Source of the DNA: Candidatus Melainabacteria bacterium 17Bon1m
Lineage (GTDB): Bacteria > Cyanobacteriota > Vampirovibrionia > Obscuribacterales > Obscuribacteraceae
NCBI GenBank assembly: GCA_032128875.1
Contig: JAVLKG010000001.1
Span: 416,001 to 480,000 of the forward strand
Length of the DNA: 64,000 bases
Reading direction: 5' to 3'
Shown here: piece by piece, positions 1 to 64,000 of the stretch
Layout: each line of letters starts with the position of its first letter
How positions within the stretch are numbered: the first letter of the stretch is position 1
The notes under the pieces: generated by a model
The model's database searches: none
What the model saw: the letters and a program-made list of their open reading frames with translations, nothing else
Told to the model about the DNA's origin: nothing
Position numbers and translations under genes: made by a program

Positions 1-559
1 ACCAGGCAAAAAAGCGCGTCAACTGCAGCCTTTCATTCTCGTCTTGTATGTAATTGGCTGGAAGTGGGAGCTTGCTGTCAGTTGTAAATTCTGAATCGAA
101 GTGTTTGATATTGGCTTTGTACGCTTCAACTTGATTCTCGCTGAAAGTAAGATTTTTACTTTGTTGATCGTAGCGATTTTGTTTGAGTTCGGTGGCCAGC
201 CCACTTTTCAAATCGCCTTGTTCTGCTGCAGACAGTTTTGAATAAGCTTTGCCAAAGCGCTTTAGAGACTCCTTTTCTAATGCCGTTTCTGCTTCAAGGT
301 GCAAGTATTCCGCAGAAAAATCCGGACCGTTGTATGCCCCATGTCCAAACACTGAGCCAACGTCCATCAGTCCATACTTCTGAAAAACACCTTGTCCTGC
401 AAGTATGTCTTCTCCTGTGAAAAGCGTTGCTCCGCTTTGGTCTACCACTCTTTCCGGAATCGGAGGAGCCTGTGTGCTGGTTTCGTGACCCATGAATATC
501 AGTGTCGAAAAACCAAGAATCAAAACGAGCAATACGCTCAGTTTCCATCTCCAAGACAT
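1..559 (-). CDS. norB: Quinol-dependent nitric oxide reductase (qNor), 5' part; runs off the window start
   Basis: Not in the ORF track; translated by hand from ATG at 559: MSWRWKLSVLLVLILGFSTLIFMG...APPIPERVVDQSGATLFTGEDILAGQGVFQKYGLMDVGSVFGHGAYNGPDFSAEYLH...RFFAW, open to position 1. APPIP, GQxVFQKYGLM and GHGAYxGPDF are qNor N-terminal motifs. Confidence 0.9.
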   Translation of the reverse strand, partial: MSWRWKLSVLLVLILGFSTLIFMGHETSTQAPPIPERVVDQSGATLFTGEDILAGQGVFQKYGLMDVGSVFGHGAYNGPDFSAEYLHLEAETALEKESLKRFGKAYSKLSAAEQGDLKSGLATELKQNRYDQQSKNLTFSENQVEAYKANIKHFDSEFTTDSKLPLPANYIQDENERLQLTRFFAW

Positions 560-743
560 GCAATTCTCCCCGCTCTTTAGCATTCGCGAATTTAGGACAA
601 AAGGCTCCGAATAGATGTTAGCAAGGAAAGCTGCTCTCTAACTTTCTGACTGTGGAATAACTCAGAGACTTCGTATAATTAAGGTAAGAATTGTGGATGT
701 TTGTGTCTGCAAGACTTGTTTGAAAAATACGCATTGCAAATCA

Positions 744-779
744 AAATTGATAGGCGACGGAAGAGCCGCCTATCAATTT
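744..779 (-). terminator. Hairpin downstream of the globin gene, probable intrinsic terminator
   Basis: Inverted repeat AAATTGATAGGCG (744-756) / CGCCTATCAATTT (767-779). Confidence 0.6.
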
Positions 780-830
780 CTCCTTCACTCGTTTTGCGAC
801 GAGAGTCGCTCTACGAGCTAAATCATTGTT

Positions 831-1361
831 CTAACGTGCTGATTTCGCTACTGCGCCTTCTAAGACCCAAGGCCGCGGATCGTTTTTCTTGAATCCGTTC
901 GGCTCGAATCCAGCTGCAGTAAGTTCTGCCTGGAATTTCTCGGGATTGTCTGCAGCTTCAATCATAATGTCGCTAACTGTTTTCATCGCCGCTTCCCAGG
1001 TGGCGCGCATTTCATCTGTCCACTCACCTTCTTTGCTGAGATGCTCCGCAAGAACAGCTACTAGATTTTCAGCCACTGCGCCATAGTGCGCATTCTCAGT
1101 CTTGTACTTCAGGTGGCGGATTCCCATTGCGTGCAAGAACGGCAAAAGCATGTCTGGTTTTTCAACCGCCGCCACTATCGACGCAATAGATGCAAGTAAT
1201 TTCTTGTGCTGTTCTTCTGGCGGTGTTGAAAACAGTGGACGAACGCTTGGATATTTCTCGAATAAGCGTGAATAGAAGCTCATTCCCAATGCGGTAGCAC
1301 CACCATTTTCCACTTTTGCACGCTCGAAAGTTTCGCGCAGCAATGCGACGTTAAGCGACAT
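831..1361 (-). CDS. Single-domain globin (Vgb/flavohemoglobin globin-like)
   Basis: FYSRLFEKYPSVRPLF (B10 Tyr, CD1 Phe), proximal His in MGIRHLKY, HYGAVAENL; no reductase domain. Confidence 0.9.
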   Translation of the reverse strand: MSLNVALLRETFERAKVENGGATALGMSFYSRLFEKYPSVRPLFSTPPEEQHKKLLASIASIVAAVEKPDMLLPFLHAMGIRHLKYKTENAHYGAVAENLVAVLAEHLSKEGEWTDEMRATWEAAMKTVSDIMIEAADNPEKFQAELTAAGFEPNGFKKNDPRPWVLEGAVAKSAR

Positions 1362-1401
1362 TGAATTTGACTCCTTCTAAATTTTTTAAACCCGCTAAGA
1401 C

Positions 1402-1818
1402 CTACGATGCTTTCGCCAGAGGGAATTCGGATTCCATTCCCGCTTCTTCCGCCATTTTTTCGCCGATGCCCGCATTTTCTGCTTCGAGCTGTGGCTCAGC
1501 TGGTGTTTCAAACTGCTCTGCATCTTCAACAAGATCAGCGCCTTCTTCCAGTCTTCCGTTGATGACAACGTCGAACAATCCGAAGACAAGCAATCCAGCA
1601 CTAGCTCCGACCGCTGCACCAGCGGCGATGGCATTGATCAATGTTGGAACTATCATCGAATCTTTCAATAAGATGGCCGTTAAGTAGCCACCAATTACGG
1701 TTCCTGCAATGATTGAGACCACAAATCCCTTCAACACTGGCTTTTCCGTTGATATTGCAAACGGTGGAGTAAACTTGTTCATTTTTCCGTTCATATAAAG
1801 TTGAGCAAACATGGTCAT
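1402..1818 (-). CDS. Two-TM membrane protein with acidic tail; paralog of 46301-46669
   Basis: 138 aa; two hydrophobic helices; shares AGAAVGASAG..FGL.DVVI.GRLEE and C-terminal KAS with 46301-46669. Confidence 0.75.
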   Translation of the reverse strand: MTMFAQLYMNGKMNKFTPPFAISTEKPVLKGFVVSIIAGTVIGGYLTAILLKDSMIVPTLINAIAAGAAVGASAGLLVFGLFDVVINGRLEEGADLVEDAEQFETPAEPQLEAENAGIGEKMAEEAGMESEFPLAKAS

Positions 1819-1916
1819 TACCCCTCGAATTCCTTGAGCCGGCTATGAATCTCGAATCACTTAGAGCATGCCGTGGCTCAACAGTAAGATGGTCGCACCA
1901 GTGCGGTTCGCCCCCA

Positions 1917-2025
1917 TCGTTCTCAAGGTTGAGTGTGCGAGCGCTGATCGCTGCCGCCGAGGTAAAGCCGCCACTGGCGGAGGCTTTCGTGCTTTCGTAA
2001 AGTCATCAATAGTCCTTTAGTATGA
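1917..2025. promoter_or_regulatory. Regulon boxes in a divergent promoter (1917-1932, 2010-2025)
   Basis: TCGT-TCTCAAGG-TTGA and TAGT-CCTTTAGT-ATGA; 2008-2025 is the exact reverse complement of 46120-46137. Confidence 0.65.
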
Positions 2026-2116
2026 GTGCCGGATTTTCAGTAACAATAGATTGATGACAGTCCTAGGAACGATATAAACGGTCCGGTGAAAGAACATACT
2101 GAAAAGGTATTGCCTC

Positions 2117-4951
2117 ATGAGGTCCGTTATGTCGAAGGGACTCGCCGACCCAGTCTTTCACGCCGACAGTATTGCCGCAAACTCTAGTGAAAAGCAGATG
2201 CCGAACATTGAAAATGCCGAAGAAAGTGCTGAACCAGGTGCCGGCTCTATCATTCCGGCTTTGCCCGACAAGCCGTTCTTGCTTTCGATCGAGCGAGCAT
2301 CTTTATTGCCTGCACAACAAGTTGCTGCTCGTCTTGAGACTGACGTAGCGCTCGGTTTGAGCCTAGATGAAGCCGCAAGCCGGTTAGAAAGGTTTGGCAC
2401 CAATGAGCTTGGCAAAAGGGTTCAAATCAATCCTATTCATCTATTCTTCAATCAATTTATTTCTACAGTCGTGGCATTGCTTCTCGTCGCGGCAGGCGTT
2501 TCTGAATTTGCCGGTGAGCACATGCAAGCGGCCGGTATTGCCATTGCAGTCTTAATTAATGCTATTGTCGGTTTTATCACTGAGTACAAAGCCGCTGTGT
2601 CTCTGGCTGCGCTGGAAAAGCTCTCCGGTCCCGTAGCGCGTGTGCGTCGAGGCGGGCAAGATTTCGAAGTTCCAGCGGCCGAGATTGTTCCTGGCGATAT
2701 TTTGATCATGGAAGAGGGATCTCGTGTGCCCGCGGACGTCCGGCTGGTCACTTCCTCTTCGCTCAGCCTGGACGAATCGATGCTCTCCGGCGAGAGTATT
2801 CCGGTCTACAAATCTAGCGAATTAGGCGATTCGACCGAGCAAGTTACAGTCGCCTATCAAGGTACTCTGATTCTGAAAGGTCGTGCGAAAGGTGTCGTCG
2901 TCGCCACCGGTAGCAATACCAAATTAGGTCAGCTTGGACATTCACTCACCGAAATTCGCACAAAGTCCACGCCACTTCAAGACGACCTGGAGAAACTTGG
3001 CCGCCAGTTGAGTTTGTTCACCGTCGTGATTTGCGCTGTGTTGTTTGGCTTGGGTTTGCTCCATGGCGAAAAATTGTGGGAAATGGTGCAAGTTTCAATC
3101 GCACTGGCCGTTGCTGCAATCCCCGAGGGGTTGCCTGTAGTTGCGACGCTCGCATTGGCTTCCGGCACCAATCGCATGGTTAAACTTGGAGCGTTGATTA
3201 GAAAGTTGAGTGCGGTAGAAACCCTCGGTTGCACGGAGATAATCTGCACCGACAAGACAGGAACACTTACTCAAAATCAAATGACGGTCACGGATATTGT
3301 TCTTGATGGACGTGAAATAAATGTGTCCGGATTGGGATACACACCTGAGGGTGATTTCCACGAAAACAATTGCGTGGTGCTGGAAGAGGAAAGGTCGTTC
3401 TTAAAACCACTTTTGACTGCGGCCGTTCTTTGCAATGATGCAAAACTTGAGATGCATGAGGACTCCAAGTGGCATATTCACGGAGATCCTACCGAAGGGG
3501 CGCTGCTTACTGTCGGGCTTAAGGCCGGCATTGAGCAGAAGAGCCAGCGAGATGAGTTGCCACGGCAGCATGAGTTTCCGTTCGAGCTCAGCCGTAAGCG
3601 CATGACCACGATTCACCAATCGCAAGGAGGCGATTTCCTTGCTTACACCAAGGGCGCGCCGGAAACTGTGCTGTCTTTGTGCAAAAACTATTTAAGCGCG
3701 GATGGTGTGGCGCAACTCGATGAAACACGCAGAAACTGGTTTCTCGAAAAGAATCTAGAACTGGCGAGTAAGGGACTGCGAGTTCTGGGATTGGCGGCAA
3801 GAGATCTGGCGGGTAAGAAAGTTTCAGCGCACTCCGATGCTGAAACAGATATGACATTTTTAGGGCTGATTGGGATGGCTGATCGTCCAAAAGAAGGTGT
3901 TCTCGAAGCAATCGAAGAATGCAAGCGTGCCGGCATCAAAGTAGTGATGGTAACTGGAGACCATCCCGCAACAGCCGTTTCAATAGCGCGCGACTTGAAT
4001 ATCGTGCCATTTTGTTCTACGGAGGCTGCTCATAAGGTAGTAGTCGGCAGCGAGCTTGAACAGTTAGGCGCGAGCGAAATTGGCGCACGCCTGGCCGATT
4101 GTAGCGTCCTTGCACGTGTTCAGCCGGAGGCAAAGCTTTCCATTGTTCGTGCGTTGCAGTCCAGTGGAAAAGTCGTCGCTATGACAGGTGATGGTATCAA
4201 CGACGCACCCGCGTTACAGCAGTCCGATATCGGCGTCGCGATGGGGAAATCGGGTACTTCCCTTGCGCGCGAAGCCTCCGATATGGTCATTACCGACGAT
4301 AATTTCAGCACAATTGTCCATGCAATCGAGCAGGGTCGTGTCATTTATGCCAATATATCTTGCGCCGTTGCCTATCTACTTACTGCCAGCCTGGCGTCTG
4401 TTCTTACCGTGGCGGCTGCTGTTGTTTTCGATACGGGGCTGCCCCTGTCACCACTTCAATTGTTGTGGTTGAACCTGATTATGCATATCTTTCCTGGACT
4501 TGGTCTTGTTCTGCAGCGTGGTCGTCCAGGCATCATGCGGGAAGCACCTCGCGGAAGAAAGCAATCTCTTCTCGGAAAGAGAGAGTATACGCATATAGTG
4601 TTGCGCTCGCTGGTTGTTTCTCTTTTGACTATTTTTGCTGCACAAAACGTACAAGGGCAATCGCTGGAATATGTAAGAACGGTTGTTTTGGCGACGATTT
4701 CGATTGCACTACTTCTGCAAGCTTGGTCTTGGTTGGCATTCAAGCGTAACGCGGATGATTGGTCATATCTAAGCAGCGTTGCAATGTACATCAACACGGC
4801 CCTGGGTATCGCTTTGCTTTTGTTGGCGGTTCTTTTCCCTCCGATGCAAGCAATCCTTGGTACGGTTTGCTTGAGCAACGCACACTGGGGAATGGTTATT
4901 CTCTTTGCACTCTTCGGCTACTTGCTCACTTCTATCATTCAGGATTATTAG
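2117..4951 (+). CDS. Cation-translocating P-type ATPase (P2A/Ca2+-like, CtpF-like)
   Basis: IPEGL, DKTGTLT phosphorylation motif, KGAPE, TGD, GDGINDAP; start codon uncertain. Confidence 0.93.
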   Translation: MRSVMSKGLADPVFHADSIAANSSEKQMPNIENAEESAEPGAGSIIPALPDKPFLLSIERASLLPAQQVAARLETDVALGLSLDEAASRLERFGTNELGKRVQINPIHLFFNQFISTVVALLLVAAGVSEFAGEHMQAAGIAIAVLINAIVGFITEYKAAVSLAALEKLSGPVARVRRGGQDFEVPAAEIVPGDILIMEEGSRVPADVRLVTSSSLSLDESMLSGESIPVYKSSELGDSTEQVTVAYQGTLILKGRAKGVVVATGSNTKLGQLGHSLTEIRTKSTPLQDDLEKLGRQLSLFTVVICAVLFGLGLLHGEKLWEMVQVSIALAVAAIPEGLPVVATLALASGTNRMVKLGALIRKLSAVETLGCTEIICTDKTGTLTQNQMTVTDIVLDGREINVSGLGYTPEGDFHENNCVVLEEERSFLKPLLTAAVLCNDAKLEMHEDSKWHIHGDPTEGALLTVGLKAGIEQKSQRDELPRQHEFPFELSRKRMTTIHQSQGGDFLAYTKGAPETVLSLCKNYLSADGVAQLDETRRNWFLEKNLELASKGLRVLGLAARDLAGKKVSAHSDAETDMTFLGLIGMADRPKEGVLEAIEECKRAGIKVVMVTGDHPATAVSIARDLNIVPFCSTEAAHKVVVGSELEQLGASEIGARLADCSVLARVQPEAKLSIVRALQSSGKVVAMTGDGINDAPALQQSDIGVAMGKSGTSLAREASDMVITDDNFSTIVHAIEQGRVIYANISCAVAYLLTASLASVLTVAAAVVFDTGLPLSPLQLLWLNLIMHIFPGLGLVLQRGRPGIMREAPRGRKQSLLGKREYTHIVLRSLVVSLLTIFAAQNVQGQSLEYVRTVVLATISIALLLQAWSWLAFKRNADDWSYLSSVAMYINTALGIALLLLAVLFPPMQAILGTVCLSNAHWGMVILFALFGYLLTSIIQDY

Positions 4952-4957
4952 TGAGCA

Positions 4958-5025
4958 CTGTTCGGAAGAATGACTCTGGAATAGTTCAGCAGAATGATAA
5001 TTGAATGTCTGATCGCAGTCACAAT
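4958..5025 (+). promoter_or_regulatory. Tandem regulon boxes (4958-4973, 4982-4997) plus -10-like CACAAT (5020-5025)
   Basis: CTGT-TCGGAAGA-ATGA and TAGT-TCAGCAGA-ATGA, 24 bp apart; 22-nt spacer to CACAAT. Confidence 0.6.
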
Positions 5026-5061
5026 TGTAGAATTCAAATTCATTAGCACTTGAGGTTGGAT

Positions 5062-5514
5062 ATGAAAGTACTAATTGCGCAAGACGAATCAGAATGCTCG
5101 AAGACCGCTCTTGAGTCGGTGTTGAACAGAACCTGGCCGGAGAATTCGCAATTCCGACTTGTAAATGTCCATGAGCCGATTCATGGCTACGACCCAGTGA
5201 TTTACACTCCTCATTCCATAGTGTCGCTGAAAGAGGCGGACAAAGAGATTTACGCCGCCAAGGAAGCACAGCTCAAAAAGAGTCTCGAGCTTCTGAAAAC
5301 AAAGTTCAATGATTGTGAAGTCTGTGGAGAGGTTTTAACCGGGCATCCGAAAGACCGCATTATTGAAGACGCTGAAGGTTGGGGGGCGGATCTTATTGTT
5401 GTTGGTACACATAGCAGAAAGGGATTTGCCCGCGCTTTCCTTGGTAGTGTCGCTTCTGAGGTGGCAAGCCAAGCAGATTGCTCGGTAGAGATTGTAAGAG
5501 AGAGAAAACACTAA
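5062..5514 (+). CDS. Universal stress protein
   Basis: MKVLIA start; ADLIVVGTHSRKGFARAFLGSVA USP motif. Confidence 0.92.
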   Translation: MKVLIAQDESECSKTALESVLNRTWPENSQFRLVNVHEPIHGYDPVIYTPHSIVSLKEADKEIYAAKEAQLKKSLELLKTKFNDCEVCGEVLTGHPKDRIIEDAEGWGADLIVVGTHSRKGFARAFLGSVASEVASQADCSVEIVRERKH

Positions 5515-5531
5515 GCGAATCGAGAGAACAA

Positions 5532-5948
5532 ATGACACACCGAACACAAGTTACATTCAAGAACATGAAACATTCGCCTGCAATCGAAGACATGGCCAGG
5601 CAGCATAGCGACAAGCTCAGCAAATACTACGACGGCATTCAGAGCTGTCGAGTAACTATCGAGATACCACATCAGAAGCACGAAAAGGGCAATGTCTTTC
5701 AGGTGCGGATTGATATGACTGTACCTAAGGCTGAACTTGTTGTTGAGACTAAAGCAACCAACAGCCCTGAGTATGAAAAAATCGAAGTCGCGCTTAATGA
5801 CTCATTCGACATGGCAAAACGCCGACTTGAAGACTATTCTCGCAAGCGGCGCGGCATGGTGAAGAAACATGCTGAACACGGCAACAAGGATGAAGAGTCC
5901 GAGATCCGCGCAATTGAAAGAGAACAGATGGAAGAGTTTATGAGGTAG
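5532..5948 (+). CDS. HPF/RaiA-family ribosome-associated (hibernation) protein
   Basis: QVTFKNMKHSPAIE...I.SCRVTIE.PHQ.H.KG..FQVRID..VP..ELVV...A..DSFD.A.RRLE pattern. Confidence 0.85.
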   Translation: MTHRTQVTFKNMKHSPAIEDMARQHSDKLSKYYDGIQSCRVTIEIPHQKHEKGNVFQVRIDMTVPKAELVVETKATNSPEYEKIEVALNDSFDMAKRRLEDYSRKRRGMVKKHAEHGNKDEESEIRAIEREQMEEFMR

Positions 5949-6263
5949 AGAAGATAGAGAGTGTTGAGAAAGATCTGGATTACAGGCAAGGAGAAGAGTT
6001 GGATAGTGTTGCCACCCCCGCGAAGTCTGGCTCTACTGAAAGACCGCAATAGTCCTTTGGAGCGATGCGCGAGCTTAAACGACGTAGCGACGCTATCTGG
6101 ATTGTCGACAAATTAGTCCGAAAAAACGATGGACGATTAGCTGGGTGGTGGAAAAATACAGATACGACGCAGGTTCTCCAGTGAGAGCGACCAGGGATGG
6201 TTACTGCCGAGGGCGGCACCGGCCCTGCGAACAATTTACATAACTCGGATGTGGAGCGGAGAA

Positions 6264-6773
6264 ATGAAAATACTTGTTGCTATTGATGACGATTCCCTCT
6301 GTGGCACAGTGATTGATTTTGTCGCCAGGGTATTTTCTCATCACGCCACTATCGTAAAGCTTCTCCATGTAGTCCAGCCGTCGCCGGTAGTTGACACTGC
6401 GACTTCGCTTTGCGGACATGGAGAAAATCATCAAATACTGGAGCAGAGAGTTCAACAGGCTTCGGCATTCTTAAAGACGCTGCAAAAAGATTTGCGCTCA
6501 AAAATGCTACCGTCTGAGCCCGTTGAAGTTTCTGTCTTATTGGGTACTCCTCATCGCGTCATTCTTGATTGTGCCGAAGAGTTCGGTGCCGACCTTATTG
6601 TGATCGGTTCTCATGGTCATGGAGACCTGTCGCGACTGAAGATTAACAGCGTCTCCTATGCAGTTCTCTCCCACGCCGATTGTGCTGTTACCATAGTTAA
6701 AGCGCAGCAGGTGTTTCAAAACGAAGATGCAACCGAAACCTCATTACCGAAGTCAGCCCGGCTACTAGCTTAG
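6264..6773 (+). CDS. Universal stress protein
   Basis: MKILVAID; ADLIVIGSHG; box TAGT-CCTTTGGA-GCGA upstream at 6050-6065. Confidence 0.9.
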   Translation: MKILVAIDDDSLCGTVIDFVARVFSHHATIVKLLHVVQPSPVVDTATSLCGHGENHQILEQRVQQASAFLKTLQKDLRSKMLPSEPVEVSVLLGTPHRVILDCAEEFGADLIVIGSHGHGDLSRLKINSVSYAVLSHADCAVTIVKAQQVFQNEDATETSLPKSARLLA

Positions 6774-6786
6774 AACTCATCGCAGA

Positions 6787-7335
6787 ATGCAGCTTGAAAT
6801 GACAAAACTGAAGACCTCCCACTATCGTGTGTTGGAAACTTTGCGCGACGGACGTGAGGTGGAGATTAGGTCGATTGTTCCTCAAGACAAAAAGGTTCTT
6901 GCTGAAGGAATGCATCACCTCAGCCCGACTTCTTTGTATTACAGATTCCTCACTCCCAAAAGGGAGCTGACCGAGAAAGAGCTTTCCTACTTCACAGAAG
7001 TGGATTTCTTGCACCATGTTGCGCTCCTTGCTGCCGTAGAGCAAGATGGCAGTTATCTGCCTGCAGGAGTTGGTCGTTATGTGATGTCTAATTCTGCCGA
7101 TTCAACATGCGCCGAACTTGCTTTTGCTGTGAGCGAGGAATTTCAAGGATTGGGCATTGCTACATTGCTTTTGAAGCATCTCACTTTGATAGCCAGGGAA
7201 AATGGTCTCAAGGCATTTTCTGCGCTCGTCCTGGCGGATAACAGGAAGATGTTAGAAGTTTTCAAAAACTGCAACTTGGAAATGACCACAAAAGCGAACA
7301 ATGCAGGTGTATTAGAAATAAGACTGGAAATCTGA
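6787..7335 (+). CDS. GNAT N-acetyltransferase (stand-alone Pat-like GNAT domain)
   Basis: LSPTSLYYRF, AELAFAVSEEFQGLGIATLLL (acetyl-CoA motif A), N.KML.VF. Confidence 0.88.
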   Translation: MQLEMTKLKTSHYRVLETLRDGREVEIRSIVPQDKKVLAEGMHHLSPTSLYYRFLTPKRELTEKELSYFTEVDFLHHVALLAAVEQDGSYLPAGVGRYVMSNSADSTCAELAFAVSEEFQGLGIATLLLKHLTLIARENGLKAFSALVLADNRKMLEVFKNCNLEMTTKANNAGVLEIRLEI

Positions 7336-7399
7336 TACCGAAGGATGAAATCTAATCATCCGCAAAGATCATGCACTTAATTTTGTTGCGCTGCACAAT
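7333..7399 (+). promoter_or_regulatory. Tandem regulon boxes (7333-7348, 7356-7371) plus -10-like CACAAT (7394-7399)
   Basis: TGAT-ACCGAAGG-ATGA and TCAT-CCGCAAAG-ATCA; 22-nt spacer to CACAAT. Confidence 0.65.
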
Positions 7400-7427
7400 G
7401 GTCACTGAAGCGCACATGTATTGAGGA

Positions 7428-7901
7428 ATGGTCATGATTACCAGGATTTTGATACCGGTTGAAGATCTTCTTTTCGAAGAAGAGATAAGAGAGTTTTTGG
7501 TGCAGCTAAGCACATTGGCAATCAAGCTGAAAGTTTTGCATGTCATCGATGCGAATGAAGTTGTGCTCCAATGGCCCAGCGCAGAATACGAACGTGAATC
7601 GGTAGCTCTCGTGCGCACAATATGCGAGAACCTGAAGAACTATTTTCCTGGTGTAGATGTAGTCTCTTCAGTCCGCGAAGGTATCGTTAAAGAAGAGATT
7701 GCAAAAGAAGCTGAATCCTTTCAAGCCGATTTGATCCTGATGGGTTCGCATGGAAGAAAAGGCTTAGGGAAGTTTCTTTTGGGAAGTACCGCCAAGGACG
7801 TAATACCTCTCTCGCCTTGCTCAGTGGTACTATTGCGAACCAAGAAATCTGGTGTTAAGAAAACTAAGGTGGCAGAAGCATCAACGGCTCACCAAGACTG
7901 A
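7428..7901 (+). CDS. Universal stress protein
   Basis: RILIPVE; ADLILMGSHGRKGLGKFLLGST. Confidence 0.9.
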   Translation: MVMITRILIPVEDLLFEEEIREFLVQLSTLAIKLKVLHVIDANEVVLQWPSAEYERESVALVRTICENLKNYFPGVDVVSSVREGIVKEEIAKEAESFQADLILMGSHGRKGLGKFLLGSTAKDVIPLSPCSVVLLRTKKSGVKKTKVAEASTAHQD

Positions 7902-7933
7902 AGGTCCGCTGTTCACCGAATTGCTAAGAAAGA

Positions 7934-7955
7934 GGGCACGTCGTCGGACGTGCCC
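7934..7955. terminator. Hairpin between convergent USP and Hsp20 genes
   Basis: GGGCACGTC-gtcg-GACGTGCCC. Confidence 0.65.
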
Positions 7956-7981
7956 CATTCCTTTTGTGCGAGCTTGGTTCT

Positions 7982-8482
7982 TTATCCCGCTTTTACTTCG
8001 ATCTTTTTGCCATCGGCAAGAGCATCTTTTGCCTTAGGCATAACTACTTTCAAAACACCGTTCTTGTAGGAGGCTTCGATGCTGTCTTTTTCCACTGTGC
8101 ATGGCAAAGGCAAGAGGCGATAGAACGAGCCGTAACTTCTCTCCATTCTGTAATAGTTTTTGTCCTTTTCCTCTTTTTCGGAATGCTTCTCACCCTTGAT
8201 CGAAAGTGCATTGCCTTCCACTTTTACCTCAATGTCTTTCATTTCGACGCCGGGGAGTTCAGCAGACACTTCGATGGTTTTTTCGCTATCCTTCATGTCT
8301 ACTTTTGCATTGAAGTCAGAAACCGGCTCCAGCCAGAAGGTACGAGCAAAAGGAAGTCCGCTCTTAAATTCATCAAAGAGATGATTCATCTCCTCTTGCA
8401 AAGCGTGAAACGGGTGAGATTTTCGAGGTGTAATTCCAGTCGATTCCTTTTTTGTTTCCTTTACTGGTGTAGTTGTTGTCAT
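7982..8482 (-). CDS. Hsp20/alpha-crystallin small heat shock protein
   Basis: AELPG, LSIKGEK, ERSYGSFYR, A.YKNGVLKV.MPK. Confidence 0.95.
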   Translation of the reverse strand: MTTTTPVKETKKESTGITPRKSHPFHALQEEMNHLFDEFKSGLPFARTFWLEPVSDFNAKVDMKDSEKTIEVSAELPGVEMKDIEVKVEGNALSIKGEKHSEKEEKDKNYYRMERSYGSFYRLLPLPCTVEKDSIEASYKNGVLKVVMPKAKDALADGKKIEVKAG

Positions 8483-8581
8483 AATCCTTCTCCTTCTAAG
8501 ACGGGATTTTTTTCAGTATTCTGTTACTGCAACCAAAGAGCAACCTGGACATATCTTGACTCAATCAACTTTGCGTCAGCA

Positions 8582-8728
8582 TCTGCTCAAAGGCTGATAC
8601 TAATCATCAAAAGAATGATTGCATCGCTTCGCGACTGTCGATCTCGTGTGAATCAGGGTTTCGGCTTATTTCTCAGGTACTCATCATACCTGCGAATGAA
8701 GTCACTATAGAGATATTGCTTCTATGCT
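8582..8728. promoter_or_regulatory. Divergent Hsp20/lyase promoter with several regulon boxes
   Basis: TCTG-CTCAAAGG-CTGA (8582-8597), AATCAT-N7-ATGATT (8602-8620), TCAT-ACCTGCGA-ATGA (8684-8699) followed by TATGCT (8723-8728). Confidence 0.6.
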
Positions 8729-8758
8729 TGGGAGTACTGCCAATGCTTGGAGTTTTCG

Positions 8759-10105
8759 ATGAAGAAGAAAGAGAAAAGCGGTCGCAAAGACTATCGCATG
8801 CGTAGTGCAATGGTCGACGGTAACTACGACAGTAAACATTGGGAATACGACCACCATCTCGTGCCTCCGATTTCGTCATCAGTTGCCTATCGGCTTAGTT
8901 CGGTGCACAGGGGCGAAGAAGGATTTGCTCAATTTGGTGAAGTTGCAGATCTGCAGAATGATCCTATTTTCGTGTATGACAGGCTTGATGAGCCTTCACG
9001 TGGCATGCTCGAGGAAAAACTAGCCTATGCGGAGTCAGGTGATATTGCCGTTTCTTTTGCCACAGGAATGGCTGCCATAAGCGCCGCTTTGTCGATTCTG
9101 ACGAGGCAAGGCGATCAAATCGTTGCTCACAATACACTATATGGCTGTACCTTCAGTCTTCTGTCTCACTGGTTTCCTAAATATGGAATTGAAACGAAAT
9201 TCGTCGATCTGAGATCAAGTGAAAATCTGCTGTCATCCATAACTTCTCGAACCAGGGTTGTTTACCTTGAAACCCCAGTAAACCCTACATTGGATATCAT
9301 CGACATTCGAGCGCTAAAAAACTGTGTTTCCGAAGCTAATAAAACGAGAGCCGACCAAGAGAAGATCGTTATTGTTGTCGATAACACATTTGCTACACCC
9401 TTTTGTCAGCGACCGTTGACTCTAGGCGCGGATATTGTTGTGCATAGTCTGACAAAGAACATTGCCGGCTTCGGAACCGACATGGGTGGAGCTGTTATCG
9501 CAGCTTCGAAATATCAACGAGATTTACTTCTCTATAGAAAAGACTTTGGCGGCGTGCTTTCTCCGCGTTCTGCCTGGCCTATTCTTGTGTACGGGTTGCC
9601 GACTCTGGCCGCGCGGATGGTCAATCAGCAAAAGTCCGCGATACACATTGCGCGTTTTCTTGAAAAGCACCCTTTGGTAAAAAGAGTACTGTATCCCGGA
9701 CTTAAATCATTTCCTCAAAAGCAACTTGCAGAATTACAAATGGTAAGTTGCGACGGGCGCTTCGCTCCAGGCTCGGTACTTTATTTCGAACTGAAAGCAG
9801 GTACGAGCACAGAAGAGGAAAAGACAGCTGAGCTTTTTATTGATGACGTCGCCAGGAGTTCGCGCTGTATAAATCTGGCGGTAAGTCTGGGGCAAGTGCG
9901 TACACTGATAGAAGCGCCATACTCAATGACTCATTCAGCTTTGCCTGCAGATTTTAAAGACGCGATTGGAATCTCGCCGTCGGGAATACGCTTGTCTTTG
10001 GGATTGGAAGACTGGCACGATATCGAAGCCGACTTGAAGGCGTCGCTTGATCGTACGGAGATTATGCTGAAATTGCATTCTCATGCAACCTATCCTTCTC
10101 TATAA
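8759..10105 (+). CDS. PLP-dependent Cys/Met metabolism lyase, methionine gamma-lyase-like
   Basis: SFATGMAAI, TLYGCT (Cys typical of methionine gamma-lyases), LETPVNP, DNTFATP, HSLTK PLP lysine, IRLSLGLED. Confidence 0.85.
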   Translation: MKKKEKSGRKDYRMRSAMVDGNYDSKHWEYDHHLVPPISSSVAYRLSSVHRGEEGFAQFGEVADLQNDPIFVYDRLDEPSRGMLEEKLAYAESGDIAVSFATGMAAISAALSILTRQGDQIVAHNTLYGCTFSLLSHWFPKYGIETKFVDLRSSENLLSSITSRTRVVYLETPVNPTLDIIDIRALKNCVSEANKTRADQEKIVIVVDNTFATPFCQRPLTLGADIVVHSLTKNIAGFGTDMGGAVIAASKYQRDLLLYRKDFGGVLSPRSAWPILVYGLPTLAARMVNQQKSAIHIARFLEKHPLVKRVLYPGLKSFPQKQLAELQMVSCDGRFAPGSVLYFELKAGTSTEEEKTAELFIDDVARSSRCINLAVSLGQVRTLIEAPYSMTHSALPADFKDAIGISPSGIRLSLGLEDWHDIEADLKASLDRTEIMLKLHSHATYPSL

Positions 10106-10147
10106 CTCTTAAATTTCGGATTCTCAAAACCTATAAAAAAGAGAAAG

Positions 10148-10180
10148 AAGACCGAGAGCTGTCTCGGTCTTTTTTCTTTT
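10148..10180. terminator. Bidirectional intrinsic terminator
   Basis: AAGACCGAGA-gctg-TCTCGGTCTT flanked by A- and T-rich tracts between convergent genes. Confidence 0.8.
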
Positions 10181-10203
10181 ACCTCTATATGAATAATTGT
10201 CTA

Positions 10204-10632
10204 TTAGACCAAGCTGCAATACATTGGATGAGATGCTTCCTGCGGGCCCGGACAAGTCTCATTTTTTCTCTCTCCCTTCTGAAATATGTCGCGGCCTGTC
10301 CAGGTCGATTTCCAACTTTGAGATTTCTTTTGCTGCGCATCGGCAACCATCTGCCAACTTGCCTCGAATGAATTCTCCTCGTTATCGACAAATTGACCTA
10401 TCCATGTTGTTATAGTTTTGTGATTGGAAAAGGCCACGCTAAAGCAGAACACATCACCAACTGCAAAGCCGGTTAGAGGATATGTCGTGGCTGAGTCTTC
10501 ACGCGAGATTACGCCGCTCATGAAACAACCGGTAATTTTGCCAGATTCATCCACTTCAATATGCATCTGAGAATTGTGTTGGTTGTGCCAGATGCCTGAC
10601 AAAAGCTTTTGAACTTCTTCTTTGGTCTTCAT
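10204..10632 (-). CDS. Avidin/streptavidin-family protein without a signal peptide
   Basis: LSGIWHNQHNSQM, ITGCF, YPLTG, TTWIGQ, SWKSTWTGRDIFQK match the streptavidin pattern WYNQLGS...TTWSGQ...WKSTLVGHDTFTK. Confidence 0.85.
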   Translation of the reverse strand: MKTKEEVQKLLSGIWHNQHNSQMHIEVDESGKITGCFMSGVISREDSATTYPLTGFAVGDVFCFSVAFSNHKTITTWIGQFVDNEENSFEASWQMVADAQQKKSQSWKSTWTGRDIFQKGERKNETCPGPQEASHPMYCSLV

Positions 10633-10686
10633 TTCTTTTACTCCACAGAACCTCAACAATCATCCAACTGAAATAAGAAAGCTGTA

Positions 10687-10824
10687 TGGACTCAAGGAAC
10701 GATCTGCCATGAGTCTTTTGGATGATAGTCCACATACTTTTAGTTGCCGTTGCTTCCTTATGGAAGATATCTCCCTCCAATGATTCTTGGGGACGATATC
10801 GCATCGCGTGTAATGAATTAGATT
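10687..10824. promoter_or_regulatory. Divergent avidin-like/rubredoxin promoter with three regulon boxes
   Basis: TGGA-CTCAAGGA-ACGA (10687-10702), TGAG-TCTTTTGG-ATGA (10710-10725), TGAT-TCTTGGGG-ACGA (10781-10796); TAGATT at 10819 after a 22-nt spacer. Confidence 0.6.
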
Positions 10825-10854
10825 GCAAGAAAGCAGCTGTATCGGGTTTACGTT

Positions 10855-11097
10855 ATGCACGACGGTATCTTCGACTTCTATTTTTGCGACAAATGCCGAG
10901 CGTATGTTCTTGACGAAAAGCAAGGTGACGCCAAGCGCGGCATTTTGCCAAACACAGCCGTTCAACGACTCGCGACTAACTGGAAATGCCCGATATGCGG
11001 CGGTACTTCGGATGAGCTGAGAGCAGTGACGATGTTCGATCATATAAGGAAGAGTGACGTCCTAACACCATCGTTTACTGCTACGAAATCGATCTAA
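10855..11097 (+). CDS. Rubredoxin-like protein
   Basis: CDKC...GD...GI.P.T....L..NWKCPICG. Confidence 0.85.
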   Translation: MHDGIFDFYFCDKCRAYVLDEKQGDAKRGILPNTAVQRLATNWKCPICGGTSDELRAVTMFDHIRKSDVLTPSFTATKSI

Positions 11098-11114
11098 ACA
11101 AGTGGAGATTTGAC

Positions 11115-12473
11115 ATGTTACAGACGTCCGGGACGCCAATGGCACCTGATTCCCAAGTAAGCAAACAGGTTCGTCGTCATGCGGTTCCTTTCACCGGCGA
11201 GAAGAATGAGCTGAATAGTCTTATGGAGTTGATTGGAGAGTCTTCTTTCGTTTTGATAGGAGAAGCTTCGCATGGCACGCATGAATACTATAAAACGAGA
11301 ATTGACCTGACAAAGAGATTAATCGAAGAAAAGGGCTTCAACGTTGTTTGTGCTGAAGCCGACTGGCCTGATGCTTTACGAGTCAATCGCTACGTAAAAG
11401 GTATAAGCGATGATAAGAGCGCTGTCTCCGCATTGGCTGGTTTTCAGCGTTTTCCCACTTGGCTGTGGCGAAATGCAGATGTCCTCTCTTTTGTCGAATG
11501 GTTGAAGACCTACAACGAAACGTTTGGCAGGTTTGATCAAAAGGTTGGCTTCTATGGGCTGGATCTATACAGCCTTTACCGCTCTATTGAAGCCATCATC
11601 AATTACCTCCAACCAATCGATCCCGATGCCGCAGATAGAGCAAGGGAGAGATACAGCTGCCTTTCGGCCTACGGTTATGACGAGCAGGCGTATGGTTATG
11701 CTGCAGCCCTTGGCTTAGCCAGAGAATGTGAGGAAAACATACTCAATCAGTTGGTCGAATTGCAAAAGAAAGAACTTGATTATTTGAAGAAGGACGGACC
11801 GAGAGCAAAAGAAGAATTCTTCTTCGCTGAGCAAAATGCCATTCTTGTTGCCCATGCGCAAGCATATTATCGCGAGATGTTCCGAGGGCGCATGAGTACC
11901 TGGAATCTGCGAGACACCCACATGATGAAAACACTTCTCAATTTGCGGGACCATATGAAAGAATCTGGCACTCAGATGAAAGCTGTAATCTGGGCTCATA
12001 ATTCGCACCTTGGCGACGCTCGGGCGACAGAAATGTCCAGTCGCGGTGAGCTTAATTTAGGACAGCTAGTTCGACAACATCTTGGTGAGAATTGCTGTCT
12101 CATCGGCTTTAGCGGCAATTCAGGAACAGTTACAGCTGCGTCGAAATGGGGTGGCCCGGCTGAAAGGAAAAATGTTAGACCAGGCATGATCGGCAGTTTT
12201 GAGAATTTATTCTCTAAGGTGGATCTGCCTGCCTTTATCTTGCCATTCAGAGCGACCGACTTGATCAACGGGCTTAGACATCCGAGGCTTCAGCGAGCAA
12301 TCGGAGTTTTGTATATTCCAGAGACGGAAAGATACAGCCACTATTTCTTTTCGACACTGCCCAAGCAGTTTGACGCTCTCATTCATTTTCAGGAGACTCA
12401 GGCTGTCGAACCACTTGAGCGTAATGCTCTGTGGACGGAAGGCGAGACAAGGATAGAAGACCTTGTTGACTGA
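11115..12473 (+). CDS. Erythromycin-esterase-family protein (Rv2030c C-terminal-like)
   Basis: IGEASHGTHE, EADWPD, GFYGLDLYSL, WNLRD, WAHNSHLGDARAT, RAIGV.Y.PE.E..SHY. Confidence 0.9.
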   Translation: MLQTSGTPMAPDSQVSKQVRRHAVPFTGEKNELNSLMELIGESSFVLIGEASHGTHEYYKTRIDLTKRLIEEKGFNVVCAEADWPDALRVNRYVKGISDDKSAVSALAGFQRFPTWLWRNADVLSFVEWLKTYNETFGRFDQKVGFYGLDLYSLYRSIEAIINYLQPIDPDAADRARERYSCLSAYGYDEQAYGYAAALGLARECEENILNQLVELQKKELDYLKKDGPRAKEEFFFAEQNAILVAHAQAYYREMFRGRMSTWNLRDTHMMKTLLNLRDHMKESGTQMKAVIWAHNSHLGDARATEMSSRGELNLGQLVRQHLGENCCLIGFSGNSGTVTAASKWGGPAERKNVRPGMIGSFENLFSKVDLPAFILPFRATDLINGLRHPRLQRAIGVLYIPETERYSHYFFSTLPKQFDALIHFQETQAVEPLERNALWTEGETRIEDLVD

Positions 12474-12583
12474 GTTCACCACGTCTAAGCGATCATGTTC
12501 AACTAAATAACGCGACTAAGCCTCAATTGAATGAGTTGAGTGCGTTTCGTGGACATTCATAATCAAAGAGCAAGGAGTTTCTG

Positions 12584-13276
12584 ATGCGCACGAAAAATGT
12601 CGATAGATGGGTCCGAGAAGCCGTTCAGATTGACGCTGGTGACCAATGCCTTCATGGGAATCTATGTATTCCGCCTCAGGCAAAGGGACTGATTGCCTTC
12701 GTGCATGGTAGCGGAAGCAGCAGGTTCAGTACGCGCAATTTATTTGTGGCAGAGTTCTTGAATGAAAGAGGTTTTGCCACTTTGCTGTTCGATCTACTGA
12801 GCAGTTCAGAAGAGCAAATAGACAATGTGACCGCGCGCTACAGATTTGATATTCCGCTCTTGTCGCGCAGAGTCATGCACGTAACTGAATGGATTCAAAA
12901 TGAACCAAGAACTCAGCAACTTTCAATCGGCTATTTCGGTGCTAGCACTGGAGCCGCCGCAGCACTGGTTTCAGCTTCCAACGTAGGCACTCGTGTAAAG
13001 GCAGTTGTTTCCAGAGGTGGAAGACCGGATTTGGCATCGGGACATCTTTCAAGGGTTGATTGTCCAACTTTATTTTTAGTGGGCGAAAGAGACACTGATG
13101 TTCTAAAGCTCAATCTTAAGGCTCTGGCACTCTTGCCTGAAACGACAGTCAAGGACATCGAAATCGTCCCGGATGCTACACATCTCTTTGAGGAGCCGGG
13201 CGCTCTTGCAGTAGTTGCTAACGCTGCTGCACGCTGGTATAGCACCTACCTAAATAAAAAGATTTGCCGAGCCTGA
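12584..13276 (+). CDS. Dienelactone-hydrolase-like alpha/beta hydrolase
   Basis: HGSGSSR.S.RN, GYFGASTG nucleophile elbow, SRGGRPDLA, ATHLFEEPG. Confidence 0.9.
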   Translation: MRTKNVDRWVREAVQIDAGDQCLHGNLCIPPQAKGLIAFVHGSGSSRFSTRNLFVAEFLNERGFATLLFDLLSSSEEQIDNVTARYRFDIPLLSRRVMHVTEWIQNEPRTQQLSIGYFGASTGAAAALVSASNVGTRVKAVVSRGGRPDLASGHLSRVDCPTLFLVGERDTDVLKLNLKALALLPETTVKDIEIVPDATHLFEEPGALAVVANAAARWYSTYLNKKICRA

Positions 13277-13951
13277 TGCCGGCTTTACGTGATGACTGGC
13301 ATTGCGCATTGCTGAGACCACCTCTTGGTCAGTAGTTTGCTCGAAATTCAAATAATGCTGGCCCACTGAGTTGAACAACTCAGGCACGCTAAGTGAAATA
13401 ACCTCATCAGCATACTTGCTAAGTAAACGCACACTTTCCTGACTCATAACCGGCGCCGCCATAACTATATACCTGGCACCTCTTCGCTTGGCGGTTTTCA
13501 ACGCACATGCTGCTGTCATTCCTGTAGCAACACCATCGTCAATCACAATCACTAATTTCCCTTCAAATGATGTTCTTTCAGTGCCAGCCAACTTATAAAA
13601 CCGGCTTTCACGCTCTTTTGTTGATGAGAGAAGTTTTTCGCTTTCACGTTCCACGTAGGCTTTCCAATCAGGACTATGAGGTATGCCTGCGTTCAGAACT
13701 ACGACTCCTTCGGACGAAACCGCGCCCATTGCATATTCCGGCTCGTTTGGAAAAGGAAGCTTCTTCGCTGCGATGATTTCCAGTGGAGCGCTCAGTCTGC
13801 GTGCCACTTCCTGAGCTACCGGCGCACCGCCTCTGGGTAACGCAACGACGACAACGGGTAAAGCCTTCGTCTCATTGCTTAATCTCGATAGCCTGCGCAC
13901 TAACTCTTCAGCCAGTAACTTACCTGCAGACACGCGGTCACTGAATTGCAT
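13250..13951 (-). CDS. Phosphoribosyltransferase-family protein
   Basis: F.DR..AG..LA, ALPRGG.PVA, PEYAMGA, VIDDGVATG PRPP-binding motif. Confidence 0.9.
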   Translation of the reverse strand: MQFSDRVSAGKLLAEELVRRLSRLSNETKALPVVVVALPRGGAPVAQEVARRLSAPLEIIAAKKLPFPNEPEYAMGAVSSEGVVVLNAGIPHSPDWKAYVERESEKLLSSTKERESRFYKLAGTERTSFEGKLVIVIDDGVATGMTAACALKTAKRRGARYIVMAAPVMSQESVRLLSKYADEVISLSVPELFNSVGQHYLNFEQTTDQEVVSAMRNASHHVKPASGSANLFI

Positions 13952-13991
13952 AGCTCAGCTCCTATCTTGTCAAACTGCGTTATTAGCAGTT

Positions 13992-14222
13992 TTAGGAATC
14001 TAATTTTCGTTCTGCTTCTTCGTCCTGCTTTTCTTTCATCAGTTCCCTCGCTCTGTCAGCACGAAGAATTGCCAGCACTCCCAGCCCGCCGTTTTTCCAC
14101 AGCTTGGCTAAATTTGTTTTGCAGGTCTGCATTCCGAATGTTCGCATATCCATAGATCTAAGGACTGTAGGTTTTTGCAGCCAACGGGATTCGTCCGCAT
14201 CTTCATTAGTTTGGTTGTTCAT
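13992..14222 (-). CDS. Hypothetical protein
   Basis: 76-aa ATG ORF co-oriented upstream of the PRTase gene and downstream of a regulon box. Confidence 0.5.
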   Translation of the reverse strand: MNNQTNEDADESRWLQKPTVLRSMDMRTFGMQTCKTNLAKLWKNGGLGVLAILRADRARELMKEKQDEEAERKLDS

Positions 14223-14253
14223 TTTTCTAGTCCCTTAGAACCTTCACCTTTAC

Positions 14254-14345
14254 ATTGTCAAATACTTCTCAGCGAACAGCATCCTCCACAGAGATGATCC
14301 CTGCAAAGCCGGGTTTTTCCGGTTGGACTCATACCAAAGATGAGT
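14254..14345. promoter_or_regulatory. Divergent promoter with regulon boxes (14282-14297, 14327-14345)
   Basis: TCCT-CCACAGAG-ATGA with minus-strand GACAAT (14259-14254) after a 22-nt spacer; ACTCAT-ACCAAAG-ATGAGT. Confidence 0.6.
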
Positions 14346-14431
14346 GCAAAACTCCGACTTTTAGATAGTACGAAATTCAAAATCAGGCGCCAAGATATTA
14401 ATGAACGCCGCTGCCCTAAGGAAGGTGCAAA

Positions 14432-14968
14432 ATGCCAATATCAGATTGCTGCCCCAAAGAGGTTTTTGACAAACTGTCAAAAGGGGAAGATATCCAGCTT
14501 GTAGATGTGCGAGAACCGGATGAATACAGTGCGGTCAAAGTCGAACACTCTCTGCACTTGCCCCTTTCTCGCCTTTCTCAAAGCACATCAATTTTGTCCA
14601 GAAGAAAAGACATTTACCTCTTGTGTCGAAGTGGCAAGCGCGCTGATACTGCCGCTCAACGCCTTGAGCAACTTGGTTTTGATCGCCTGCATGTTGTTAA
14701 GGGCGGGCTCGACGCCTGGGTAAGAAGTGATCTTCCGGTCGAAGGAACAGGATTGCATGTTTGGCCCCTGGAAAGGCAAGTCAGATTCACTGCGGGACTT
14801 TTAGTTCTTGTGGGAATTATTCTGTCTTATTCAATAAACTCAAATTGGATTTTTCTCTCTTGTGTTGTCGCTCTCGGCATGGTCATGTCAGCTATGACCG
14901 GAACTTGTGGGATGGCGAACGTTTTGAGAATGATGCCCTGGAATTGCCAACATCAACGCCAATCGTAA
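14432..14968 (+). CDS. Rhodanese-domain membrane protein (YgaP-like, DUF2892)
   Basis: DVREPDEY, CRSGKR active-site loop, GGLDAW, then ERQVR...two TM...GTCGM. Confidence 0.9.
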   Translation: MPISDCCPKEVFDKLSKGEDIQLVDVREPDEYSAVKVEHSLHLPLSRLSQSTSILSRRKDIYLLCRSGKRADTAAQRLEQLGFDRLHVVKGGLDAWVRSDLPVEGTGLHVWPLERQVRFTAGLLVLVGIILSYSINSNWIFLSCVVALGMVMSAMTGTCGMANVLRMMPWNCQHQRQS

Positions 14969-15012
14969 TGATACCTAAGAAGGAGGTGTGTTGCCTTTTG
15001 CTTAAGTAGGCT
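14969..15012 (+). promoter_or_regulatory. Regulon box (14969-14984) plus -10-like TAGGCT (15007-15012)
   Basis: TGAT-ACCTAAGA-AGGA; 22-nt spacer. Confidence 0.55.
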
Positions 15013-15036
15013 GGTTGAGAATAGAGGAGATACTCA

Positions 15037-15840
15037 ATGAAATCGGGCCGAAAAGTCAGTGTATTGCTCACTTTGGCATTTCTAATCAGCGCGAATGTTC
15101 TGCCTGCATTTGCGTTGGATGTTCCTCCTCCTCAGTGGCAACAATGGCAGCAAATCGAACTTTTAGATCCCGAAGATACGGAAATTGCTCTGCGAGCTGC
15201 TTTGCTTTTGACAAAGGAAAAAGAGCAGCAGCTGCTCATAATTCAGGCTCTGTCAGATCTTTGTCATGAGCAAAAACGATACGAAGAGGAGAGAGACTTT
15301 CTTCTTTCCTGGATATCACTTGCACAACAGGTGCAACCTTTTCCTGCTGTAAATTGTGCTACTCAAAATCTTAGATTGTCCTACGCTTATTTTGTTTTGA
15401 AGGACTATGAAAAAGCAGAGACCGCTGCAAAGACATCACTTCAAATGTTCAAGCAAAGTTGCAGTGAAAGCTCACCTAACGTTGCCCTTGCATTGAATAA
15501 TCTCGCCTGGGTGCAAATGAAGTTGAATAAGAGCGCTGACGCAGAAGCAAATATCCTTGAGGCACTTGCGATACTGAAAGTGGTAGCAGGCGAGAAGAGT
15601 ATGATTTATGGCTTGCTCTCAGAAAACCTTGCGGTTCTTTACGAGCAGACCAATAATCGGGAGGCCGCAATTCGGCTCTATAAAAACTCACTTCGTATTT
15701 TGAAGAAGTTTTTGGACAAGGAAGATTCTATAATCGTCGATCTGCGGCAGCATATCGAAGAGCAAAGCTCATTGCTCGCGGCATCGAAAGGGCACAGCGA
15801 GAAGAAAAAATTGGCTCGGCACAAAGAGACTCAAAAATAG
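15037..15840 (+). CDS. Secreted tetratricopeptide-repeat protein
   Basis: Signal peptide ending AFA; TPR-like repeats VALALNNLAWV, ENLAVLYEQ. Confidence 0.8.
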   Translation: MKSGRKVSVLLTLAFLISANVLPAFALDVPPPQWQQWQQIELLDPEDTEIALRAALLLTKEKEQQLLIIQALSDLCHEQKRYEEERDFLLSWISLAQQVQPFPAVNCATQNLRLSYAYFVLKDYEKAETAAKTSLQMFKQSCSESSPNVALALNNLAWVQMKLNKSADAEANILEALAILKVVAGEKSMIYGLLSENLAVLYEQTNNREAAIRLYKNSLRILKKFLDKEDSIIVDLRQHIEEQSSLLAASKGHSEKKKLARHKETQK

Positions 15841-15852
15841 AGGAGAAAGGCA

Positions 15853-16071
15853 ATGTCCAAGGAAAAAGGAAGTAGCACCAAAACGGCTGAACACGATAAG
15901 AAACATGCGCACAATGTCGGGCATGTTGTAGTCCATGCGACTCCTGTTTGCACCGAGATTATCTCAGAACGCGCCTATCAGTTATTCGAAAGACGTGGGT
16001 GTGTTCACGGTTTTGACGTGCAGGACTGGATAGAGGCTGAAAAGCAATTGATGGAAGAAGTTCTGAACTAG
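15853..16071 (+). CDS. DUF2934-domain protein
   Basis: ISERAYQLFERRG..HG.DVQDWIEAE.QL. Confidence 0.85.
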   Translation: MSKEKGSSTKTAEHDKKHAHNVGHVVVHATPVCTEIISERAYQLFERRGCVHGFDVQDWIEAEKQLMEEVLN

Positions 16072-16124
16072 GAGTTCGTGTCTTCTATGCTATGCTCATT
16101 CGACCTGACTGCAATGGAGCGTCT

Positions 16125-16409
16125 ATGTCGAAGTTTTTGGTAATGTGGAATCTTGACCTGGGCCGCGTTGGGCCTGACGCAGTGAAAGCTGTACTCTCAA
16201 TGCCATCGTACGCAGAGCGGATGAAGAAGCAAAATAAGCTCGTCCATCGCTACCATCTTGTCGGAAAGCATGGTGGCGCCTGGATATACAACGCAGACAG
16301 CAACGAAGACCTGGAGCGATGTCTGGCTCAATCTCCAGTATACAACTTGGCAAATTTCGATGTTTATCCACTGGCTGAGATGCCAGAACCGCCAGCACAA
16401 GATGCCTAG
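16125..16409 (+). CDS. Muconolactone delta-isomerase-like small protein
   Basis: KFLV.W...L...YHLVGKHGGAWIYNADSNEDL...L.QSP......DVYPL; GGAG RBS upstream. Confidence 0.65.
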   Translation: MSKFLVMWNLDLGRVGPDAVKAVLSMPSYAERMKKQNKLVHRYHLVGKHGGAWIYNADSNEDLERCLAQSPVYNLANFDVYPLAEMPEPPAQDA

Positions 16410-16415
16410 TGCTAT

Positions 16416-17474
16416 CTAACATATTCGAGGTAGCTGGTCGCCTGATAGCTTGTCGACTATCCTTCTGCCGCCGATAACGGATTTTAAGACGACTCGCTCG
16501 GGGTGGTCGCTGACTATTTTTCCGACTATCTTTGCTCCGTCACCATAAGGAGACGCCTGGATTATACTCACTGCTTCTTCGGCGCGTTGTGCTTCTACGA
16601 TAGCTACCAGACGACCTTCACAGGCCACGTACAAAGGATCGAGCCCAAGGATTTCGCAGGCGGCTCTCACTTTAGGATCGACAGGCACAGTTGATTCATC
16701 TATTTCAATTCCAACCGCTGATGAATGAGCAATTTCATTGAGTACGCTTGCTAAGCCCCCTCTCGTTAAGTCGCGCATAGAATGAAGTGAATCGCCAATA
16801 CTGAGTAGGTTTTGACACATCATATTTAGTGGCGCGCTGTCACTTTCTATTGTCGTCTCAAATTCCAACTCATGGCGCGCTGCCATGATCGCCATACCGT
16901 GACGTCCAATATCGCCGGATAAAATTATTGCGTCACCAGCTTTCGCCCTTGATGCCGAAGGGATTTTAGATTGAGTAATTAAGCCTACACCTGTAGTTGT
17001 GATGAATAGCTTATCTGCGCAGCCTTTGTTTACTACTTTAGTATCGGCAGCAATAAGGACTACGCCCGATTCCTTACTGGCTGACTGCATTGAGCGCACA
17101 ACCGTTTCTAAAGATTCGCGGTCAAATCCCTCTTCGAGGATGAACGCGGCAGAAAGATAAAGTGGCTTGGCTCCGCGCATGCACAGGTCATTTACCGTGC
17201 CGTGCACACTAAGAGAGCCTATGTTTCCTCCCGGAAAAATGATTGGACTGACTACATAAGAATCTGTAGTGACAGCAATCCTATCTTTGTCGAGAAAAAC
17301 CGTTGCTGCATCTTCCTTTTCAAGCAACTGCTCGCTGTCGAAAAAAGGCAGGAAGACCTGGTCGATTAACTGATCTGTTAATCTGCCGCCACTACCGTGC
17401 CCCAATTTGACCATCGTCAATTCATTCTTTGGAGTCGGGCAGGACACCGAAAAACTATCGTCTGCTTTTGTCAA
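16416..17474 (-). CDS. hypE: Hydrogenase maturation carbamoyl dehydratase HypE
   Basis: HGSGG, TTDSYVV.P, GTVNDL, DTKVV, C-terminal LPRIC; likely TTG start with GAGGAG RBS. Confidence 0.95.
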   Translation of the reverse strand: MTKADDSFSVSCPTPKNELTMVKLGHGSGGRLTDQLIDQVFLPFFDSEQLLEKEDAATVFLDKDRIAVTTDSYVVSPIIFPGGNIGSLSVHGTVNDLCMRGAKPLYLSAAFILEEGFDRESLETVVRSMQSASKESGVVLIAADTKVVNKGCADKLFITTTGVGLITQSKIPSASRAKAGDAIILSGDIGRHGMAIMAARHELEFETTIESDSAPLNMMCQNLLSIGDSLHSMRDLTRGGLASVLNEIAHSSAVGIEIDESTVPVDPKVRAACEILGLDPLYVACEGRLVAIVEAQRAEEAVSIIQASPYGDGAKIVGKIVSDHPERVVLKSVIGGRRIVDKLSGDQLPRIC

Positions 17475-17485
17475 AACAGTTCTCC

Positions 17486-18583
17486 TCAGGATTTTGGGTC
17501 CAGCCGTGAATAACGAAAGTAGGCGGCACAAGTGCCTTCTGATGACACCATGGTGGCACCCAGAGGATGCTCCGGGGTACATTCTCGCCCAAAGGCCGGA
17601 CAATCCAATGGTTTTTTTATGCCTCGCAGAACGTCGCCGCTGATGCACACTTCCGGTTCTAGTACAGGTACATTATTTGTGGAAAAGGCCAAGTCTGCAT
17701 CAAAGCGAGCATATTTCTGGTGAAGCCGATATCCGCTATTGGCGATTAATCCCAGCCCACGCCACGCCTGGTCGCAAACTACAAATACATCTTCGAGTAT
17801 CGACTGGGCATTTTTATTTCCTTCTTTTGTAACGGCTCTGGCGTATTGATTGTCCACGTGTGCCTGCCCGTTTTCTAGCTGTGATACCAATCTCGAAATT
17901 CCCTCGAGTATGTCGGTCGGCTCGAATCCAGTTATGACAATCGGAATTTTGTATTGTTCTGCGAGTTTTTCATATTGCGACCACCCCATGATTGAGCAAA
18001 CATGACCTGGTCCTAAAAATCCCTGCACCCGATTGTCCGGGTATTCGAGCAATCTCCTTATAACGGGCGGCACTGTTACGTGTGACGAGAGCAAGAAGAA
18101 GTTGTTCAAATTGAGGCGTTCTGCTTGCTTTATTGTCATTGCATTCGCAGGAGCAGTCGTCTCAAATCCAATTGCCAGAAATACAACTTTTTTGTCTTTG
18201 TTTTGCGAGGCAATTTTGAGGCAGTCCAGGGGCGAATAGATTATGCGAACGTCGCCACCTTGTGCTTTAACATCTAATAGATCCATCCTGCTTCCGGGCA
18301 CGCGCAGCATGTCTCCATATGAACATAAAATGACGTCTTCCTGGCTTGCGATGGCTGTGGCCTTGTCGATAATCTCGACTCCCGTAACGCAGACAGGACA
18401 GCCAGGTCCGTGTAGAAGTTCAATCTCCGGTGGCAGTAAATCGGTAATCCCGTATTGCATGATTGCATGTGTTTGACCACCACAAACTTCCATGATTTGC
18501 CAGTTTTGCCTGGTTTTCCTGCTAATTTCTCGTGAAAGTTCACGAGCTCGTTTTTCCGTTCTGAATTCGTCAACGTACCGCAT
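17486..18583 (-). CDS. hypD: Hydrogenase maturation protein HypD
   Basis: [37 protein letters not shown]. Confidence 0.97.
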
Positions 18584-18836
18584 TTTCGCTGCCCTTTTCA
18601 CCAAGTTCGGATGTTTTTTCTTCATCAGTCAGAGATGAAAGCGTTAGCAACGCTTCTTTCTCGTCAATTACACTCAGTGCAAATCCGACATGGACAAGCA
18701 CATACTCGCCCACTTGAGCGGACGGACAGTACTCCAGACAGACAATACGCTTTAGACCGGCGAAGTCGACTTTGCACATTCGAAGGCCGTCTTGCTCAAA
18801 TATAGATTCGACTATTCCTGGAATGGCAAGACACAT
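18570..18836 (-). CDS. hypC: Hydrogenase maturation chaperone HypC
   Basis: [15 protein letters not shown]. Confidence 0.95.
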
Positions 18837-18847
18837 AAGTATGCTCC

Positions 18848-21148
18848 TTACGCAAAGTTCGACAAGCCGATTACCGCTTGTCCGAAGGACAGTCCACCGT
18901 CGTTAGCTGGAATGATAGATGGCGTGAATACATTGAAACCACATTCTTCCAAATTCTCTCTGACATCTTTCAGCAGCAGTGTGTTTTGAAACACTCCACC
19001 GGACAGGCAAATATCCCCCACTCCTATATTTGACCTGACTTTTAACAATACATCGCTGATTGCAGCGCTTAGAGTCTGGTGAAATATACGTGCCGCGCAC
19101 GCTTTGGAAATACCACTGTTCAATGCGGTCTGCATCGACTTTAGTATTAAGGTCGATTTTACGATATGCACGTTGTTTTCACTTGGTGCAGCAAAATCAT
19201 ACAGCCTATGTTCTCTGCATTTGCATTGGCGGGCCAAAGCTTCTAGTTCCATTGCGGCCTGTCCTTCGTAAGTAGGCTTGCAGCGATGGTCGATTAAAAC
19301 AGCTGCCGCATCGAATAAGCGTCCACAGCTCGACGTGAGCGGACAATTGATACCGCTGCGAATTTGCTTTCTGACCGTGTTTACCGTCCCTTGTCCGTGG
19401 ATACATTCTAATTCGCTGAGAAATTCGTCGAATTCATTCTGCCCCGCTTTCATTTGCTCTAAATAACCGAGCGCCATTCGCCAGGGATTTTTTGCCGCCA
19501 GATCTCCTCCAGGTAGAGGAACATTCTCCAAATGTGCAAGACGTGTGAATTCTCTGTAGGTACAAAGCAAAAACTCACCGCCCCAAATGTTGCCATCAAT
19601 GCCCAGTCCCATGCCATCAAAAACAACCGCAACGGCTTTTTGAACTTTATGCTCGGCCATTACACTGACGGCGTGGGCATGATGATGCTGAACCCTTATG
19701 AGTGGCAGCTTCAATCTCTCTGACATTTTTTCTGCAATTTGAGCTGTCTTGTAGTCGGGGTGCAGATCGGATATCAAAAGATCGGGTTTGCACTCAAACA
19801 AATCTAGATAGAGTTTAAGAGTATTTTCGTAATTTTCCATTCTTTCTAGCGTCGCAATGTCACCCAGATGTTGACTGATCGTTGCATTATTGTTTTGAGT
19901 GATGCAGAAGGTATTCTTTAAGTGAGCGCCAAAAGCAATTGCTGATTTGCCGGTTTCAAAAGGAAGAGCAACTCTGCCCGGCGTCATCCCTCTTGCCGCG
20001 CGTATGGTCAGCTTCCTATCGGAATCAAATCGCACTATAGAATCGTCGTATCCCGAAAGTATTTGTCTATCGTGCGAAAGCACTCCAATTTCAACAAACT
20101 CGCGTTCAGCATCATCGTCTCGAGTGAAGATTGGCAGTCCTTCATCATTTGCACTAGTGGCAATAAGCGGAAAGTCAGTCGCACCCAAAAGCAGGTAATG
20201 AAGCGGCGAATTCGGCAGCATTGCTCCTATTTCATCCAACCCTGAGTTGATGCACTTCGATAATTCCTGGCCGTCTCTTTGTTTGAGTAATACAATTGGT
20301 CGAACTGGACTGTTGAGAAGCTTTTTCTCAGAATTACTAATCTGACAATAGGCTTCCACTTCTTGCATATCGTGAAACATTACAGCCAGTGGCTTGTCTT
20401 TGCGATTTTTGAGACTTCTAATTTTTTTTACAACTGCATCTTCCTTTGCATTGCCCATCAGGTGGTAGCCGCCCAGACCTTTTACAGCAACTATTTCGTT
20501 GTCGAGCAATGCTTGTTGAGCTCTTTGAAGGGCATCACTTCCAATAATTGGTGTTTCTTTCTTTTGTTTGAAAGTTAACTTCGGACCGCATAACTCACAG
20601 GCGTTGGGCTGGGCGTGAAATCTCCTGTCTGACGGAGTTTTATACTCTTGCAGGCACAGCGAACACATTGCGAACGCTCTCATCGTGGTCGATTGTCTGT
20701 CATAAGGAAGCTTTTCGATGATGGTGAAACGTGGTCCGCAGTTTGTGCAATTGATAAATGGATACTGGTAGCGCCTGTTCTCCTCTGAAAACAACTCTTT
20801 CAGGCATTCTTCGCAAACGGCGGTGTCGAGCGGAATTTGTCGTGAATCCGCCAAGCTGTCCTGGCTATCGATAATTTGGAATTCCGACTCTCCTAAATTC
20901 ACGGGGAAGTCAGAGACATCCAATTCAGTAATTGACGCTAAAGGTGGCAAACTCCTATGAAAACTATCGATGAAGTTTTCAATGTCTTGCAGCTCTCCTT
21001 GAATCTCTATATCGACAGCACCGCCTAAATTGCAGACAAAGCCCGTCAAGAGGTGCTTTTGCGCCAGATTGAATACGAAAGGTCGAAAGCCTACGCCTTG
21101 CACGAGCCCTTTGGCGTGGAGCTTTCGTCTGGATAAGGTCTTTTGCAT
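18848..21148 (-). CDS. hypF: Carbamoyltransferase HypF
   Basis: GLVQGVGFRP acylphosphatase domain, Zn fingers (CTNCGPR, RRFHAQP), QHHHAH, PANDGG. Confidence 0.97.
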   Translation of the reverse strand: MQKTLSRRKLHAKGLVQGVGFRPFVFNLAQKHLLTGFVCNLGGAVDIEIQGELQDIENFIDSFHRSLPPLASITELDVSDFPVNLGESEFQIIDSQDSLADSRQIPLDTAVCEECLKELFSEENRRYQYPFINCTNCGPRFTIIEKLPYDRQSTTMRAFAMCSLCLQEYKTPSDRRFHAQPNACELCGPKLTFKQKKETPIIGSDALQRAQQALLDNEIVAVKGLGGYHLMGNAKEDAVVKKIRSLKNRKDKPLAVMFHDMQEVEAYCQISNSEKKLLNSPVRPIVLLKQRDGQELSKCINSGLDEIGAMLPNSPLHYLLLGATDFPLIATSANDEGLPIFTRDDDAEREFVEIGVLSHDRQILSGYDDSIVRFDSDRKLTIRAARGMTPGRVALPFETGKSAIAFGAHLKNTFCITQNNNATISQHLGDIATLERMENYENTLKLYLDLFECKPDLLISDLHPDYKTAQIAEKMSERLKLPLIRVQHHHAHAVSVMAEHKVQKAVAVVFDGMGLGIDGNIWGGEFLLCTYREFTRLAHLENVPLPGGDLAAKNPWRMALGYLEQMKAGQNEFDEFLSELECIHGQGTVNTVRKQIRSGINCPLTSSCGRLFDAAAVLIDHRCKPTYEGQAAMELEALARQCKCREHRLYDFAAPSENNVHIVKSTLILKSMQTALNSGISKACAARIFHQTLSAAISDVLLKVRSNIGVGDICLSGGVFQNTLLLKDVRENLEECGFNVFTPSIIPANDGGLSFGQAVIGLSNFA

Positions 21149-21189
21149 GCTTAAAAGCCAGCCGTTCTATAGGCTCCCATTTTGGCACA

Positions 21190-21205
21190 TCCTCCCAAAG
21201 TATGA
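21190..21205. promoter_or_regulatory. Regulon box in the hypF/USP divergent promoter
   Basis: TCCT-CCCAAAGT-ATGA. Confidence 0.6.
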
Positions 21206-21352
21206 CTTTCTTTCAAAGTGGCGTTTTTCTGCTCATAATCGGAATGGTCCAGACGAACGATATGTTCCAGCCTGAAATTGGACAAAATGGTACTTGGATG
21301 CTGCCATGGGCGTCGCTTCTAATTCGGCGTCCGATTTCCTGGAGGAGAGACA

Positions 21353-21793
21353 ATGAAGGTTTTGATTGCTGCTGAAGAATCAGAATGCTCCAGACGAGCG
21401 GTCCAAGCAGTGTTGGAAAGACAGTGGCCAGAAGATTCGCAATTTAGAGTGATAAATGTCTGTGAATCATTTCCGGTTTTGGGCGCAAAGATTCGACCAA
21501 CTTATGTAATGGCTGAAAATGAGATGCTCAGACAAAAGAAATCCCAAGTACGTATGGACATCGTCGAGCTTCGCAAAGTCTATCCGGTCAATCTGGTTAG
21601 TGGAGATGTCCTTAAGGGCGACCCGTGCGCGTGCATACTCGAAGAAGCAAAAGATTGGGGCGCGGACCTGATTATCCTTGGCACCCATGGAAGAGAGGGC
21701 ATTTCGCGTGCCTTTCTGGGCAGTGTGGCAGAAGGTGTTGCCGGAAATGCCGGCTGTTCTGTCGAGGTAGTCAAAGCAAAAAGAACGCACTGA
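21353..21793 (+). CDS. Universal stress protein
   Basis: MKVLIA; ADLIILGTHGREGISRAFLGSVA. Confidence 0.92.
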   Translation: MKVLIAAEESECSRRAVQAVLERQWPEDSQFRVINVCESFPVLGAKIRPTYVMAENEMLRQKKSQVRMDIVELRKVYPVNLVSGDVLKGDPCACILEEAKDWGADLIILGTHGREGISRAFLGSVAEGVAGNAGCSVEVVKAKRTH

Positions 21794-21817
21794 TTAAGTT
21801 ACAGGAGAAGTTTTCTG

Positions 21818-22273
21818 ATGAAAGTTTTAATTGCTGTTGAAGAATCTGAATGCTCGAGGCTTGCGCTCGAGTCGGTGGTAAAGCGACATTGGCCGGAAGG
21901 TTCCCAATTTAGGGTAATTAGTGTCGTCGAGCCGATGCCATTTTACGGAGCGGAAATTTACTCTCCTCACGTAATCAACTCTATTGTCGAGGCTGAAAAA
22001 GAGGTTAGTAATCGCAAGCGTCAACTCGTGAAAGAGGACGTCGAGCTTCTGAAGGCGGCACATTCTGCGGATTCAGTGAGTGGGGATGTTCTCGCCGGCG
22101 ATGTTCGTCACTGTATTCTCGATGAATCTAAAGAATGGGGCGCTGATTTAATTGTCTTAGGCTCTCATGCAAGAAAAGGTTTCTCCAAGCTCTTTCTGGG
22201 CAGTGTGGCGGAAGGCGTCGCCGGCAATGCTGATTGCTCGGTGGAGATAGTAAAAGGCAAAATCACGCACTAA
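21818..22273 (+). CDS. Universal stress protein
   Basis: MKVLIAV; ADLIVLGSHARKGFSKLFLGSVA; close paralog of the 5062 and 21353 USPs. Confidence 0.92.
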   Translation: MKVLIAVEESECSRLALESVVKRHWPEGSQFRVISVVEPMPFYGAEIYSPHVINSIVEAEKEVSNRKRQLVKEDVELLKAAHSADSVSGDVLAGDVRHCILDESKEWGADLIVLGSHARKGFSKLFLGSVAEGVAGNADCSVEIVKGKITH

Positions 22274-22293
22274 AAATACAGAGAGGCAGAGAC

Positions 22294-22791
22294 ATGAAAG
22301 TCATTATTGCGGTCGACGAATCGACCTATGGAAAGAAAATTATAGAGGCAATTGCTCATCGCAAATGGCAGCCTGATACTGCATTTCGAATCATTTCGGT
22401 GGTTGAGCCCGTTGCTTGGGAAGAAGTGGAAAATGAAAATTGGACAGATTTGTCCAAAAATATGTTTGAGAAAAGAAAGAGAAACGCCACTAAGCTTTGC
22501 CTAGAGCTCAAAAAGACTCTTGAATTACAGCATCCTGATTGCACCGTCCATTACGATGTGCTGGAAGGAAGCCCCAGAAAAGAGATTATTAAAGCGGCTG
22601 TTGACTGGATGGCCGACAAGATTCTAATCGGAGCACATGGCCATGACCTTTGCGACCGTTTTGTTTGGGGCGGAGTCTCACGAGCTGTTGCAGTTGCCGC
22701 ACCTTGTTCTGTGGAAATAGTTCGTCCTTATACACCCCACAAAAGGGACGACGCAAAGAAGGACAAAGTGTCTGAGAAAGCTACCGTCTAG
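22294..22791 (+). CDS. Universal stress protein
   Basis: MKVIIAVD; ADKILIGAHG...APCSVEIV. Confidence 0.9.
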   Translation: MKVIIAVDESTYGKKIIEAIAHRKWQPDTAFRIISVVEPVAWEEVENENWTDLSKNMFEKRKRNATKLCLELKKTLELQHPDCTVHYDVLEGSPRKEIIKAAVDWMADKILIGAHGHDLCDRFVWGGVSRAVAVAAPCSVEIVRPYTPHKRDDAKKDKVSEKATV

Positions 22792-22927
22792 GGTAGGTCC
22801 GGAGCATCCCTTGGAATAACCGCCAAGAACCGTCCCCAAGAATTCTCTAACGATCATTCCTCAGAAGCATGCGACGTTCGACACTTGCAGGCAGAATGTA
22901 AAAACAAATCGGCATTCCAGGAAAGAA

Positions 22928-23479
22928 GTGATTGATATGTATGCACTTAAACACTCAGAATATCCCCATTGCTCCCACTCTGAGCAAGAGTCGCCTTCGG
23001 GGCTTTGCATAATAACGATCGGCAATAATCTGAGGGGCGACGACGGCATCGCCATGAAAATATGCGATAAGCTGCCGCCAACTCTTGTTGATGACGTTTG
23101 CAGATTTGATCTTGGGACCTACACGAGCTACCTGGGTTCCTGTCTACAAGGACACAAAGCTGCCATTATCATCGACTCGACGAGTAATTCGTGCATGCCC
23201 GGCTCCATTACAATCGTCGATTTGAAAGCATACCTTGAAGACCAGAAGGGCTCCGCATTTGGAGTGAAAACTACTCATGGTTTTTCTCTTGTAGACGAGC
23301 TGAAATTGCTTAGCGAAGTCTCTGAGCTGCCCGATAGACTGATGCTTCTTGGAGTTGAAATCAAGGATGTCAACTCTGATAAAGTAAGTCCTGCTCTTCA
23401 ATCAAAAGTGCCGCGATTAGTGTCTAATCTGTCATTCCTTGTGGAGAGAATTTTGGAGACTCTAAAGAAGAATGCATGA
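22928..23479 (+). CDS. Hydrogenase maturation endopeptidase (HycI/HybD family)
   Basis: IGNNLRGDDG, IIIDS, TTHG; weak box at 22854-22869 with CAGAAT at 22892. Confidence 0.85.
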   Translation: MIDMYALKHSEYPHCSHSEQESPSGLCIITIGNNLRGDDGIAMKICDKLPPTLVDDVCRFDLGTYTSYLGSCLQGHKAAIIIDSTSNSCMPGSITIVDLKAYLEDQKGSAFGVKTTHGFSLVDELKLLSEVSELPDRLMLLGVEIKDVNSDKVSPALQSKVPRLVSNLSFLVERILETLKKNA

Positions 23480-23861
23480 GGCAACGATTGCGCAATCGAT
23501 TCTCAACATAGTCACCGACAGACTAAAATCTGTCGGTGTTGATGCTTGCGCCTTAAGCGTCGAGATCGTCTTAGGTGAGTTTCGCAATGTTGACCCGGAG
23601 TCTCTAAGCTTCGCTTTCGATAGTATGAAAGATCTTTGTCCTGCAACTTCAAATTGCCGACTGGATATCAACGTGATCAATGCTTCAGCGCTGTGTTCGG
23701 AAAATGCGCACAATTATAGACCCGTCGCTGAACTAGCGTATCGATGCCCGGCATGCGATGGCGGTATTGCGAAGATGGTGCATGGTGAGGAATTAGATGT
23801 GGTAAATCTGATCATCGAAGTTGCAAATGAGGAGAAAAAACATGCACGAATCGCCGGATGA
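23472..23861 (+). CDS. hypA: Nickel metallochaperone HypA
   Basis: MHEATIA, VDPESL.FAF, CPAC, GEEL. Confidence 0.92.
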   Translation: MHEATIAQSILNIVTDRLKSVGVDACALSVEIVLGEFRNVDPESLSFAFDSMKDLCPATSNCRLDINVINASALCSENAHNYRPVAELAYRCPACDGGIAKMVHGEELDVVNLIIEVANEEKKHARIAG

Positions 23862-24549
23862 ACACGCTCTTGAGCGCATCCTTGGTAAAAACGAGGAGAT
23901 GGCTGAGCACAACAGCGATCATTTTCAGCGCTCCAAGACATGCGTGTTTAATCTTATGAGCGCCCCGGGTGCTGGAAAGACAACTCTTCTCGAGGCAACG
24001 CTGAGAAGCACTAAGAAGCAATTTACGTCTGCCGTTATCGAAGGCGATATGGTTGGCGATCTAGATGCAGACAGAATCAAAGCATTAAATGTGCCTGTGT
24101 ATCAAATCTCAACAGGGCGCAGTTGCCATCTCGATGCGCAGATGGTGGGTCGTTTGCTGCATGCAGAGAGCATTGTGGCCACACAGGCTCTTTTTATCGA
24201 GAACGTTGGAAATCTTGTTTGTCCAGCCGAGTTTCCACTGGGAGAATTTCGTCGCGTCGTTCTTCTATCTGTGACAGAGGGTGATGACAAGCCAATAAAA
24301 TATCCGGTAATTTTCCGAAACTGCGACCTGGTTGTATTCACAAAATGTGATCTGCTTGAGTATGTCAATTTCGATTTGAGTGCCGCTGAGAAGAATTTGA
24401 AGGCTCTCAATCCCAAACTAAAAACGCTGCGGGTATCATCGAAGACAGGCGATGGCATCGACGAATGGATAAATTGGCTGAACAACCAAATGACTGAGTA
24501 TCAGGCTCAACTTAAAAACGAACACCATGTGCATCACGCTGCCCACTAA
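23842..24549 (+). CDS. hypB: Nickel insertion GTPase HypB
   Basis: PGAGKT, CHLDA, ENVGNLVCPA, EGDDKP.KYP, TKCDL. Confidence 0.96.
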   Translation: MHESPDEHALERILGKNEEMAEHNSDHFQRSKTCVFNLMSAPGAGKTTLLEATLRSTKKQFTSAVIEGDMVGDLDADRIKALNVPVYQISTGRSCHLDAQMVGRLLHAESIVATQALFIENVGNLVCPAEFPLGEFRRVVLLSVTEGDDKPIKYPVIFRNCDLVVFTKCDLLEYVNFDLSAAEKNLKALNPKLKTLRVSSKTGDGIDEWINWLNNQMTEYQAQLKNEHHVHHAAH

Positions 24550-24745
24550 GGTTCTTTCTCTGGAAGGAAATAACGCCAGAGTTGATATTGCCGGACACGA
24601 GAGGAAAATTTTTATTCCCTTCGATAACGTGTTTCCTGGTCAATGGGTTCTCGTTTACGCCGGCGCTGCCATCGCAGTCATCGACGAGAAAGAAGCTCTC
24701 GAAATACTCGGATATTTGGACAGAGCCGCCAATTTGATGTCCTGA
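24527..24745 (+). CDS. hypC: Second, divergent HypC/HybG-family protein
   Basis: MCITLP; G.WVLVYAG.AI.VIDE.EA. Confidence 0.85.
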   Translation: MCITLPTKVLSLEGNNARVDIAGHERKIFIPFDNVFPGQWVLVYAGAAIAVIDEKEALEILGYLDRAANLMS

Positions 24746-24761
24746 TCATAGGTCCGCTTTG

Positions 24762-24830
24762 GTCATACTTAAGTATGACTTTTGTCTGATACTTTGAGCC
24801 GATATGCCATGCTGCAAAAGGCGGTATCTT
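24762..24830 (+). promoter_or_regulatory. Perfect 18-bp palindrome, second box and -10-like TATCTT
   Basis: GTCATACTTAAGTATGAC (24762-24779); TGAT-ACTTTGAG-CCGA (24787-24802); TATCTT (24825-24830). Confidence 0.75.
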
Positions 24831-24835
24831 AAGGG

Positions 24836-24937
24836 TGCAGAGAAACCCAAGGTGGAGAAAAAAGACTCCCCGCGGGCAGCAGGCACCAGAGCTATGCTCA
24901 GAGCCTGAAGACGCCAGTATTACTGGCGTCTTCTTTT
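24836..24937 (+). ncRNA. Candidate ~100-nt small RNA (or attenuator) between hypC2 and the hydrogenase operon
   Basis: Has its own boxed promoter, internal hairpins (GGAG/CTCC; CAGGC..GAGC-TAT-GCTC..GCCTG) and a terminator; no family recognised. Confidence 0.4.
24907..24937 (+). terminator. Intrinsic terminator
   Basis: GAAGACGCCAGTA-T-TACTGGCGTCTTC followed by TTTT. Confidence 0.8.
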
Positions 24938-24991
24938 GTGTCGTGGTGATTGCGCTATAAGTAGCCTCGCAGTTCGGCACTTTTTTCTTAT

Positions 24992-25035
24992 TAGTCCTGC
25001 CGAACGATACTTTAGAAGACATATTCGTCTGTAAT
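24992..25035 (+). promoter_or_regulatory. Hydrogenase operon box (24992-25007) plus -10-like TGTAAT (25030-25035)
   Basis: TAGT-CCTGCCGA-ACGA; 22-nt spacer. Confidence 0.55.
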
Positions 25036-25069
25036 GGTTGTGTTCGCCCCTTACGGCTCGACCCTGAAG

Positions 25070-26107
25070 ATGTCCCGAACTTTTCTATTACCAAAATCAC
25101 GATTCTGCGAGTTTTTCAGCTATTTGAAAGGGCTCGGCAAATTTTTTGCGCCTGTTCGCGTTTCCGAGCAGTCGTTTTCATTCAAGGAAATTGAAAACGA
25201 AGGCGAAATTGCTTGGGATGCACTAAGAACAATACTCCCGCCGAAGAAGTTCTTTTACCCGCAAAGGGAAACAGTGCTTAAGTACGATGGAAACGAAGTC
25301 AAAGCGACTGTTCCGGAAGACAATTTTCAAATCATTTTTGGCGTCCATCCGTGCGATCTGGCGGGTCTTGGAATTATGGACACCATTTTTGAGGCAGCTC
25401 CCAGCGATACTCATTACACAAAGCGGCGAGAACAAAGTCTTGTTATAGGTTTGTCTTGTATGCCGGACAAGTTTTGCTTTTGTCAGTCGATGGGAACTTC
25501 TTGCCCAACCAAAGGGTACGATCTTTTCTTGACTGATTTACGCGATGCTTTTTTCGGACAAGTTGACACCGCTCGCGCTGAGCAGGTACTGGCCGGCTGC
25601 GATCATTTGTTTTCGCCTGTTTCGGAAAATGATAAAGACAGCTACAAAGAATTTTGGATAGAGCGCGATAAGGCATTTACAAACGGTTTTGAGCCCGACA
25701 ATTTGCGCTCCACCCTAGATATGGAATGGGACAATCCACTATGGGATGAGCTGGGCAAAAGGTGCTTGAGTTGCGGCAATTGCACTCCTGTTTGTCCCAC
25801 TTGCTATTGTTTCGACCTTGTCGATATCGCCAATTTGAATGGACAGTCGGGAGAAAGACAGCGGGAATGGGATAGCTGTCAATTCGTTGGTTTTGCACAA
25901 GTTGCTGGTGACTACAATTTCCGACCGACACCGGTGGATCGTCTCAAATTTTGGTATCGCCACAAGTTGCATGGTTTTGACGATCCTTACGGATTCAAGA
26001 CGTGTGTTGGCTGCGGAAGATGCACGGTTTCATGTCCTTCCGGGATAGATGACATTGTCGACGTTGTGAAAAGGCTTCAAGGAAATAATGAACAATCCAA
26101 TAAGTAA
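25070..26107 (+). CDS. hyhB: Group 3b [NiFe]-hydrogenase beta subunit (4Fe-4S dicluster)
   Basis: PPKKFFYP, GVHPCD, CFC, CLSCGNCTPVCPTCYC, WDSC, CVGCGRCTVSCP. Confidence 0.9.
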   Translation: MSRTFLLPKSRFCEFFSYLKGLGKFFAPVRVSEQSFSFKEIENEGEIAWDALRTILPPKKFFYPQRETVLKYDGNEVKATVPEDNFQIIFGVHPCDLAGLGIMDTIFEAAPSDTHYTKRREQSLVIGLSCMPDKFCFCQSMGTSCPTKGYDLFLTDLRDAFFGQVDTARAEQVLAGCDHLFSPVSENDKDSYKEFWIERDKAFTNGFEPDNLRSTLDMEWDNPLWDELGKRCLSCGNCTPVCPTCYCFDLVDIANLNGQSGERQREWDSCQFVGFAQVAGDYNFRPTPVDRLKFWYRHKLHGFDDPYGFKTCVGCGRCTVSCPSGIDDIVDVVKRLQGNNEQSNK

Positions 26108-26942
26108 TTCGCGGTGTCCTCTTACACCATCTCGTGGCGTTATTCGCTCGATAATTCCGATGGCCAGTGATAACACCTTGTTTCAAATTACTGTCGAAGA
26201 AGATGGTCTTAACAATTGTATGCCAGGACAGTTCGTCCAGCTCTGGGTTCCTGGTGTCGGAGAGTCTCCTATTTCGGTCTGCTCCGGTCATGTCGGCGCA
26301 ACGATTGAACTGACTGTGCGCAAAGTAGGTCGAGTGACCAGTGCACTCTTTCAAATGAATGAGGGCGATTGGGTGGGCCTTCGCGGACCCTATGGAAATG
26401 GCTTTCCAGTCGAGCAGTACAAAGGAAAAGATCTTTGCTTGATTGCAGGGGGACTGGGGGTTGCGCCGATTAGATCCCTCTGGCAATACGTCCTTGATCA
26501 CAGAGAAAACTTTGGAAAAATCACTTTGATTTATGGCATGCGACATTCAATAGATCTGCTTTTCAGAAGCGAGTTCAAAATGCTATTGAGACGCAGAGAT
26601 ATGGATGTTTTCATCGCCGCTGAAGAATTGTGTGGTCCCGCTTTACCACCAATTTCTGTGCAATTGGGGCGTGTTACGGACATGATCAAGGCGGCTTCTC
26701 TCTCTCCTTGCGTTGAGGTTGCGGTGTGTGGACCACCTGTCATGTACAAGTACGTTATTAATGAACTGAAAGCAAAAGATATAGCGGAATCTCAGATTTG
26801 GCTGTCTTTAGAGCGGCATATGAAGTGTGGTATTGGCAAATGTGGACATTGTTTTATCGGTGGAGCGTTTGCTTGCAAAGCGGGGCCCGTTTTCAATTTG
26901 CCGCAGTTGCGTTTACTTCCTGAAGCAGTTGAGTGTGCTTGA
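26088..26942 (+). CDS. hyhG: Group 3b hydrogenase gamma subunit (FAD/NAD(P)-binding, 2Fe-2S)
   Basis: PGQFV, GE.PIS, RGPYGNGF, AGGLG.AP, CGPP.M, ERHMKCGIGKCGHC. Confidence 0.92.
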   Translation: MNNPISNSRCPLTPSRGVIRSIIPMASDNTLFQITVEEDGLNNCMPGQFVQLWVPGVGESPISVCSGHVGATIELTVRKVGRVTSALFQMNEGDWVGLRGPYGNGFPVEQYKGKDLCLIAGGLGVAPIRSLWQYVLDHRENFGKITLIYGMRHSIDLLFRSEFKMLLRRRDMDVFIAAEELCGPALPPISVQLGRVTDMIKAASLSPCVEVAVCGPPVMYKYVINELKAKDIAESQIWLSLERHMKCGIGKCGHCFIGGAFACKAGPVFNLPQLRLLPEAVECA

Positions 26943-27703
26943 AGATGGAAACGAATCCGCGTCCTTGCATTGCAGTAGAAGGGCTGACTGGGTGTGCCGG
27001 TGAGCTTCTTGTGATATTGGAAAATCTTGATAAATTGCTTCCCTTTGTCAGGGTGGCGAGCTTTCCTTTTGCGCAGAGCCAAAATGATGATGGTCCCGTT
27101 GATATCGCTTTTGTGGAAGGAAGCGTCAGCCAGCCGCATGACTTGGAAAAACTAAAAAGAATCCGTGCTAAAGCAAGGTGGCTTGTTGCTGTCGGGAATT
27201 GCGCGGTCTGGGGTTGCGTACAAGGAGGCGCCTGCGCAAAATGCAAAGTCACCGAGATGCTCGAAGCGGTCTATGGACAGCACAGCGAGATTCAAGCTCT
27301 TGAGTCCAAACCCCTTGATGCATACGTCAATGTCGATGTGAAACTTTCCGGTTGTCCTATAGACAAAACACAGTTTTTGTCAGTCACTGCCAGTTTGCTG
27401 AAAGATCACCTGCCTTACATCACTCACAAACCTGTTTGCCTGGAATGCAAGCTGAAGGAGAATCCTTGTGTGTTGATTGAGAAAAACCTACCCTGCCTGG
27501 GACCCGTTACCGCAGCAGGATGCGGTGCCCTTTGTCCAAGCCTGGGCGCTGCCTGTTATGGCTGCTGGGGACCCAGCCAAGACCCGCAAATGGATGCTAT
27601 GGCAACGATACTAAGCGAGAAAGGTTATGAAGCACTGGAGATAATGAATAGACTTAAGACATTTGGAGCCCCGGCTCATCTTTTTGAACGTATGAATGTT
27701 TAG
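26933..27703 (+). CDS. hyhS: Group 3b hydrogenase small (delta) subunit
   Basis: VEGSV, GNCA..G, GCP, VC.EC....C, CLGPVT.AGC.A.CP....CYGC.GP. Confidence 0.92.
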   Translation: MCLKMETNPRPCIAVEGLTGCAGELLVILENLDKLLPFVRVASFPFAQSQNDDGPVDIAFVEGSVSQPHDLEKLKRIRAKARWLVAVGNCAVWGCVQGGACAKCKVTEMLEAVYGQHSEIQALESKPLDAYVNVDVKLSGCPIDKTQFLSVTASLLKDHLPYITHKPVCLECKLKENPCVLIEKNLPCLGPVTAAGCGALCPSLGAACYGCWGPSQDPQMDAMATILSEKGYEALEIMNRLKTFGAPAHLFERMNV

Positions 27704-27762
27704 GTGAATCCATTGGGATTCTTTTCATATAGACTTAATTGATTTGGGCGAAGGAAAGGCAC

Positions 27763-29064
27763 ATGAGCGACGTCGAAAAGAAGATCATTCAAATACCGGA
27801 AATTACCCGAGTAGAAGGTCATGCTGCTGTCGAAATAGACATTGAAGACGGTAATGTGAAAGACGTACGGCTTGACGTCTTTGAAGGTACGCGTTTTTTC
27901 GAGCGCATTGTTCTCGGCCATAAATACGACGAACTTGCGCATATAACATCGCGTGTTTGTGCCATATGTTCCACAGGGCACGTGCTTGCCGCCATATTTG
28001 CAGTAGAGCGGATCTTTTCTTTTACTCCAACTCCCATTGAAACGAAATTGCGCGAACTAATGCACTTGGGCATGATTATTGAATCGCATGCCACTCATGT
28101 TTGCGCTCTGGCCTTGCCCGACTTTTTAAAAACTCCTGATCTTGCATCTTTTGCCGGACAGCATAAAGAGAAATTTCTTCTCTGGACTCATCTGCGCAAT
28201 CTTGGCGCGGAAATTCAAACTGCTGTAGGAGGAAGACCTTTCCATCCAGTCAATTTGCATGTCTCAGGTTTGTCAAAAATTCCCTCAACCGCTTCATTAG
28301 AAGGTGTCAAAGCAGACCTTAAACGCTCGTTGGACGAAGCGATTTTACTGGCGGAACTGGTTTTATCTTTTGCGCCACCGGTAGAAAGACTGACGGAGCC
28401 ATATTTTTTAGCGCTCATTCCACACGACGACAAATACGGATACTTTGGCGAGACTATACAGTCGAGTGAAGGATGGCAGAGATCTTGCCAGGAATACAAA
28501 GAGTATCTGGACGAGCAGGTCGTTGAATATAGCCATGCGAAACGCTCACTGGTGAAAGGAAAGCCTGTGATGGTCGGTGCAATGGCCCGGTTGGCACTGT
28601 TTGGTAAAAGGCTTACAAGAGAAGCTCTGAATGTCTATCAGGAGACACCACTCTTCAAAGGCGACAGTAATTCCATATGGAACAATGCCGCCCAAGCAAT
28701 TGAAATAATCCAGGCAATCGAAAGAGCAATTGAAATCGTCGATGAAGTCGAGGCTCTTAAGAAAGAACAGTCTGCCGAGAAGAAGCCGCTCGAAATTGTT
28801 GCGGGAAGTGCCACTGGCGCCGTCGAATGTCCTCGCGGCACGCTTTATCACTATTACGAAATCGACGAAAACGGCGTCATTCGTGCGGCAGACATGATCA
28901 CGCCATCGGCGCAAAATACTGCCCGAATCGAACTGGACATCAAAGAAGTGGTCAGTCAAAGCAAAGAAAAAGAAATGCTCGGACCACATCTCGAAACGCT
29001 CGTAAGAGCCTATGATCCGTGCAACACCTGTGCCACCCACATGGTGGCAATCAACTGGAAGTAA
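27763..29064 (+). CDS. hyhL: Group 3b [NiFe]-hydrogenase large (alpha) subunit
   Basis: TRVEGH, L1 RVCAIC, PRG.L.H, L2 DPCNTCATH with a cleavable C-terminal tail. Confidence 0.95.
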   Translation: MSDVEKKIIQIPEITRVEGHAAVEIDIEDGNVKDVRLDVFEGTRFFERIVLGHKYDELAHITSRVCAICSTGHVLAAIFAVERIFSFTPTPIETKLRELMHLGMIIESHATHVCALALPDFLKTPDLASFAGQHKEKFLLWTHLRNLGAEIQTAVGGRPFHPVNLHVSGLSKIPSTASLEGVKADLKRSLDEAILLAELVLSFAPPVERLTEPYFLALIPHDDKYGYFGETIQSSEGWQRSCQEYKEYLDEQVVEYSHAKRSLVKGKPVMVGAMARLALFGKRLTREALNVYQETPLFKGDSNSIWNNAAQAIEIIQAIERAIEIVDEVEALKKEQSAEKKPLEIVAGSATGAVECPRGTLYHYYEIDENGVIRAADMITPSAQNTARIELDIKEVVSQSKEKEMLGPHLETLVRAYDPCNTCATHMVAINWK

Positions 29065-29080
29065 TTAGAGGGGGTAAGAA

Positions 29081-30400
29081 ATGCTGCAGGAAACTCAGGA
29101 AAGAGGTTCTTGGATTAATGACTATCGAAGGAAAGTAGTCTCAGTCGATGAGGCTATGAAAGCAGTCAACTCTCTCGATCGCGTCTATGTTCATTCCAAT
29201 GCTGCAGCGCCTCAAGTTCTGCTTGAGGGGCTTGTCAGACGTGCTGACCAACTAACCGGTGTCAAAATCTATCAGCTTCTCACGCTTGGCAAGGCTGACT
29301 ATGCGCTGGCTAAATACAGCAATTCATTTTCCGTTAACTCATTTTTCATCGGAGCCAATGTCAGAGAAGCTGTCAACGCAGGACGAGCGGATTATATACC
29401 TGTTTTCTTGAGTGAAATACCGGGCTTATTCATGTCAGGTGAGATTCCACTCGATGTTTGCCTCCTGCAAGTATCCCCGCCCGATGCCCACGGGTTTTGC
29501 AGCTATGGAGTATCTGTTGATTGCACCATTGCGGCGCGAAAGAAATCGCGCCTAGTAATTGCTGAAATAAATAAACAGATGCCGCGCACTCTTGGCCGCT
29601 CGTTCGTTCATGTTTCGCGCCTCGATCACATTGTCGAGACAGACCATCCTCTTCCTGAACTCGCCTCGGAGACCGGCACAGCTGTCGAGCGCGCCATCGG
29701 TGCGAATGTTGCCACACTGATCGAAGACGGCGCCACTCTGCAGCTCGGCATTGGAGCAATTCCCAACGCTGTTCTTGCCAATCTGCATGAGAAGCGAAAT
29801 CTCGGCGTGCACAGTGAAATGTTATCTGATGGAGTCATTGATTTGATTGAAAGAGGCGTTGTCACCAACGATGCAAAAACTGTATTGCCAGGAAAAGTGG
29901 CAGTCTCCTTTGTGATGGGAAGCAAGCGCCTTTATGACTTTGTCGACAATAACCCGCTGGTTGAATTTCAGACCAGCGATTATATTAACGACCCGTTTGT
30001 GATATCACAAAACTACAAAATGACGGCCGTCAATTCCGCATTGCAAGTCGATGTAACAGGTCAAATTGCTGCCGACACCATAGGCAATGTTTTGTACAGC
30101 GGCTTTGGCGGACAAGTAGATTTCATTCGCGGGGCTGCCCGTGCCAAAGACGGAAAGGCAATTATCGCACTGCCTTCGACCGCCAAGGGTGGCAAGATAT
30201 CTCGCATCAGCGCCATGCTAAATCCAGCTTCAGGAGTGGTGACATCACGCGCCGACGTTCACTATGTAGTCACCGAATATGGTATTGCGCAATTGAGTGG
30301 AAAAACTTTGAAAGAAAGAGCGAAGGCGCTCATCTCAATAGCTCATCCTGATTTCAGGACCGAGATTGCTAGTCAGTGCGCAGCATATTCCTGGTATTGA
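29081..30400 (+). CDS. Acetyl-CoA hydrolase/transferase (4-hydroxybutyrate CoA-transferase-like)
   Basis: LQLGIGAIP, HSEM (catalytic Glu), SG.GGQVDF.RGA, VVTEYG, IAHPDFR. Confidence 0.92.
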   Translation: MLQETQERGSWINDYRRKVVSVDEAMKAVNSLDRVYVHSNAAAPQVLLEGLVRRADQLTGVKIYQLLTLGKADYALAKYSNSFSVNSFFIGANVREAVNAGRADYIPVFLSEIPGLFMSGEIPLDVCLLQVSPPDAHGFCSYGVSVDCTIAARKKSRLVIAEINKQMPRTLGRSFVHVSRLDHIVETDHPLPELASETGTAVERAIGANVATLIEDGATLQLGIGAIPNAVLANLHEKRNLGVHSEMLSDGVIDLIERGVVTNDAKTVLPGKVAVSFVMGSKRLYDFVDNNPLVEFQTSDYINDPFVISQNYKMTAVNSALQVDVTGQIAADTIGNVLYSGFGGQVDFIRGAARAKDGKAIIALPSTAKGGKISRISAMLNPASGVVTSRADVHYVVTEYGIAQLSGKTLKERAKALISIAHPDFRTEIASQCAAYSWY

Positions 30401-30409
30401 TTTTATTCA

Positions 30410-31801
30410 TCAAAGCTCGATTACGTCACCAATAGATGGCACGTCTGCTTTGACTTGAAAGCTTTCTTCTACCTTGAAGCGCAATTCATTGAGCTGATGC
30501 GGCTCTCCATGCGTGAGAAACAACTTGGTCTTGTGCCGTGCCAGAGGCTCCAGCCAGCGAAGCAGATCGTTTTGTCCGGCATGTGCGCTGAATCCTTGCA
30601 CAGACTTTATTTTCGCCCGTACAAAAACAGTCTGCCCCATTATCTTGACTGGATTTGCACCATCTATTAGTCGGCGCCCAAAAGATTCCCTAGCTTGATA
30701 GCCGACAATCAGAACAAGAGTATTCGGCAGACCGAGATTGTGCCTCAGATGGTGTAGTATGCGCCCTGCATCGCACATGCCGGCGCCGGCCATGATAAGG
30801 CAGGGACCCTCCACGTCGTTGAGAGCCTGTGATTCCAAGGCTGTGGTGCACAATTTCAAATTTGGCAGGTAATGATAGATATTGTCGCCCGAAAAAAAAT
30901 CTCTTGCGTCTTCGTCCAATAGATCGGTATGTCGAGAGTAAATCTGTGTGGCAGCAAGCGCCATGGGACTGTCGAGATAGACAGGTATTCGCTTCAATTC
31001 CCCTTTTCTGAAAAGGTCGAACAAATGAAACAACAGTTGTTGTGTTCGTCCAACAGCAAATGTCGGAACTAAAATTTTTCCTTTATTTTCAATTGCTTCA
31101 TTTATGCAATTCCTCAGCTCGGCTACTGTTTCTTCGTAGGGGGGATGGTTTCTTCCACCGTAGGTTGACTCCATAAAGACAGCATCTGCTCGGTCTATCT
31201 CCGCTGGATCGCGATTAAGAGGAATATCCCACTGCCCTAGATCTCCCGAAAATATAAGTCTTCGTTTGCCGCCGTTTTGACCAGCCACCATAATGACGCT
31301 TGAGGAGCCAAGAATATGCCCTGCTTCTACAAGTTCTACATTAGTCTCAGGCGCGACAGGAAACCATTTATTGTATTTTTGGGGAGAAAACAGTTTGAAC
31401 ACGCGCTCAACATCACTCAGATTGAACAATGGTTTTACTGCTTGTTGCCCTGCTTTTGCCCTTTTCCTGTTTTCTCTATCCGTATCGTCAACTTGTATTT
31501 TCGCCGCATCTGTAAGTATCAATCGCGCGATGTCCAGAGTCGCGTCTGTTCCGTAAATTTTCCTTTGAAATCCGTTTTTTACAAGAAGAGGTAAACGCCC
31601 GCAATGATCCAGGTGTCCGTGCGTTAACACCACGGCATCAAGCTCTTTGGGCTTGATAGATGCAGGAATGAAGTTTAAGCGCTCCAGGTGCTTTGAGCCT
31701 TGAAACATACCGCAGTCAACGAGCAATCGCGCATTGCCTGTCTCAATGAGATAGCAAGATCCCGTTACTTCGTTTGCGGCTCCATGCAGAGTTACAAACA
31801 T
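30410..31801 (-). CDS. MBL-fold beta-CASP ribonuclease
   Basis: GA..EVTGS, DCG, THGHLDH, AGHILGS, FSGD, ESTYG, FAVGR.Q, FSAHA, HGE. Confidence 0.92.
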   Translation of the reverse strand: MFVTLHGAANEVTGSCYLIETGNARLLVDCGMFQGSKHLERLNFIPASIKPKELDAVVLTHGHLDHCGRLPLLVKNGFQRKIYGTDATLDIARLILTDAAKIQVDDTDRENRKRAKAGQQAVKPLFNLSDVERVFKLFSPQKYNKWFPVAPETNVELVEAGHILGSSSVIMVAGQNGGKRRLIFSGDLGQWDIPLNRDPAEIDRADAVFMESTYGGRNHPPYEETVAELRNCINEAIENKGKILVPTFAVGRTQQLLFHLFDLFRKGELKRIPVYLDSPMALAATQIYSRHTDLLDEDARDFFSGDNIYHYLPNLKLCTTALESQALNDVEGPCLIMAGAGMCDAGRILHHLRHNLGLPNTLVLIVGYQARESFGRRLIDGANPVKIMGQTVFVRAKIKSVQGFSAHAGQNDLLRWLEPLARHKTKLFLTHGEPHQLNELRFKVEESFQVKADVPSIGDVIEL

Positions 31802-31806
31802 CTTCT

Positions 31807-32508
31807 TTATTTGAGGCTCGATAGATATTCGGCAATACTATCAATGTCTTTCTCACTCAGTGATGAAGGCGGCATAATCAGACCCCGTTCTCCATACTCT
31901 CTGCCGCTCTTTCCTAAAAGAAGCTCTGCATTGGATATACTCTCAGCCAGATAGTCCTTTTCATGCCGTGAGCCTATACCGTCAAAGGCTGGAGCGAATT
32001 GCCCTCCGAAACCTCCAAATGAATGACACATCAGGCAACCTCTTTCATACACCAATTTTTTTCCTTCGCTAACAAGTTTTGCCTTATCTTGAACGGCAGA
32101 TTCTGTGCGTTTTACACTATTATTCTTTGCATGCGGCTTTACTTCATAGCCTTCGTGTATCGATGGCAGTGACGCCACGTAAGCTGCTAACTTCTTTGCA
32201 CTTGCTGCTGGAACACGTAAATGCGGCATTAGCTCTGCGTGTCCATATAAACGCAAAAACTCTTGCTTCATCTTTGGATCGTTGCTTATTCGCGACTCAA
32301 TGAAAGTCTTACTACGCCGCGAACCTTCTCCTGCCAGTACTGGTCCAAGGCAACCGCCGCTTTTCCCGTCGCTGTGGCAGTTTTGGCAACTGGCTTTGAA
32401 AAGCGCCCTGCCTTCGTTAAGTTCGCCTGTTCCCTTCCCGTACGAAGAATTACTGAAAAGTGCTGTCGTCAACATGGCAACTAAAAGCGAAAGAGCTCGA
32501 AACTTCAA
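31807..32508 (-). CDS. Diheme c-type cytochrome
   Basis: Signal peptide; CQNCH...MP and CLMCH...MP. Confidence 0.88.
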   Translation of the reverse strand: MKFRALSLLVAMLTTALFSNSSYGKGTGELNEGRALFKASCQNCHSDGKSGGCLGPVLAGEGSRRSKTFIESRISNDPKMKQEFLRLYGHAELMPHLRVPAASAKKLAAYVASLPSIHEGYEVKPHAKNNSVKRTESAVQDKAKLVSEGKKLVYERGCLMCHSFGGFGGQFAPAFDGIGSRHEKDYLAESISNAELLLGKSGREYGERGLIMPPSSLSEKDIDSIAEYLSSLK

Positions 32509-32566
32509 TTTTTTTCTCCATTTCTTTTCAGTACTCTGAACTAAATATTCCCAGTAACATCATCCT

Positions 32567-34264
32567 TCATTTTTGCTGCATGAGGGCTATCTGCTTTATT
32601 TCTTTGAGATTTAATTTCCCATTTGCCAGGACCGGAAGTGTGTCCACCTTTATAAAATCATCTGCGTTCGGTATCCACAGGTTCGGCAGTTTCCCTTGCC
32701 TTAACTCGTCGACGACCGTCTTCGGGTCTTTTGGCATATTCGAGTAAACAACCACCAGTCTTTCACCTCTTTTGTCATCAGGGACGGCAGTTACTGATAA
32801 ACTGCCTGGCTGGGCGCCTGCGACATCTAAAATGGCGTCCTCGACAACGATATGTGAAATCATCTCGCCGGCAATCTTGGAAAATTGGCTCAATCTACCG
32901 GTTATTGTTAGAAAGCCGTCTTCATCTAAAAAACCAATGTCTCCCGTGTTAAACCAGTCATCTTTTATTGCCTTTGCAGTTGCTTGAGGCTGTTTCAGAT
33001 AACCCAGCATGACCTGCGGTCCTTTGACGCTTATTAAACCTGCTTGTCCTTGTTTGAGTTCTGCACCAGTATTCACGTCAGTAATTCTTATGGCTGTTCC
33101 TGGAATGGGCAAACCGACGGTGCCTATTCTGTTTCCTTCGATTACTCTGCCGTCGGCGGTAGTAACATGATTTGGCACATTGCATGCCACCACCGGCGAT
33201 GTCTCTGCCAGCCCATAGCCTTGAATCGGCGCAAATCCTAGAAATTGCTCGATTTCGTGGCTCTGCTGAAGACTGAGTTTTTCGCCGCCAACAATGCAAT
33301 TACGCAGCGAGCTGAATTGCTCCTTCTTTAGTCGTCGGGCAAAGATATTCATCATCGTTGGTGTGCAAACAAAGCAGGTAGCCTTGAAGGACTCGGATAA
33401 TTCTCCAACGCGACGCGCATCAAATGGGTCATAGTGGTACACCACAGTTTCTCCCAGGCAAAGCGGTGCCCACAGAGTCATTGTCAAGCCAAAGGAGTGA
33501 AAGAAAGGAATAATTCCGAGCAAGATTTCTCCGTTTTTGATTTGTCCCTGCTCTTTTATTGCTCTGATATTGGAAAGTATGTTCGAATGAGAAAGGACCA
33601 CCCCTTTCGGCTCGCTGGTAGAACCGGCCGTAAAAATTACGACGGCTGGGTCATTTATCTTTCCTTCTTTTCCCGGAAAGATAGATTTCTTGCGTAATCC
33701 CAGTTCTTCTAAATTTATCCTGTGATTGTCAGACAGTCCATGTAAGAATTCACCTACAAGCGACTCCGGCAAAAAATTTGATTCTGTTGCCGACTTTAGT
33801 TTCGTAAGAAAGTCAGCCTCCTTTTCCACTGATTCAATAAAAATCAATTTTGCATTGTATTCAAGGTTGATCTTCCGTGCCGCTGGCTTGGCTGTGATTA
33901 TGTGCTTTATTCCGCAGGATTCTATGTAATGGTCGAATGCCTTTTGACCAGCTGTGTAATTTAGATTCACCGCTACTTTGCCAAGAAGGCTAACAGCAAG
34001 ATTGGCAATTACGGACCCTGCTGAGGGGGGCAACATTATTCCGACGCAAACAGTAGAATTCAGAGTCTTCTTCAACAAATTTGCAAGGGCAATCGCTCGA
34101 ACGAGTAATTGACCATAGGTCAGCTTGAAGCCTAAAGAGTCGCACACTGCAAGTGCGTGCGGCTGCAACCGTGCTTGATGGAAAAACGCTTGTGGTAGAG
34201 AGTTTGCCTGAATTGATTGATCAAGCGAAAAGTGTTTGAATTTGTATGCTGGTTTAATTAGCAT
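32567..34264 (-). CDS. AMP-binding acyl-ACP/acyl-CoA synthetase (Aas C-terminal-like)
   Basis: LNYT, IFTAGSTSEPKGV, PFFHSFG, GYGLAETSP, TGDIG, GR..FSKIAGEM, GK. Confidence 0.9.
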   Translation of the reverse strand: MLIKPAYKFKHFSLDQSIQANSLPQAFFHQARLQPHALAVCDSLGFKLTYGQLLVRAIALANLLKKTLNSTVCVGIMLPPSAGSVIANLAVSLLGKVAVNLNYTAGQKAFDHYIESCGIKHIITAKPAARKINLEYNAKLIFIESVEKEADFLTKLKSATESNFLPESLVGEFLHGLSDNHRINLEELGLRKKSIFPGKEGKINDPAVVIFTAGSTSEPKGVVLSHSNILSNIRAIKEQGQIKNGEILLGIIPFFHSFGLTMTLWAPLCLGETVVYHYDPFDARRVGELSESFKATCFVCTPTMMNIFARRLKKEQFSSLRNCIVGGEKLSLQQSHEIEQFLGFAPIQGYGLAETSPVVACNVPNHVTTADGRVIEGNRIGTVGLPIPGTAIRITDVNTGAELKQGQAGLISVKGPQVMLGYLKQPQATAKAIKDDWFNTGDIGFLDEDGFLTITGRLSQFSKIAGEMISHIVVEDAILDVAGAQPGSLSVTAVPDDKRGERLVVVYSNMPKDPKTVVDELRQGKLPNLWIPNADDFIKVDTLPVLANGKLNLKEIKQIALMQQK

Positions 34265-35096
34265 GGGCTGAGACAGACTTCTTGTGTTTTTGTTTGGGTT
34301 TGTTGTTGCTGAAGAAAAGCAGCGTTGCCAGACCTGTAAAACATCCAGGAAATGTCAAACTTGGATTTAGTTTCCATGCCAGAGATCCTCCTGCCAGCAG
34401 CGCCGAATATGACGGTGCATGAGCGAACAATCGCTGGATTTTACTAATTTTCGCAATGCTGACGATCTCTATATCCTTCGAATTTTCAAGATCCGAATAG
34501 AGAATCGCAGGTTTGCCGAAAACCTGACTCACATGCAGTTCGATCGCATTCGGCAACTGTTTTAGCGTTTCATATATTAGCTGTGTGCAGTAAAACGAAT
34601 TCGTTTTTGTCAGATCGAATTTGCTGTTGAAGGGCTTTCCGAGTTTGCCGCGCAAGAAGGAAAGAGCAGATTGAATGTCTGCCGAATCTTTGTAGCGAGG
34701 TCTCAATATGGCTATTTTGCTGGCTTTGAGAAACTCATCCACGTCTACTACCGAGACATAAGGTTTTGAGCCGATGTCTATCACTTCATTCGAGCCGGCG
34801 TACACGCCGGAATGAATCCAGTACGATTTGAAGACGCTGGCACTTAGTTGCGCGAGAAGGAATTTGCAGTCGTCCTTCAGCAAAATATCGCCTGCGGCCA
34901 ACTGTGCCTTCAAAGCCTCTCTGCTTTCTTCTGATAGATACGCATTAAGCGTTGGAAAACGAAGATTCATTTTTCTTGCCGCAACCAGGACATAGCCTCG
35001 TCTAAGACGTCTTTCTAAGCGCGATGGCAGTCTGCGTCGGACACTAGCCGGCATTGTTTTTGAGTCGTAACTAGAGTCCCGTTTGTCTTCAGTCAT
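34254..35096 (-). CDS. Permuted papain-like NlpC/P60 protein (YiiX/YebB-like) with C-terminal TM
   Basis: GDILL, WIHSGVY (His) preceding FYCTQL (Cys). Confidence 0.8.
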   Translation of the reverse strand: MTEDKRDSSYDSKTMPASVRRRLPSRLERRLRRGYVLVAARKMNLRFPTLNAYLSEESREALKAQLAAGDILLKDDCKFLLAQLSASVFKSYWIHSGVYAGSNEVIDIGSKPYVSVVDVDEFLKASKIAILRPRYKDSADIQSALSFLRGKLGKPFNSKFDLTKTNSFYCTQLIYETLKQLPNAIELHVSQVFGKPAILYSDLENSKDIEIVSIAKISKIQRLFAHAPSYSALLAGGSLAWKLNPSLTFPGCFTGLATLLFFSNNKPKQKHKKSVSAHAN

Positions 35097-35113
35097 GGCT
35101 TTCCAAACCCGCC

Positions 35114-35545
35114 CTACTTCAACGTTTGTAAGTACTCAACCAAGCTGTCGATTTCCCACTTCTCTAAATTCTGAGGCGGCATCAAATTTAAGTCGACATC
35201 GAATGATCCTTGCTGTTTGTCGAAGTGTTTGTCCGGGTCTTTAATATGCTCGCGTATGAAATCCTTCGACCGTTTGCTTGCAATGTTGTCCAGCGAATAA
35301 CCATTTTTGCAACCTTTGCCTTCGATGCTGTGGCAATCGAAGCACTGATAAGCTTTATAGAGCAATTTACCTTGTTTGGCAGAGGGCTCAACCGGTTTGG
35401 AATGCCTTGACCGCTTGATTGTCTTAGCTGTTAGCGCCTTTGATTTCTGTGCATCAGCGCCCTCTGTCTGTTTTTGTCCTGCATAAACACCACTGACCGA
35501 CAAAAGAAGTAACGTAAAGGTAGCTGCCGTAAGTCTTTTAGACAA
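35114..35545 (-). CDS. Monoheme c-type cytochrome
   Basis: Signal peptide; CFDCH; MPP; start uncertain (TTG at 35545). Confidence 0.85.
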   Translation of the reverse strand: MSKRLTAATFTLLLLSVSGVYAGQKQTEGADAQKSKALTAKTIKRSRHSKPVEPSAKQGKLLYKAYQCFDCHSIEGKGCKNGYSLDNIASKRSKDFIREHIKDPDKHFDKQQGSFDVDLNLMPPQNLEKWEIDSLVEYLQTLK

Positions 35546-36452
35546 TGTAATGCACCTTTTTTTCTTTGACTTTCTGCTTTTGTGGAACAACTTCAACCGA
35601 GGACATTGAATGTACCGCAACGGCCTCGGACACGCTTCCTAGTATTAGTTTATCAATGCCCCGCCGACCATGTGAACCAAGGATAACAAGGTCCGCCTCC
35701 CATTCCTTGGCCTTTTCTATCAATTCAGTTTTGGCATCGCCTCTCAGCATCTCCGCGTGGGCTGACTTGTTGCCAAATCTATCATTGAGTTTTACTTCAG
35801 CAGCGTCAAGCCAGCTTGTTCTCTGTGCCACCATCGCATCATAATGCAATTTCATGCTCTTCATTGCTTCGGCGCCCAGGTGAGTGAGCAGCGGACCAGG
35901 TCTCTCCGGTACGACGTTGATGCATTTAAATGTTGTATTTACCGGCCAGTTTGAAGACAAAACATGCTCGACGAGCTTATCGGCGTTGTCTTTGTCGTCC
36001 ATGGCGATAATCACTCTGTTGTCTTCTTTATTTCCAGCCCGTTCCTTCTTTCTTACAACTCGCACTGCACAGCAAGCCTCAAGCAGGATTCTCCTGGATA
36101 CGCTGCCTAATATCAGATAAGTCAAGCCTGAGCGTCCACGGGTGCCTACCATTACTAAATCCGGCTTCCATTCTTGACTCGTACGCAGTATTTCGTCGGC
36201 CGCAAAGCCATCAGGCACAGAACCGGTTACGGTCGCATCAGAATGAGCCTCGCGTAATTTATCGACAGCATGATGGACGAGTCTTTCAGATTCAGCGACA
36301 ACGTGTTCTATAAGATCTACCGGCAAAGGATCGAGGAAGTCCAGGGCAGAAATAACCATAATCTCGCTGCCTTGTGGGAGCGGCATGGAAGCCGCTTCAT
36401 CGATCACTTGGTTGGATGAATCCGAACTGTCGATTCCGATCAAGAGTTTCAT
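35538..36452 (-). CDS. Tandem-domain universal stress protein
   Basis: Two USP motifs: VGTRGRSGL..LILGSVS and LGSHGRRGIDKLILGSVS. Confidence 0.92.
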   Translation of the reverse strand: MKLLIGIDSSDSSNQVIDEAASMPLPQGSEIMVISALDFLDPLPVDLIEHVVAESERLVHHAVDKLREAHSDATVTGSVPDGFAADEILRTSQEWKPDLVMVGTRGRSGLTYLILGSVSRRILLEACCAVRVVRKKERAGNKEDNRVIIAMDDKDNADKLVEHVLSSNWPVNTTFKCINVVPERPGPLLTHLGAEAMKSMKLHYDAMVAQRTSWLDAAEVKLNDRFGNKSAHAEMLRGDAKTELIEKAKEWEADLVILGSHGRRGIDKLILGSVSEAVAVHSMSSVEVVPQKQKVKEKKVHYIV

Positions 36453-36646
36453 TTCTTTGTACCTGCTTATGCTGGCTGTGCCACGAATTTCTTCATTGTT
36501 TCTTACTTTCTTGACTGACGTATCAGTCAAATTGACTAATCGAAAAGAGTTGTTGAAAGGACTAATGTTGACCTGAATCATCCTTGAGAACAATGTCCCT
36601 TTAGGCGCAAAGGTCACACAATTAGAAAACTACTTCTTTCAATTAG

Positions 36647-36865
36647 ATGACATTGAAGATGAAAACAAAAAGCGAACGCTCAAGTGATTCAGATGCGCAA
36701 AAGTGCGCGGCAGCACATTGCCACTGCGTTTGCCGCGACCGTGAATACTGCTCGAAGCGCTGCGAATCTGCCTGCGACGGTCAGGAAATATGCCGGTGCG
36801 AGCATTCTCTTTGCGCTGGCAAAGAGTGCTATTCGCCGGAGGAATCGGCAAAAGTTGTAAAGTAA
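36647..36865 (+). CDS. Metallothionein-like Cys/His-rich peptide
   Basis: 72 aa, 11 Cys and 3 His; CxxxxCxC...YCSxxC...CxCxHxxC; followed by a terminator. Confidence 0.65.
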   Translation: MTLKMKTKSERSSDSDAQKCAAAHCHCVCRDREYCSKRCESACDGQEICRCEHSLCAGKECYSPEESAKVVK

Positions 36866-36866
36866 A

Positions 36867-36890
36867 GAAGCCACCATTTATGGTGGCTTC
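36867..36890. terminator. Hairpin between convergent genes
   Basis: GAAGCCACCA-ttta-TGGTGGCTTC. Confidence 0.7.
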
Positions 36891-36918
36891 GCGTGGCTCA
36901 TTCAAAAGTATGAGCCAC

Positions 36919-37680
36919 TCAGACTATGCCGCGCCGCAGTGCATGTACCGCTGCTTGGGTTCTGTCGTCTACAGACAGCTTATTGAGAATGTTTCTGACG
37001 TGCGTTTTTGTTGTAGGCAGCGAAATAAAGAGCTTGTCTGAAATTTGCTGGTTGGACAGACCTTCGACAATCAACCCCAGCACTTCGAGCTCTCTTGTCG
37101 AAAGCGGTTCTACATACGGTCTGTCCGGTACATGACCTTCGTCCGGAGAATCTTTCTTTCCTGCATGGGCCGCCGGCTCTGCATCTTGGTTTTCTTCCCC
37201 GGTCGCTGCTTGCTCTTGGGAGGTATGTGACTGTTGCGAATACAACTTCAGAACTTTGCTGGCAATGGCGGTATCCAGCCAGGCATCGCCTGCCTTTACT
37301 GTGCGTATAGCCATGTAAAGACGCGAATCTTCGACGTCTTTCAAGCAATAACCGGATGCACCGGCAGTGAAAGAAGCCATAACATCCTGGTCATTATCAT
37401 GTTGCGTAAGCATGATGATTTTGGCGTTACTTCCGCTTTCCATAATCTTCTTCGACGCTTGAATGCCGTCCATTATCGGCATGCCTACATCCATCAAGAT
37501 TACGTCTGGTTTGAGCAAGGCAGCTTCTCGAACCGCTTCTTCTCCATTGGATGCCTCCCCGACAACAATTAAATCGCTTTCACGCTTCAAGACTGTTTTA
37601 ATACCAACCCGCGTCAGGGCGTGGTCTTCAACCAATAGAATGCGTATCGTCTTGCCTTCGTTTTTGCTTTCGTCCGTCAT
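36919..37680 (-). CDS. NarL/LuxR-family response regulator
   Basis: REC domain (VEDH, LMD, LT, LK) and LuxR HTH LSTRELEVL..GLSNQQI...T.KTHVRNIL.KL. Confidence 0.95.
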   Translation of the reverse strand: MTDESKNEGKTIRILLVEDHALTRVGIKTVLKRESDLIVVGEASNGEEAVREAALLKPDVILMDVGMPIMDGIQASKKIMESGSNAKIIMLTQHDNDQDVMASFTAGASGYCLKDVEDSRLYMAIRTVKAGDAWLDTAIASKVLKLYSQQSHTSQEQAATGEENQDAEPAAHAGKKDSPDEGHVPDRPYVEPLSTRELEVLGLIVEGLSNQQISDKLFISLPTTKTHVRNILNKLSVDDRTQAAVHALRRGIV

Positions 37681-37783
37681 ATTTTAATTTCCAAGCCGGG
37701 ACGTAATTATATATACTCCCAAATCGAAGCAGTAGTCTGCTTGACGACTGGCGTGTGACCGAATAAATACTGTGGGCTTGACA

Positions 37784-39388
37784 ATGAATGTGACTTCTCC
37801 ATTTTCGGAGCTGAGTGAATCTGAGATCAAACAGCGCCAGCGTTGGCTTGAATTCGAGTCGATTTCTGAAGCGGAAATAGCTGCTATTAACGCGCTTCTC
37901 GAAAAACATGCAGATGAGCTCATGGACAGCATGTACGAACACTTTTTGAGCTTCGAGGAAACGCGCAGTTTCTTCCCTACCGAGCAGATAATGCAGAGAG
38001 CCAAAGGCGCTCAAAAGCAGTATTTCTTGCGACTCGGTCGGGGCGTCTATGACACTGATTATGTGAGAGACAGACTCAGAGTAGGATTGACTCACCACCG
38101 AATTGAGCTCGATCCAAAATGGTACATAGGAGCTTACAACAGAGCTGCATCATGGCTTATGCCGAGACTCTTTGCCGAAAACGATTTAAGCGAATCGGCT
38201 AAAGTCGACCTGGCGAGGTCACTTCTAAAACTCATTTTTTTCGACATGGGGCTGGCCATTGAAAGTTATATCGGGTCGAAAGAATTGGCTCTCCTCGAGC
38301 ATCGAGATGCAATTAGAGAGTTAGAGACGGAAAAGAGAGTCACAAAGAGCATTCTCGAAAGTGCTCCTATCGGCATTGTAAGTTTAGATCTCGATTACAG
38401 ATGTCTTGAGTGCAATGAAGAGTTTGCTCAGCTTGTTTCCTGTGATTCCACTTCTGACGTTATTGGAAAATTGCTCTTTGATCTGGCCCCAAAGCTTCCT
38501 CAGGAGCCTTTCAAACACGTAATCGAAACAGGTCAACCAAGCCAGTTCTCGGCCAATGCTCTTAATTTTGCAAAGAACAATCCCACTGAGGTTACTTACT
38601 GGGATTGGGCGGCCTGGCCGGTAAAAAACAAAGGTGTATACGGCATTGTTGCCATGTTCTCGAATGCAACCGATAGAGTTCAGTTGCAACAACAAAGAGA
38701 AGATTTTGTTGCCACTCTTACTCATGACCTAAAAACCCCTGTTTCTGCAACCAATCGTGCGGTCAAGCTCATTCTTGCCGGGGATTTTGGCGAAGTTTCT
38801 GCCGAACTAAGGGAAATTCTCGAGACAGTTTTGCAAAGCAACACAACTCTGTATGCGCTCGTTCAAACTTTGCTTGATGTCTATCGCTTTGACAGCGGTG
38901 TCAAGGTTATGGATATGAAAGAGTGTAACCTGGCCGGGATAGTTACACAGCTTGTCACCGAAATCATGCCTTTGGCTCAAGAAAGGCGCATTCAGCTCAA
39001 GGCTGTTTTGCCATTTGATCTTGAGTGCATAAATTGCGACCAAGAAGAAGTCCGCCGTGTTGTGCAGAACTTGATTGACAATTCGCTTAAATTCACTCCG
39101 GCTGGCGGTACCGTCACCGTCACAATGTCTCAGAACGATGAACTCACCACCGTCTCGGTAAAAGACACTGGAAAAGGCATCCCGCCTGAGAACATGTCCA
39201 AGCTATTCCAAAGATTCTGGCAAGCCGGATCAAGCGGTCGATACTACGCTAGTACCGGACTCGGTCTTTACCTGGCAAGAAAAATTGTCGAAGGTCATGG
39301 CGGCAAAATTTCATGCGAGAGTAAGGTGGGAGAAGGCAGCACATTCTCGTTCGAGCTGCCTAATTCAGGCCAAACTCCAAAGAGCTAG
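37784..39388 (+). CDS. Globin-coupled (protoglobin)-PAS sensor histidine kinase
   Basis: Globin with MYEHF, AQKQYF and proximal His in RVGLTHHRIEL.P.WY.GAY; PAS (ILESAPIGI); H-box THDLKTP; intact N, G1, F and G2 boxes; no TM. Confidence 0.92.
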   Translation: MNVTSPFSELSESEIKQRQRWLEFESISEAEIAAINALLEKHADELMDSMYEHFLSFEETRSFFPTEQIMQRAKGAQKQYFLRLGRGVYDTDYVRDRLRVGLTHHRIELDPKWYIGAYNRAASWLMPRLFAENDLSESAKVDLARSLLKLIFFDMGLAIESYIGSKELALLEHRDAIRELETEKRVTKSILESAPIGIVSLDLDYRCLECNEEFAQLVSCDSTSDVIGKLLFDLAPKLPQEPFKHVIETGQPSQFSANALNFAKNNPTEVTYWDWAAWPVKNKGVYGIVAMFSNATDRVQLQQQREDFVATLTHDLKTPVSATNRAVKLILAGDFGEVSAELREILETVLQSNTTLYALVQTLLDVYRFDSGVKVMDMKECNLAGIVTQLVTEIMPLAQERRIQLKAVLPFDLECINCDQEEVRRVVQNLIDNSLKFTPAGGTVTVTMSQNDELTTVSVKDTGKGIPPENMSKLFQRFWQAGSSGRYYASTGLGLYLARKIVEGHGGKISCESKVGEGSTFSFELPNSGQTPKS

Positions 39389-39912
39389 TTTTTCCCGGTT
39401 CCAGAAGCCACGGCTTTCTTCTCGGATTTTTCGTCTACCGTTTTTCTGGGAACTCTCACTATCATCACGTTGCAAGGCGCGTGCGAAACGACCGCTCCTG
39501 ATACGCTTCCGAGGAAGAATTTGGTGAAACCGGTACGCCCGTGGGAGCCCACCACTATCATGTCGGCAGACAAACGCTTTGCTTCATCCACAATAACTTC
39601 TGCCGGCATCCCTCCAACCACGTCTGTTTCGATCTCAAATTGAGCCAGTTTTTGTTGCATGTCTGATTTCACCCTAAGCAAAAGCTTTTCGGCGTAATCA
39701 CGTACATCCTTTTCTACCGATTCAAGAAAAAGTGGATAGCTGGCCATTGGGTGATCCATCATGATCGGCGCAATAACATGAATTAGCCTGAACTTCGTCC
39801 CGTCCGTCCATTTGTGATTGGTGAGAAAGTCCACGATAAGAGGTGCGGCCGAACTTTCATCGATTGCAGCCAGGACTAGATATCCACTCTTTTTTTCGTC
39901 TTTGTTGTTCAT
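39385..39912 (-). CDS. Universal stress protein
   Basis: VLAAID; ADMIVVGSHGRTGFTKFFLGSVS. Confidence 0.92.
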   Translation of the reverse strand: MNNKDEKKSGYLVLAAIDESSAAPLIVDFLTNHKWTDGTKFRLIHVIAPIMMDHPMASYPLFLESVEKDVRDYAEKLLLRVKSDMQQKLAQFEIETDVVGGMPAEVIVDEAKRLSADMIVVGSHGRTGFTKFFLGSVSGAVVSHAPCNVMIVRVPRKTVDEKSEKKAVASGTGKN

Positions 39913-39917
39913 GATGC

Positions 39918-40895
39918 TCACTTGCTTTGTTTTTTGTGATTGGTCGTGATGAGTTCGTTTTTTCTTTCTTCTGTCAATTTGAAGCCTTTGTGATCTTCGG
40001 GCCACAGAAGCAGGCAGGGCAATGTCAAACTGACAATGAAGTCTTCCGGTGCAGTGCCTAGAACCGTTATTCTCTTCTTGCCAATGTCTCGTGTAGGCAA
40101 AACGAAAAGAGTCTCTGCAAAGATACTTTCATCTGTTTCACCGGCCTTGTTTTCGTAAAAGAGATCCTGGCGACTCATAGCTGCATGACCTTCAAAGCAG
40201 TCGATCTCAATGTCTATGCCTTTGGCCTCAGGCAGCTCGGAGAGAAGATCCTTCTTAAAGTTGGCCGGTTTTTCTTCTCTCACACCCGTTGCCCAAAATT
40301 CCAGTTTGGGTGTAAGACCCAGCACCAATGCCAGATTTAGGCAGGAGCGGATGTATTGTATGTTGATGTGGTCCATCTCTGAAACAATGGTCATCCCCTG
40401 CCAGACGGCCGGCTTTGATTGTACGATCAGCACGGGAATGGGCGATTCATGCGCAATTCCTTCGGCAATAGAGCGCCTTATGTAATGATTGAAGTCACGG
40501 TCTACCGCACGAAGCCCCGAAGGAGCATGTCCTAGCACAATCAGATCGTAGTCTTTTGCATCTTGTGCGAGCAATTCCACTGGATTACCTTCTTTGGTAA
40601 TTACTTTTCCTTCGATTTTTTTGCCTTCTGCGATTGCCTCATATTTAGACAGCAACTGGTTGCTTAGAGAGCGCATCGACTCCATAGTCTGGTCATAAGC
40701 TTGTACGTAAGGACCGCTGCCAATAAATCCAGGCTTGTCGCTTCTTAAGAGTTCCCAGACTGTGCGGCAGTCAATAATGTGCTCTGCAGTCACGGTCGCA
40801 TTTATCTTTTCAGCAATAAACCAAGCTAGCTCCGCTGCGTTGCGAGATTGCTCAGACCCGCTCAGTGCAACGAGGATCGAATGTTTGCTCATCAT
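39918..40895 (-). CDS. Universal stress protein with degenerate second domain
   Basis: ILVALSGS; DLIVLG...SIAE.IAHESP.PVLIV. Confidence 0.82.
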   Translation of the reverse strand: MMSKHSILVALSGSEQSRNAAELAWFIAEKINATVTAEHIIDCRTVWELLRSDKPGFIGSGPYVQAYDQTMESMRSLSNQLLSKYEAIAEGKKIEGKVITKEGNPVELLAQDAKDYDLIVLGHAPSGLRAVDRDFNHYIRRSIAEGIAHESPIPVLIVQSKPAVWQGMTIVSEMDHINIQYIRSCLNLALVLGLTPKLEFWATGVREEKPANFKKDLLSELPEAKGIDIEIDCFEGHAAMSRQDLFYENKAGETDESIFAETLFVLPTRDIGKKRITVLGTAPEDFIVSLTLPCLLLWPEDHKGFKLTEERKNELITTNHKKQSK

Positions 40896-40921
40896 CTATC
40901 TCCTGAAATTTGATTGAAAAA

Positions 40922-41848
40922 CTATCTATAGACAAGAACACTTGTTCTCGTTGCTCGCACTATGTGAGTGGTCGTGCTTCCGACGACATTCTCTTCCGGA
41001 TCCTTAAAACCATATGCGCCTACTATTAAAAGCGCGTTCTGCTCTTCAGCTTGTCTCAGAATAGTGTTGGCTGGTTGACCGACCTTTACATCAAAAACAT
41101 CTTGCATCAAGCATCTAGTCTTTACTGCAACGCCTCCATCATCAGTGCCTTCTTTCTGCTGCTCTGGCGTTTGATAATTGCGCAACAACGATGCACCCAT
41201 TTCTATGATGCTATTAGCTTGCTTGATTTGATCTTCTTCTCTTACTACAAGTATGGCTTTCAGAGGTATGCCGGTGGCGATTGCCAGCTGTTCGCCCAAA
41301 AGAAGCGCTCCTTTTGAGGGCTCGCTGCCATCGTATGCAACCAGAATTGTCTTCAGTGAGTCCGGTGGTGTCACTGAAATCAATACTGACTTTTTCGCAC
41401 CGACTGCCACCCTTTCTGCTACCGAACCGACACGAAAGAATGACAATGCTGCTTGATGATTCTTGTAACCTACGCCTCTATGTCCTACAACGACCAGAGC
41501 TTTATTCTTTCCCGCCTTGAGAATCTCTTCGGTGACATCTCCAAGCACCATATGTGTCTTTGCTGCGCATCCCATGTGTGCTTCTGCATCCGCTTTCCAC
41601 AATTTGAGAATGACAGTGGCTATCTTCTTCAGACCTTGGATAATCTTTGCTGAAGCATCGATTGAAGGTTTGATGCCGAGATCTTCTGCGAATTCCGGGG
41701 AGAGGAAAAGATCGACGATTCGTGGATCTACAACTGATATCGCTTCAAGTTCTGCATCAGTTTTTTTTGCTATCCAGAATGCGGTAAGTGATGCGTTCTG
41801 ACTGTATTCGGAGCCGTCCAGTGCGACCAAAACACGGGTGTTTTTCAT
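40922..41848 (-). CDS. Tandem-domain universal stress protein
   Basis: VLVALDGS...VVVGHRG...VGSVAERV; ILVAYDGS...IVGAYG...VGSTT. Confidence 0.9.
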   Translation of the reverse strand: MKNTRVLVALDGSEYSQNASLTAFWIAKKTDAELEAISVVDPRIVDLFLSPEFAEDLGIKPSIDASAKIIQGLKKIATVILKLWKADAEAHMGCAAKTHMVLGDVTEEILKAGKNKALVVVGHRGVGYKNHQAALSFFRVGSVAERVAVGAKKSVLISVTPPDSLKTILVAYDGSEPSKGALLLGEQLAIATGIPLKAILVVREEDQIKQANSIIEMGASLLRNYQTPEQQKEGTDDGGVAVKTRCLMQDVFDVKVGQPANTILRQAEEQNALLIVGAYGFKDPEENVVGSTTTHIVRATRTSVLVYR

Positions 41849-41993
41849 GATATACCTGCTTCTTTCCTTTCCGCAGCTGTAAAGCCGGTGGCTAACCTTG
41901 CTGCTTCTATCATCCGGTTTCTTTCAGCAGGGGATATCGACCGCAATGACTATTGCTGTCTTTTGCCGTCCGGAGGGCTTTTGGTAAGGGCTG

Positions 41994-42009
41994 TCATCAC
42001 AAAGTATGA
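41994..42009. promoter_or_regulatory. Regulon box upstream of the USP trio
   Basis: TCAT-CACAAAGT-ATGA. Confidence 0.65.
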
Positions 42010-42010
42010 G

Positions 42011-44449
42011 TTAAGTGGCCGCTGCTGCGGCTGCTTCAGGCAAGCGAGCTTGCAGAAGTTGCGCTTCTTTCTCATAAACCAGCTGAATGGTCTTAACAAC
42101 CACATCTGCGCTCAGTGAAATACTGTCTATTCCTTCTGCGACCAGGAACTCTGCAAATTCAGGATAATCACTTGGGGCCTGACCGCAAATGCCTATTTTG
42201 CGACCTGCTTTTTTCGCTTCCTTAATGACATGAGATATCATCTTCTTGACCGCGGAGTTTCGCTCATCAAAGAGTTCCGCTACGTCTTTCGAGTCTCTAT
42301 CTACACCCAAAACAAGTTGCGTGAGGTCGTTCGAGCCGATCGAAAAACCATCGAAAATCTCAGCAAATTCGTCAGCCAGGATGACATTCGATGGAATTTC
42401 GCACATAACGTAGACTTCCAATCCTGCCTTGCCTCGCTCAAGCCCATTGTCCGCTAATTCCTTGAGAACAAGCAGACCCTCATTAATAGTTCGGCAAAAA
42501 GGCACCATGATTTTCACATTCGTAAGACCCATCTCTTCTCGAACATATTTAAGAGCGCGGCATTCCAGAGCAAAACCGTCTTTGTATGCTTTGTTGTAAT
42601 ATCTTGATGCTCCTCTAAAACCCAGCATCGGATTTTCTTCTACCGGCTCGAATTGACCACCTCCTAGAAGATTGGCATATTCATTGGTCTTAAAATCCGA
42701 AAGTCTGACGATTACAGCTCGAGGATAGAAAGCCGCGGCAATCGTTCCTATTCCCTCGCTCAACCTCTCTACGAAATAGTCTGTCTTGTTTTCATATTTG
42801 CCAGTCAGGTTTTGAATAGCTTCTTTCGCCTCTGAATCGTGCAATTGGTCAAATCGTGTCAAAGCCAGTGGATGCACTTTCACTTCGTTAGCAATGACGA
42901 ATTCTTCCCGCGCAAGTCCTACTCCGTCTACAGGTAAATGAGAGAGCGTAAAGGCTTGATCCGGATCGGCCAGATTGAGCATGATTTTTGTTTTCGGTTT
43001 TGGCAATTCATCAAAATCAAGCTCTAACTTGTCAAACTGAAGCATGCCTGAAAACACTTTCCCTTCAGTTCCTTCGGCACAAGATACTGTCACTTCAGTT
43101 CCTGATTTCAGCATTCTTGTAGCTAATTCCGTGCCTACCACGCAAGGCACTCCCAATTCACGGCTTACAATCGCCGCATGGCAGGTTCTACCACCCCTGT
43201 TGGTGACAATGGCTGCCGCTCTTTTCATAACCGGTTCCCAGTCCGGGTCTGTCATATCGGCGACCAGTACTTCACCGTCTTTAAAGGAAACCAATTCTTC
43301 TTTTGTTCTAATTAACCTTACTTTTCCTGCGCCGATTCGCTGGCCAATAGCGCGTCCCTGAAAGAGCAATTCTCCCTTTTCTTTCAGTGAATACGAAGTG
43401 ATTGTGCTTGCTTTCCTTGCCGAAATGACGGTTTCGGGGCGAGCTTGAACTATGTACAATCGCTGACTAAGTCCATCTTTTGCCCATTCGATGTCCATAG
43501 CCATTGCGTGATTGTTCACTTTGCTATAGTGCTCTTCAATTGAAATTGCCCATTTTGCAAGCGTGTTTACTTCTTCATCGCTCAAGGAAAGTTGATTTCG
43601 AACTTCGTCGGGCACCGGAAGATTTTTTGTTCTTCTGGTTCCGTGATTATCGTATACAAGGCGTTGTTGCTTTAGTCCGACTTTTCGTCTCAGAATTGCT
43701 TTGAACCCTTGCTTAAGGGCCGGTTTGAAGACCAGATATTCATCAGGGTCCACTTTTCCTCCGACCACATTCTCACCCAGTCCCAGTGCCGATGTAATCA
43801 GAACAGCGTCCCTAAATCCGCTTTCTGTATCGAGAGTGAAAATGACTCCCGAAGATGCGAGATCGGAGCGGACCATCTTCTGCACTGCAATCGATAGCTT
43901 GACGCCAAGCTGGTCGAAGCCTTTGTCGTGTCTATAGGAAATCGCTCTTTCTGTGAAAAGAGAAGCAAAACAATCTAAGCAAGCGACAATCAGTGCTTGC
44001 TCACCCTGGATGTTCAAAAACGACTCCTGTTGCCCGGCAAAAGAAGCATCAGGTAAGTCTTCTGCCGTTGCACTGGAGCGAACAGCCACATCTACATCGT
44101 TGCTTTCGCTGTTCTTCGAGAGCAATTTGTAAGCGGAGATCACTTCTCGTTTTACCGGCTCCGGAATTCCTGCTTTTCGTATCAGCTCTCTTGCTTTATG
44201 AGAGCGTTCCTGTAAATCCTGCACACTGCCTGTGAGTGGCGACTGAAAGAGCTTCTCCAGCTCGTTTTTAACGTTGCCTTGTTCGAGAATTGCATCATAT
44301 GCATCGACTGTGATCGCAAAGCCTTCCGGTACATTGATGCCGAGTTGGCTGAGGCATCCTGTCATTTCGCCCAGGGACGCATTCTTCCCTCCGACCTTCG
44401 GCAAGCTGGCCATCGAAATCTCGTCGAATTGCAATATGTACTTGCTCAT
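42011..44449 (-). CDS. ppsA: Phosphoenolpyruvate synthase
   Basis: VGGKNASLGEM, VRSSATAED, GGRTCHAAI (phospho-His), EENPMLGFRG, SIGSNDLTQ, GICGQ. Confidence 0.97.
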   Translation of the reverse strand: MSKYILQFDEISMASLPKVGGKNASLGEMTGCLSQLGINVPEGFAITVDAYDAILEQGNVKNELEKLFQSPLTGSVQDLQERSHKARELIRKAGIPEPVKREVISAYKLLSKNSESNDVDVAVRSSATAEDLPDASFAGQQESFLNIQGEQALIVACLDCFASLFTERAISYRHDKGFDQLGVKLSIAVQKMVRSDLASSGVIFTLDTESGFRDAVLITSALGLGENVVGGKVDPDEYLVFKPALKQGFKAILRRKVGLKQQRLVYDNHGTRRTKNLPVPDEVRNQLSLSDEEVNTLAKWAISIEEHYSKVNNHAMAMDIEWAKDGLSQRLYIVQARPETVISARKASTITSYSLKEKGELLFQGRAIGQRIGAGKVRLIRTKEELVSFKDGEVLVADMTDPDWEPVMKRAAAIVTNRGGRTCHAAIVSRELGVPCVVGTELATRMLKSGTEVTVSCAEGTEGKVFSGMLQFDKLELDFDELPKPKTKIMLNLADPDQAFTLSHLPVDGVGLAREEFVIANEVKVHPLALTRFDQLHDSEAKEAIQNLTGKYENKTDYFVERLSEGIGTIAAAFYPRAVIVRLSDFKTNEYANLLGGGQFEPVEENPMLGFRGASRYYNKAYKDGFALECRALKYVREEMGLTNVKIMVPFCRTINEGLLVLKELADNGLERGKAGLEVYVMCEIPSNVILADEFAEIFDGFSIGSNDLTQLVLGVDRDSKDVAELFDERNSAVKKMISHVIKEAKKAGRKIGICGQAPSDYPEFAEFLVAEGIDSISLSADVVVKTIQLVYEKEAQLLQARLPEAAAAAAT

Positions 44450-44463
44450 TTTTAGCTCCACTC

Positions 44464-44880
44464 TTATGAGTAACGATGGACCTCTTGAAGCAGAAGATCG
44501 AAAATCACGGGTGCAAGATTGGAACAGCTCAGTTGGCAGTCGAGCGGTTTTGCTTTTCCTGAGGCCATCCTTGCTCTGTAATAACTCAATCTGTTCTGAA
44601 ATGATTTCCAGGCTGTTTGCATGTCTGCTGCACTCGTCGTGTTATTCCTGCTTGCGAAAAAGTGCTGTAATACTTTATATGCGGCCTGGCAGCATTCGCA
44701 GCAATCGGTCAGATCATTTTCTGGGTTGCCGACGGTTTCAATCTCTTTCGGGTCACCGCCATCCTCAAATACACCAAACTCCCTTGCTCCTTGCTGAATA
44801 GCCTGAGCTCCAGTCAGTCCGTTGCCCACAAGTAAATCGTGAATATATAAACGGGCGCTTGGAAAGCTTAGCGACTTCAT
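44464..44880 (-). CDS. Hypothetical protein with CCECC motif
   Basis: 138 aa; ATGA overlap with the upstream gene and ends just before ppsA. Confidence 0.6.
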   Translation of the reverse strand: MKSLSFPSARLYIHDLLVGNGLTGAQAIQQGAREFGVFEDGGDPKEIETVGNPENDLTDCCECCQAAYKVLQHFFASRNNTTSAADMQTAWKSFQNRLSYYRARMASGKAKPLDCQLSCSNLAPVIFDLLLQEVHRYS

Positions 44881-45458
44881 GTTTCAAAACCGGCCTTTGT
44901 CTCCGAGACCAAAGCGATTGCGTTTTGTTGACCCAGTTCTGTGCCTGTATCGATGCCGTCTTCAACTGTAATCAGATGTTTGCCGCCCGCACAGAAGAAA
45001 TGATGAATGAGTGGACGCAATTCACGAATGCGATCTTGCTTGCTGCCGACAAATTGTCCGAGATCGACTGAAATTAGCCCATCTGCGTTTTCCATTTCAT
45101 CAAGCGCCGCTCTGAATCCAAAAGACGGATGGTCCGAAACATCGCTGAATGTGTCATAAATTTGATAGCCATTCTCGCTGCAGTACGCTTTAATGAGTTC
45201 GAGCTTTTCCTCGAGGTCCTCTTCTTTGAGCACGCGGATGTAGACTACCAGTCGTTCTTTTCTATTGCGATTGACATAGTAGTTTGAGATTGAATTGCTT
45301 TTCTCGGTGCAAAGGCAACGATTCAGCAGGTCTCCTTGATGACTAATTCTAGGAGAGTGCGGTCTTTTCTCTTTGAAAAAGTGTTCCATTAAGGGACGCT
45401 GTTCGTGATCATCCAAAGCGTTCATTGTTTTTACTCCCGGACTTCCGTTGTTTTCCAT
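44877..45458 (-). CDS. Serine-recombinase (resolvase) catalytic-domain-like protein, apparently inactive
   Basis: VVYIRV, YC...GY.I...F.D, GIDT.T..G pattern; RVS is RVL and DRLxR is absent; no HTH. Confidence 0.65.
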   Translation of the reverse strand: MENNGSPGVKTMNALDDHEQRPLMEHFFKEKRPHSPRISHQGDLLNRCLCTEKSNSISNYYVNRNRKERLVVYIRVLKEEDLEEKLELIKAYCSENGYQIYDTFSDVSDHPSFGFRAALDEMENADGLISVDLGQFVGSKQDRIRELRPLIHHFFCAGGKHLITVEDGIDTGTELGQQNAIALVSETKAGFET

Positions 45459-45469
45459 TTGTAATGAGC

Positions 45470-45937
45470 TTATGCGATTTTTTGTTCCTTGACTGCATCT
45501 ATCGGTTTAATAACTACAACCGAGCAGGGTGCATGAGAGACAAGGAACATTGAGACGCTTCCCAAAATAATTCTGTCCAGTCCGTGCCGTCCATGACTTC
45601 CCACGATGAGCATTTCAGGTCTTTCTCTGGTCACTTCCTTCATGATCTCGTCTGCAGCAAAACCTTCTATTATCTGCTTTTGAATCATTGTCTTTGGCAC
45701 AGATCTACTTATGGTGCGAACAAAGTCTTCGACCAGACGAGCTGCCTCGTCTTTTCGCTTCTCCAGCATTTCATCAAGAACTGGACCCGGCAGTACGGCC
45801 ATTAGATTGCCGACTTTGAGAGGCTCGACAACACTCAATACCTTAAAGTCCGTGCCTTCATCCCATTTGTGAGTGTTTACAAATTCAGCAATTGCATTTG
45901 CAAAATTGACTTCATCTATAGCGATCAAAACTTTCAT
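45470..45937 (-). CDS. Universal stress protein
   Basis: MKVLIAID; LIVGSHGRHGLDRIILGSVS. Confidence 0.92.
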   Translation of the reverse strand: MKVLIAIDEVNFANAIAEFVNTHKWDEGTDFKVLSVVEPLKVGNLMAVLPGPVLDEMLEKRKDEAARLVEDFVRTISRSVPKTMIQKQIIEGFAADEIMKEVTRERPEMLIVGSHGRHGLDRIILGSVSMFLVSHAPCSVVVIKPIDAVKEQKIA

Positions 45938-46010
45938 TTGCCAAAACCTCTTGTACTGAGTCTCGCCGTCTCGTTGCTGCCATTTGACCACGCTTGAATC
46001 CGTCGACACA

Positions 46011-46162
46011 TCATGCAAAGGGACTAGGGCCAGTCAACCGAAGCTCTCGGTCACTTACTTTCTTTCAAAATTGCCCCGGACCCAACCGCATTATTTAGGA
46101 TAGTCACTACGATTTGCCTTCATACTAAAGGACTATTCATTCGGGTAAGTAAGAGGCAAACT
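46011..46162. promoter_or_regulatory. Divergent promoter with regulon boxes (46011-46026, 46120-46135)
   Basis: TCAT-GCAAAGGG-ACTA and TCAT-ACTAAAGG-ACTA; CAAACT at 46157. Confidence 0.65.
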
Positions 46163-46300
46163 GCTCTGGATTTCCGCTTTTGCTGGTCTTAACAACAGTC
46201 AAACCTGGGAACGATGGGGACATTTCTCCCAGATGGCACTATTAAAGCCAGGCGGCGTTTGCAAAGGTTACTTTGCCGCCCACGTTGGAGAGGCGAGAGT

Positions 46301-46669
46301 ATGCTTTTACAGAACGTTCACCAAGGTTCAGACTTCAGAGACGCCGTGGAAAAGCCCGCACTAGATGCATGTCTTGCGTCGATTCTCGCTTGCACGGGTT
46401 TAGGGGTACTAGTCACTTACCTTTGGCTTGTCGAATCAATACCAGTTGCCAGTCTTTCAGGAGCCGTCATGGCTGGGGCTGCAGTCGGTGCCAGCGCGGG
46501 AATTCTCCTATTCGGACTTGTTGATGTGGTGATCTCTGGACGCCTCGAGGAATCTGCAGAAATTGTTGAAGATGCAGATGCAGTTTTAGACAACGAAGAG
46601 AAATACGAAACGCCGCCAGAATTTCTGGGGCAAGAGGAAGATGACTTCACTCTGCAGAAAGCCTCGTAA
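46301..46669 (+). CDS. Two-TM membrane protein with acidic tail; paralog of 1402-1818
   Basis: AGAAVGASAGILLFGLVDVVISGRLEE...KAS. Confidence 0.75.
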   Translation: MLLQNVHQGSDFRDAVEKPALDACLASILACTGLGVLVTYLWLVESIPVASLSGAVMAGAAVGASAGILLFGLVDVVISGRLEESAEIVEDADAVLDNEEKYETPPEFLGQEEDDFTLQKAS

Positions 46670-46676
46670 TTTTGAT

Positions 46677-49214
46677 ATGCAAGAAGCGGGGACAAATGCA
46701 ACGGGCTCCTCGCAACTTGAAGCCGATGGTCTTTCCCAGGAAGTGGCCGCGAGACTCCTTGAGAAATACGGGCTCAATGAACCAGCGAGGGCACGCAAGA
46801 ATGACTGGCTCATCGCATTTTTAGAACGTTTCAAAAACCCGCTGGTGATCATACTTATGGGCGCCGGTCTTGTTTCCGCCGCCACTGGAGAAATGACCGG
46901 ATTTACCATCATTTTTGCAATCGTTTGCATAAGCATAACTATGGACTTCTTCCAGCAATACCGCGCCGATAAAGCGGTGGAGAGGCTTTCGCAAAGTGTG
47001 TCCCTGGAAAGTACAGTATTGCGCGACCAGAAAGAAATAAAGCTTCCAAGCAGACAGATCGTTCCTGGTGATGTTGTCTTACTTTCTGCAGGAGACCTTA
47101 TACCTGCAGATGGAGTGCTAATTCGAGCGCGCGATTTTTTTGTCAACCAGTCAATGCTGACAGGAGAAACCTATCCCGTCGAAAAGAAACATTCATGTTC
47201 GGCGGATGTGCGCACGAAAAAACTTAACCAAAACGATCTGAACGAACCGCATTTTGCCTTTGCCGGCAGCTCTGTCGTCAGCGGAATCGGCAGACTTCTC
47301 ATTTTGTCCACTGGTGCAAACACAGTCTTGGGCAGTATCTCGACCAGTCTTGCTGCTCGCCGACCAGAAACATCGTTTGAGTCAGGCGTCAGAAGGTTCG
47401 GCATGATGATTATGCGCGTTACTCTGGTGCTCGTTGTATTTGCATTCGCGGTAAATGTTGCTGCGCATAGACCCTTATTGCAATCTCTGTTATTTGGTGT
47501 GGCATTAGCGGTTGGATTGACTCCTGAGCTTCTTCCTATGGTGATAACAGTGACGCTAAGCAAAGGTGCTCTGGAAATGGCCAGACAGAGCGTCATTGTA
47601 AAACGCCTTTCTGCCGTTCAAGATCTTGGCTCTATGAGCGTTCTTTGCACAGATAAGACCGGGACTCTTACAGAAGGAAAAATCGTGCTGGAAAAGCACG
47701 TCGATCTCTCAGGTGAGGACAGTCAGGATGTTCTTCAACTCGCCTACCTCAACAGTTATTTCGAGACCGGTGTGAAGAGCGCCCTCGATGATGCGATACT
47801 GGCGCACCGAGAAGTAGATATGTCCGGTTGGAAAAAAATTGATGAAGTACCTTTTGATTTCGAAAGAAGGCGAGTCTCTGTTTTAGCTGAACGCGGCTCC
47901 GCACGCCTGCTGGCGGTAAAAGGCGCAGCTGACAGCATTCTGAAACTGTGCAGTAGAGCAGAGCTCTCCGATGCGCAAGTTATCGAAATGAACGCTGAAT
48001 TGAAAGCTAAGATCGACGCTCTTTTTAAAACTCTTGCTGAAGACGGCTTTCATATTCTGGCAATTGCTTACAAGCAAGTCGATGCTTCACACGATCATGC
48101 GCGATTAGATGACGAAAGAGAGCTTGTCTTCAAAGGATTTGCTGCTTTCCTTGATCCTCCCAAATCGTCTGCAAAAGATGCCTTGGTTGCGCTCGGTGAA
48201 GATAATGTGCAGGTGAAAGTACTGAGCGGAGACCACGAACTTGTTGCAAAATATGTTTGCAAAGAGCTCGACTTTGAAATCTCTGGTCTGCTTATTGGTG
48301 ATGAAATAAACAAACTGGACGACCATGCCCTGCAGGCAAGATGCCAAAACACCAATCTCTTCTGCAGAGTCACTCCTTCTCAAAAGACGAGGATAATTGC
48401 TGCCCTAAAGGCTCGCGGAGCTACAGTTGGCTTCCTGGGTGACGGCATCAATGACGCGCCCTCGTTGCATACTGCAGATGTCGGTATATCAGTGGACACT
48501 GCTGTAGATGTGGCAAAGCAAGCCGCAGACATGGTTCTTCTGAAGCATGATTTAAAGGTGCTTCACGCCGGAATAAGAGAAGGGCGCCGCGCCTTCGTCA
48601 ATGTGCAGAAATATATTCTAATGGCGACCAGCTCCAATTTTGGCAACATGTTTAGCATGGCTATGGCTACCCTTTTTCTGCCTTTTCTGCCGATGCTGCC
48701 CGTGCAAATTCTTTTGAATAATCTTCTTTATGACCTTTCAGAACTGGCTTTGCCTATGGACAATGTCGACGAAGAGCTTCTTTCTAAGCCTTCATACGGC
48801 GATATAAGTTTTATCAAAAAGTTTATGCTCTCTATCGGACCAATAAGCTCCATCTTCGACTTCATCACATTTTTTGTGCTGATTTCTATTTTGAAAGCGA
48901 ATGAAAGTCTTTTCCATACGGGCTGGTTTGTCGAATCGCTGGCTACGCAGATACTTGTAATTTTTGTGATTAGAACAAGACGCCCTTGCCTGAAAAGCAA
49001 ACCTGGAAAGTTCTTGGTGCTGCTCAGCCTTTCGATTGTCTTAACTGCTTGTATTTTTACCTTGCCACCTTTCGCACGGACATTTGGATTCAGTCCATTG
49101 CCACCTGTATTCTTTGGCATCCTTGCCTTGATTGCGAGCGTATATCTCGCATTCGTAGAGATTGCCAAGCATGTTTTTTACCGGCGTTTGAGAGGCTCTA
49201 CTATTGCCGTTTAG
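46677..49214 (+). CDS. mgtA: Magnesium-translocating P-type ATPase
   Basis: AVGLTPELLP, DKTGTLT, DEVPFDFERRR, SSNFGN, NLLYD, TGWFVESL.TQ (P3B signature). Confidence 0.92.
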   Translation: MQEAGTNATGSSQLEADGLSQEVAARLLEKYGLNEPARARKNDWLIAFLERFKNPLVIILMGAGLVSAATGEMTGFTIIFAIVCISITMDFFQQYRADKAVERLSQSVSLESTVLRDQKEIKLPSRQIVPGDVVLLSAGDLIPADGVLIRARDFFVNQSMLTGETYPVEKKHSCSADVRTKKLNQNDLNEPHFAFAGSSVVSGIGRLLILSTGANTVLGSISTSLAARRPETSFESGVRRFGMMIMRVTLVLVVFAFAVNVAAHRPLLQSLLFGVALAVGLTPELLPMVITVTLSKGALEMARQSVIVKRLSAVQDLGSMSVLCTDKTGTLTEGKIVLEKHVDLSGEDSQDVLQLAYLNSYFETGVKSALDDAILAHREVDMSGWKKIDEVPFDFERRRVSVLAERGSARLLAVKGAADSILKLCSRAELSDAQVIEMNAELKAKIDALFKTLAEDGFHILAIAYKQVDASHDHARLDDERELVFKGFAAFLDPPKSSAKDALVALGEDNVQVKVLSGDHELVAKYVCKELDFEISGLLIGDEINKLDDHALQARCQNTNLFCRVTPSQKTRIIAALKARGATVGFLGDGINDAPSLHTADVGISVDTAVDVAKQAADMVLLKHDLKVLHAGIREGRRAFVNVQKYILMATSSNFGNMFSMAMATLFLPFLPMLPVQILLNNLLYDLSELALPMDNVDEELLSKPSYGDISFIKKFMLSIGPISSIFDFITFFVLISILKANESLFHTGWFVESLATQILVIFVIRTRRPCLKSKPGKFLVLLSLSIVLTACIFTLPPFARTFGFSPLPPVFFGILALIASVYLAFVEIAKHVFYRRLRGSTIAV

Positions 49215-49221
49215 CAAAGCA

Positions 49222-49265
49222 CCATACTAAAGGTCGATGGCGAAAGTCGTTTTGCTAACTAGATT
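49222..49265 (+). promoter_or_regulatory. Regulon box (49222-49237) plus -10-like TAGATT (49260-49265)
   Basis: CCAT-ACTAAAGG-TCGA; 22-nt spacer. Confidence 0.6.
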
Positions 49266-49314
49266 AGATGAGATAGCCGCAGCGACTTGCATATTACGAG
49301 CGAGGGCATTGGAC

Positions 49315-49812
49315 ATGAAAGTACTATTGGCAATTTCAGATCGCCTGTTTGGCGATGCAATTGTTCGTTTTGCCTCTCATCACAAGTGGAATGCAGGCAC
49401 TGAATTTAAGCTCATTACTGTGGTTGCTGCGCTTCAACGTCAACCAGGTCATTCGGACGAAGACAAAAAAATCTTCTTTGATGAAGAGATGAAATTGGCA
49501 GACAAACAGCTTTCACAATTAAAATCTGCTCTAATGAAGGCTTTGCCGGATGCATACATCACTTATGAAGTATTAGTTGGCAGCCCTTCTCACGAAATTC
49601 TTGAATGTGCAAAAAATTGGCCAGCTCAGTTTATTTTGCTTGGATCGCATGGACGTGAAGGTTTGGAGAAAATGCTTTTAGGTAGTGTATCTCACTACGT
49701 GGCCTGCCATGCACCATGCTCTTTCAGCATAGTCCGCGTCGCCAACAGCGATGTTTTGGATTTCGAGCTAGAGGAAGAAGACATCCCCCTCGAGATGCGG
49801 GCGTTCGGATAA
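49315..49812 (+). CDS. Universal stress protein
   Basis: MKVLLAISD; ILLGSHGREGLEKMLLGSVS. Confidence 0.9.
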   Translation: MKVLLAISDRLFGDAIVRFASHHKWNAGTEFKLITVVAALQRQPGHSDEDKKIFFDEEMKLADKQLSQLKSALMKALPDAYITYEVLVGSPSHEILECAKNWPAQFILLGSHGREGLEKMLLGSVSHYVACHAPCSFSIVRVANSDVLDFELEEEDIPLEMRAFG

Positions 49813-49820
49813 TAAATAAG

Positions 49821-51722
49821 ATGGTCGATAAGTCAAAAACAAACATGAAGTCACAATCAGAGTCGAATTCTCCCCCAGAGAAATCGAGCACAAAGCAAGA
49901 TATTTTGGCGTGGCTGACTATTGCCGCTTTCTGGTTGTGTTTGCTTTTTCTTCCAGTACTTCACATGGCGAGAGTTGAAACTGTTCCCTATAACCTTTTT
50001 ATGAGCGAACTTGCGGCCGGGCATTTTAGCGAAGTAGTAGTTCATGATGATGAGTTGGAAGCAAAATCAAATTCCGATAAGTTCAAGATCGTCAAAACAA
50101 ATAGGATTCAAGATCCAGCCCTGGTCGGAGTTTTGACAAAGGCAAACGTCAAATTCTCTTCGCCAGGAAAAAACGATTTCTGGTCAACTCTTGGCTCACT
50201 GCTTTTCCCAGCTTTTCTATTCTTCTTATTTTGGATGATCATGCTCCGCAGTTCGGCTGCTGGTGGAATGGGCGGTGCCATGCCCGGAGTAATGTCGATA
50301 GAGAAGAGCAAAGCCAAAGTCTACATGGAAGATAAGGTCAAAGTTTCGTTCAAGGATGTTGCAGGCGTCGACGAAGCAAAAGAAGAGCTCAAAGAAGTAG
50401 TCGGATTTCTAAGGCAGCCAGAGGCATTCACGCGCCTTGGAGGACATTTACCGAAAGGCATCTTGCTAGTCGGACCTCCGGGTACGGGAAAAACCCTGCT
50501 TGCCAGAGCTGTTGCCGGAGAAGCGGGGGTACCCTTTTTCTCCATAAGCGGCTCGGAATTCGTAGAGATGTTTGTTGGCGTTGGAGCGGCGCGTGTTCGC
50601 GATCTCTTTGCCGAGGCGCAGAAAAATGCTCCGTGCATCGTCTTCATCGATGAATTAGATGCATTAGGGCGCGCCCGCGGCATCAATCCAATGATGGGCG
50701 GACATGATGAAAAAGAACAGACTCTCAATCAGTTACTTGTCGAGATGGATGGATTCGATCCACGGCAAGGTGTTGTGCTGCTCGCCGCTACGAATAGGCC
50801 GGAAATACTTGATCAAGCTCTACTTAGAGCCGGCCGATTCGATAGGCATATTTTGGTGGACAGACCTGATAAATCCGGAAGAATGCAGATTTTGCAAGTT
50901 CACTTCAAGGACAAAGTAATCGATGATGCCGTAAGTCTCGAACACATCGCCTCTATGACACCGGGATTCACGGGAGCCGATCTCGCCAATCTTGTCAATG
51001 AAGCTGTGATTATCGCTACCAGAAGATCGGCCGAATCTGTTACTGAAGATGACTTTACGCAAGCCGTTGAGCGTATCGTTGCAGGTTTGGAAAAGAAAAG
51101 CCGCATTTTAAGCCCTGCCGAGCGGAACCTGGTAGCTCACCATGAGATGGGACACGCCCTGGTGGCTATGGCTTTGCCCGGTACAGACCCCGTACACAAA
51201 ATTTCCATTATCCCAAGGGGCATTGGTGCCCTTGGATATACGATGCAACGGCCCAGCGAAGATAAGTATCTTGCTTCCAAGCAAGAACTAGAAAATCGGC
51301 TTGCGGTCCTTCTTGGTGGCAGAGCGGCAGAGAAGCTTCTGTTTAACGAATTATCTACCGGTGCCGCTGACGACTTGGTCAAGGCCACAGACATAGCTCG
51401 CAACATGGTTACGCGTTATGGAATGAACGATGCCTTGGGTGCCGTAACTTATGAGGCAGAACCACAATCTTTTCTCGATGTTGCCTCTCAGTATCATGCG
51501 CACTCGCAGCTAAGCGAAGAGACGCTCAAAGAAATCGACTATGCAATCAAAGAGCTCGTTAGAACCGCAGAGAAGAAAGCGACGGAAGTTTTGGAGCAAT
51601 ACAAGGCGGTGCTAGTTGCTGGTGCCGAGTTGCTTTTGATAAACGAGACTCTCTCCAAGGACGAGTTGGATAAGATCTTTCCCAAACCTAAAGATGCATC
51701 TCACTTGAAGCTCATTAGCTGA
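49821..51722 (+). CDS. ftsH: ATP-dependent zinc metalloprotease FtsH
   Basis: Two TM segments, [35 protein letters not shown]. Confidence 0.96.
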
Positions 51723-51820
51723 ATAGTGACAGGTATGAATTGGAAGAAAGGAGCACGCTATTGCGTAGTCTTTCTTTCAATTTCAGCGATCAGACTTCAG
51801 GTGTAATGGACTTCTCTGAC

Positions 51821-51836
51821 TAGTCCTTAGGTATTA
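51821..51836. promoter_or_regulatory. Regulon box
   Basis: TAGT-CCTTAGGT-ATTA. Confidence 0.55.
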
Positions 51837-52008
51837 TTCGAGCTTGTAAAAGCTGTCACTATTAGGAGTGACAAAATGCATTCATACACTCCGAATGCCC
51901 CATCTAGCTACCCTCTTCGCAGGTTACTAACAATAGCTTATGTGAATGATACGTAACTCTTGTGGGGAGAATATGCTCTTTATGTGGGCACTGATTGAGG
52001 CAACGGAA

Positions 52009-52530
52009 ATGTTTAACCTGTTTAAAAACTCTGATGAAGACACCGACGAGGTAATGCCGGAATTTCGCCTTTCCTCAATAACATCTCAGTTGCCTAGGCT
52101 TGTAAGAATGCGCATTGATAACGCAAAAGAGTGCGCTTGCGAACGCTGTGGCGATTTGCTCGACAATCTGCATATGAAGACGAAGCTGCTCGAACAACAC
52201 CATCAAGCCGAATTACCAGCATTGTCTTTCTGGACCCGCTTTCACAAAGATGGAGGGTCTCCACACTTTGAAATGCAACTCGACAACAAGTTAAAACTGA
52301 CAACTTCCGAACTTACGCGCCATGATGAATTCATCGACACGCTCTTGGAAGTTGAACACAATTGGCAGCGCTCGCAAAGGAGCACTTGCTCCAACGATGA
52401 TACCGATCGCTTCTGGATGAATCATTACCTTGAACTGAAAAATATGATTGCCGAGCAAAGAGAGCGCGACGAGGAATCGCTCGACGACCTTAGAGCTGCC
52501 GTATTGCAAAATCCAGAGTCTGAGAGTTGA
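52009..52530 (+). CDS. Hypothetical helical His-rich protein (possibly hemerythrin-like)
   Basis: HHQAE and other spaced His residues; CACERC; GAGG RBS before ATG 52009. Confidence 0.55.
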   Translation: MFNLFKNSDEDTDEVMPEFRLSSITSQLPRLVRMRIDNAKECACERCGDLLDNLHMKTKLLEQHHQAELPALSFWTRFHKDGGSPHFEMQLDNKLKLTTSELTRHDEFIDTLLEVEHNWQRSQRSTCSNDDTDRFWMNHYLELKNMIAEQRERDEESLDDLRAAVLQNPESES

Positions 52531-52581
52531 ACATAAGGCTAAGTCTGGTGAAAGAGATAATTTTCAGCGTCTTTTCAAAAC

Positions 52582-52625
52582 TCATACTTCGTGATGATGC
52601 CTGATTGAGCCTATGGCTCTAAACT
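52582..52625 (+). promoter_or_regulatory. Orphan regulon box (52582-52597) plus -10-like TAAACT between convergent genes
   Basis: TCAT-ACTTCGTG-ATGA; 22-nt spacer to TAAACT (52620-52625). Confidence 0.55.
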
Positions 52626-52724
52626 ATAAATGTAGAGAGAGAGAGACAAAGAGAAGGTGAGTCACGAATAAACTTCAAGGCAGACGACAACAGTATCACA
52701 GGCGGTGGCGCCAAGAATAGCTCT

Positions 52725-53528
52725 CTAAGAGCTGGACCAATTCGACGGACGCCATCGCTTGTCTTTTGTCAGACCAATTGAAGTCGTTTTCAATTTGGAT
52801 GCATCGTTTATCCGGCTCACTAAGCCGAGCTTCTGCATCGATCTGATCACCAGCCACGATACGTCAATCTCAAAAGGATGCATGCCGGTGCGTGCAGAAC
52901 CTGGAAATGTGTGATGGTTGTTGTGCCAACCTTCGCCCATGGCGAGTAAAGCAACCCACCAGACATTGACGCTGTCATCTTTGCTTTGGAAGTTTTTATA
53001 ACCAAGGTGCGGGATGTGACAAACAACGTTCAGCATCAGTGGTATTTGCAAAACTGCAAAGCCAGCAAGCAAGCTTGCTAATGCTGCCACCCATCCGAAG
53101 TATGCGAAGATAATCAGCCTAAAGCCAATGTTGATGGCATAGGACAACAAGTGAGAGTGTAGAAGATTGCCGTTAAGTTCGAGACAACGGTAAATAGGAT
53201 CACGAACGAGGTCTTTTGACTGTTTGTAGGGATCCATATGCGCTTCGTATGATTCACGCAGTATCCATCCAATGTGAGCCTTTCGCAATCCGTATCGCGG
53301 TGAATGAGGATCAAGCGGAGTGTCAACATAATGATGATGAGCGCGGTGAATAGTCGCCCACCAAATTGGTGAACCCTCAAAAGACAGATAGCCTAGAAAA
53401 ACCCAAAAATATTCAATGATTTTTGGACACGAAAATGATCGGTGTGAGAGCAGCCGGTGATAGCCAACTGTTACACCAAGACCGTGTAACAAGTAGCTGA
53501 TGGCGAACACGATTAGAAAATCGGTCAT
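52725..53528 (-). CDS. Delta-9-type fatty acid desaturase
   Basis: His boxes HRLLSH, HRAHH, GEGWHNNHH. Confidence 0.93.
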   Translation of the reverse strand: MTDFLIVFAISYLLHGLGVTVGYHRLLSHRSFSCPKIIEYFWVFLGYLSFEGSPIWWATIHRAHHHYVDTPLDPHSPRYGLRKAHIGWILRESYEAHMDPYKQSKDLVRDPIYRCLELNGNLLHSHLLSYAINIGFRLIIFAYFGWVAALASLLAGFAVLQIPLMLNVVCHIPHLGYKNFQSKDDSVNVWWVALLAMGEGWHNNHHTFPGSARTGMHPFEIDVSWLVIRSMQKLGLVSRINDASKLKTTSIGLTKDKRWRPSNWSSS

Positions 53529-53738
53529 GGGTGTTTCTCTTCAGGTCGCACGCTTACGAGCCGGGAAAAAAATCCCAGCGCTCTGCTCGTTGTAATGATA
53601 GTTCTTCAAAGTGTAGTCGCGCGACTACAAAGTGCAGTTATCCAACTATACCACAAGTCGCGCCCGTGTAGATCGTGCTCACACGGGTTGGAGGGTCATT
53701 GGTTTGAGCGATTGCGGGTTTTCAAGGAGGGTGAAAGG

Positions 53739-54104
53739 TTATCCTTCCTGTCCCTTCTTCAGCTTTCGACAATAGTCGAAAAGCTTCCGGACCGTCTCTT
53801 TATTAGACGCAACGCTTTGATAATAGGGCATGTGTCCAGGCGGATCTTCCAGGTACTTTTGAAACAATGCAATTGATCTGAGCATCTTGGAGCCGGCGAT
53901 TGGTTTTGTGGGATTGGCTGCATTGCCGCCGCCAACATGGCACGAACTGCAATACTGCTTGAACAAATCGCTGCCGGAGACTTCTTTGTTTTTCTCTTTG
54001 GAAAGTACCGGCGCAAAACTTGCGAATACAGCCAAGCAGATCATTGAAAACATGAGCGCTTCTTGCCAGTTTTTATTGTTTGTCTCCAGCTTAAACGTCA
54101 TCAT
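53739..54104 (-). CDS. Cytochrome c6-like monoheme cytochrome
   Basis: Signal peptide; G..LF...CSSCHVGGGN...P.K...MP. Confidence 0.8.
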   Translation of the reverse strand: MMTFKLETNNKNWQEALMFSMICLAVFASFAPVLSKEKNKEVSGSDLFKQYCSSCHVGGGNAANPTKPIAGSKMLRSIALFQKYLEDPPGHMPYYQSVASNKETVRKLFDYCRKLKKGQEG

Positions 54105-54198
54105 CCAATTTCTCCCTGCAGGCATTCACATATCTGTTGCCCAAAATTGGCAATATGAAATCGCATCTTTCCTATTATGAGGCTTCATGCACGCTTAA

Positions 54199-54525
54199 CT
54201 AGCAGGTACCTGGAAAGTTGTCCTCTTCAATCTTTCGAGGTTCGGAAGTTTGCTCAACCTTCGGCAAAGACTCTTCTTCTTTCCATACCTTGGCCAATTC
54301 AGCCCAGGCACTCTCCAGACCGTCTTTCAATTCCTTGAAAGCAAATTGGCTATGACGCACTGCCATTTCTTCCTTTTTTACCAACTGAGTTTTTGCTTTT
54401 ACTGCTGCCTCAATTAGCTGATCAATTTTTGCTCCCACGTCCGCCAGCATTTGCTCGGCTGTTTCGTGCTTTTTTTCGTCTACTTTATTCATGGTTGCTT
54501 CCCTCTTCAGTTCTTTCTGCAACAT
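54199..54525 (-). CDS. Hypothetical coiled-coil protein
   Basis: ELKDGLESAW.EL helical pattern; start may be 54493. Confidence 0.6.
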   Translation of the reverse strand: MLQKELKREATMNKVDEKKHETAEQMLADVGAKIDQLIEAAVKAKTQLVKKEEMAVRHSQFAFKELKDGLESAWAELAKVWKEEESLPKVEQTSEPRKIEEDNFPGTC

Positions 54526-54549
54526 ATATGAAATCGCTGGACTACGTTA

Positions 54550-54637
54550 TCGTCCAGACGGACTAGCTTCTCTGGTTGCAGTTTTTTTGAGAGTGATACC
54601 TTTGATTGAAGCTTTGCAGTCGAATTGGTTTTAGATT
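54550..54637. promoter_or_regulatory. Divergent promoter with boxes (54550-54565, 54594-54609) and TAGATT (54632-54637)
   Basis: TCGT-CCAGACGG-ACTA; TGAT-ACCTTTGA-TTGA; 22-nt spacer. Confidence 0.6.
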
Positions 54638-54679
54638 GGGTGTGTACTGAAAGGGCACGGGGCAAAAGGATCGCAGAAT

Positions 54680-55036
54680 ATGAAACACTGGGGATTTGGT
54701 CGCAAAGGCGCCATAGAAATTACAATAGCAGTCGCTCTTGCTACTGCTGCATTCGCAATACCCTTTATAGTGGCTGCGTTCGGACCGGAGACTTTGTGGT
54801 TTATGACTCTTACCGGCCCGCCTGCGCTGACTGCTCTACTTTTGGGTATTTTTCTTTTCTTGCTGTACGCAGTCGGATTCTACCGATATGCTCATGATAA
54901 AGGCTATAGCGCCGCATTGAGTATCGTCCTCATAATGGCCGCTCTGCCTGGTTTGGTCGCTTTACTGTTGCTGCCTGATTTGACTCATCCTTTGGCTGAC
55001 GTTGTCTCCGACAGAAATAGAACATTCGCGCACTAG
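54680..55036 (+). CDS. Small membrane protein
   Basis: Three hydrophobic segments; A.DKGYS...LLPD. Confidence 0.7.
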   Translation: MKHWGFGRKGAIEITIAVALATAAFAIPFIVAAFGPETLWFMTLTGPPALTALLLGIFLFLLYAVGFYRYAHDKGYSAALSIVLIMAALPGLVALLLLPDLTHPLADVVSDRNRTFAH

Positions 55037-55059
55037 CACGTCAATAAATTCCTAAAACT

Positions 55060-55091
55060 GAGCACTACCGAATTAGCGGCGGTGCTCTTTT
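55060..55091 (+). terminator. Intrinsic terminator
   Basis: GAGCACTACCG/CGGCGGTGCTC stem followed by TTTT. Confidence 0.6.
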
Positions 55092-55150
55092 GTCATTGAT
55101 CCGATGAGCCTGAGATTACTAATCTGAGGTTTGGAAGTTTGACTATTGCA

Positions 55151-56587
55151 TTAGCGTCGCAAAGGAATTTCGATCCAAAATACCGACCCTTTGCCGGGCT
55201 CGCTTTCAACACCTATAAGTCCGCCGTGCGCCTCTACAATCAATTTTGCAATTGCAAGTCCTAAACCTGTCCCTCCCGCGGATTTGCCCTCGCTTGTTTG
55301 AAAAAACTTTTGAAATAATTTGGCGCTTGCTTGTTTGCTGATACCCGGGCCTGAATCGACTACTGCAATGCGCACGAATTTACTTTTGATGTCGCTGGTA
55401 ATCTCAATGGGTGACCCAGGAGTTGAAAATTTGATCGCGTTTGAGAGCAGATTTACAAGTACCTGTCTTACTCTAGATCTGTCTATAGGTAGTGAAATGT
55501 GCTCGCAACGATTTTCCAGTGCGATACCTTTTGCAAGAGCCAGATTTGACACTATTTCAATAGTCTCGCAAGCTAATGCATTGAGATCCGCTGATTCGAT
55601 ATTCAGGCTCAAGTTGCCCACGTCTAGACTTTCAAGCAGGAGCATGTCGTCTATTAGAGAAAGGCAAGTCGAAACGCTCGCATTCAGCCGTTGCAAATAC
55701 TTTCCTCCTTGGCTTTTCGACAACGCTTCTTCTTTGTCAAGTATGCTTGAGGCATTTGTGCAGCGGGTTAGCGACGTCTGCAGATGATGAGCAACAGCAG
55801 TCATATAGATTCGCCTGAACTCTTCTCCCTCGGATAGTTTTTTCTGAGCATCAGAGAGTTCGCTTTCTAATTGTGTTAGCTCGTCTTTGGATGATTCACT
55901 GTAGGAGATTCTTTCTTGAGTAGTCAACGCGTGTGCTTTGCGTGAAACTTCGGAGATTCGCTTAAATACAGCGTTTTTGAAAAACAGCGCGAGAGCCAGA
56001 GCAATCGCTAAATTGAGAATCAATCCTGTTAAGACAATGAATTTTGTTCTGGATAAATCTTCCTTTTGAGTATTGAGAGTTTGACCGAAATTTCGATCGC
56101 TTGCATCTAGCATTGATAAAACGCTGTGCGCGTCTTTCATAATGTCTAGAAATCTATCGGGCAGATTTATCGATACGATATCTGCCTGGCAAAGACCTGG
56201 CTTATCGACTAGAACCCGCAAGGTTTCTCGAACTTGCGACATTGAATTGCGTACCTTCTGAATCGTGGACTTGGTACTACTTCTTTCTTCTGTTCGTTGG
56301 TCAATCTGATTTAACGTGTCTATGAGCTCAAGGGACTCGCCCTCGACACGCTTTCTGATTGATTCATTGCCTGAGCTTTTTACAAAGTTGAATAAGGAAG
56401 TTGTGCATTTGTTGAAAAGTTCAACACTGCGGCTCATCAAGAAAATGATCTCTGCCCTTTTCTCGCTTTCATCAAGTAAAGCAGTCGATCTGTTCAGAGA
56501 ATCCCAATACATGCCAATCCAGATTACATTGACAGTGAGCGGAACGAAAATCATTAGCAGCCCTTTTTGAAAAATCGACAAAGACAT
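55151..56587 (-). CDS. Membrane sensor histidine kinase; intact ATPase, atypical H-box
   Basis: 2 TM; AHHLQTSL; NLLSNAIKF, DSGPGI, F.KF.Q, GGTGLGLAI. Confidence 0.85.
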   Translation of the reverse strand: MSLSIFQKGLLMIFVPLTVNVIWIGMYWDSLNRSTALLDESEKRAEIIFLMSRSVELFNKCTTSLFNFVKSSGNESIRKRVEGESLELIDTLNQIDQRTEERSSTKSTIQKVRNSMSQVRETLRVLVDKPGLCQADIVSINLPDRFLDIMKDAHSVLSMLDASDRNFGQTLNTQKEDLSRTKFIVLTGLILNLAIALALALFFKNAVFKRISEVSRKAHALTTQERISYSESSKDELTQLESELSDAQKKLSEGEEFRRIYMTAVAHHLQTSLTRCTNASSILDKEEALSKSQGGKYLQRLNASVSTCLSLIDDMLLLESLDVGNLSLNIESADLNALACETIEIVSNLALAKGIALENRCEHISLPIDRSRVRQVLVNLLSNAIKFSTPGSPIEITSDIKSKFVRIAVVDSGPGISKQASAKLFQKFFQTSEGKSAGGTGLGLAIAKLIVEAHGGLIGVESEPGKGSVFWIEIPLRR

Positions 56588-58077
56588 CAGGCTCGTTTCT
56601 CCGCTAATGCTTCGGTACTTGTGGCTTGAGACAACGGCAACTCCAAAATAATTGAATTGCCATCGCCAAGGCGCTTGTAACTAATCGATCCGTGATGCCT
56701 CTGCAAAATTGGGACTGCTATAGCTAGACCTAGTGTGTGGACTTTGCAGCCGCCGGCTATTTGTGCTTGATGCAGTTTGTCGAAAAGTTTTGACGCTTCT
56801 TCGTCTCCTAGAGGCACTGCTTGGTCTGACACTTCCAGTTGATAACAATCATTCGACGCAGCTCCATTCACTATGATCCTGCTACCTTCTGGCGCCCTTG
56901 AAGCTGAAATGCGAAGTATTCTTTCCAGCACCCGAGAAATTTGCTCTCGGTCGATCTTTAGCGGCGCATCTTCGGTTCGGTTCACCACATGGAAACAACC
57001 AAGATATGATGCTTGCCCTAAAGTATGAGATACCAGATCTTCGCTATTGCAATCCTTCAAATCGAGCTTCACTTCACTATTTTCAAAGCTTTCCATAAGA
57101 AGCAGGTCATTAACTAAAGAGAGGCAATTTTGAAGAGCCTGACTGGCCTCTTCCAGGTTTTGTGATCCGCTTTCGCTTAGTGAGTCAGACATGAATTTGC
57201 TCAATGTTGCGAGTGATATATCGGCAGCCATGAGCGGGCTGCGAACATCGTGAGCCATCATTTGCATGAGCGAGCGACGATAATCCGCTATGTCCGCGAG
57301 TTTCCAACTGACTTTAGCCAATTCAACGCTGATTTCCCGCAACTCGTCGCTGCCTGTAATGACTTCATTTAAGGGTTCATTTAGGGTCAATTTTTTTGCC
57401 ATGTCGGATAAGGCATTTATTCTGCCCATCATGTTTTTGTGAAATTCTCGGTACAAAAACAGCGCTAGAAGGACGTTTGCAACGAGTCCGACCCAGATAA
57501 TCTGAGAGATTAGCGTTATTTCCCGTCTTTGGGACTGGAGCGACTGCAAATAGTTATCTCTGATTGCGGCTTGTTCGTCGTGTAAAAGACGGCTCTCTTT
57601 TCCGCCAATTTTTACCCATTCGTTAATGCGCCTCATCTTTATGAATATGTTGGCGAAGCTCATGCTTGGGTCTTCGGCCTTGATGAAGATTTCTTGTTGT
57701 CTTTTTAAGAGGCTTGATATCTCACGTTGAAAAGTCGCGTGGTTCTCGTCTCTAGGCATATTGTTTTCGACCTGAGCCAGGTCATCACGAACAATCGCCC
57801 AGCCTTGATTGATGAGCGGGCTGAAGAATCTATGCGACCCATTCATCATCGCATTACTTCCACCCAGAAGAATTTCCGTGACAGCATAAATAGCATGCGT
57901 GAGCTTGAGTACTACTGTCATTTGTTTCCGACTCGTTTCTATTTGAGATTCTGCCTGTGTTGCAGCTCTATTCAGAATCAAGAGGAGGAAGCAATTTATG
58001 AGCAGAGGCAGAAGCACCAGGGAGAGTCCTTGTAATAGGAGCCCTGATTTGAAACGTGGTGTCTTTAAGATAGGCAC
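56587..58077 (-). CDS. Membrane histidine-kinase-like protein; canonical H-box, degenerate ATPase
   Basis: 2 TM; MAHDVRSPL; N box reads ERILRISA, G1 reads DQAVPL. Confidence 0.8.
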   Translation of the reverse strand: MPILKTPRFKSGLLLQGLSLVLLPLLINCFLLLILNRAATQAESQIETSRKQMTVVLKLTHAIYAVTEILLGGSNAMMNGSHRFFSPLINQGWAIVRDDLAQVENNMPRDENHATFQREISSLLKRQQEIFIKAEDPSMSFANIFIKMRRINEWVKIGGKESRLLHDEQAAIRDNYLQSLQSQRREITLISQIIWVGLVANVLLALFLYREFHKNMMGRINALSDMAKKLTLNEPLNEVITGSDELREISVELAKVSWKLADIADYRRSLMQMMAHDVRSPLMAADISLATLSKFMSDSLSESGSQNLEEASQALQNCLSLVNDLLLMESFENSEVKLDLKDCNSEDLVSHTLGQASYLGCFHVVNRTEDAPLKIDREQISRVLERILRISASRAPEGSRIIVNGAASNDCYQLEVSDQAVPLGDEEASKLFDKLHQAQIAGGCKVHTLGLAIAVPILQRHHGSISYKRLGDGNSIILELPLSQATSTEALAEKRA

Positions 58078-58306
58078 TCGAGTTCTCGCTTACTTGCCTG
58101 CAAGCAAGTGATGCATACTCATTTATTTTGTCAGGTTAAAGACGAAATTGGCAAATTCGATGCTTGGATTGGTTCATGCAGCCTGGGTTCAGAACCTGGC
58201 TAGATTTTGCGCTGTTCTCTCATCCTTGCGTACGATATAGGCACTTGCATACCTTGTTATCATTCTTCTGCCTTGGAACTCCGAAATTCGCAAAGGCAGG
58301 TGTGTC

Positions 58307-58522
58307 ATGGAATTCATCGAGCTGAAAAAAGATATTTATCTGGCCCTCATAGTTTTGGGTCTTATTCTCCTTTTCATCGGAATACGAATGGCTCATAACG
58401 CATTCGGTGTCGATCTGGCCGGAACAATCCTTTTCTTGGTCGTTACCATTCAAGGAAGCGTTTGCTTCGGATTCGGTGCATTTACGTGGCTTCTAGAAGA
58501 AGACCCTGAGATTTGGAATTGA
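58307..58522 (+). CDS. Small two-TM membrane protein
   Basis: 71 aa hydrophobic ORF with AGGTG RBS. Confidence 0.6.
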   Translation: MEFIELKKDIYLALIVLGLILLFIGIRMAHNAFGVDLAGTILFLVVTIQGSVCFGFGAFTWLLEEDPEIWN

Positions 58523-58609
58523 GATATTAGATTCGTAGCCGGATGTTCTTGCACTCGAGGTGACTGTTCATTTTGCTCGGATGGGTACACCCAAGATTAT
58601 TCGGTTTAA

Positions 58610-58625
58610 TCATCCCAAAGAACGA
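58610..58625. promoter_or_regulatory. Regulon box upstream of alpha-2-macroglobulin
   Basis: TCAT-CCCAAAGA-ACGA. Confidence 0.6.
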
Positions 58626-58819
58626 TACGCCTGCCTCTGAAAGCGCCGGAGATTAGCGTTTTTCAGTGCTTGTCAGTTGTTCCCGGAATTCGCTGTAAAT
58701 TAGTTTCACCCCTGCAAAACCTGCAACTGACCTCAATTATGGTAAACCTTTCACCATGCAGCGGTTTTGTGCAATCGCTCTGCGTGAAAGTCTTCGTCAT
58801 TACATGCTGGGGTAAAGTT

Positions 58820-61800
58820 ATGCGCTCTTTCGTTTTCGATAAGTGGTTGTCTCGTGGTAGCAAGCGGCGCAGGTCGAAAACAGATATTTCTATTGCACTC
58901 GGGCTGACTGTTGTTTCCCTAAGCATCGCCAGTTCGCAAGCTATGACCGGTAGTATTCCAACTGAATTTTGGAAGAAAACTGCTGCTCAATCGCTCGGTA
59001 GCTCGAATCGTTTTCTTACATTCATGAGCACAGATAAGCCACTCTACAAGAGTGGTGAGAGAGTCTTCGTTCGTGGCGTTATGCTTGACTCTTCAAGTCA
59101 CCAACCCAAAACAGGTTACGGCGGCAACGCATATATTCAAGTGCGGGGGCCGCGCGGGCAAGCCATTGCGAGCGGACAGGCTCAAATTCACGACAGCATT
59201 TGGTCTTATGCTTGGAACATCAGCCGCGATCAAGCCGGCGGTGAATATACGATTGTTGTCAGCTACCCATTTGGAGGGCACGCACCAGCGGAGCGCAAAG
59301 TGGACGTACGCTCATATCGCGCTCCACGGCTGAAGACGCAGCTGATTTTTGCACGCGATGGATACGGACCGGGTGATGTTGTCACTGCATCGCTATACGC
59401 GAAACGCGCCGAAGGCGGCATTCCTGCGAATGCAAAAGTGACGATTAAACCACTCGTAGACGGAGTTCCAATTGAGGCAGGCACAAGCAAAATTGACTCG
59501 AATGGCTTTTGTCGCATTTCATTTAGTCTGCCGCAACACATTGAGCGTGGTGACGGAACGCTTGCGCTTGTGATTGAAGACCAAGGTGTTGTTGAAACAA
59601 CATCCAAGACGATTCCAATTCTGTTGCAGAGCGTCGATTTGCAAATGTTTCCAGAGGGTGGTGACATTGTCGCTGGGTTTAAGAATCGTGTGTATGTGCA
59701 GGCGTTTTTGCCTAATGGCAAACCTGCCGATCTTCAGGCGCGTGTTATAGAAGAGCCGATTTCAGGCAAGAGGGTGGTCGCCAGTGTTTCGCATAAGCCC
59801 AATAAAAAGGGCGCAAAGAAAACGACTGTCGTCCACAATATCGTCAATTCTACGAATGCGCTTGCGTTCTTCCGCACAGAGCATGAAGGAATGGGCCGTT
59901 TTGAATTCACTCCTCAGGCAAACAAAAAATACTTTTTGCAAATTTCAAAACCGTCGGGAATTAAGAAGCTATACCCGCTACCCGCAGTGAAGTCAATCGG
60001 CGCGGTACTCCATTCAGAAAGTGATGTGGTCAAAAAGTTACAGCCGCTTCGCATCAAGGTTGGCAATAAATCTGCATGCCGAATTACCGTATCGAAGCAA
60101 GACAGAGAAATCGCATCGCGAATCATTAGTGCAACAGCCAGAGCAAACGGCACAAGTGGTGAGTTGGTGCCTATCGAGTTTCCTTTACCGCATGATGTTG
60201 ATGGTGTCTTGACTGTGACGGTATGGAATGAGTTCGACAAGCCTCTAGCTGAACGGTTGATTTTCCGTGAGCCCGAGAAGACTCTCAACATCACAGTGCG
60301 CGCAGATAAAAACACCTATGCGCCTGGCGAGAAAGCGCAAATTACTGTGCGCACTACAGATGAGAATGGCAGACCAATATCGGCGATGGTTGGAATGACC
60401 GTCACTGATGACAGTGTTCTGCAAATGATTGAAAAGAGAGACCAGCCACCACGTCTTCCTGTAATGGTTCTTCTCGAGCCTGAAGTGAAAGATCTGGCAG
60501 ATGCGCAGTTTTACCTCAATCCTGCTATTCCGAAATCCAGCCTAGCTACGGACCTTTTGTTAGGGACACAAGGATGGCGACGCTTCGCGTATCTAACTAC
60601 TGATGCGTTTATTCAGCAGTACGGAGATAAAGCTAGACGTGTTTTAGTAATGTCAGAGCAAAGAAACCAGGCACCGCAGCAGTTTCCCATCTCCAGTCCA
60701 CGTCGTAATCGCGCATCCTTTGGTTCTCCTCTTCGCACCAGTATCGGTGCCGGTACCGGCGCAGCCTTAGGAACTGCAATTGGTGCTATCTCTGGAGGGC
60801 GTACGAATGGCAGAGGAGCGTGGTCTGGTACCGCCATCGGTGCTGGAACTGGAGTGCCGTCTCAGCTGAAGCGGAAGTTCGATGCTGACAGTCAGCCGGG
60901 CGCACGTTTTAAATTTGCGCCCAACCAGTATGTGAATGAACCGCTCAGCCTTCCCGAAGAGGTGGGACGAGTTGAGGGTCCACGCGACGTAAATATGTTC
61001 CAGGTCGAACCCACAATTATTGATGAGCGACACTATTCTACTGGGCGTGCAGAGCGTCATCAGAAGACGAGTCCGACACTGCCTGAAGGTGCACCAATTC
61101 CGGACGAAGGGCAGACCGGGCAGCTTGCGCAATTGAGTAGTATGGATAGGTATTCTTTCTACACCCCACCGCGCAGTACGGACACAATCAATTCGATGTT
61201 TGCGGTGCGTGTCTTCTCACACCAAGCTCGACCGAACAGAAGCAGTACTGATCGCAAGGACTTCAGCGAGACTCTCTTTTGGTCCCCCGGAACCAAGACC
61301 GATGCGCGAACTGGCGAAGCAACAATCAGTTTTGATCTTAGCGATAGCATTTCCACGTTTGAAGTTGCGGCCGATGGATTTTCCAGTGGTGGCTTAATTG
61401 GTGCGAAGAAGCTTGAGATCAAATCTCTGAGACCTTTCTATGCGGAAGCGAAAATTCCGCTTGAGGTCACATCTGGCGACCAAATCATGTTGCCGCTCAA
61501 TTTGGTAAACGGTACTAATAGTGTTCTCACCGCAGTAGGTTTGAAAGTCGATCTACCTCAAGCGTTTAAATTGCTTGCTCCTCTCAAACTGCCGCAGCAG
61601 TTGAGTGGTGGCGAGAGAGCAAGAGTGTTACAGCCCATTCAAGTCGGGGCAGCAGACAAGGTATCGCATCTCAGAATTGAAGCAAAGGCCGGCAACAACG
61701 TCGACATTGTCGAAAGAGAAATCGAAGTTAGACCGGTAGGCTTCCCTGTAGAGAAGGCGTTTGCTGGAGTTTTAGAACCCGGCAAATCCGCCAAGATTAG

Positions 61801-63331
61801 TGTGAATATCGAGGAAAGTATGGTACCGGCAAGCTTGGGCACAAAGGCGGAAATTTATCCAACGCCGCTTGCAAATCTCACAAGCGCGCTAGAGCGTTTG
61901 ATTCAGGACCCTTATGGCTGTTTTGAGCAGACTTCATCAACAAGCTATCCGCTGACGATGGCTCAGCAATACTTCAAGTCTCATCCGGATGTTGATCCTA
62001 AGTTGATTTCGACCTCTCGCGAGAAACTTGAGGACGGTTATAAGAAGTTGGTTTCGTTCTGGTGCCCGGATCGTGGATACGAGTGGTTTGGACACAACCC
62101 AGGGCATGAGCCCCTTACAGCTTACGGATTAATGCATTTTGCTGACATGAGAAAGGTCGCCAAAATCGACGAGGTGATGTTTACAACCACACGTGCTTGG
62201 CTGATGAAGCAGAAAGATGGCAAGGGCGGCTTTACACGCAAGGCTCAAAGTATTCATACCTGGACTGCCGACAAGGACTGCTCTAACGCGTATATCGTCT
62301 GGTCTCTACTGGAAACAGGGGAGCAGGCTTCTAATCTTAAATCTGAGTTGGATTCATTAAGAAGCGCAGCGACTGCCAGTCAAGACAGCTATGTTGTTGC
62401 ACTAGCAGCTAACGCGTTCGATTTGGCAGGAGATAAGCAATTTTCGAAGTCATTGATGAAGCGGCTTGCATCTCTGCAGAAGAGTGATGGCAGTGTCGAC
62501 AAGGTGAAGAATTCAGTTGTCGGTAGTTCTGGTGAAGCTCTCGAATTGGAGGGTGTTGCTCTGGCAACTCTTGCGTGGTTACGCAACGACGAGTTTTCGG
62601 CCAATGTTCAAAAGAGCATGAAATTCCTTGCCGAGTCTTGCAAAGCTGGAAGATATGGTTCTACCCAATCTACAGTTTTATCTCTGCGAGCAATTCTTGC
62701 TTACGACAAGAAGAATGCTCACCCAAAGGCACCCGGAAAGATTCACGTCTTTGCCGATGGAAAGCCGGTTGCAGATGTAGCTTTTGATGAGAAAGCAAAG
62801 GAATCCATCAAGCTGCCAGATTTGACCGAAATACTCTCTCCTGGCGAGCATGAAATTGAGTTGAAAATGGAAGGCGGTTCTGCGATGCCATATGCAGTGG
62901 CAGCAAATTACAATCGTTTGACGCCTGAAAGCAGTAAAGACTGTAAGCTTGATCTCAGTGTCAATCTCTCGCAGCACCAACTGATTGAAGGTTCTTCGGC
63001 GGAAGTCATTGCAACGGTCACCAACAAGGTTGATGCTGTCGTTCCAAATCCTGTAGCAATTATCGGTTTGCCAGGAGGATTTGAGCCGCGACATACGCAA
63101 CTCAAAGAACTTGTTAAAGGACGCAAAATTGATGCCTACGAAGTGCGTGGGCGCGAGGTCGTGCTCTACTGGCGCGGACTAGATAAGAACGAAAAGATCT
63201 CGGTACCTATCAGTGTAATTGCTTCTGTTCCGGGTAAGTTCACTGGACCAGCAAGTCGTTCATATCTGTATTACACAGATGAGCATAAGAAGTGGACGGA
63301 TGGATTGACGGTCGAGATTGCAGCGAGGTAA
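58820..63331 (+). CDS. Alpha-2-macroglobulin-family thioester protein
   Basis: STDKPLYK.GE.V (MG2), FPEGG, D...Y.PGE, R.DF.ETLFW, thioester PYGCFEQ, STQ.T; N-terminal signal-like segment. Confidence 0.92.
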   Translation: MRSFVFDKWLSRGSKRRRSKTDISIALGLTVVSLSIASSQAMTGSIPTEFWKKTAAQSLGSSNRFLTFMSTDKPLYKSGERVFVRGVMLDSSSHQPKTGYGGNAYIQVRGPRGQAIASGQAQIHDSIWSYAWNISRDQAGGEYTIVVSYPFGGHAPAERKVDVRSYRAPRLKTQLIFARDGYGPGDVVTASLYAKRAEGGIPANAKVTIKPLVDGVPIEAGTSKIDSNGFCRISFSLPQHIERGDGTLALVIEDQGVVETTSKTIPILLQSVDLQMFPEGGDIVAGFKNRVYVQAFLPNGKPADLQARVIEEPISGKRVVASVSHKPNKKGAKKTTVVHNIVNSTNALAFFRTEHEGMGRFEFTPQANKKYFLQISKPSGIKKLYPLPAVKSIGAVLHSESDVVKKLQPLRIKVGNKSACRITVSKQDREIASRIISATARANGTSGELVPIEFPLPHDVDGVLTVTVWNEFDKPLAERLIFREPEKTLNITVRADKNTYAPGEKAQITVRTTDENGRPISAMVGMTVTDDSVLQMIEKRDQPPRLPVMVLLEPEVKDLADAQFYLNPAIPKSSLATDLLLGTQGWRRFAYLTTDAFIQQYGDKARRVLVMSEQRNQAPQQFPISSPRRNRASFGSPLRTSIGAGTGAALGTAIGAISGGRTNGRGAWSGTAIGAGTGVPSQLKRKFDADSQPGARFKFAPNQYVNEPLSLPEEVGRVEGPRDVNMFQVEPTIIDERHYSTGRAERHQKTSPTLPEGAPIPDEGQTGQLAQLSSMDRYSFYTPPRSTDTINSMFAVRVFSHQARPNRSSTDRKDFSETLFWSPGTKTDARTGEATISFDLSDSISTFEVAADGFSSGGLIGAKKLEIKSLRPFYAEAKIPLEVTSGDQIMLPLNLVNGTNSVLTAVGLKVDLPQAFKLLAPLKLPQQLSGGERARVLQPIQVGAADKVSHLRIEAKAGNNVDIVEREIEVRPVGFPVEKAFAGVLEPGKSAKISVNIEESMVPASLGTKAEIYPTPLANLTSALERLIQDPYGCFEQTSSTSYPLTMAQQYFKSHPDVDPKLISTSREKLEDGYKKLVSFWCPDRGYEWFGHNPGHEPLTAYGLMHFADMRKVAKIDEVMFTTTRAWLMKQKDGKGGFTRKAQSIHTWTADKDCSNAYIVWSLLETGEQASNLKSELDSLRSAATASQDSYVVALAANAFDLAGDKQFSKSLMKRLASLQKSDGSVDKVKNSVVGSSGEALELEGVALATLAWLRNDEFSANVQKSMKFLAESCKAGRYGSTQSTVLSLRAILAYDKKNAHPKAPGKIHVFADGKPVADVAFDEKAKESIKLPDLTEILSPGEHEIELKMEGGSAMPYAVAANYNRLTPESSKDCKLDLSVNLSQHQLIEGSSAEVIATVTNKVDAVVPNPVAIIGLPGGFEPRHTQLKELVKGRKIDAYEVRGREVVLYWRGLDKNEKISVPISVIASVPGKFTGPASRSYLYYTDEHKKWTDGLTVEIAAR

Positions 63332-63374
63332 ACAACCAGCAGGAAGAAAGCCCTTCGGCTGAATTATTCACTTC

Positions 63375-63420
63375 AAACAAAGGAGGTTTCCAGTTAAATA
63401 ACCGGAAACCTCCTTTGTTT
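63375..63420. terminator. Bidirectional intrinsic terminator
   Basis: AAACAAAGGAGGTTTCC (63375-63391) / GGAAACCTCCTTTGTTT (63404-63420). Confidence 0.85.
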
Positions 63421-63461
63421 GTGCGTTGGGTGAGCTGCTGAAGCTAGCTGCATTTTCCTTG

Positions 63462-63791
63462 CTAGTTCAAGCTCTCAAACTTCAATTGCTTTTCTGCTTC
63501 CAACCAATCCTCGCGATCGAAACCATGTGCGTATCCGCGTTGTTCGAAGAGCAAATAGGCGCGTTGTGCAATTTGCTCGAATTGGATCTGTGAAGACTGT
63601 GCAGTTTTCTTCTCGATTTTTTCAGGTGCCTTGATGGCTTCTGCTGTTTCCGTTTGAATCGGTTTTTCTGCCGGCGTTGGTTTTTCAACTGTTGCAGATT
63701 TGGCTACCGGAGCGCTCTTTGTGGATTTTGCTGCTGTTGTTTTGGGTGCTGGATTTTTTGGTGCTGGATTTTTAGTCGATGTTGTTTTCAC
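63462..63791 (-). CDS. DUF2934-domain protein with K/A/P/T-rich N-terminus
   Basis: IAQRAYLLFEQRG..HG.D.EDWLEAE.QL; KNPAP repeated twice; start uncertain. Confidence 0.8.
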   Translation of the reverse strand: MKTTSTKNPAPKNPAPKTTAAKSTKSAPVAKSATVEKPTPAEKPIQTETAEAIKAPEKIEKKTAQSSQIQFEQIAQRAYLLFEQRGYAHGFDREDWLEAEKQLKFESLN

Positions 63792-64000
63792 TTGAACCTT
63801 CGCTTTCGTAGTTTTGGGTGTAGGTGCCTTCGTTGCCGGTTGTTTAGCGGCTGAAACTGTTGATGCTGGCTAGTAAATGATCTGTGCGCGCCTTTTGGCA
63901 GGCAAAAAATATATATCCAAAAGTACGCCAGGAATCAGACGCATATTATGGATTTGCACTTCCCATTTGTCACGTCGTGTACCAACCAAAGGCGCAGTTA

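Follow-up and report, generated by a model that had tools for sequence, protein, structure and literature searches.

A shared palindrome and a globin-coupled kinase/regulator pair suggest a clustered low-oxygen-type regulon in Obscuribacterales

Introduction

Burkholderia is reported to carry a 50-gene low-oxygen locus, lxa, with a common motif (PMC3721108), and in Myxococcus the NmpRSTU system is described as placing a hypoxia-responsive regulon downstream of a heme-globin kinase (PMC11841059); there an extra relay separates NmpU, the heme kinase, from NmpR, the regulator active in hypoxia. As far as the published accounts drawn on here go, low oxygen in Burkholderia and mycobacteria induces the classes of gene that are taken below to suit anoxic or NO conditions, and nitroreductases are a hallmark of the mycobacterial low-oxygen regulons. 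AfGcHK, a biochemically characterised globin kinase, is reported to be activated by O2 binding (PMC8697598).

Here we analyse a 64-kb stretch of DNA (the window) from Obscuribacterales (Melainabacteria), a non-photosynthetic cyanobacterial lineage in which the life of Ca. Obscuribacter is described as including both oxic and anoxic phases (PMC4040986). Over ~60 kb, stress, hibernation, hydrogenase and fermentation genes carry a common palindrome and adjoin a globin kinase and a regulator, and the locus resembles a separately assembled equivalent of the low-oxygen dormancy system of mycobacteria. Its known analogues are the Burkholderia lxa locus, Myxococcus NmpRSTU and FixLJ; with the Burkholderia and Myxococcus precedents as reported, the idea is less unprecedented than a preliminary description of this DNA implied.

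Results

The kinase and the regulator are encoded divergently, with 91 bp between them:

36919-37680, minus strand: NarL/FixJ-family response regulator, REC plus LuxR/GerE HTH (Pfam Response_reg and GerE)
37772/37784-39388, plus strand: soluble globin-coupled histidine kinase, protoglobin-PAS-HisKA-HATPase (Pfam)

The kinase gene likely starts at the ATG at 37784. Pfam recognises Protoglobin (2.5e-36), PAS, HisKA and HATPase_c domains in the product, and a hydropathy scan found no TM-like segment. In alignments with GsGCS (2w31), HemAT (1or4) and AfGcHK (5ohe), Y55 falls on HemAT Tyr70, the distal Tyr, and H108 on HemAT His123, the proximal His. Both residues are invariant among 23 aligned kinase sequences, as are H318 (H-box), the N and G boxes and the CxxC pair C211 and C214 of the PAS domain. 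Domain matches, alignments and hydropathy thus bear out the earlier description of a soluble protoglobin-PAS-His kinase with an intact proximal His, and these sequence features suggest that the globin domain binds heme. The dimerisation domain is HisKA (PF00512), whereas DosS/DosT and NarX have the HisKA_3 type, a difference that we count against our preferred explanation.

The regulator is the sole protein in the 64 kb with a Pfam match to a DNA-binding domain. Its PDB matches include VraR (7e-46), NarL (1.5e-34) and DevR/DosR (7e-31); the first two outscore the third, and the protein is not a DosR orthologue. The proposed check of synteny and taxonomy in relatives, surveyed ±10 kb around the kinase, returned Obscuribacterales, and the divergent pairing with a NarL/LuxR regulator, as claimed earlier, was kept in 66 of 68 related loci. 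This conserved adjacency is the one basis on which we infer that kinase and regulator are cognate. The palindrome described below is absent from the kinase and regulator promoters of the window, whereas dosR is autoregulated in the DosR system. Among relatives it precedes the kinase in only 5/65 cases and the regulator in 1/62, and the pair invariably has box-bearing promoters around it.

De novo EM on the window's intergenic DNA returned as its top motif a 20-bp palindrome, about AATCATCCTTAAGGATGATT, whose 7-2-7 layout (about TCATCCT-TA-AGGATGA) resembles the 7-2-7 inverted repeats of NarL-type operators; it is a candidate target of the regulator. The log-likelihood of 93.2 exceeded that of all six dinucleotide shuffles (38.7-52.5). 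At a threshold of at least 12 bits the PWM matched the whole window 27 times; 100 shuffles averaged 1.3 matches and reached 5 at most. At 14 bits or more there were 16 matches, compared with 0.27. Seven of the 27 matches lie outside the training set, six of them promoter-proximal. For 23 of the 30 transcription units, the 350 bp upstream contain a palindrome of at least 11 bits. A shared palindrome, possibly the intergenic one of the preliminary description, exists far above chance, and these counts agree with a clustered regulon under one operator-like palindrome. Genes and sites outside the pair are as follows, with palindromes given by start and score:

2-583, minus: partial qNor (Pfam)
831-1361, minus: globin (Pfam)
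1402-1818, minus: small 2-TM protein (TM scan)
1915-2027, between the small-TM/globin operon and the ATPase: operator region with palindromes 1915 and 2008 (16.0, 18.4 bits)
2117-4951, plus: type IIA (Ca-type, CtpF-like class; SERCA/PMR1-type) P-type ATPase (Pfam; NCBIfam TIGR01522 at 635 bits, under its cut-off)
4980-5948, plus: palindrome 4980 (14.9 bits), then an operon of USP 5050-5514 and HPF 5478-5948 (Pfam)
6048-7335, plus: palindromes 6048 and 6112 (13.0, 10.2 bits; outside the training set), then USP 6249-6773 and GNAT 6787-7335
7331-7901, plus: palindromes 7331 and 7354 (13.6, 13.8 bits), then USP 7428-7901
7982-8482, minus: Hsp20 (PF00011, E=2e-24), in block 7982-10105
8682, Hsp20/PLP-enzyme divergent promoter region: palindrome (14.7 bits, outside the training set)
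8747-10105, plus: Cys/Met PLP enzyme, same block
10204-10659, minus (block 10204-10798): avidin-like protein (Pfam Avidin 5.8e-20)
10708 and 10779, minus: palindromes of the avidin-like gene (11.1, 16.8 bits, outside the training set)
11115-12473, plus: Ere-like (Pfam)
12584-13276, plus: DLH hydrolase (Pfam)
13250-13951, minus: PRTase (Pfam)
14280-16409, plus: palindromes 14280 and 14967 (11.9, 16.0 bits), then rhodanese, TPR, DUF2934 and MIase-like genes
16416-21148, minus: hypF-hypC-hypD-hypE hydrogenase maturation operon (Pfam)
21188-22791, plus: palindromes 21188 and 21243 (17.1, 14.2 bits), in the region divergent to hypFCDE, then three USPs 21353, 21818 and 22234 (Pfam)
22852-24745, plus: palindrome 22852 (14.3 bits), then hycI-hypA-hypB-hypC (Pfam)
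24761 and 24990, plus: palindromes before the hydrogenase (17.1, 12.7 bits), the first a perfect inverted repeat
25034-29064, plus: four-subunit [NiFe] hydrogenase (Pfam)
29081-30400, plus: CoA-transferase (Pfam)
30410-36915, minus: beta-CASP hydrolase, di-heme cytochrome c, acyl ligase, C92 amidase, cytochrome c and tandem USP (35538) (Pfam)
36576 and 36896, minus: palindromes of that run (15.5, 13.2 bits, outside the training set)
39385-42011, minus: USPs 39385, 39918 and tandem 40922 (Pfam), with palindromes 41935 and 41992 (9.3, 13.3 bits)
42011-46028, minus: USP 45470-46018, resolvase-N-like, 138-aa protein and PEP synthase 42011-44461 (Pfam)
46009, minus: palindrome of that run (13.0 bits)
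46118-51722, plus: small 2-TM protein, MgtA-type P-type ATPase (TIGR01524 at 850 bits, over its cut-off), USP 49237 and FtsH (Pfam)
46118, 46197 and 49220, plus: palindromes of that run (16.7, 13.3, 13.6 bits)
51819-52599, plus: palindrome 51819 (17.4 bits), then a 194-aa gene 51946-52530, its product without a family match
52580, convergent spacer: orphan palindrome (16.5 bits)
54199-55036, divergent: small genes of 108 aa (minus) and 118 aa with 3 TM (plus; TM scan), palindrome 54548 (12.7 bits)
55151-58237, minus: two membrane histidine kinases 55151-56587 and 56587-58077 (Pfam; two or three TM-like segments)
58218, minus: palindrome before these kinases (15.8 bits, outside the training set)
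58608, plus: strongest palindrome (19.7 bits)
58670-63331, plus: alpha-2-macroglobulin-like protein (Pfam)

All gene types listed in the preliminary description were found with Pfam and NCBIfam, including 12 USP genes and Hsp20. The best NCBIfam matches of the hydrogenase, sulfhydrogenase alpha subunits (HydA/ShyA), score under the curated cut-offs and point to a group 3b-type enzyme. The two palindromes of the small-TM/globin operon (2-1818, minus) lie 106 and 199 bp upstream; as qNor lacks a separate site, its co-transcription with the globin is assumed. The membership of Ere, DLH and PRTase, which form part of the DosR analogy, is weak because the nearest palindromes are distant (10779, 14280). 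Two overlapping reading frames were judged spurious: 5980-6234, which covers palindromes 6048 and 6112, and 7964-8710 (plus), which is longer than Hsp20 and lies over it.

Across the 68 related loci there were 235 PWM matches compared with 26 expected. For 227 sites in 67 loci, 169 were intergenic, intergenic DNA being 12.5% of those loci, and 190 were promoter-proximal. De novo discovery in 562 intergenic segments from 55 relatives whose kinase identity is at most 65%, with the window left out, yielded the same consensus. Sites preceded USP genes in 61/116 cases, cytochrome c in 15/26, rhodanese in 7/7, globin in 3/3, PEP synthase in 6/8 and hydB in 5/11; among orthologues of the type IIA P-type ATPase, 11 of 16 first-in-operon cases had one. 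The hexamer TANNNT began at +31 from the palindrome centre in 21/150 oriented sites (background 1.9 ± 1.35 per position), and this -10-like peak indicates activator geometry. That the peak is limited to these sites we count against the preferred explanation.

Discussion

The gene content of the window overlaps that of DosR and other published low-oxygen regulons, as far as these are described in the sources cited, in agreement with the likeness claimed earlier; nitroreductases do not occur in it. The sensor and the box are unlike their counterparts in DosRST. The preliminary interpretation stands in part: the clustered regulon, the kinase-regulator pair, the DosR-type gene content and the independent wiring (a protoglobin, PAS and HisKA sensor versus the GAF type, and a regulator nearer VraR/NarL) hold, and we infer the signal (low O2, NO or CO) and its polarity.

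We hold with moderate confidence that the window is the core of an Obscuribacterales regulon run by the globin kinase and its regulator, with O2 depletion and/or NO as likeliest inducer. Heme in the globin at the N-terminus of the soluble kinase would respond to a diatomic gas, namely O2 and possibly NO or CO, and the PAS domain with its invariant CxxC may give a second input. Presumably by phosphotransfer, the kinase would control phosphorylation of its NarL/FixJ-type partner, encoded divergently, and the phosphorylated dimer would bind the 20-bp palindrome. Centred near -42.5, the promoter-proximal palindrome would replace the -35 element and activate transcription. More than 20 promoters would be switched on, serving the 12 USPs, Hsp20, HPF, FtsH and two P-type ATPases, as well as the group 3b-type hydrogenase with its maturation genes, PEP synthase, CoA-transferase, c-type cytochromes, the globin and possibly qNor. 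Some boxed genes have no obvious hypoxia link, namely those for rhodanese, TPR, the avidin-like protein and alpha-2-macroglobulin, the last of which has the highest-scoring palindrome. These too count against this explanation, as do the absence of nitroreductases, the distant sites of Ere, DLH and PRTase, the boxless kinase and regulator promoters and the reported activation of AfGcHK by O2.

It is possible, though unlikely, that the same circuit reads another signal or works with opposite polarity, the kinase being most active when O2-bound, as AfGcHK is reported to be (PMC8697598), or the PAS CxxC reading redox. The polarity of AfGcHK in a direct kinase-to-activator circuit would lead to induction in oxic conditions, and inducers would be oxygen exposure, re-aeration, oxidative or nitrosative stress, or energy/redox imbalance rather than hypoxia. 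The Myxococcus relay between NmpU and NmpR, the invariant C211 and C214, and the general stress character of USP, Hsp20, FtsH and HPF fit this reading. However, the group 3b-type hydrogenase and its maturation genes, PEP synthase, CoA-transferase and qNor/globin suit anoxic or NO conditions better, and the reports on Burkholderia and mycobacteria describe low-oxygen induction of such classes.

We find it distinctly doubtful that the palindrome is read by some other factor, such as a second LuxR/NarL-type protein or an unrelated one, whose gene lies beyond the window, with kinase and regulator being neighbours or members and not the master. The boxless kinase and regulator promoters would fit, as would the two further histidine kinases behind a box, and the survey of relatives covered only ±10 kb; yet the regulator is the one recognised DNA-binding protein in the window, the pair in relatives always sits among box-bearing promoters, and the 7-2-7 repeat resembles NarL-type operators. 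That there is no regulon at all, with genes clustered by coincidence and the palindrome a chance motif, a small mobile repeat or an intergenic compositional feature, is very improbable and strongly disfavoured: the degeneracy of the motif (a total of 12.3 bits) and the strong sites inside hydB (25270) and in the convergent spacer would fit, but the excess of matches and the EM score over shuffles, the independent rediscovery in relatives, the fixed distance to a -10-like element and the enrichment by gene class all speak against it.

If the preferred reading of a globin-kinase/regulator-run programme is true, this Obscuribacterales regulon would correspond in function to the low-oxygen survival programmes DosRST, FixLJ and Anr/lxa.

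Gene content of the window

Six-frame open reading frames of the whole window were scanned against Pfam and NCBIfam. The gene set is dense and coherent, the G+C content is uniform (45-49%), and all gene types named in the preliminary description were found, including its 12 universal stress protein (USP) genes, a count reproduced with Pfam; two of these are clearly tandem. No nitroreductases were detected in the window by the Pfam/NCBIfam scan, and tRNA and Rfam scans gave no match. The main features are as follows:

2-583, minus strand: partial qNor, NorB cytochrome c-like N-terminal domain (Pfam)
831-1361, minus strand: single-domain globin
2117-4951: type IIA P-type ATPase
5478-5948: HPF
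7982-8482, minus strand: Hsp20
11115-13951: adjoining genes for an Ere-like protein, a dienelactone-hydrolase-type (DLH) hydrolase and a PRTase
25034-29064: four-subunit [NiFe] hydrogenase, accompanied in the window by hypFCDE and hycI-hypABC
36919-37680, minus strand: NarL/LuxR-type regulator
37772/37784-39388, plus strand: globin-coupled histidine kinase
46641-49214: second P-type ATPase, MgtA-type (TIGR01524, 850 bits, above cut-off)
Further genes: CoA-transferase, beta-CASP hydrolase, three c-type cytochromes, acyl ligase, PEP synthase, FtsH, fatty-acid desaturase, two membrane histidine kinases and an alpha-2-macroglobulin-like protein

The hydrogenase subunits are encoded in one operon (25034-29064) and matched Fer4_22, NAD_binding_1/DHODB_Fe-S, Oxidored_q6 and NiFeSe_Hases in Pfam, which is the group 3b layout of Fe-S beta, FAD/NAD gamma, small delta and large alpha subunits. 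The top NCBIfam matches of the large subunit were to sulfhydrogenase HydA/ShyA, under the equivalog cut-offs. From the subunit set and these best matches, we type the enzyme as a predicted group 3b hydrogenase.

Several open reading frames were discarded or reassigned. The frame at 7964-8710 (plus strand) is spurious, the true Hsp20 gene lying on the opposite strand, and those at 5980-6234, 10660-11043, 36639-36905 and 58220-58453 matched no family, contain palindromes and were treated as non-coding. Two unassigned frames considered as candidates for the Hsp20 gene, 1402-1818 (minus strand) and 46214-46669 (plus strand), matched no family at E values up to 1. They are instead paralogous small membrane proteins with two TM-like segments each and a common C-terminal stretch; each adjoins one of the P-type ATPases behind a palindrome, and they may be ATPase accessory subunits.

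Two further genes lie between a USP gene and the PEP synthase gene. The first (44877-45458, minus strand) encodes a protein of 193 aa that has a resolvase N-terminal-like fold and no DNA-binding domain (Pfam E=5.5e-4; ESM Atlas structure, TM 0.55-0.63), and the second (44464-44880, minus strand) a Cys-rich protein of 138 aa, for which ESM Atlas gave nothing usable (low recognition). Homologues of the two occur in 19/54 and 15/54 large related loci, respectively. In addition, two small DUF2934 proteins are encoded, one within the rhodanese-TPR unit (15853-16071, plus strand) and one at the right window edge (63462-63791, minus strand).

A globin-coupled kinase and its divergent regulator

The kinase has the Pfam domain order Protoglobin, PAS, HisKA and HATPase_c, and no TM-like segment was found in it. 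Its reading frame opens with GTG at 37772, and the ATG at 37784, the start proposed initially, agrees with the start of the closest homologue among the matches listed. Residues 16-168 were assigned to Protoglobin (2.5e-36), and phmmer matches included GsGCS (2w31, 5e-9), HemAT (1or4, 3e-7) and AfGcHK (5ohe, 5e-3). In the HMMER alignment with HemAT, H108 falls on the proximal His123 (F8) and Y55 on the distal Tyr70 (B10). Both residues are invariant among 23 aligned homologues, down to 57% identity, in agreement with the intact proximal His noted earlier, and the same holds for the H-box His318 and the N, G1, F and G2 boxes. By sequence the kinase belongs to the globin-coupled sensors, with putative heme binding by its globin domain and a putative ligand-dependent output. 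The PAS domain contains a C211-x-x-C214 motif (window 38402-38413), likewise invariant in the 23 homologues, which could provide a second input, either redox or metal.

The regulator is encoded 91 bp from the kinase on the opposite strand and is the only protein of the window in which a DNA-binding domain was recognised. It consists of Response_reg (8.5e-27) and GerE (4.2e-19) domains. Among PDB entries it matched VraR (7e-46), NarL (1.5e-34), ChrA (1.4e-31) and DevR (3c3w, 7e-31), with full-length alignments to VraR and NarL, and its best NCBIfam matches were NarL and MadR, every one under its cut-off. We classify it as a generic NarL/FixJ-family protein on these matches; orthology with DosR/DevR was rejected, since VraR, NarL and ChrA all outscore DevR.

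The closest homologues of the kinase among the matches listed are labelled Candidatus Melainabacteria or Obscuribacterales, and there are at least 120 homologues, every one listed having at least 58% identity and the identical domain order. A scan of one genome per species yielded 354 confirmed relatives; the best 80 of the 354 loci, almost all from Obscuribacterales MAGs, were kept, each covering only +/-10 kb around the kinase. Of the 68 loci of at least 8 kb, 66 have the regulator upstream of the kinase and on the other strand. This conserved divergent pairing argues that the two proteins form a cognate pair. Six loci (L006, L015, L029, L032, L072 and L079) contain the same pair at 57-68% identity under the titles Drouetiella, Bryobacterales, Proteobacteria, Oculatellaceae and Flavobacterium psychrophilum; these are more likely to be mislabelled or contaminated bins than true cases from outside Obscuribacterales.

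Within +/-10 kb of the kinase in the 54 loci of at least 15 kb, homologues were found of the USPs (43 loci), the hydrogenase large subunit (24), the di-heme cytochrome c (24), the IIA ATPase (20) and the PEP synthase (15).

A degenerate palindrome shared by most promoters

The preliminary description had pointed to one intergenic palindrome shared throughout the window. No exact palindrome (arms of 6-7 nt, spacers of 0-8) is recurrent in the window; the motif is degenerate and required a probabilistic model. The best EM model on intergenic DNA was a 20-bp palindrome with the consensus AATCATCCTTAAGGATGATT, in which T3, C4, T6 and C8 and, in the other arm, G13, A15, G17 and A18 are strongly conserved. 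Its log-likelihood was 93.2, compared with 38.7-52.5 in 6/6 dinucleotide-shuffled sets. AGTCC, AGTATGA and GAACGATA, which by eye and by counting had appeared to be separate motifs, were merged by the model as variants of this one palindrome.

A position weight matrix trained on 21 sites was then used to scan the whole window, with 100 block-wise dinucleotide shuffles as control. At 12 bits or more there were 27 matches against a shuffle mean of 1.3 (maximum 5), and at 14 bits or more 16 against 0.27. Seven of the 27 were outside the training set; one lies inside hydB and six just upstream of genes, namely the USP at 6249, Hsp20/PLP enzyme, the avidin-like protein, a tandem USP, 36896 and the membrane kinases. 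On the corrected gene map, 23/30 transcription units have a site of at least 11 bits no more than 350 bp upstream, in line with the shared palindrome first described, and at many promoters two sites are 23-93 bp apart. The units lacking such a site include the kinase, the regulator, the spacer of qNor itself, the DLH hydrolase, the desaturase and one cytochrome c; for Ere, DLH and PRTase there are distant sites only.

TPR and rhodanese genes also carry the box. The top-scoring palindrome of the window (58608, 19.7 bits) lies 52 bp upstream of the gene for a 1553-aa alpha-2-macroglobulin-like protein (ending at 63331), an unexpected member for a stress or hypoxia regulon; in relatives, the +/-10 kb around the kinase contained no homologue of it. 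An avidin/streptavidin-family protein (10204-10798; Pfam 5.8e-20) is encoded behind two palindromes of 11.1 and 16.8 bits. The two membrane histidine kinases (55151-58237), which have no adjoining regulator, follow a palindrome of 15.8 bits, which suggests that further sensors are themselves controlled by the regulon. Finally, an orphan palindrome (52580-52599, 16.5 bits) occupies the convergent spacer between a gene without a family match and the desaturase gene. No convincing small ORF was found beside it; its role may be to drive a small RNA, or it may be a remnant.

The box is found in relatives as well. Applied to the 68 related loci, the matrix from the window identified 235 sites where 26 were expected. 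With the near-identical locus L001 excluded, 169 of 227 sites were intergenic, though intergenic DNA makes up 12.5% of those loci, and 190 of 227 were promoter-proximal. A separate EM run, made without the window on 562 intergenic segments of 55 loci whose kinase identity is at most 65%, arrived at an identical consensus for its best model, with ~320 sites. Among first-in-operon genes of the relatives, a site precedes 61/116 USP genes, 15/26 cytochrome c genes, 11/16 ATPase genes, 7/7 rhodanese genes, 6/8 PEP synthase genes, 5/11 hydB genes and 3/3 globin genes, and genes without a window homologue have one in 62/351 cases. The kinase is preceded by a site in only 5/65 cases and the regulator in 1/62. 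Given that their promoters are almost never boxed, the pair seems not to be autoregulated through the box.

We oriented 150 unambiguous sites toward their genes. In 21 of them the distance from the palindrome centre to the start of a TANNNT hexamer is exactly 31 bp, against a background of 1.9 +/- 1.35 per position, with A and T enriched at hexamer positions 2, 5 and 6. Taking this hexamer as the -10 element would place the centre of the proximal palindrome near -42.5, which is the geometry of an activator that replaces the -35 element. One possible reading of the palindrome is a pair of inverted heptamers separated by 2 bp (7-2-7). NarL operators have this 7-2-7 inverted heptamer layout and are bound by a dimer. 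We infer that the regulator is the candidate box-binding protein.

Comparison with known low-oxygen systems

The preliminary description had likened the cluster to the mycobacterial DosR regulon and proposed that it is independently wired, with a globin in place of a GAF sensor. Like DosRST, the system combines a heme-type sensor kinase (with putative heme here), a NarL-family regulator and a 20-bp palindromic operator. The regulon content matches as well, comprising many USPs, an alpha-crystallin Hsp20, an HPF-like protein, a cation ATPase and Ere/PRTase-domain proteins, with the hydrogenase as in M. smegmatis; nitroreductases are missing, and the sites of Ere, DLH and PRTase are distant. Hyd3 is a DosR-dependent group 3b enzyme, and the domain content of Rv0571c is part of the likeness. 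The DosR regulon comprises ~48 genes induced by hypoxia, NO and CO (PMC3721108), Rv2030c has PRTase and erythromycin-esterase domains (PMC4410610), DosR-type clusters of M. smegmatis adjoin the Hyd3 hydrogenase and are induced at low O2 (PMC2799521), and in some species a desaturase and a hemoglobin belong to the regulon as well (PMC11876180, a source on the M. avium DosR regulon).

DosRST occurs in Actinomycetota, whereas the system described here is found in Cyanobacteriota, and sensor, regulator orthology and operator are each unlike those of DosRST. DosS and DosT have tandem GAF domains (with heme in GAF-A) and HisKA_3; in contrast, Pfam assigned Protoglobin, PAS, HisKA (PF00512) and HATPase_c to the window kinase, with no GAF and no HisKA_3. 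The DosR box has the half-site GGGACT, whereas the half-site here is approximately TCATCC; the AGTCC variant half-site of some window sites has an arrangement opposite to that of the DosR box. Unlike in DosRST, the regulator promoter has no box. Membership in the DosRST family is ruled out by sensor architecture, regulator orthology and operator, and only the regulon content agrees; the independent wiring and the globin-based architecture proposed initially are both borne out.

In FixL/FixJ, a heme sensor domain and a HisKA-type kinase act with a REC+LuxR/GerE regulator that activates low-oxygen genes. FixL holds its heme in a PAS domain, and the output of FixJ is usually a short cascade (fixK, nifA). 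The wiring proposed here would be that of FixLJ overall, but with a globin rather than a heme-PAS sensor and more than 20 clustered promoters instead of a short cascade.

The lxa locus of B. cenocepacia is described as one contiguous cluster of ~50 genes that includes six USPs, an alpha-crystallin, a cation ATPase, a metal-dependent RNase, an ATP-dependent Zn protease and cytochrome c; an inverted-repeat motif occurs at 17 intergenic points, and the cluster is required for anoxic survival (PMC3721108). Similarly, a single motif in the window precedes genes for USPs, Hsp20, ATPases, a beta-CASP hydrolase, FtsH and cytochromes c. However, the lxa motif is Anr/Fnr-like (TGA-N6-TCA) and its candidate regulators belong to the CRP/Anr family (PMC3721108), whereas the window has a NarL-style 7-2-7 palindrome and a two-component system with a globin sensor.

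With AfGcHK of Anaeromyxobacter and NmpU of Myxococcus xanthus, the kinase shares an N-terminal sensor globin, the proximal His and distal Tyr, and the histidine kinase module; its match to AfGcHK is weak (E = 0.005) and confined to the globin domain, and it has an extra PAS domain. NmpU requires heme for autophosphorylation and acts via a multi-component relay onto the NtrC-like, hypoxia-active NmpR, whose hypoxia-responsive regulon includes a USP, a P-type ATPase as well as cbb3 oxidase (PMC11841059). The window differs from NmpRSTU in having a candidate direct partner, divergently encoded and NarL-type, and a defined palindromic box. By analogy, the system may work like DosRST, FixLJ and Anr/lxa.

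Proposed mechanism

In the most economical model, the heme of the globin domain would report O2 (or NO/CO), the kinase would then set the regulator's phosphorylation state, and a dimer of the phosphorylated regulator would activate the boxed promoters. A low-oxygen reading of this circuit is suggested by the gene content, because the window encodes a fermentative hydrogenase with its maturation genes, PEP synthase, a CoA-transferase and NO-handling globin/qNor, in addition to a ribosome hibernation factor, a chaperone, a protease and USPs, and because the same classes recur in lxa, in the M. smegmatis DosR-type/Hyd3 clusters, in Rv2030c and in the M. avium DosR regulon. Candidatus Obscuribacter phosphatis is described as capable of aerobic and anaerobic respiration and of fermentation (PMC4040986). 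Several observations count against this reading: the top-scoring box precedes the alpha-2-macroglobulin-like gene, the avidin-like, TPR and rhodanese genes carry boxes too, the sites of Ere, DLH and PRTase are distant, and nitroreductases are missing.

The polarity of the signal could go either way. In AfGcHK, O2 binding activates the kinase (PMC8697598), and NmpU has a relay between itself and NmpR. The same circuit might, by this analogy, be most active with O2 bound, or it might follow redox through the PAS CxxC. Under the low-oxygen reading, the globin kinase and its NarL-type partner would be the master O2/NO switch of a conserved regulon for anoxic survival and fermentative hydrogen metabolism, acting on more than 20 promoters throughout Obscuribacterales, and would represent an independent invention of the dormancy toolkit of DosRST and Anr/lxa. 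We advance this full claim tentatively and put it at a little under an even chance.

Implications for globin-coupled kinases and Obscuribacterales

To our knowledge, the biochemistry of globin-coupled histidine kinases is well studied, while their physiological outputs are mostly unknown. In the openly available full-text literature, no description of the present system was found. New is the predicted combination of a globin-coupled kinase with a candidate direct DNA-binding partner, a candidate operator at the activator position and a large, coherent, clustered target set conserved across this uncultured order, and together these make the function of the kinase directly testable. If true, a globin-coupled kinase would for the first time have a defined operator and regulon together with a direct DNA-binding partner, and this in the dark lineage that is sister to the oxygen-producing cyanobacteria. 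The same survival toolkit of USPs, Hsp20, ribosome hibernation factor, FtsH, cation ATPases, group 3b hydrogenase and NO detoxification would then have come under putative heme-based control on at least one further occasion, in cyanobacterial relatives that lack photosynthesis and live across oxic-anoxic transitions.

Follow-up and report, generated by a model that had tools for sequence, protein, structure and literature searches.

A 16-bp palindromic box recurs in the non-coding DNA of a 64,000-nt stretch (the window) from a member of the Obscuribacterales (Melainabacteria), non-photosynthetic relatives of the cyanobacteria. We estimate a probability of roughly 70% that this box is the operator of the island's own two-component system, a globin-coupled histidine kinase and a NarL/LiaR-type response regulator, which would activate a low-oxygen persistence programme by a class-II-type mechanism. 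The data point to a genuine regulon under a NarL/LiaR-type activator that has not been described before, for which we infer binding, transcription start sites, direction of regulation and signal from the sequence.

A palindromic box in the non-coding DNA of the window

Palindromic EM was performed on 7,628 18-mers from the window's non-coding DNA (±30 nt), and 40 seeds were refined. All 15 best refined runs listed converged on ATCATCCTTAAGGATGAT, with about 33 sites. The box was thereby recovered de novo, by unbiased motif discovery, with the consensus aTCATnC-N4-GnATGAt; T1, T4, C6, G11, A13 and A16 are the informative positions of the 16-mer. The original prediction of a palindrome in about 20 copies was therefore correct with respect to the motif, but its consensus, TCATACN4GTATGA, was too strict, as it occurs literally only once, at 24763, yet yields 10 matches with up to two mismatches (1.46 expected; none of 100 shuffles reached 10).

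A PWM scan of the whole window at a threshold of at least 12 bits identified 25 matches, 24 of them in the 10.3 kb of non-coding DNA (±30 nt) and one in the 53.7 kb of deep coding DNA, while Markov simulations averaged 1.37 matches and never exceeded 5. This confirms the enrichment over shuffled and coding background. The sole 'coding' match (10780) is located within a spurious ORF and in fact precedes, by 58 nt, a rubredoxin gene that had been overlooked. As originally described, the copies are found at or beside intergenic gaps: all 28 boxes of at least 11 bits were inside, or within 45 nt of, 19 of the 36 non-coding gaps. Thus, the box motif is real and confined to the non-coding DNA of the window.

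The individual boxes are compiled in Table 1. Among the 29 coordinates named in the original prediction, 23 score at least 11 bits, 10687 scores 9.2 bits, and 4958, 24787 and 54594 are weak (6.6–7.3 bits). Of these three weak copies, two belong to tandem pairs and two are followed by a -10 hexamer at the correct spacing. The positions 14329 (3.0 bits) and 8582 (0.6 bits) were not supported as boxes. Five strong copies had escaped the original prediction (marked new in Table 1). The box at 10781 is predicted to drive the rubredoxin ORF, and probably also the erythromycin-esterase-family gene at 11115.

Table 1. Boxes and regulatory genes in the window (scores in bits; gap, nt between box and -10 hexamer; new, absent from the original prediction).
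Position	Strand	Feature	Context
1917..1932	.	box, 15.5	divergent gap, hyp138-globin-NorB (-) / P-type ATPase (+)
2010..2025	.	box, 17.1	TAGATT 21 nt downstream; 5' of P-type ATPase 2117-4951
4982..4997	+	box, 14.8; weak tandem partner 4958	CACAAT 5020 (gap 22); USP-S30AE/HPF operon
6050..6065	.	box, 12.9; second, weaker box 6114 (10.1)	5' of USP-GNAT
7333..7371	+	tandem boxes 7333 (13.7) and 7356 (12.7), 23 bp apart	CACAAT 7394 (gap 22); USP 7428
8684..8699	+	box, 15.0	5' of Cys/Met PLP enzyme 8747
10687..10725	-	tandem boxes 10687 (9.2) and 10710 (11.2), 23 bp apart	5' of avidin-family gene 10204-10659 (-)
10781..10796	+	box, 17.1	TAGATT 10819 (gap 22); 5' of rubredoxin ORF 10855-11097
14282..14297	.	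box, 12.0	gap PRTase (-) / rhodanese (+)
14969..14984	+	box, 14.3	TAGGCT 15007 (gap 22); TPR gene 15037
21190..21205	-	box, 15.4	41 nt 5' of HypF-HypD-HypE (-)
21245..21260	+	box, 14.3; new	CAAAAT (gap 22); three USP genes from 21353
22854..22869	+	box, 14.5; weak tandem partner 22830	CAGAAT 22892 (gap 22); HycI-HypA-HypB-HypC
24763..24802	+	perfect palindrome 24763 (16.8) and weak partner 24787 (7.1), 24 bp apart	TATCTT 24825 (gap 22 from partner)
24992..25007	+	box, 13.1	TGTAAT 25030 (gap 22); four-subunit [NiFe]-hydrogenase operon and acetyl-CoA hydrolase
36578..36593	-	box, 15.1; new	5' of tandem-USP operon; within over-long ORF start at 36617
36898..36913	.	box, 15.5; new	directly 3' of regulator gene
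36919..37680	-	response regulator, REC + GerE/LuxR-type HTH	proposed binder
37772..39388	+	globin-coupled histidine kinase, protoglobin-PAS-HisKA-HATPase	proposed sensor
41994..42009	-	box, 13.0; also 41937 (9.8)	5' of USP operon 41848-39385 (-)
46011..46026	-	box, 11.3	start of USP-hyp-hyp-PEP synthase operon (-)
46120..46135	.	box, 15.6	in divergent gap
46199..46214	+	box, 13.0; new	CACTAT (gap 22), kept in L001; hyp151 and second P-type ATPase
49222..49237	+	box, 12.5	TAGATT 49260 (gap 22); USP-FtsH
51821..51836	+	box, 16.2	5' of hyp194
52582..52597	+	orphan box, 15.1	TAAACT 52620 (gap 22); no ORF after; points into convergent desaturase gene 3' end
54550..54565	.	box, 14.6	divergent gap; weak box 54594 with TAGATT 54632 serves hyp118 (+)
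58220..58235	.	box, 17.3; new	TATCAT (gap 22) on +; also 142 nt 5' of two histidine-kinase genes (-)
58307-58522	+	71-aa membrane ORF	after TATCAT of box 58220
58610..58625	+	best box, 20.0	44 nt 5' of alpha-2-macroglobulin-like gene

The box accompanies the regulator in other genomes

The best solved relatives of the regulator were LiaR, VraR and NarL, with LiaR/VraR structures at E values of 7e-46 (5hev, LiaR) and about 2–3e-38 (7ve6 and 4gvp); the match to DevR (7e-31) was weaker than those to LiaR, VraR, NarL and ChrA. The protein retains a K-T-H-V stretch including the equivalents of LiaR Lys177 and Thr178, while the equivalent of Lys174 is Pro or Ala here. All 19 aligned orthologs, which come from motif-carrying loci, have the recognition helix KTHVRNILNKL without any change; the helix is altered in all five aligned more distant regulators, whose loci lack the motif. 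The sensor domain of the kinase is related to the solved globin-coupled sensor domains 2w31 and 1or4. Autoregulation is typical of DosR and LiaR; here it is not evident, since a scan of the 91-bp gap between regulator and kinase with the box PWM revealed no box. The box directly 3' of the regulator gene occurs at the same position in four further loci (L001, L002, L008, L016).

The motif was regained independently around orthologous regulators in other genomes, ahead of the same gene families. A model built from the loci L002–L020 only and applied to the window gave eight matches of at least 12 bits, all of them non-coding or at gene edges (0.38 expected), and none in 51.8 kb of deep coding DNA. 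Conversely, with the window model at the same threshold, the 347 kb surrounding 20 orthologs of the regulator contained 65 matches, where about 7.8 would be expected, and the surroundings of 21 more distant or unrelated regulators contained four (6.2 expected). Within a single MAG, four matches occurred at the ortholog locus L009 and none at the paralog locus L021. Families of the window's box-headed units account for 27 of the 58 ORFs beside matches at the ortholog loci (eight USP, three each of PEP synthase, P-type ATPase and cytochrome c, two each of FtsH, HypF and acetyl-CoA hydrolase, and one each of HycI, hydrogenase Fer4_22 subunit, PRTase and TPR). However, motif and regulator occur together along phylogenetic lines (Obscuribacterales versus others), so that their joint presence alone cannot separate the regulator from another lineage-specific factor.

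It is therefore conceivable, though rather unlikely, that the box is regulatory but bound by a factor encoded outside the window, either a NarL-family paralog or a CRP/FNR-type protein. CRP/FNR-type regulators bind palindromes with a 4-bp centre at about -41.5, so that a box near -42.5 (see below) would be equally typical of them; in addition, paralogous NarL-type regulators exist, as at L021, and the gap between regulator and kinase genes is box-free. On the other hand, the half-site TCATCC is unlike the TTGAT of FNR, and no CRP/FNR-type or other DNA-binding regulator was found in the window besides the REC + GerE protein. Moreover, the pattern T(X)4C(X)4G(X)4A is common to the box and the site of LiaR, the regulator's closest solved relative, and in every motif-enriched ortholog locus the regulator is located mid-island beside the gas-sensing kinase. 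These findings favour the local regulator as binder.

Promoter geometry

All ten -10 hexamers named in the original prediction are present at a gap of exactly 22 nt. In the window, [TC]AnnnT occurs at this gap in 10 of 56 flanks (other offsets, mean 1.34; Poisson P 1.5e-6), and in the loci L001–L020 in 25 of 166 (mean 4.89; P 1e-10). More than half of the window boxes of at least 11 bits (15/28) have [TC]AnnnT at gaps 21–23 on at least one side; for most minus-strand promoters, a -10 hexamer at these gaps was poor or absent. On the promoter side, T and then G adjoin the box (28/35 and 21/35), and a G is found two bases ahead of the -10 hexamer in 20/35. If the hexamer represents -12 to -7, a box ending 22 nt before it would occupy about -50 to -35 and be centred near -42.5. 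In the window, 5 of 18 close pairs show the claimed tandem spacing of 23–24 bp, which is thus a real feature there but a weaker one at the other loci, where only 5 of 35 pairs are 22–25 bp apart.

A site covering -50 to -35 could also hinder the polymerase, and some boxes overlap each other or sit between divergent genes. Hence, the box might be a repressor site for the local regulator or another protein, occluding the -35 region until the genes are de-repressed on signal. We regard this as improbable: the box promoters lack a proper -35 element and have only a partial 'aTG' 17 nt from the -10 hexamer, whereas the box-free gap between regulator and kinase carries a full promoter (TTGACG-17-TAAATA), which fits activator dependence. 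Furthermore, the exact 22-nt phasing is what contact between activator and polymerase would need, while a repressor requires no such precision, and DevR and LiaR, to which the regulator is related, activate transcription from sites of this kind. The copies, short palindromes between genes only, are very unlikely to represent an intergenic repeat without regulatory function (REP/MITE-like or terminator-like) or a compositional artefact, as only six positions are conserved around a free centre, unlike in copy-spread repeats, the flanks differ between copies, the boxes lie 5' of genes at a fixed distance from the -10 hexamer, their position ahead of the same families of genes is kept across genomes with regulators of just 51–76% identity, and the eight matches to the other-genome model exceed the 0.38 obtained in Markov-simulated non-coding DNA. 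Every computational test performed agrees with the original proposal of a class-II-type activator site with the local NarL-type regulator as its predicted binder.

Proposed mechanism and regulon

In the activation model, a dimer of the phosphorylated regulator would bind the palindrome with one GerE-type helix-turn-helix per half-site, the C6/G11 pair being read by the conserved Lys of the recognition helix. The promoter-proximal box would overlie a mere remnant of a -35 element, followed by a -10 hexamer often with G at -14, so that the dimer, once bound, would act as a class-II-type activator by recruiting RNA polymerase. Some promoters have, in addition, a second, weaker box 23–24 bp upstream or a distal box 45–80 bp away. 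Binding of O2, NO or CO to the haem of the kinase would probably switch the regulon, which would serve as a low-oxygen persistence programme.

About 24 promoters and more than 50 genes, located between 1.9 and 63 kb, make up the predicted regulon; as seen in box scans of the window and the regulator loci, nearly all of it lies in one contiguous 57-kb island. Besides many USPs, its predicted members include a ribosome hibernation factor, a four-subunit [NiFe]-hydrogenase and the genes for its maturation, PEP synthase, two P-type ATPases, FtsH, rubredoxin, cytochromes c and genes of the erythromycin-esterase, DLH and PRTase families.

Comparison with known systems

At class II promoters of the LuxR/TraR and NtcA type, an HTH dimer on a palindrome centred near -42.5 or -41.5 takes the place of a weak -35 element, and in cyanobacteria about 22 nt separate the NtcA site from a TAnnnT -10 box downstream of it; these regulators belong to other protein families and differ from the island regulator in their signals and unrelated motifs. 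Globin-coupled histidine kinases such as AfGcHK combine an N-terminal sensor globin with HisKA/HATPase and a response-regulator partner, as here. We know of no regulon or DNA motif reported for such kinases. In the island, by contrast, the kinase is paired with a DNA-binding regulator of the NarL type, for which we predict a large regulon.

LiaR has the consensus T(X)4C(X)4G(X)4A, with Lys177 contacting the consensus C/G pair; it also covers an adjoining secondary site and forms tetramers (PMC4482077), which could explain the weak tandem partners in the island. The LiaR site and the island box share the same 16-bp T1-C6-G11-A16 skeleton and the regulator retains the residues Lys177 and Thr178 that contact DNA in LiaR, whereas LiaR footprints lie further 5' of the translation start (-120 to -77 for liaXYZ; PMC4482077). 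The inner half-site bases also differ. In addition, LiaR and VraR are regulators of cell-envelope stress in Firmicutes; the island lacks a LiaF/LiaS-type membrane sensor, its kinase being globin-coupled, and its predicted targets are hypoxia- or persistence-type rather than envelope-stress genes.

Most likely, the cluster is a counterpart of the mycobacterial DosR dormancy regulon; the likeness concerns the logic and does not extend to the sensor, the box or a close kinship. In both systems a NarL-family regulator acts under a haem-based gas sensor; the DosS/DosT-DosR system, however, uses a GAF-haem kinase instead of a globin-coupled one. DevR needs G5 and C7 in each 9-nt half-site. The essential C7 is present in the island box, so that the originally noted likeness to the DosR box holds for the central C-N4-G and for nothing beyond, as position 5 is T; the two boxes are therefore not interchangeable. 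The island further differs in the missing box in front of the regulator gene and in the almost wholly contiguous arrangement of its predicted regulon. We take Rv0079, an S30AE-type translation factor of the DosR regulon, and the P-type ATPase CtpF to be parallels of the corresponding island proteins. DevR promoters carry tandem boxes centred at -42.5 and -63.5 (PMC3177182); the proximal position would be the same in the island, while the spacing is 21 bp (two helical turns) as compared to 23–24 bp. Rv2030c of the DosR regulon is an erythromycin-esterase plus PRTase protein (PMC4410610), and in M. smegmatis DosR controls the group 3b hydrogenase Hyh together with a PEP synthase (bioRxiv 10.1101/2023.09.11.557286). 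The gene content of the island thus parallels that of the DosR regulon in its many USPs and erythromycin-esterase/PRTase-family proteins and, as in M. smegmatis, in a group-3b-type hydrogenase and PEP synthase.

Identification of the box motif

The promoters of the island had been proposed to share a 16-bp palindrome (the box), based on 29 coordinates read by eye. The exact consensus TCATACN4GTATGA occurred only once in the window, at 24763, and with up to two mismatches 10 matches were found versus 1.46 expected, a number reached in none of 100 shuffles. Inspection of the 29 sites yielded a looser pattern, T-x-x-T-x-C-N4-G-x-A-x-x-A, with the two half-site flavours TCATAC and TAGTCC. Due to its single exact match, the literal consensus was dropped as a search pattern and replaced by a de novo weight matrix. 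To avoid circularity, palindromic expectation-maximisation was seeded from all 7,628 18-mers of the non-coding DNA (± 30 nt), and the best 40 seeds were refined. All 15 best runs listed ended at ATCATCCTTAAGGATGAT with about 33 sites. The motif as such, aTCATnC-N4-GnATGAt, was thus recovered de novo, although its literal form matches only once. The informative positions of the 16-mer are T1, T4, C6, G11, A13, and A16; almost any base is tolerated at the four central positions, with a slight A/T bias.

When the whole window was scanned with this matrix, 25 matches scored at least 12 bits, 24 of which fell within the 10.3 kb of non-coding DNA ± 30 nt and only one within the 53.7 kb of deep coding DNA, compared to a mean of 1.37 and a maximum of 5 matches in Markov simulations. 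The sole deep-coding match (10780) sits in a family-less ORF opposite the rubredoxin gene. At a threshold of 11 bits, all 28 matches were inside, or no more than 45 nt from, 19 of the 36 non-coding gaps. Enrichment over shuffled and coding background, named as a test in the original prediction, was therefore borne out. Among the 29 coordinates, 23 scored at least 11 bits, one 9.2 bits, and three 6.6–7.3 bits, whereas 8582 and 14329 were unsupported; in turn, five strong boxes (21245, 36578, 36898, 46199, and 58220) had been missed. A search for known RNA families of the Rfam type identified none in the window at gathering thresholds.

Conservation of the box across genomes

The regulator (a REC+GerE response regulator) shares 92% identity with its counterpart in a Melainabacteria MAG, and 19 additional loci, most of them with Obscuribacterales or Melainabacteria labels, carried orthologs of 51–76% identity. 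At 12 bits or more, the window matrix matched 65 times in 347 kb of ortholog loci versus about 7.8 matches expected, while 21 loci of more distant or unrelated regulators gave 4 matches versus about 6.2 expected. Within one and the same MAG, the ortholog locus (L009) had 4 matches and the paralog locus (L021) none. On the crude gene maps of the ortholog loci (greedy longest ORFs of at least 70 aa), 46 of the 65 matches were intergenic and 19 counted as ‘inside’ ORFs, the former being a lower bound, as several of these ORFs are short and family-less. Families of the window’s box-headed units accounted for 27 of the 58 ORFs flanking box matches in these loci: 8 USP, 3 PEP synthase, 3 P-type ATPase, 3 cytochrome c, 2 FtsH, 2 HypF, 2 acetyl-CoA hydrolase, and one each of HycI, hydrogenase Fer4_22 subunit, PRTase, and TPR.

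De novo analysis of the non-coding DNA of L002–L020 alone, i.e., of ortholog loci other than L001, regained ATCATCCTTAAGGATGAT in five of ten refined seeds. Another four settled on a GC-rich pattern (over 1,000 ‘sites’), taken to be compositional heterogeneity between genomes, and one in another pattern of low specificity. Applied to the window at 12 bits or more, the L002–L020 matrix gave eight matches (0.38 expected), all in non-coding DNA or at its edge; the 51.8 kb of deep coding DNA had none. Elsewhere, TCATCC or TCATTC prevails as the half-site, and TCATAC is peculiar to the window.

In three loci, regulator orthologs of 57–66% identity are accompanied by boxes ahead of genes for FtsH, cytochrome c, USPs, and PEP synthase; the contigs concerned were binned as Drouetiella sp. 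(L003), Oculatellaceae cyanobacterium (L005), and ‘Proteobacteria bacterium’ (L009). The cyanobacterial word HIP1 (GCGATCGC) was tried as a taxonomic marker and dropped as indecisive on mis-binning, with no copy in the window, two in the Drouetiella-labelled and none in the Oculatellaceae-labelled locus. The scarcity of HIP1 words on the cyanobacteria-binned contigs suggests that these are mis-binned or that the island was transferred.

The regulator and the adjoining kinase

The regulator consists of a receiver domain followed by a GerE/LuxR-type helix-turn-helix domain (PF00072, 8.5e-27; PF00196, 4.2e-19), which fits the layout of the NarL/FixJ family. Its phospho-acceptor, D64 (...ILMDVGMP...), corresponds to the aspartate of LiaR/VraR and is present in all 24 aligned sequences. 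The solved relatives were, best first, Enterococcus LiaR (5hev, 7e-46), VraR, NarL, ChrA, and DevR (3c3w, 7.1e-31), and the 120 best relatives bore generic or automatic names only, e.g., ‘NarL/FixJ family response regulator’ and, twice, ‘LiaR’. The alignment of regulators leaves out L004 and also L020, which has stop codons in the matched stretch. This stretch (L020:10001-10724) contains four of them in one frame, pointing to a frameshift, decay of the copy, or faulty assembly; the locus keeps four boxes. The linker between receiver and DNA-binding domain (residues about 150–190) is long, poorly conserved, and rich in Q, E, S, and A in the regulator and its orthologs. It comprises some 40 to about 80 residues as judged by eye from the alignment, with large insertions in L003 and L015, whereas that of LiaR/VraR is much shorter.

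The regulator gene is divergent from a gene encoding a protoglobin-PAS-HisKA-HATPase kinase. The domains of the latter (PF11563, protoglobin, 2.5e-36; PF00512; PF02518) are those of a globin-coupled sensor kinase, and in its globin part it resembles 2w31 and 1or4, two solved structures of globin-coupled sensors. The gap between the two genes (37681-37771) contains no box of 8.5 bits or more and thus no sign of autoregulation. Facing the kinase gene, it has a near-consensus sigma-70-type promoter (TTGACG, 17 nt, TAAATA), which, being box-free, suggests that the sensor is constitutively expressed.

The recognition helix, KTHVRNILNKL, is identical in the window regulator and in 18 of 18 aligned orthologs and different in five of five more distant regulators. 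Pfam identified three histidine kinases and one DNA-binding regulator, the REC+GerE protein, in the window. When 10 ORFs, including the nine family-less ones, were rescanned with Pfam at lenient settings, no second DNA-binding regulator appeared, only a weak resolvase-like domain. As judged from these sequence features, the local regulator is the best candidate for binding the box. That another factor, encoded elsewhere, occupies it instead is rather unlikely.

Promoter geometry and proposed mechanism

All ten of the -10-like hexamers originally picked out start exactly 22 nt after the box. For each box of at least 11 bits, [TC]AnnnT was tallied on either side, offset by offset. At a gap of 22 nt it occurred in 10 of 56 flanks in the window, versus a mean of 1.34 at other offsets, and in 25 of 166 flanks in the 20 ortholog loci, versus a mean of 4.89, there with a shoulder at a gap of 23. 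Among the 35 hexamer-bearing flanks, the base after the box was T in 28 and the following one G in 21, and a G was present two bases ahead of the hexamer in 20. Of a -35 element, the box promoters have only the trace ‘aTG’, 17 nt from the -10, in contrast to the TTGACG-17-TAAATA of the box-free gap between regulator and kinase. If the hexamer represents positions -12 to -7, the box would reach from -50 to -35 and be centred at -42.5. The fixed gap and the ‘aTG’ remnant would fit the predicted placement of the box over the -35 region, as at a class II site. Promoters on the minus strand are less tidy, with mostly poor hexamers at gaps of 21–23. The box geometry also explains several over-long ORF calls, in which the called start (49237, 46214, 36617, 25034) swallows the box or its -10. 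Of 18 close pairs in the window, 5 showed the proposed tandem spacing of 23–24 bp; this feature was weaker in the other loci, where 5 of 35 close pairs were spaced by 22–25 bp.

In the mechanism we propose, a gas bound at the kinase haem would set the phosphorylation state of the regulator, a dimer of which would bind the palindrome at -50 to -35 and recruit RNA polymerase to promoters without a usable -35. Additional boxes might confer cooperativity or serve a divergent partner promoter. Induction at low oxygen is favoured because of the gene content. A box covering the -35 region could in principle also mediate repression; next to the missing -35 of the promoters concerned, this appears improbable. 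A non-regulatory repeat is very hard to reconcile with the fixed distance to the hexamers.

Gene content and individual sites

According to Pfam, the gene set of the window is unusual. At least 14 genes encode USPs and one a hibernation factor (S30AE), and a [NiFe]-hydrogenase is present with four subunits (Fer4_22, NAD-binding/FeS, small, and large). Also encoded are PEP synthase, FtsH, NorB, a globin, cytochromes c, and two P-type ATPases. The hydrogenase maturation set comprises HypA, B, C, D, E, F and HycI, and genes of the erythromycin-esterase, dienelactone-hydrolase, and PRTase families adjoin one another at 11115-13951.

The box led to corrections of the gene calls, i.e., of the rubredoxin gene, the HypC gene, and several start codons set too far upstream. 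The rubredoxin gene starts 30 nt after the TAGATT hexamer that follows box 10781, and the HypC gene completes a HycI-HypA-HypB-HypC operon. Orphan box 52582 faces the 3′ end of a convergent fatty-acid desaturase gene (52725-53528, minus strand) and might give rise to a small RNA or to a transcript antisense to the gene of this oxygen-dependent enzyme. No Rfam family and no promoter-like site were found in the region around it, and the only terminator-like site nearby is on the other strand (52466-52480). Box 58220 precedes a membrane-type ORF and, on the opposite strand, also lies 142 nt ahead of two histidine-kinase genes (58077-55151), hinting at a feed-forward loop.

Two further proteins were observed. 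An avidin-family protein (10204-10659, minus strand; PF01382, 5.8e-20), unexpected in a stress regulon, is encoded behind tandem boxes. The weak resolvase N-terminal-like domain (5.5e-4 in the window) belongs to a protein encoded within the USP-PEP synthase operon (44877-45458, minus strand); its counterpart at L006:6875-7456 scores 7.4e-9 and is itself preceded by a box.

Features at or near boxes, with the regulator and kinase genes
Feature	Position	Strand	Description
rubredoxin gene	10855-11097	+	80 aa, PF00301 1.5e-10; beneath a longer spurious opposite-strand ORF 10660-11043
HypC gene	24527-24745	+	72 aa, PF01455 1.6e-17; under the first ORF length cut-off
regulator gene	36919-37680	-	REC+GerE response regulator
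kinase gene	37772-39388	+	globin-coupled histidine kinase
orphan box	52582-52597	+	well-spaced TAAACT hexamer; no + strand ORF downstream
membrane-type ORF	58307-58522	+	71 aa, two hydrophobic stretches, no Pfam family; about 43 nt after the TATCAT hexamer of box 58220

Comparison with LiaR/VraR and DosR/DevR

The LiaR consensus, T(X)4C(X)4G(X)4A (PMC4482077), is exactly the skeleton of the box, which here would be recognised by the window regulator. Lys177 of each LiaR monomer touches the G of the central C/G pair, with Lys174 and Thr178 adding contacts (PMC4482077). As mapped by pattern from the printed alignment, the equivalents of Lys177 and Thr178 are kept in the regulator (K-T-H-V), whereas that of Lys174 is Pro, and Pro or Ala across the aligned set. 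LiaR also tetramerises and protects an adjoining secondary site of low similarity (PMC4482077), which offers a possible explanation of the weak tandem partners. Unlike LiaR/VraR with their LiaS/VraS-type intramembrane-sensing kinases, the regulator adjoins a protoglobin-PAS-HisKA-HATPase kinase, and Pfam identified no LiaF-like family among the 62 ORFs of the window.

In the DosR regulon, Rv0079 is an S30AE-type protein, CtpF a DosR-regulated P-type ATPase, and the M. tuberculosis protein Rv0571c a fusion of erythromycin-esterase/dienelactone-hydrolase/PRTase-type domains. Likewise, Rv2030c of the M. tuberculosis hspX operon combines erythromycin-esterase and PRTase domains (PMC4410610), from families encoded side by side in the window. 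The M. smegmatis targets of DosR include the group 3b hydrogenase Hyh and a PEP synthase up 70-fold in hypoxia (bioRxiv 10.1101/2023.09.11.557286). With USPs common to both, the gene content is strikingly parallel. We consider, at a probability of about 45%, that the DosR-regulon set for low-oxygen persistence (USPs, hibernation factor, group-3b-type hydrogenase, PEP synthase, erythromycin-esterase/PRTase proteins, and P-type ATPase) is an old, transferable module, in Obscuribacterales gathered into one 57-kb island and rewired to a globin-coupled kinase, a LiaR-like NarL-family regulator, and another operator.

If true, one gas-sensing switch would control more than 50 genes via about 24 near-identical class-II promoters, and two phyla would display convergence or regulator replacement at the level of a regulon. 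An uncultured sister lineage of the cyanobacteria would gain a ready-made, testable regulatory code. This code, i.e., motif, spacing, regulator, sensor, and about 24 promoters, is checkable and describes how Obscuribacterales, uncultured, non-photosynthetic cyanobacterial relatives from wastewater, soil, and groundwater (according to record titles), may ride out oxygen swings. On sequence grounds, the system appears to be a NarL-family regulon of the class-II type in which the operator and the sensor pairing are new and the island, at 57 kb, is unusually compact. It would represent a DosR-like persistence programme outside Actinobacteria under a different sensor, regulator, and operator. In a literature search with most subscription journals outside its coverage, nothing relevant was found on gene regulation in Obscuribacterales/Melainabacteria (stress proteins, hypoxia, regulons, DosR), and nothing related on globin-coupled kinases together with USPs.

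The likeness to the DosR box held in part. DevR promoters carry at least two tandem boxes, which in tgs1-Rv3131 have their centres at -42.5 and -63.5, and the 18-bp DevR motif requires G5 and C7 in both half-sites (PMC3177182). The Dev box comprises 18–20 bp, and the position numbering assumes that both 18-mers share the palindrome centre. On this numbering, C at position 7 (0.86) agrees, whereas position 5 is T (0.88) with G at 0.03, so that the essential G5 is replaced. The proximal position, -42.5, is the same, but tandem boxes are 23–24 bp apart here versus 21 bp for DevR. DevR is also not the closest kin of the regulator, ranking behind LiaR, VraR, NarL, and ChrA by score, a ranking and not a phylogeny. 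DosS and DosT are GAF-haem sensor kinases, whereas the sensor here is a protoglobin in which Pfam found no GAF domain. Like the DosR regulon, the island appears to combine a proximal box near -42.5 and tandem boxes with many USP and hypoxia-metabolism genes, the geometry being judged relative to the predicted -10. The system would therefore work like DosR but stands outside it by Dev box, sensor, and closest kinship.

Follow-up and report, generated by a model that had tools for sequence, protein, structure and literature searches.

The 64-kb window, by which we mean the whole stretch of 64,000 nucleotides analyzed here from Candidatus Melainabacteria bacterium 17Bon1m, contains a spacer of 288 nt that separates hypC (24527-24745) from a NiFe hydrogenase operon of four genes (25034-29064), which specify Fe-S, FAD/NAD, small, and large subunits; the hydrogenase is group-3-like. 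Upstream of hypC on the same strand are genes for three universal stress proteins and a maturation protease, as well as hypA and hypB, and hypF is divergent. We also identified a protein of the AIR-synthase type (PF00586/PF02769), read as HypE. Other Pfam matches in the window include NorB, a globin, many more universal stress proteins, a ribosome hibernation factor, P-type ATPases, cytochromes c, and a fatty-acid desaturase. Overall, the window reads as a low-oxygen and nitric oxide (NO) stress island. Within the hypC-hydrogenase spacer, beginning 93 nt past the hypC stop codon and on the same strand, is a conserved element (Table 1) with a 5' end predicted at 24836-24839 and a 3' end predicted to fall in the T run at 24934-24939.

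Table 1. Features of the hypC-hydrogenase spacer and the genes of the candidate regulator and sensor (coordinates of the window).
Feature	Position	Strand	Basis or remark
Distal regulator box, perfect 16-bp palindrome	24763-24778		Core of the 18-mer 24762-24779; 15.5 bits with the family matrix
Proximal regulator box, weak copy (7 of 12 consensus positions)	24787-24802		Overlaps the -35 region
-10 hexamer TATCTT	24825-24830	+	8 nt 5' of the first conserved base
Conserved RNA, ~100 nt	24839-24939	+	Covariance-model match, 110.5 bits
Hairpin 1	24846-24876	+	Alignment and covariation
Hairpin 2	24880-24907	+	Alignment and covariation
Intrinsic terminator, 12-bp stem and T run	24907-24937	+	Terminator scan and covariation
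Hydrogenase operon's own promoter	24992-25035	+	Box 24992-25007, 22-nt spacer, -10 TGTAAT 25030-25035
Candidate regulator, REC + GerE (NarL/LuxR-type) response regulator	36919-37680	-	Pfam
Candidate sensor, protoglobin-PAS-HisKA-HATPase histidine kinase	37772-39388	+	Pfam; kinase-core matches

A BLASTN comparison of 24700-25100 with 40 relatives returned matches in 10 of 24 genomes of the same family and in none of 16 from other families. In all but the two closest relatives, the matches are confined to approximately 24839-24937 (query positions ~140-240) and the flanks are unmatched; among relatives, 24839-24939 on the forward strand is the sole conserved stretch of the spacer. The region 24836-24945 folds with an energy of -45.9 kcal/mol (z = -4.36), and none of 200 shuffles folds equally well. 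The terminator hairpin (24907-24933) has 12 pairs, seven of them G-C, and a 3-nt loop, and is followed by TTTTGT. This fold and the 12-pair stem bear out the proposal, made in a preliminary description of this DNA, that ~100 nt with hairpins and a strong terminator follow the palindrome.

An alignment of 11 sequences consists of an invariant 5' block (AGAAACCC), the variable hairpin 1, the invariant GGGCAGCAGGCA, hairpin 2, and GAGCCUGAAGAC leading into the terminator hairpin. Applied to this alignment (made with MAFFT), RNAalifold predicts three hairpins; of their 27 pairs, 13 remain paired despite changes at both positions. Across 36 distinct sequences, both-side changes occur in 18 of the 27 pairs and 93.3% of cells are paired; this larger alignment was fitted to a covariance model and is hence biased to the structure, whereas the MAFFT/RNAalifold alignment is model independent. 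Covariation across homologues, which had been put forward as a check, lies above both types of control: none of 500 shuffles reaches any of five measures, and sliding the partner by one to three columns leaves 32-50% of cells paired. Frequent G-U pairs (for example, nine at each of two pairs) are compatible with the forward strand only.

The base of hairpin 1 is an invariant CCC/GGG; its 5' arm is rich in purines, its 3' arm is CU-rich (often containing CUCC or CCUCC), and its variable apex carries insertions of up to ~67 nt in two relatives. Five of its six inner pairs show both-side changes. In hairpin 2 the CAGGC/GCCUG base is near invariant, the internal loop is conserved, and the apical stem covaries; both-side changes occur in all four apical pairs and two of the five basal pairs. 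For the terminator, seven of the nine modeled pairs covary and 100% of cells are paired (n = 36), and the sequence of the stem is unusually conserved among homologues. Conservation is highest in helices without any covariation (CCC/GGG, CAGGC/GCCUG) and in junctions. The sole conserved single-stranded stretch is the 7 nt of the 5' end, an invariant and free AGAGAAA that is followed by CCC.

Of the 104 genomes of the window's family, 53 matched the covariance model, with scores of 28-112 bits and one to three copies in each. These matches span 24 of 37 genera and include 27 of the 38 high-quality genomes of the family. In a class-wide sample, matches were found in 21 of 30 family genomes versus 2 of 120 others, and a phylum-wide sample gave matches in 7 of 150 genomes; everything outside the family in these two samples is weak (22.7-27.3 bits). 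A 26-bit match at C2:60777-60857 was considered as a paralogue and rejected, as its likeness is limited to the terminator stem and a portion of hairpin 1, and hairpin 2 is missing. An Rfam search, also proposed earlier, found no family at threshold for the window or for seven homologous loci (release 15). The sole model that touches the element is sroD (RF00370), which is similar in length and in having several hairpins and a terminator; membership was rejected at 17.4 bits (E = 4.5) in the window and 25.1 bits (E = 0.47) at one homologous locus, below the gathering score of 50. Two motifs were rejected by eye: a hammerhead, suggested by CUGAAGA beside a helix, for which there is no GAAA strand after the helix and no Rfam ribozyme match, and a kink-turn in hairpin 2, where tandem G-A pairs are absent. 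A search of the main text of open-access articles returned nothing published about small RNAs in Obscuribacter or Melainabacteria. By this comparison of homologues, we consider 24839-24939 to represent a well-supported new RNA family of a familiar kind, and with alignment, structure, and model in hand it is ready for curation.

The preliminary description had recognized a perfect palindrome, a second box, and TATCTT upstream of the RNA, and all three are present at the positions in Table 1. The 18-mer palindrome is unique in the window at up to three mismatches, and none of 100 shuffles contains any match. Its center is 24 bp upstream of that of the proximal box, and 22 nt separate the proximal box from TATCTT. 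In the window the proximal box is weak and the strong site is the distal box; a near-identical proximal site in a related genome (G011) matches 8 of the 12 consensus positions.

To define the promoter more generally, we used 37 distinct homologous upstream regions, anchored on the first modeled RNA base. A box was a match to at least 8 of the 12 positions of TCATCC-N4-GGATGA, and proximal boxes were scored over six positions overlapping the -35 region. A -10 TAnnnT ending 5-10 nt (mostly 7-9 nt) before the RNA is present in 32 of the 37 promoters (shuffles: mean 5.2, maximum 11). The proximal box over the -35 region occurs in 25 (shuffles: mean 0.6, maximum 4) and is not recognizable in the remaining 12; the distal box, ~23 bp upstream of the proximal one, occurs in 18 (mean 0.7, maximum 3), and both boxes are present in 13 (mean 0.02, maximum 1). 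Neighboring sets of positions give zero or one box match. Among metagenome contigs, 19 of 21 loci were usable, with a proximal box in 14 of the 19, a distal box in 6, and a -10 in 16. Ten of these metagenome loci have core sequences unseen before, and seven of the ten have the proximal box.

The proximal boxes are centered 42.5-47.5 nt upstream of the first modeled base, and transcription is predicted to start ~1-3 nt before that base. Given the ~8 nt from the end of the -10 to that base, these offsets place the box near -41.5 to -43.5, the class II position. By spacing, the RNA promoter has a predicted dimer site near -41.5 that overlaps the -35 region. Overall, the element appears to have a promoter of its own, as a stand-alone small RNA (sRNA) gene should.

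Do these boxes mark a regulon? We built a weight matrix from 40 boxes in the promoters of homologues, leaving out the window and its closest relative. At a score of at least 14 bits, the window's genome has 69 sites versus 31 in a reversed-genome control, and at 17 bits or more it has 8 versus 1. Eight of the 69 fall inside the 64-kb window, which is 0.85% of the genome, and 29 lie outside long ORFs. The top site (21.4 bits) is on another contig, 96 nt upstream of a paralogous REC + GerE regulator gene. Other high-scoring sites flank a second REC + GerE paralogue beside a P-type ATPase, or precede a hemerythrin gene, a rubredoxin-ScdA-hemerythrin gene, and PAS kinases. The excess over the control, the clustering in the window, and the position of the top site before a regulator paralogue suggest that the box marks a regulon. 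The distal box of the RNA had been called the best regulon box; it is the only perfect palindrome in the window, but at 15.5 bits it ranks approximately 21st in the genome.

The most likely candidate for the regulator of the RNA is the REC + GerE response regulator, the sole DNA-binding regulator among the Pfam matches of the window. Its gene is divergent from that of the protoglobin kinase, and the pair is 12 kb from the RNA. An orthologue is present in 98 of the 104 family genomes, and in 16 genomes the RNA is within 61 kb of it on the same contig (85 nt in G094). In one genus (g32) the orthologue occurs in 14 of 15 genomes and the RNA matches none of the 15. Given that the regulator is near universal in the family, co-occurrence of RNA and regulator is uninformative. 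We consider it fairly likely that the RNA is controlled by the box-binding regulator of the stress island.

The genomic setting of the RNA varies. Among 29 loci taken from species-representative genomes, 15 have their closest upstream gene on the opposite strand. Downstream, the closest gene is convergent at 11 loci and codirectional at 17, and one locus reaches the contig end before any gene; at seven loci neither neighbor could share a transcript with the RNA. Neighboring families include universal stress proteins, hydrogenase and hyp genes, desaturase, bifunctional nuclease, dienelactone hydrolase, globin, protoglobin, rubredoxin, cytochrome c, RtcB/archease, and a sigma factor, among others, and none is constant. 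Many of these neighbors resemble members of the same stress island. As the preliminary description had noted, the hydrogenase operon has its own box and -10; the box, the 22-nt spacing, and TGTAAT recur in two relatives, G011 and the 70%-identical operon of G007. The varied neighbors and the separate hydrogenase promoter indicate that the RNA is a separate gene and not a leader. Together with the conserved block from 24839 to the terminator, the covariation, and the fixed promoter spacing, the varied contexts support the earlier proposal of a stand-alone, box-driven, terminated noncoding RNA, and on this comparative evidence 24839-24939 of the forward strand very probably specifies a real, separately transcribed, structured RNA.

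Alternatives that deny the RNA a gene of its own had also been raised. One is a cis-acting leader, an attenuator or riboswitch whose terminator gates read-through into hydrogenase and hyp genes. The unusually conserved sequence of the terminator stem would suit such a role, as would the positions of the RNA upstream of these genes on the same strand at 5 of the 29 fetched loci as well as in the window: it precedes the hydrogenase in the window, L057, and L066, hypB and the hydrogenase in L059 and L064, and hypF in L047. However, there is no constant same-strand gene directly downstream of the kind that attenuators and riboswitches have: the downstream gene is convergent in 11 of the 29 loci, and other neighbors are from unrelated families. 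Nor do RNA and hydrogenase consistently occur together. The hydrogenase large subunit was found in 65 of the 104 family genomes; 39 genomes have both, 14 of the 53 with the RNA lack a hydrogenase match, 26 of the 65 with the hydrogenase lack an RNA match, and 25 have neither, with some of the "not found" cases reflecting incomplete genomes. Among related genomes, such counts amount to a mild association and fall short of a dependency. The hydrogenase's own box and -10 lie past the RNA terminator, and no alternative anti-terminator pairing was noticed by eye. Taken together, the incomplete co-occurrence and the separate promoter disfavor the leader, which we consider very unlikely, and some read-through contribution to hydrogenase and hyp genes is possible at the loci concerned. 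More improbable still is that the hypABC operon simply ends here, in a 3' untranslated region with a terminator, and that the element yields no separate transcript. The short distance to the hypC stop codon on the same strand invites this reading, the sole other terminator-like site between hypC and the RNA is the palindromic box itself, and the hairpin at 24907-24933 would also halt read-through from the hyp genes. Termination of the hyp operon may indeed be an added local role in the window, but it cannot account for conservation elsewhere: the hypC-RNA arrangement is confined to the window and its closest relative, and the upstream gene is on the opposite strand in 15 of the 29 loci. Promoter elements are conserved at fixed spacing, and a terminator alone leaves two further covarying hairpins unexplained. 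We can give hardly any credence to a small protein, encoded by the 34-codon ORF at 24804-24908 or another short frame, or to the end of a repeat or mobile element. Short ORFs arise mechanically, and some genomes have two or three copies of the RNA. The 34-codon ORF exists, with its ATG upstream of the -10 as had been noted, but it is not conserved; the length of hairpin 1, which it would cross, differs among homologues by non-multiples of three, and by our reading of the alignment the invariant core has no conserved start codon. Against a mobile element are the low copy number (one to three), the unrelated flanks, and the lack of visible inverted-repeat ends or transposase neighbors.

A different question is how a separately transcribed RNA would act. 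Base-pairing with mRNAs is a tentative proposal, to which we assign slightly less than an even chance. Sequences complementary to the invariant 5' decamer show no enrichment in the window's genome: the full complement occurs 11 times, versus 15 for the reversed word, and its sub-words are not enriched either. A crude duplex scan of 93 starts in the window against 638 background starts from the same genome placed the window genes within the background range, with a best energy of -49.1 kcal/mol versus -49.3 kcal/mol at the first percentile of the background; unconstrained duplex energies of this kind are uninformative. The conservation pattern, with conserved bases in non-covarying helices and in junctions, is unusual for a base-pairing sRNA. 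The RNA could instead bind a protein or small ligand. It might serve the dormancy program by sequestering or scaffolding, or be a riboswitch-like sensor that stands alone, and in either case would still be a separate box-driven gene. We view this as rather unlikely, with a small but appreciable chance of being correct. The invariant nucleotides cluster at the bases of helices and in junctions (GAAACCC, GGGCAGCAGGCA, GAGCCUGAAGAC), two helix segments (helices 1 and 3 of the covariation test) never covary, and the apex of hairpin 1 varies freely and tolerates the ~67-nt insertions, as in RNAs with a conserved core; the absence of signal in the target scans points the same way. Invariant helix bases and junctions with a variable apex fit a protein- or ligand-binding core just as well. 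On the other hand, no riboswitch or protein-binding family in Rfam matches, CsrA was not found in the window's genome (G000, 93% complete), and the invariant 5' tail is equally typical of seed regions.

We return to the explanation that we favor overall and regard as probable: a box-activated, terminated, separate gene for a ~100-nt noncoding RNA that likely acts in trans as a riboregulator. Transcription would start ~7 nt past TATCTT from a promoter that needs an activator, and would stop at the intrinsic terminator. The activator is predicted to be a dimeric regulator bound to TCATCC-N4-GGATGA boxes, one over the -35 region in the class II manner and a second about two helical turns further upstream. 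Its probable partner is the adjacent protoglobin histidine kinase, a putative haem sensor. The RNA would then be induced together with the low-oxygen and NO stress island, including universal stress proteins, hydrogenase and hyp genes, globins, NorB, and the hibernation factor. Action in trans is suggested by the variable gene context, and most likely would not involve Hfq or CsrA, neither of which was found in the window's genome. Candidate contact surfaces of the three-hairpin RNA are the invariant free 5' end, which could pair with mRNAs, and the CU-rich, anti-Shine-Dalgarno-like 3' arm of hairpin 1, which could pair with ribosome-binding sites.

The RNA had been likened to DrrS/MTS1338 of Mycobacterium tuberculosis. 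DrrS is a DosR-regulated sRNA of 108 nt, its core promoter depends in a class II manner on a NarL-family regulator of the hypoxia/NO regulon at a site overlapping the -35, and cooperative binding of the regulator to several sites is described (PMC5360333). According to the same paper, the 3' end of DrrS arises by processing of a longer precursor rather than at an intrinsic terminator, and M. smegmatis has no DrrS homologue (PMC5360333). If even M. smegmatis lacks one, homology across phyla is unlikely. DrrS is the closest functional parallel, both RNAs being ~100 nt long, with a regulator site overlapping the -35 and universal stress proteins in both regulons; the RNA of the window ends in a canonical terminator, whereas the 3' end of DrrS is made by processing. 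We detected no relationship to DrrS in sequence or structure, and the Rfam scan gave only the sub-threshold sroD. The likeness thus holds as a functional analogy, through the predicted NarL-family site overlapping the -35, but homology is not supported.

At the level of the regulon, a likeness to the DosR type is tentative: the window has the domains of a REC + GerE regulator and of a putative haem-sensor kinase, and the box is enriched in the genome, with a predicted link between regulator and box. The parts themselves differ. The DosR box consensus differs from TCATCC-N4-GGATGA, and the regulator of the window is closer to VraR (160 bits, the best of its solved relatives) and NarL (123 bits) than to DevR/DosR (111 bits). 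The sensors DosS and DosT carry GAF domains, unlike the kinase of the window with its protoglobin domain.

FnrS of Escherichia coli offers a second comparison. It is a stand-alone, FNR-activated anaerobic sRNA with a site near -41.5 and a Rho-independent terminator, and it depends on Hfq and on a site for FNR, a regulator of the CRP family. Like FnrS, the RNA of the window stands alone and has a terminator; a difference is that Hfq was not found in this genome. There is no CRP/FNR-type regulator gene among the Pfam matches of the window, no sequence likeness to FnrS was seen, and the Rfam scans gave no such match. The RNA described here is a new example of a familiar design, and it suggests that control of an sRNA by the master regulator of a low-oxygen or NO regulon, known from mycobacteria (DrrS) and enterobacteria (FnrS), has arisen again in a distant phylum.

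The RNA family, the defined promoter motif, and the candidate pair of haem-sensor kinase and regulator form a testable unit. The organisms concerned have been brought into culture barely or not at all, and they bear on the question of how cyanobacterial ancestors dealt with oxygen. If the RNA does bind a protein or metabolite, it would represent a new class of stand-alone sensor or scaffold RNA in a dormancy program commanded by a haem-sensing two-component system, and would also be the first riboregulator described for the nonphotosynthetic sister lineage of cyanobacteria.

Two further observations concern the locus. Three metatranscriptomes (X18, X19, and X20) each contain one short contig, with 95-99% likeness, that covers 24407-24725 (hypB/hypC) only, and an RNA-labeled run (X2) contains a single contig of 17,971 letters over the entire 1.2 kb, possibly DNA or the source of the assembly; run contigs of this kind cannot show transcript ends or levels, and the uncovered part proves nothing. 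The first ATG of the hydrogenase operon (25034) falls inside the -10, and the N-terminus of the protein is conserved only from the ATG at 25070, which from these positions is probably the start codon.

The entire window (positions 1-64000) is a stress island. Its gene content is listed in the table below and includes an AIRS-type protein that we read as HypE. Sites resembling the box, the putative regulator site TCATCC-N4-GGATGA, are about twice as frequent in the window as expected, with 54 at a threshold of at least 9 of 12 consensus matches versus 24.5 in shuffled sequences.

Within the island we identified a candidate haem-sensor two-component pair, comprising divergent genes for a protoglobin-PAS-HisKA kinase and a REC+GerE response regulator. 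The phospho-acceptor domain of the kinase is of the HisKA rather than the HisKA_3 type. A box that scores 15.0 bits with the weight matrix derived from promoters of homologues lies directly beyond the stop codon of the regulator gene and precedes a tandem universal stress protein gene.

The two highest-scoring boxes of the genome lie outside the window. The best genome-wide (locus L074) is a palindrome with the full consensus, scores 21.4 bits and precedes a gene for a paralogous REC+GerE regulator by 96 nt, suggesting autoregulation or cross-talk between the paralogues. On one flank, the second-ranked box (L092, 19.5 bits) abuts the 5' end of a 154-aa ORF. The other flank comprises ~260 nt without an ORF of at least 50 codons and ends in a long perfect hairpin; this region could be another short transcript.

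Features of the stress island and related loci (window coordinates unless a contig is named)
Feature	Position	Remark
NorB and globin		
Universal stress protein genes		~12, several tandem
Ribosome hibernation factor and GNAT acetyltransferase		
Avidin-family proteins and rhodanese		
hypF		
P-type ATPases and beta-CASP RNase		
Cytochromes c, PEP synthase/PPDK and desaturase		
Hydrogenase Fe-S subunit, first ATG	25034	Within predicted -10 TGTAAT
Hydrogenase Fe-S subunit, later ATG	25070	Start of conserved N-terminus
Box beside regulator gene	36898-36913	
Candidate two-component pair	36919-39388	
Box of L074	C4:237256	Same genome as window
Box of L092	C7, at about 186100	Same genome as window
Terminator hairpin of L093	C2:60777-60857	Same genome as window
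Partial RNA copy of L016	C151, around 57479-57581	Relative G004

Variant and partial copies of the candidate sRNA were also found. Two relatives (loci L042 and L044 in G099 and G100) carry an additional structured insertion of ~40 nt in hairpin 1, which gives an RNA of ~143 nt with an unaltered core. The L016 copy, found in one genome of the same genus, retains only the 3' part (the end of hairpin 2 and the terminator) and appears to be 5'-truncated; its downstream flank resembles that of relative G009. Apart from these copies, a terminator hairpin at L093 scores on both strands, and its stem is almost identical in sequence to that of the RNA's terminator; hairpin 2 is absent from this match.

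Genes for RtcB (L048) and archease (L053) adjoin the RNA, so in some relatives the same island seems to be accompanied by RNA-repair genes. Because the conserved N-terminus of the hydrogenase Fe-S subunit begins at the later ATG, the mechanically assigned start of its ORF probably lies 12 codons upstream of the true one.
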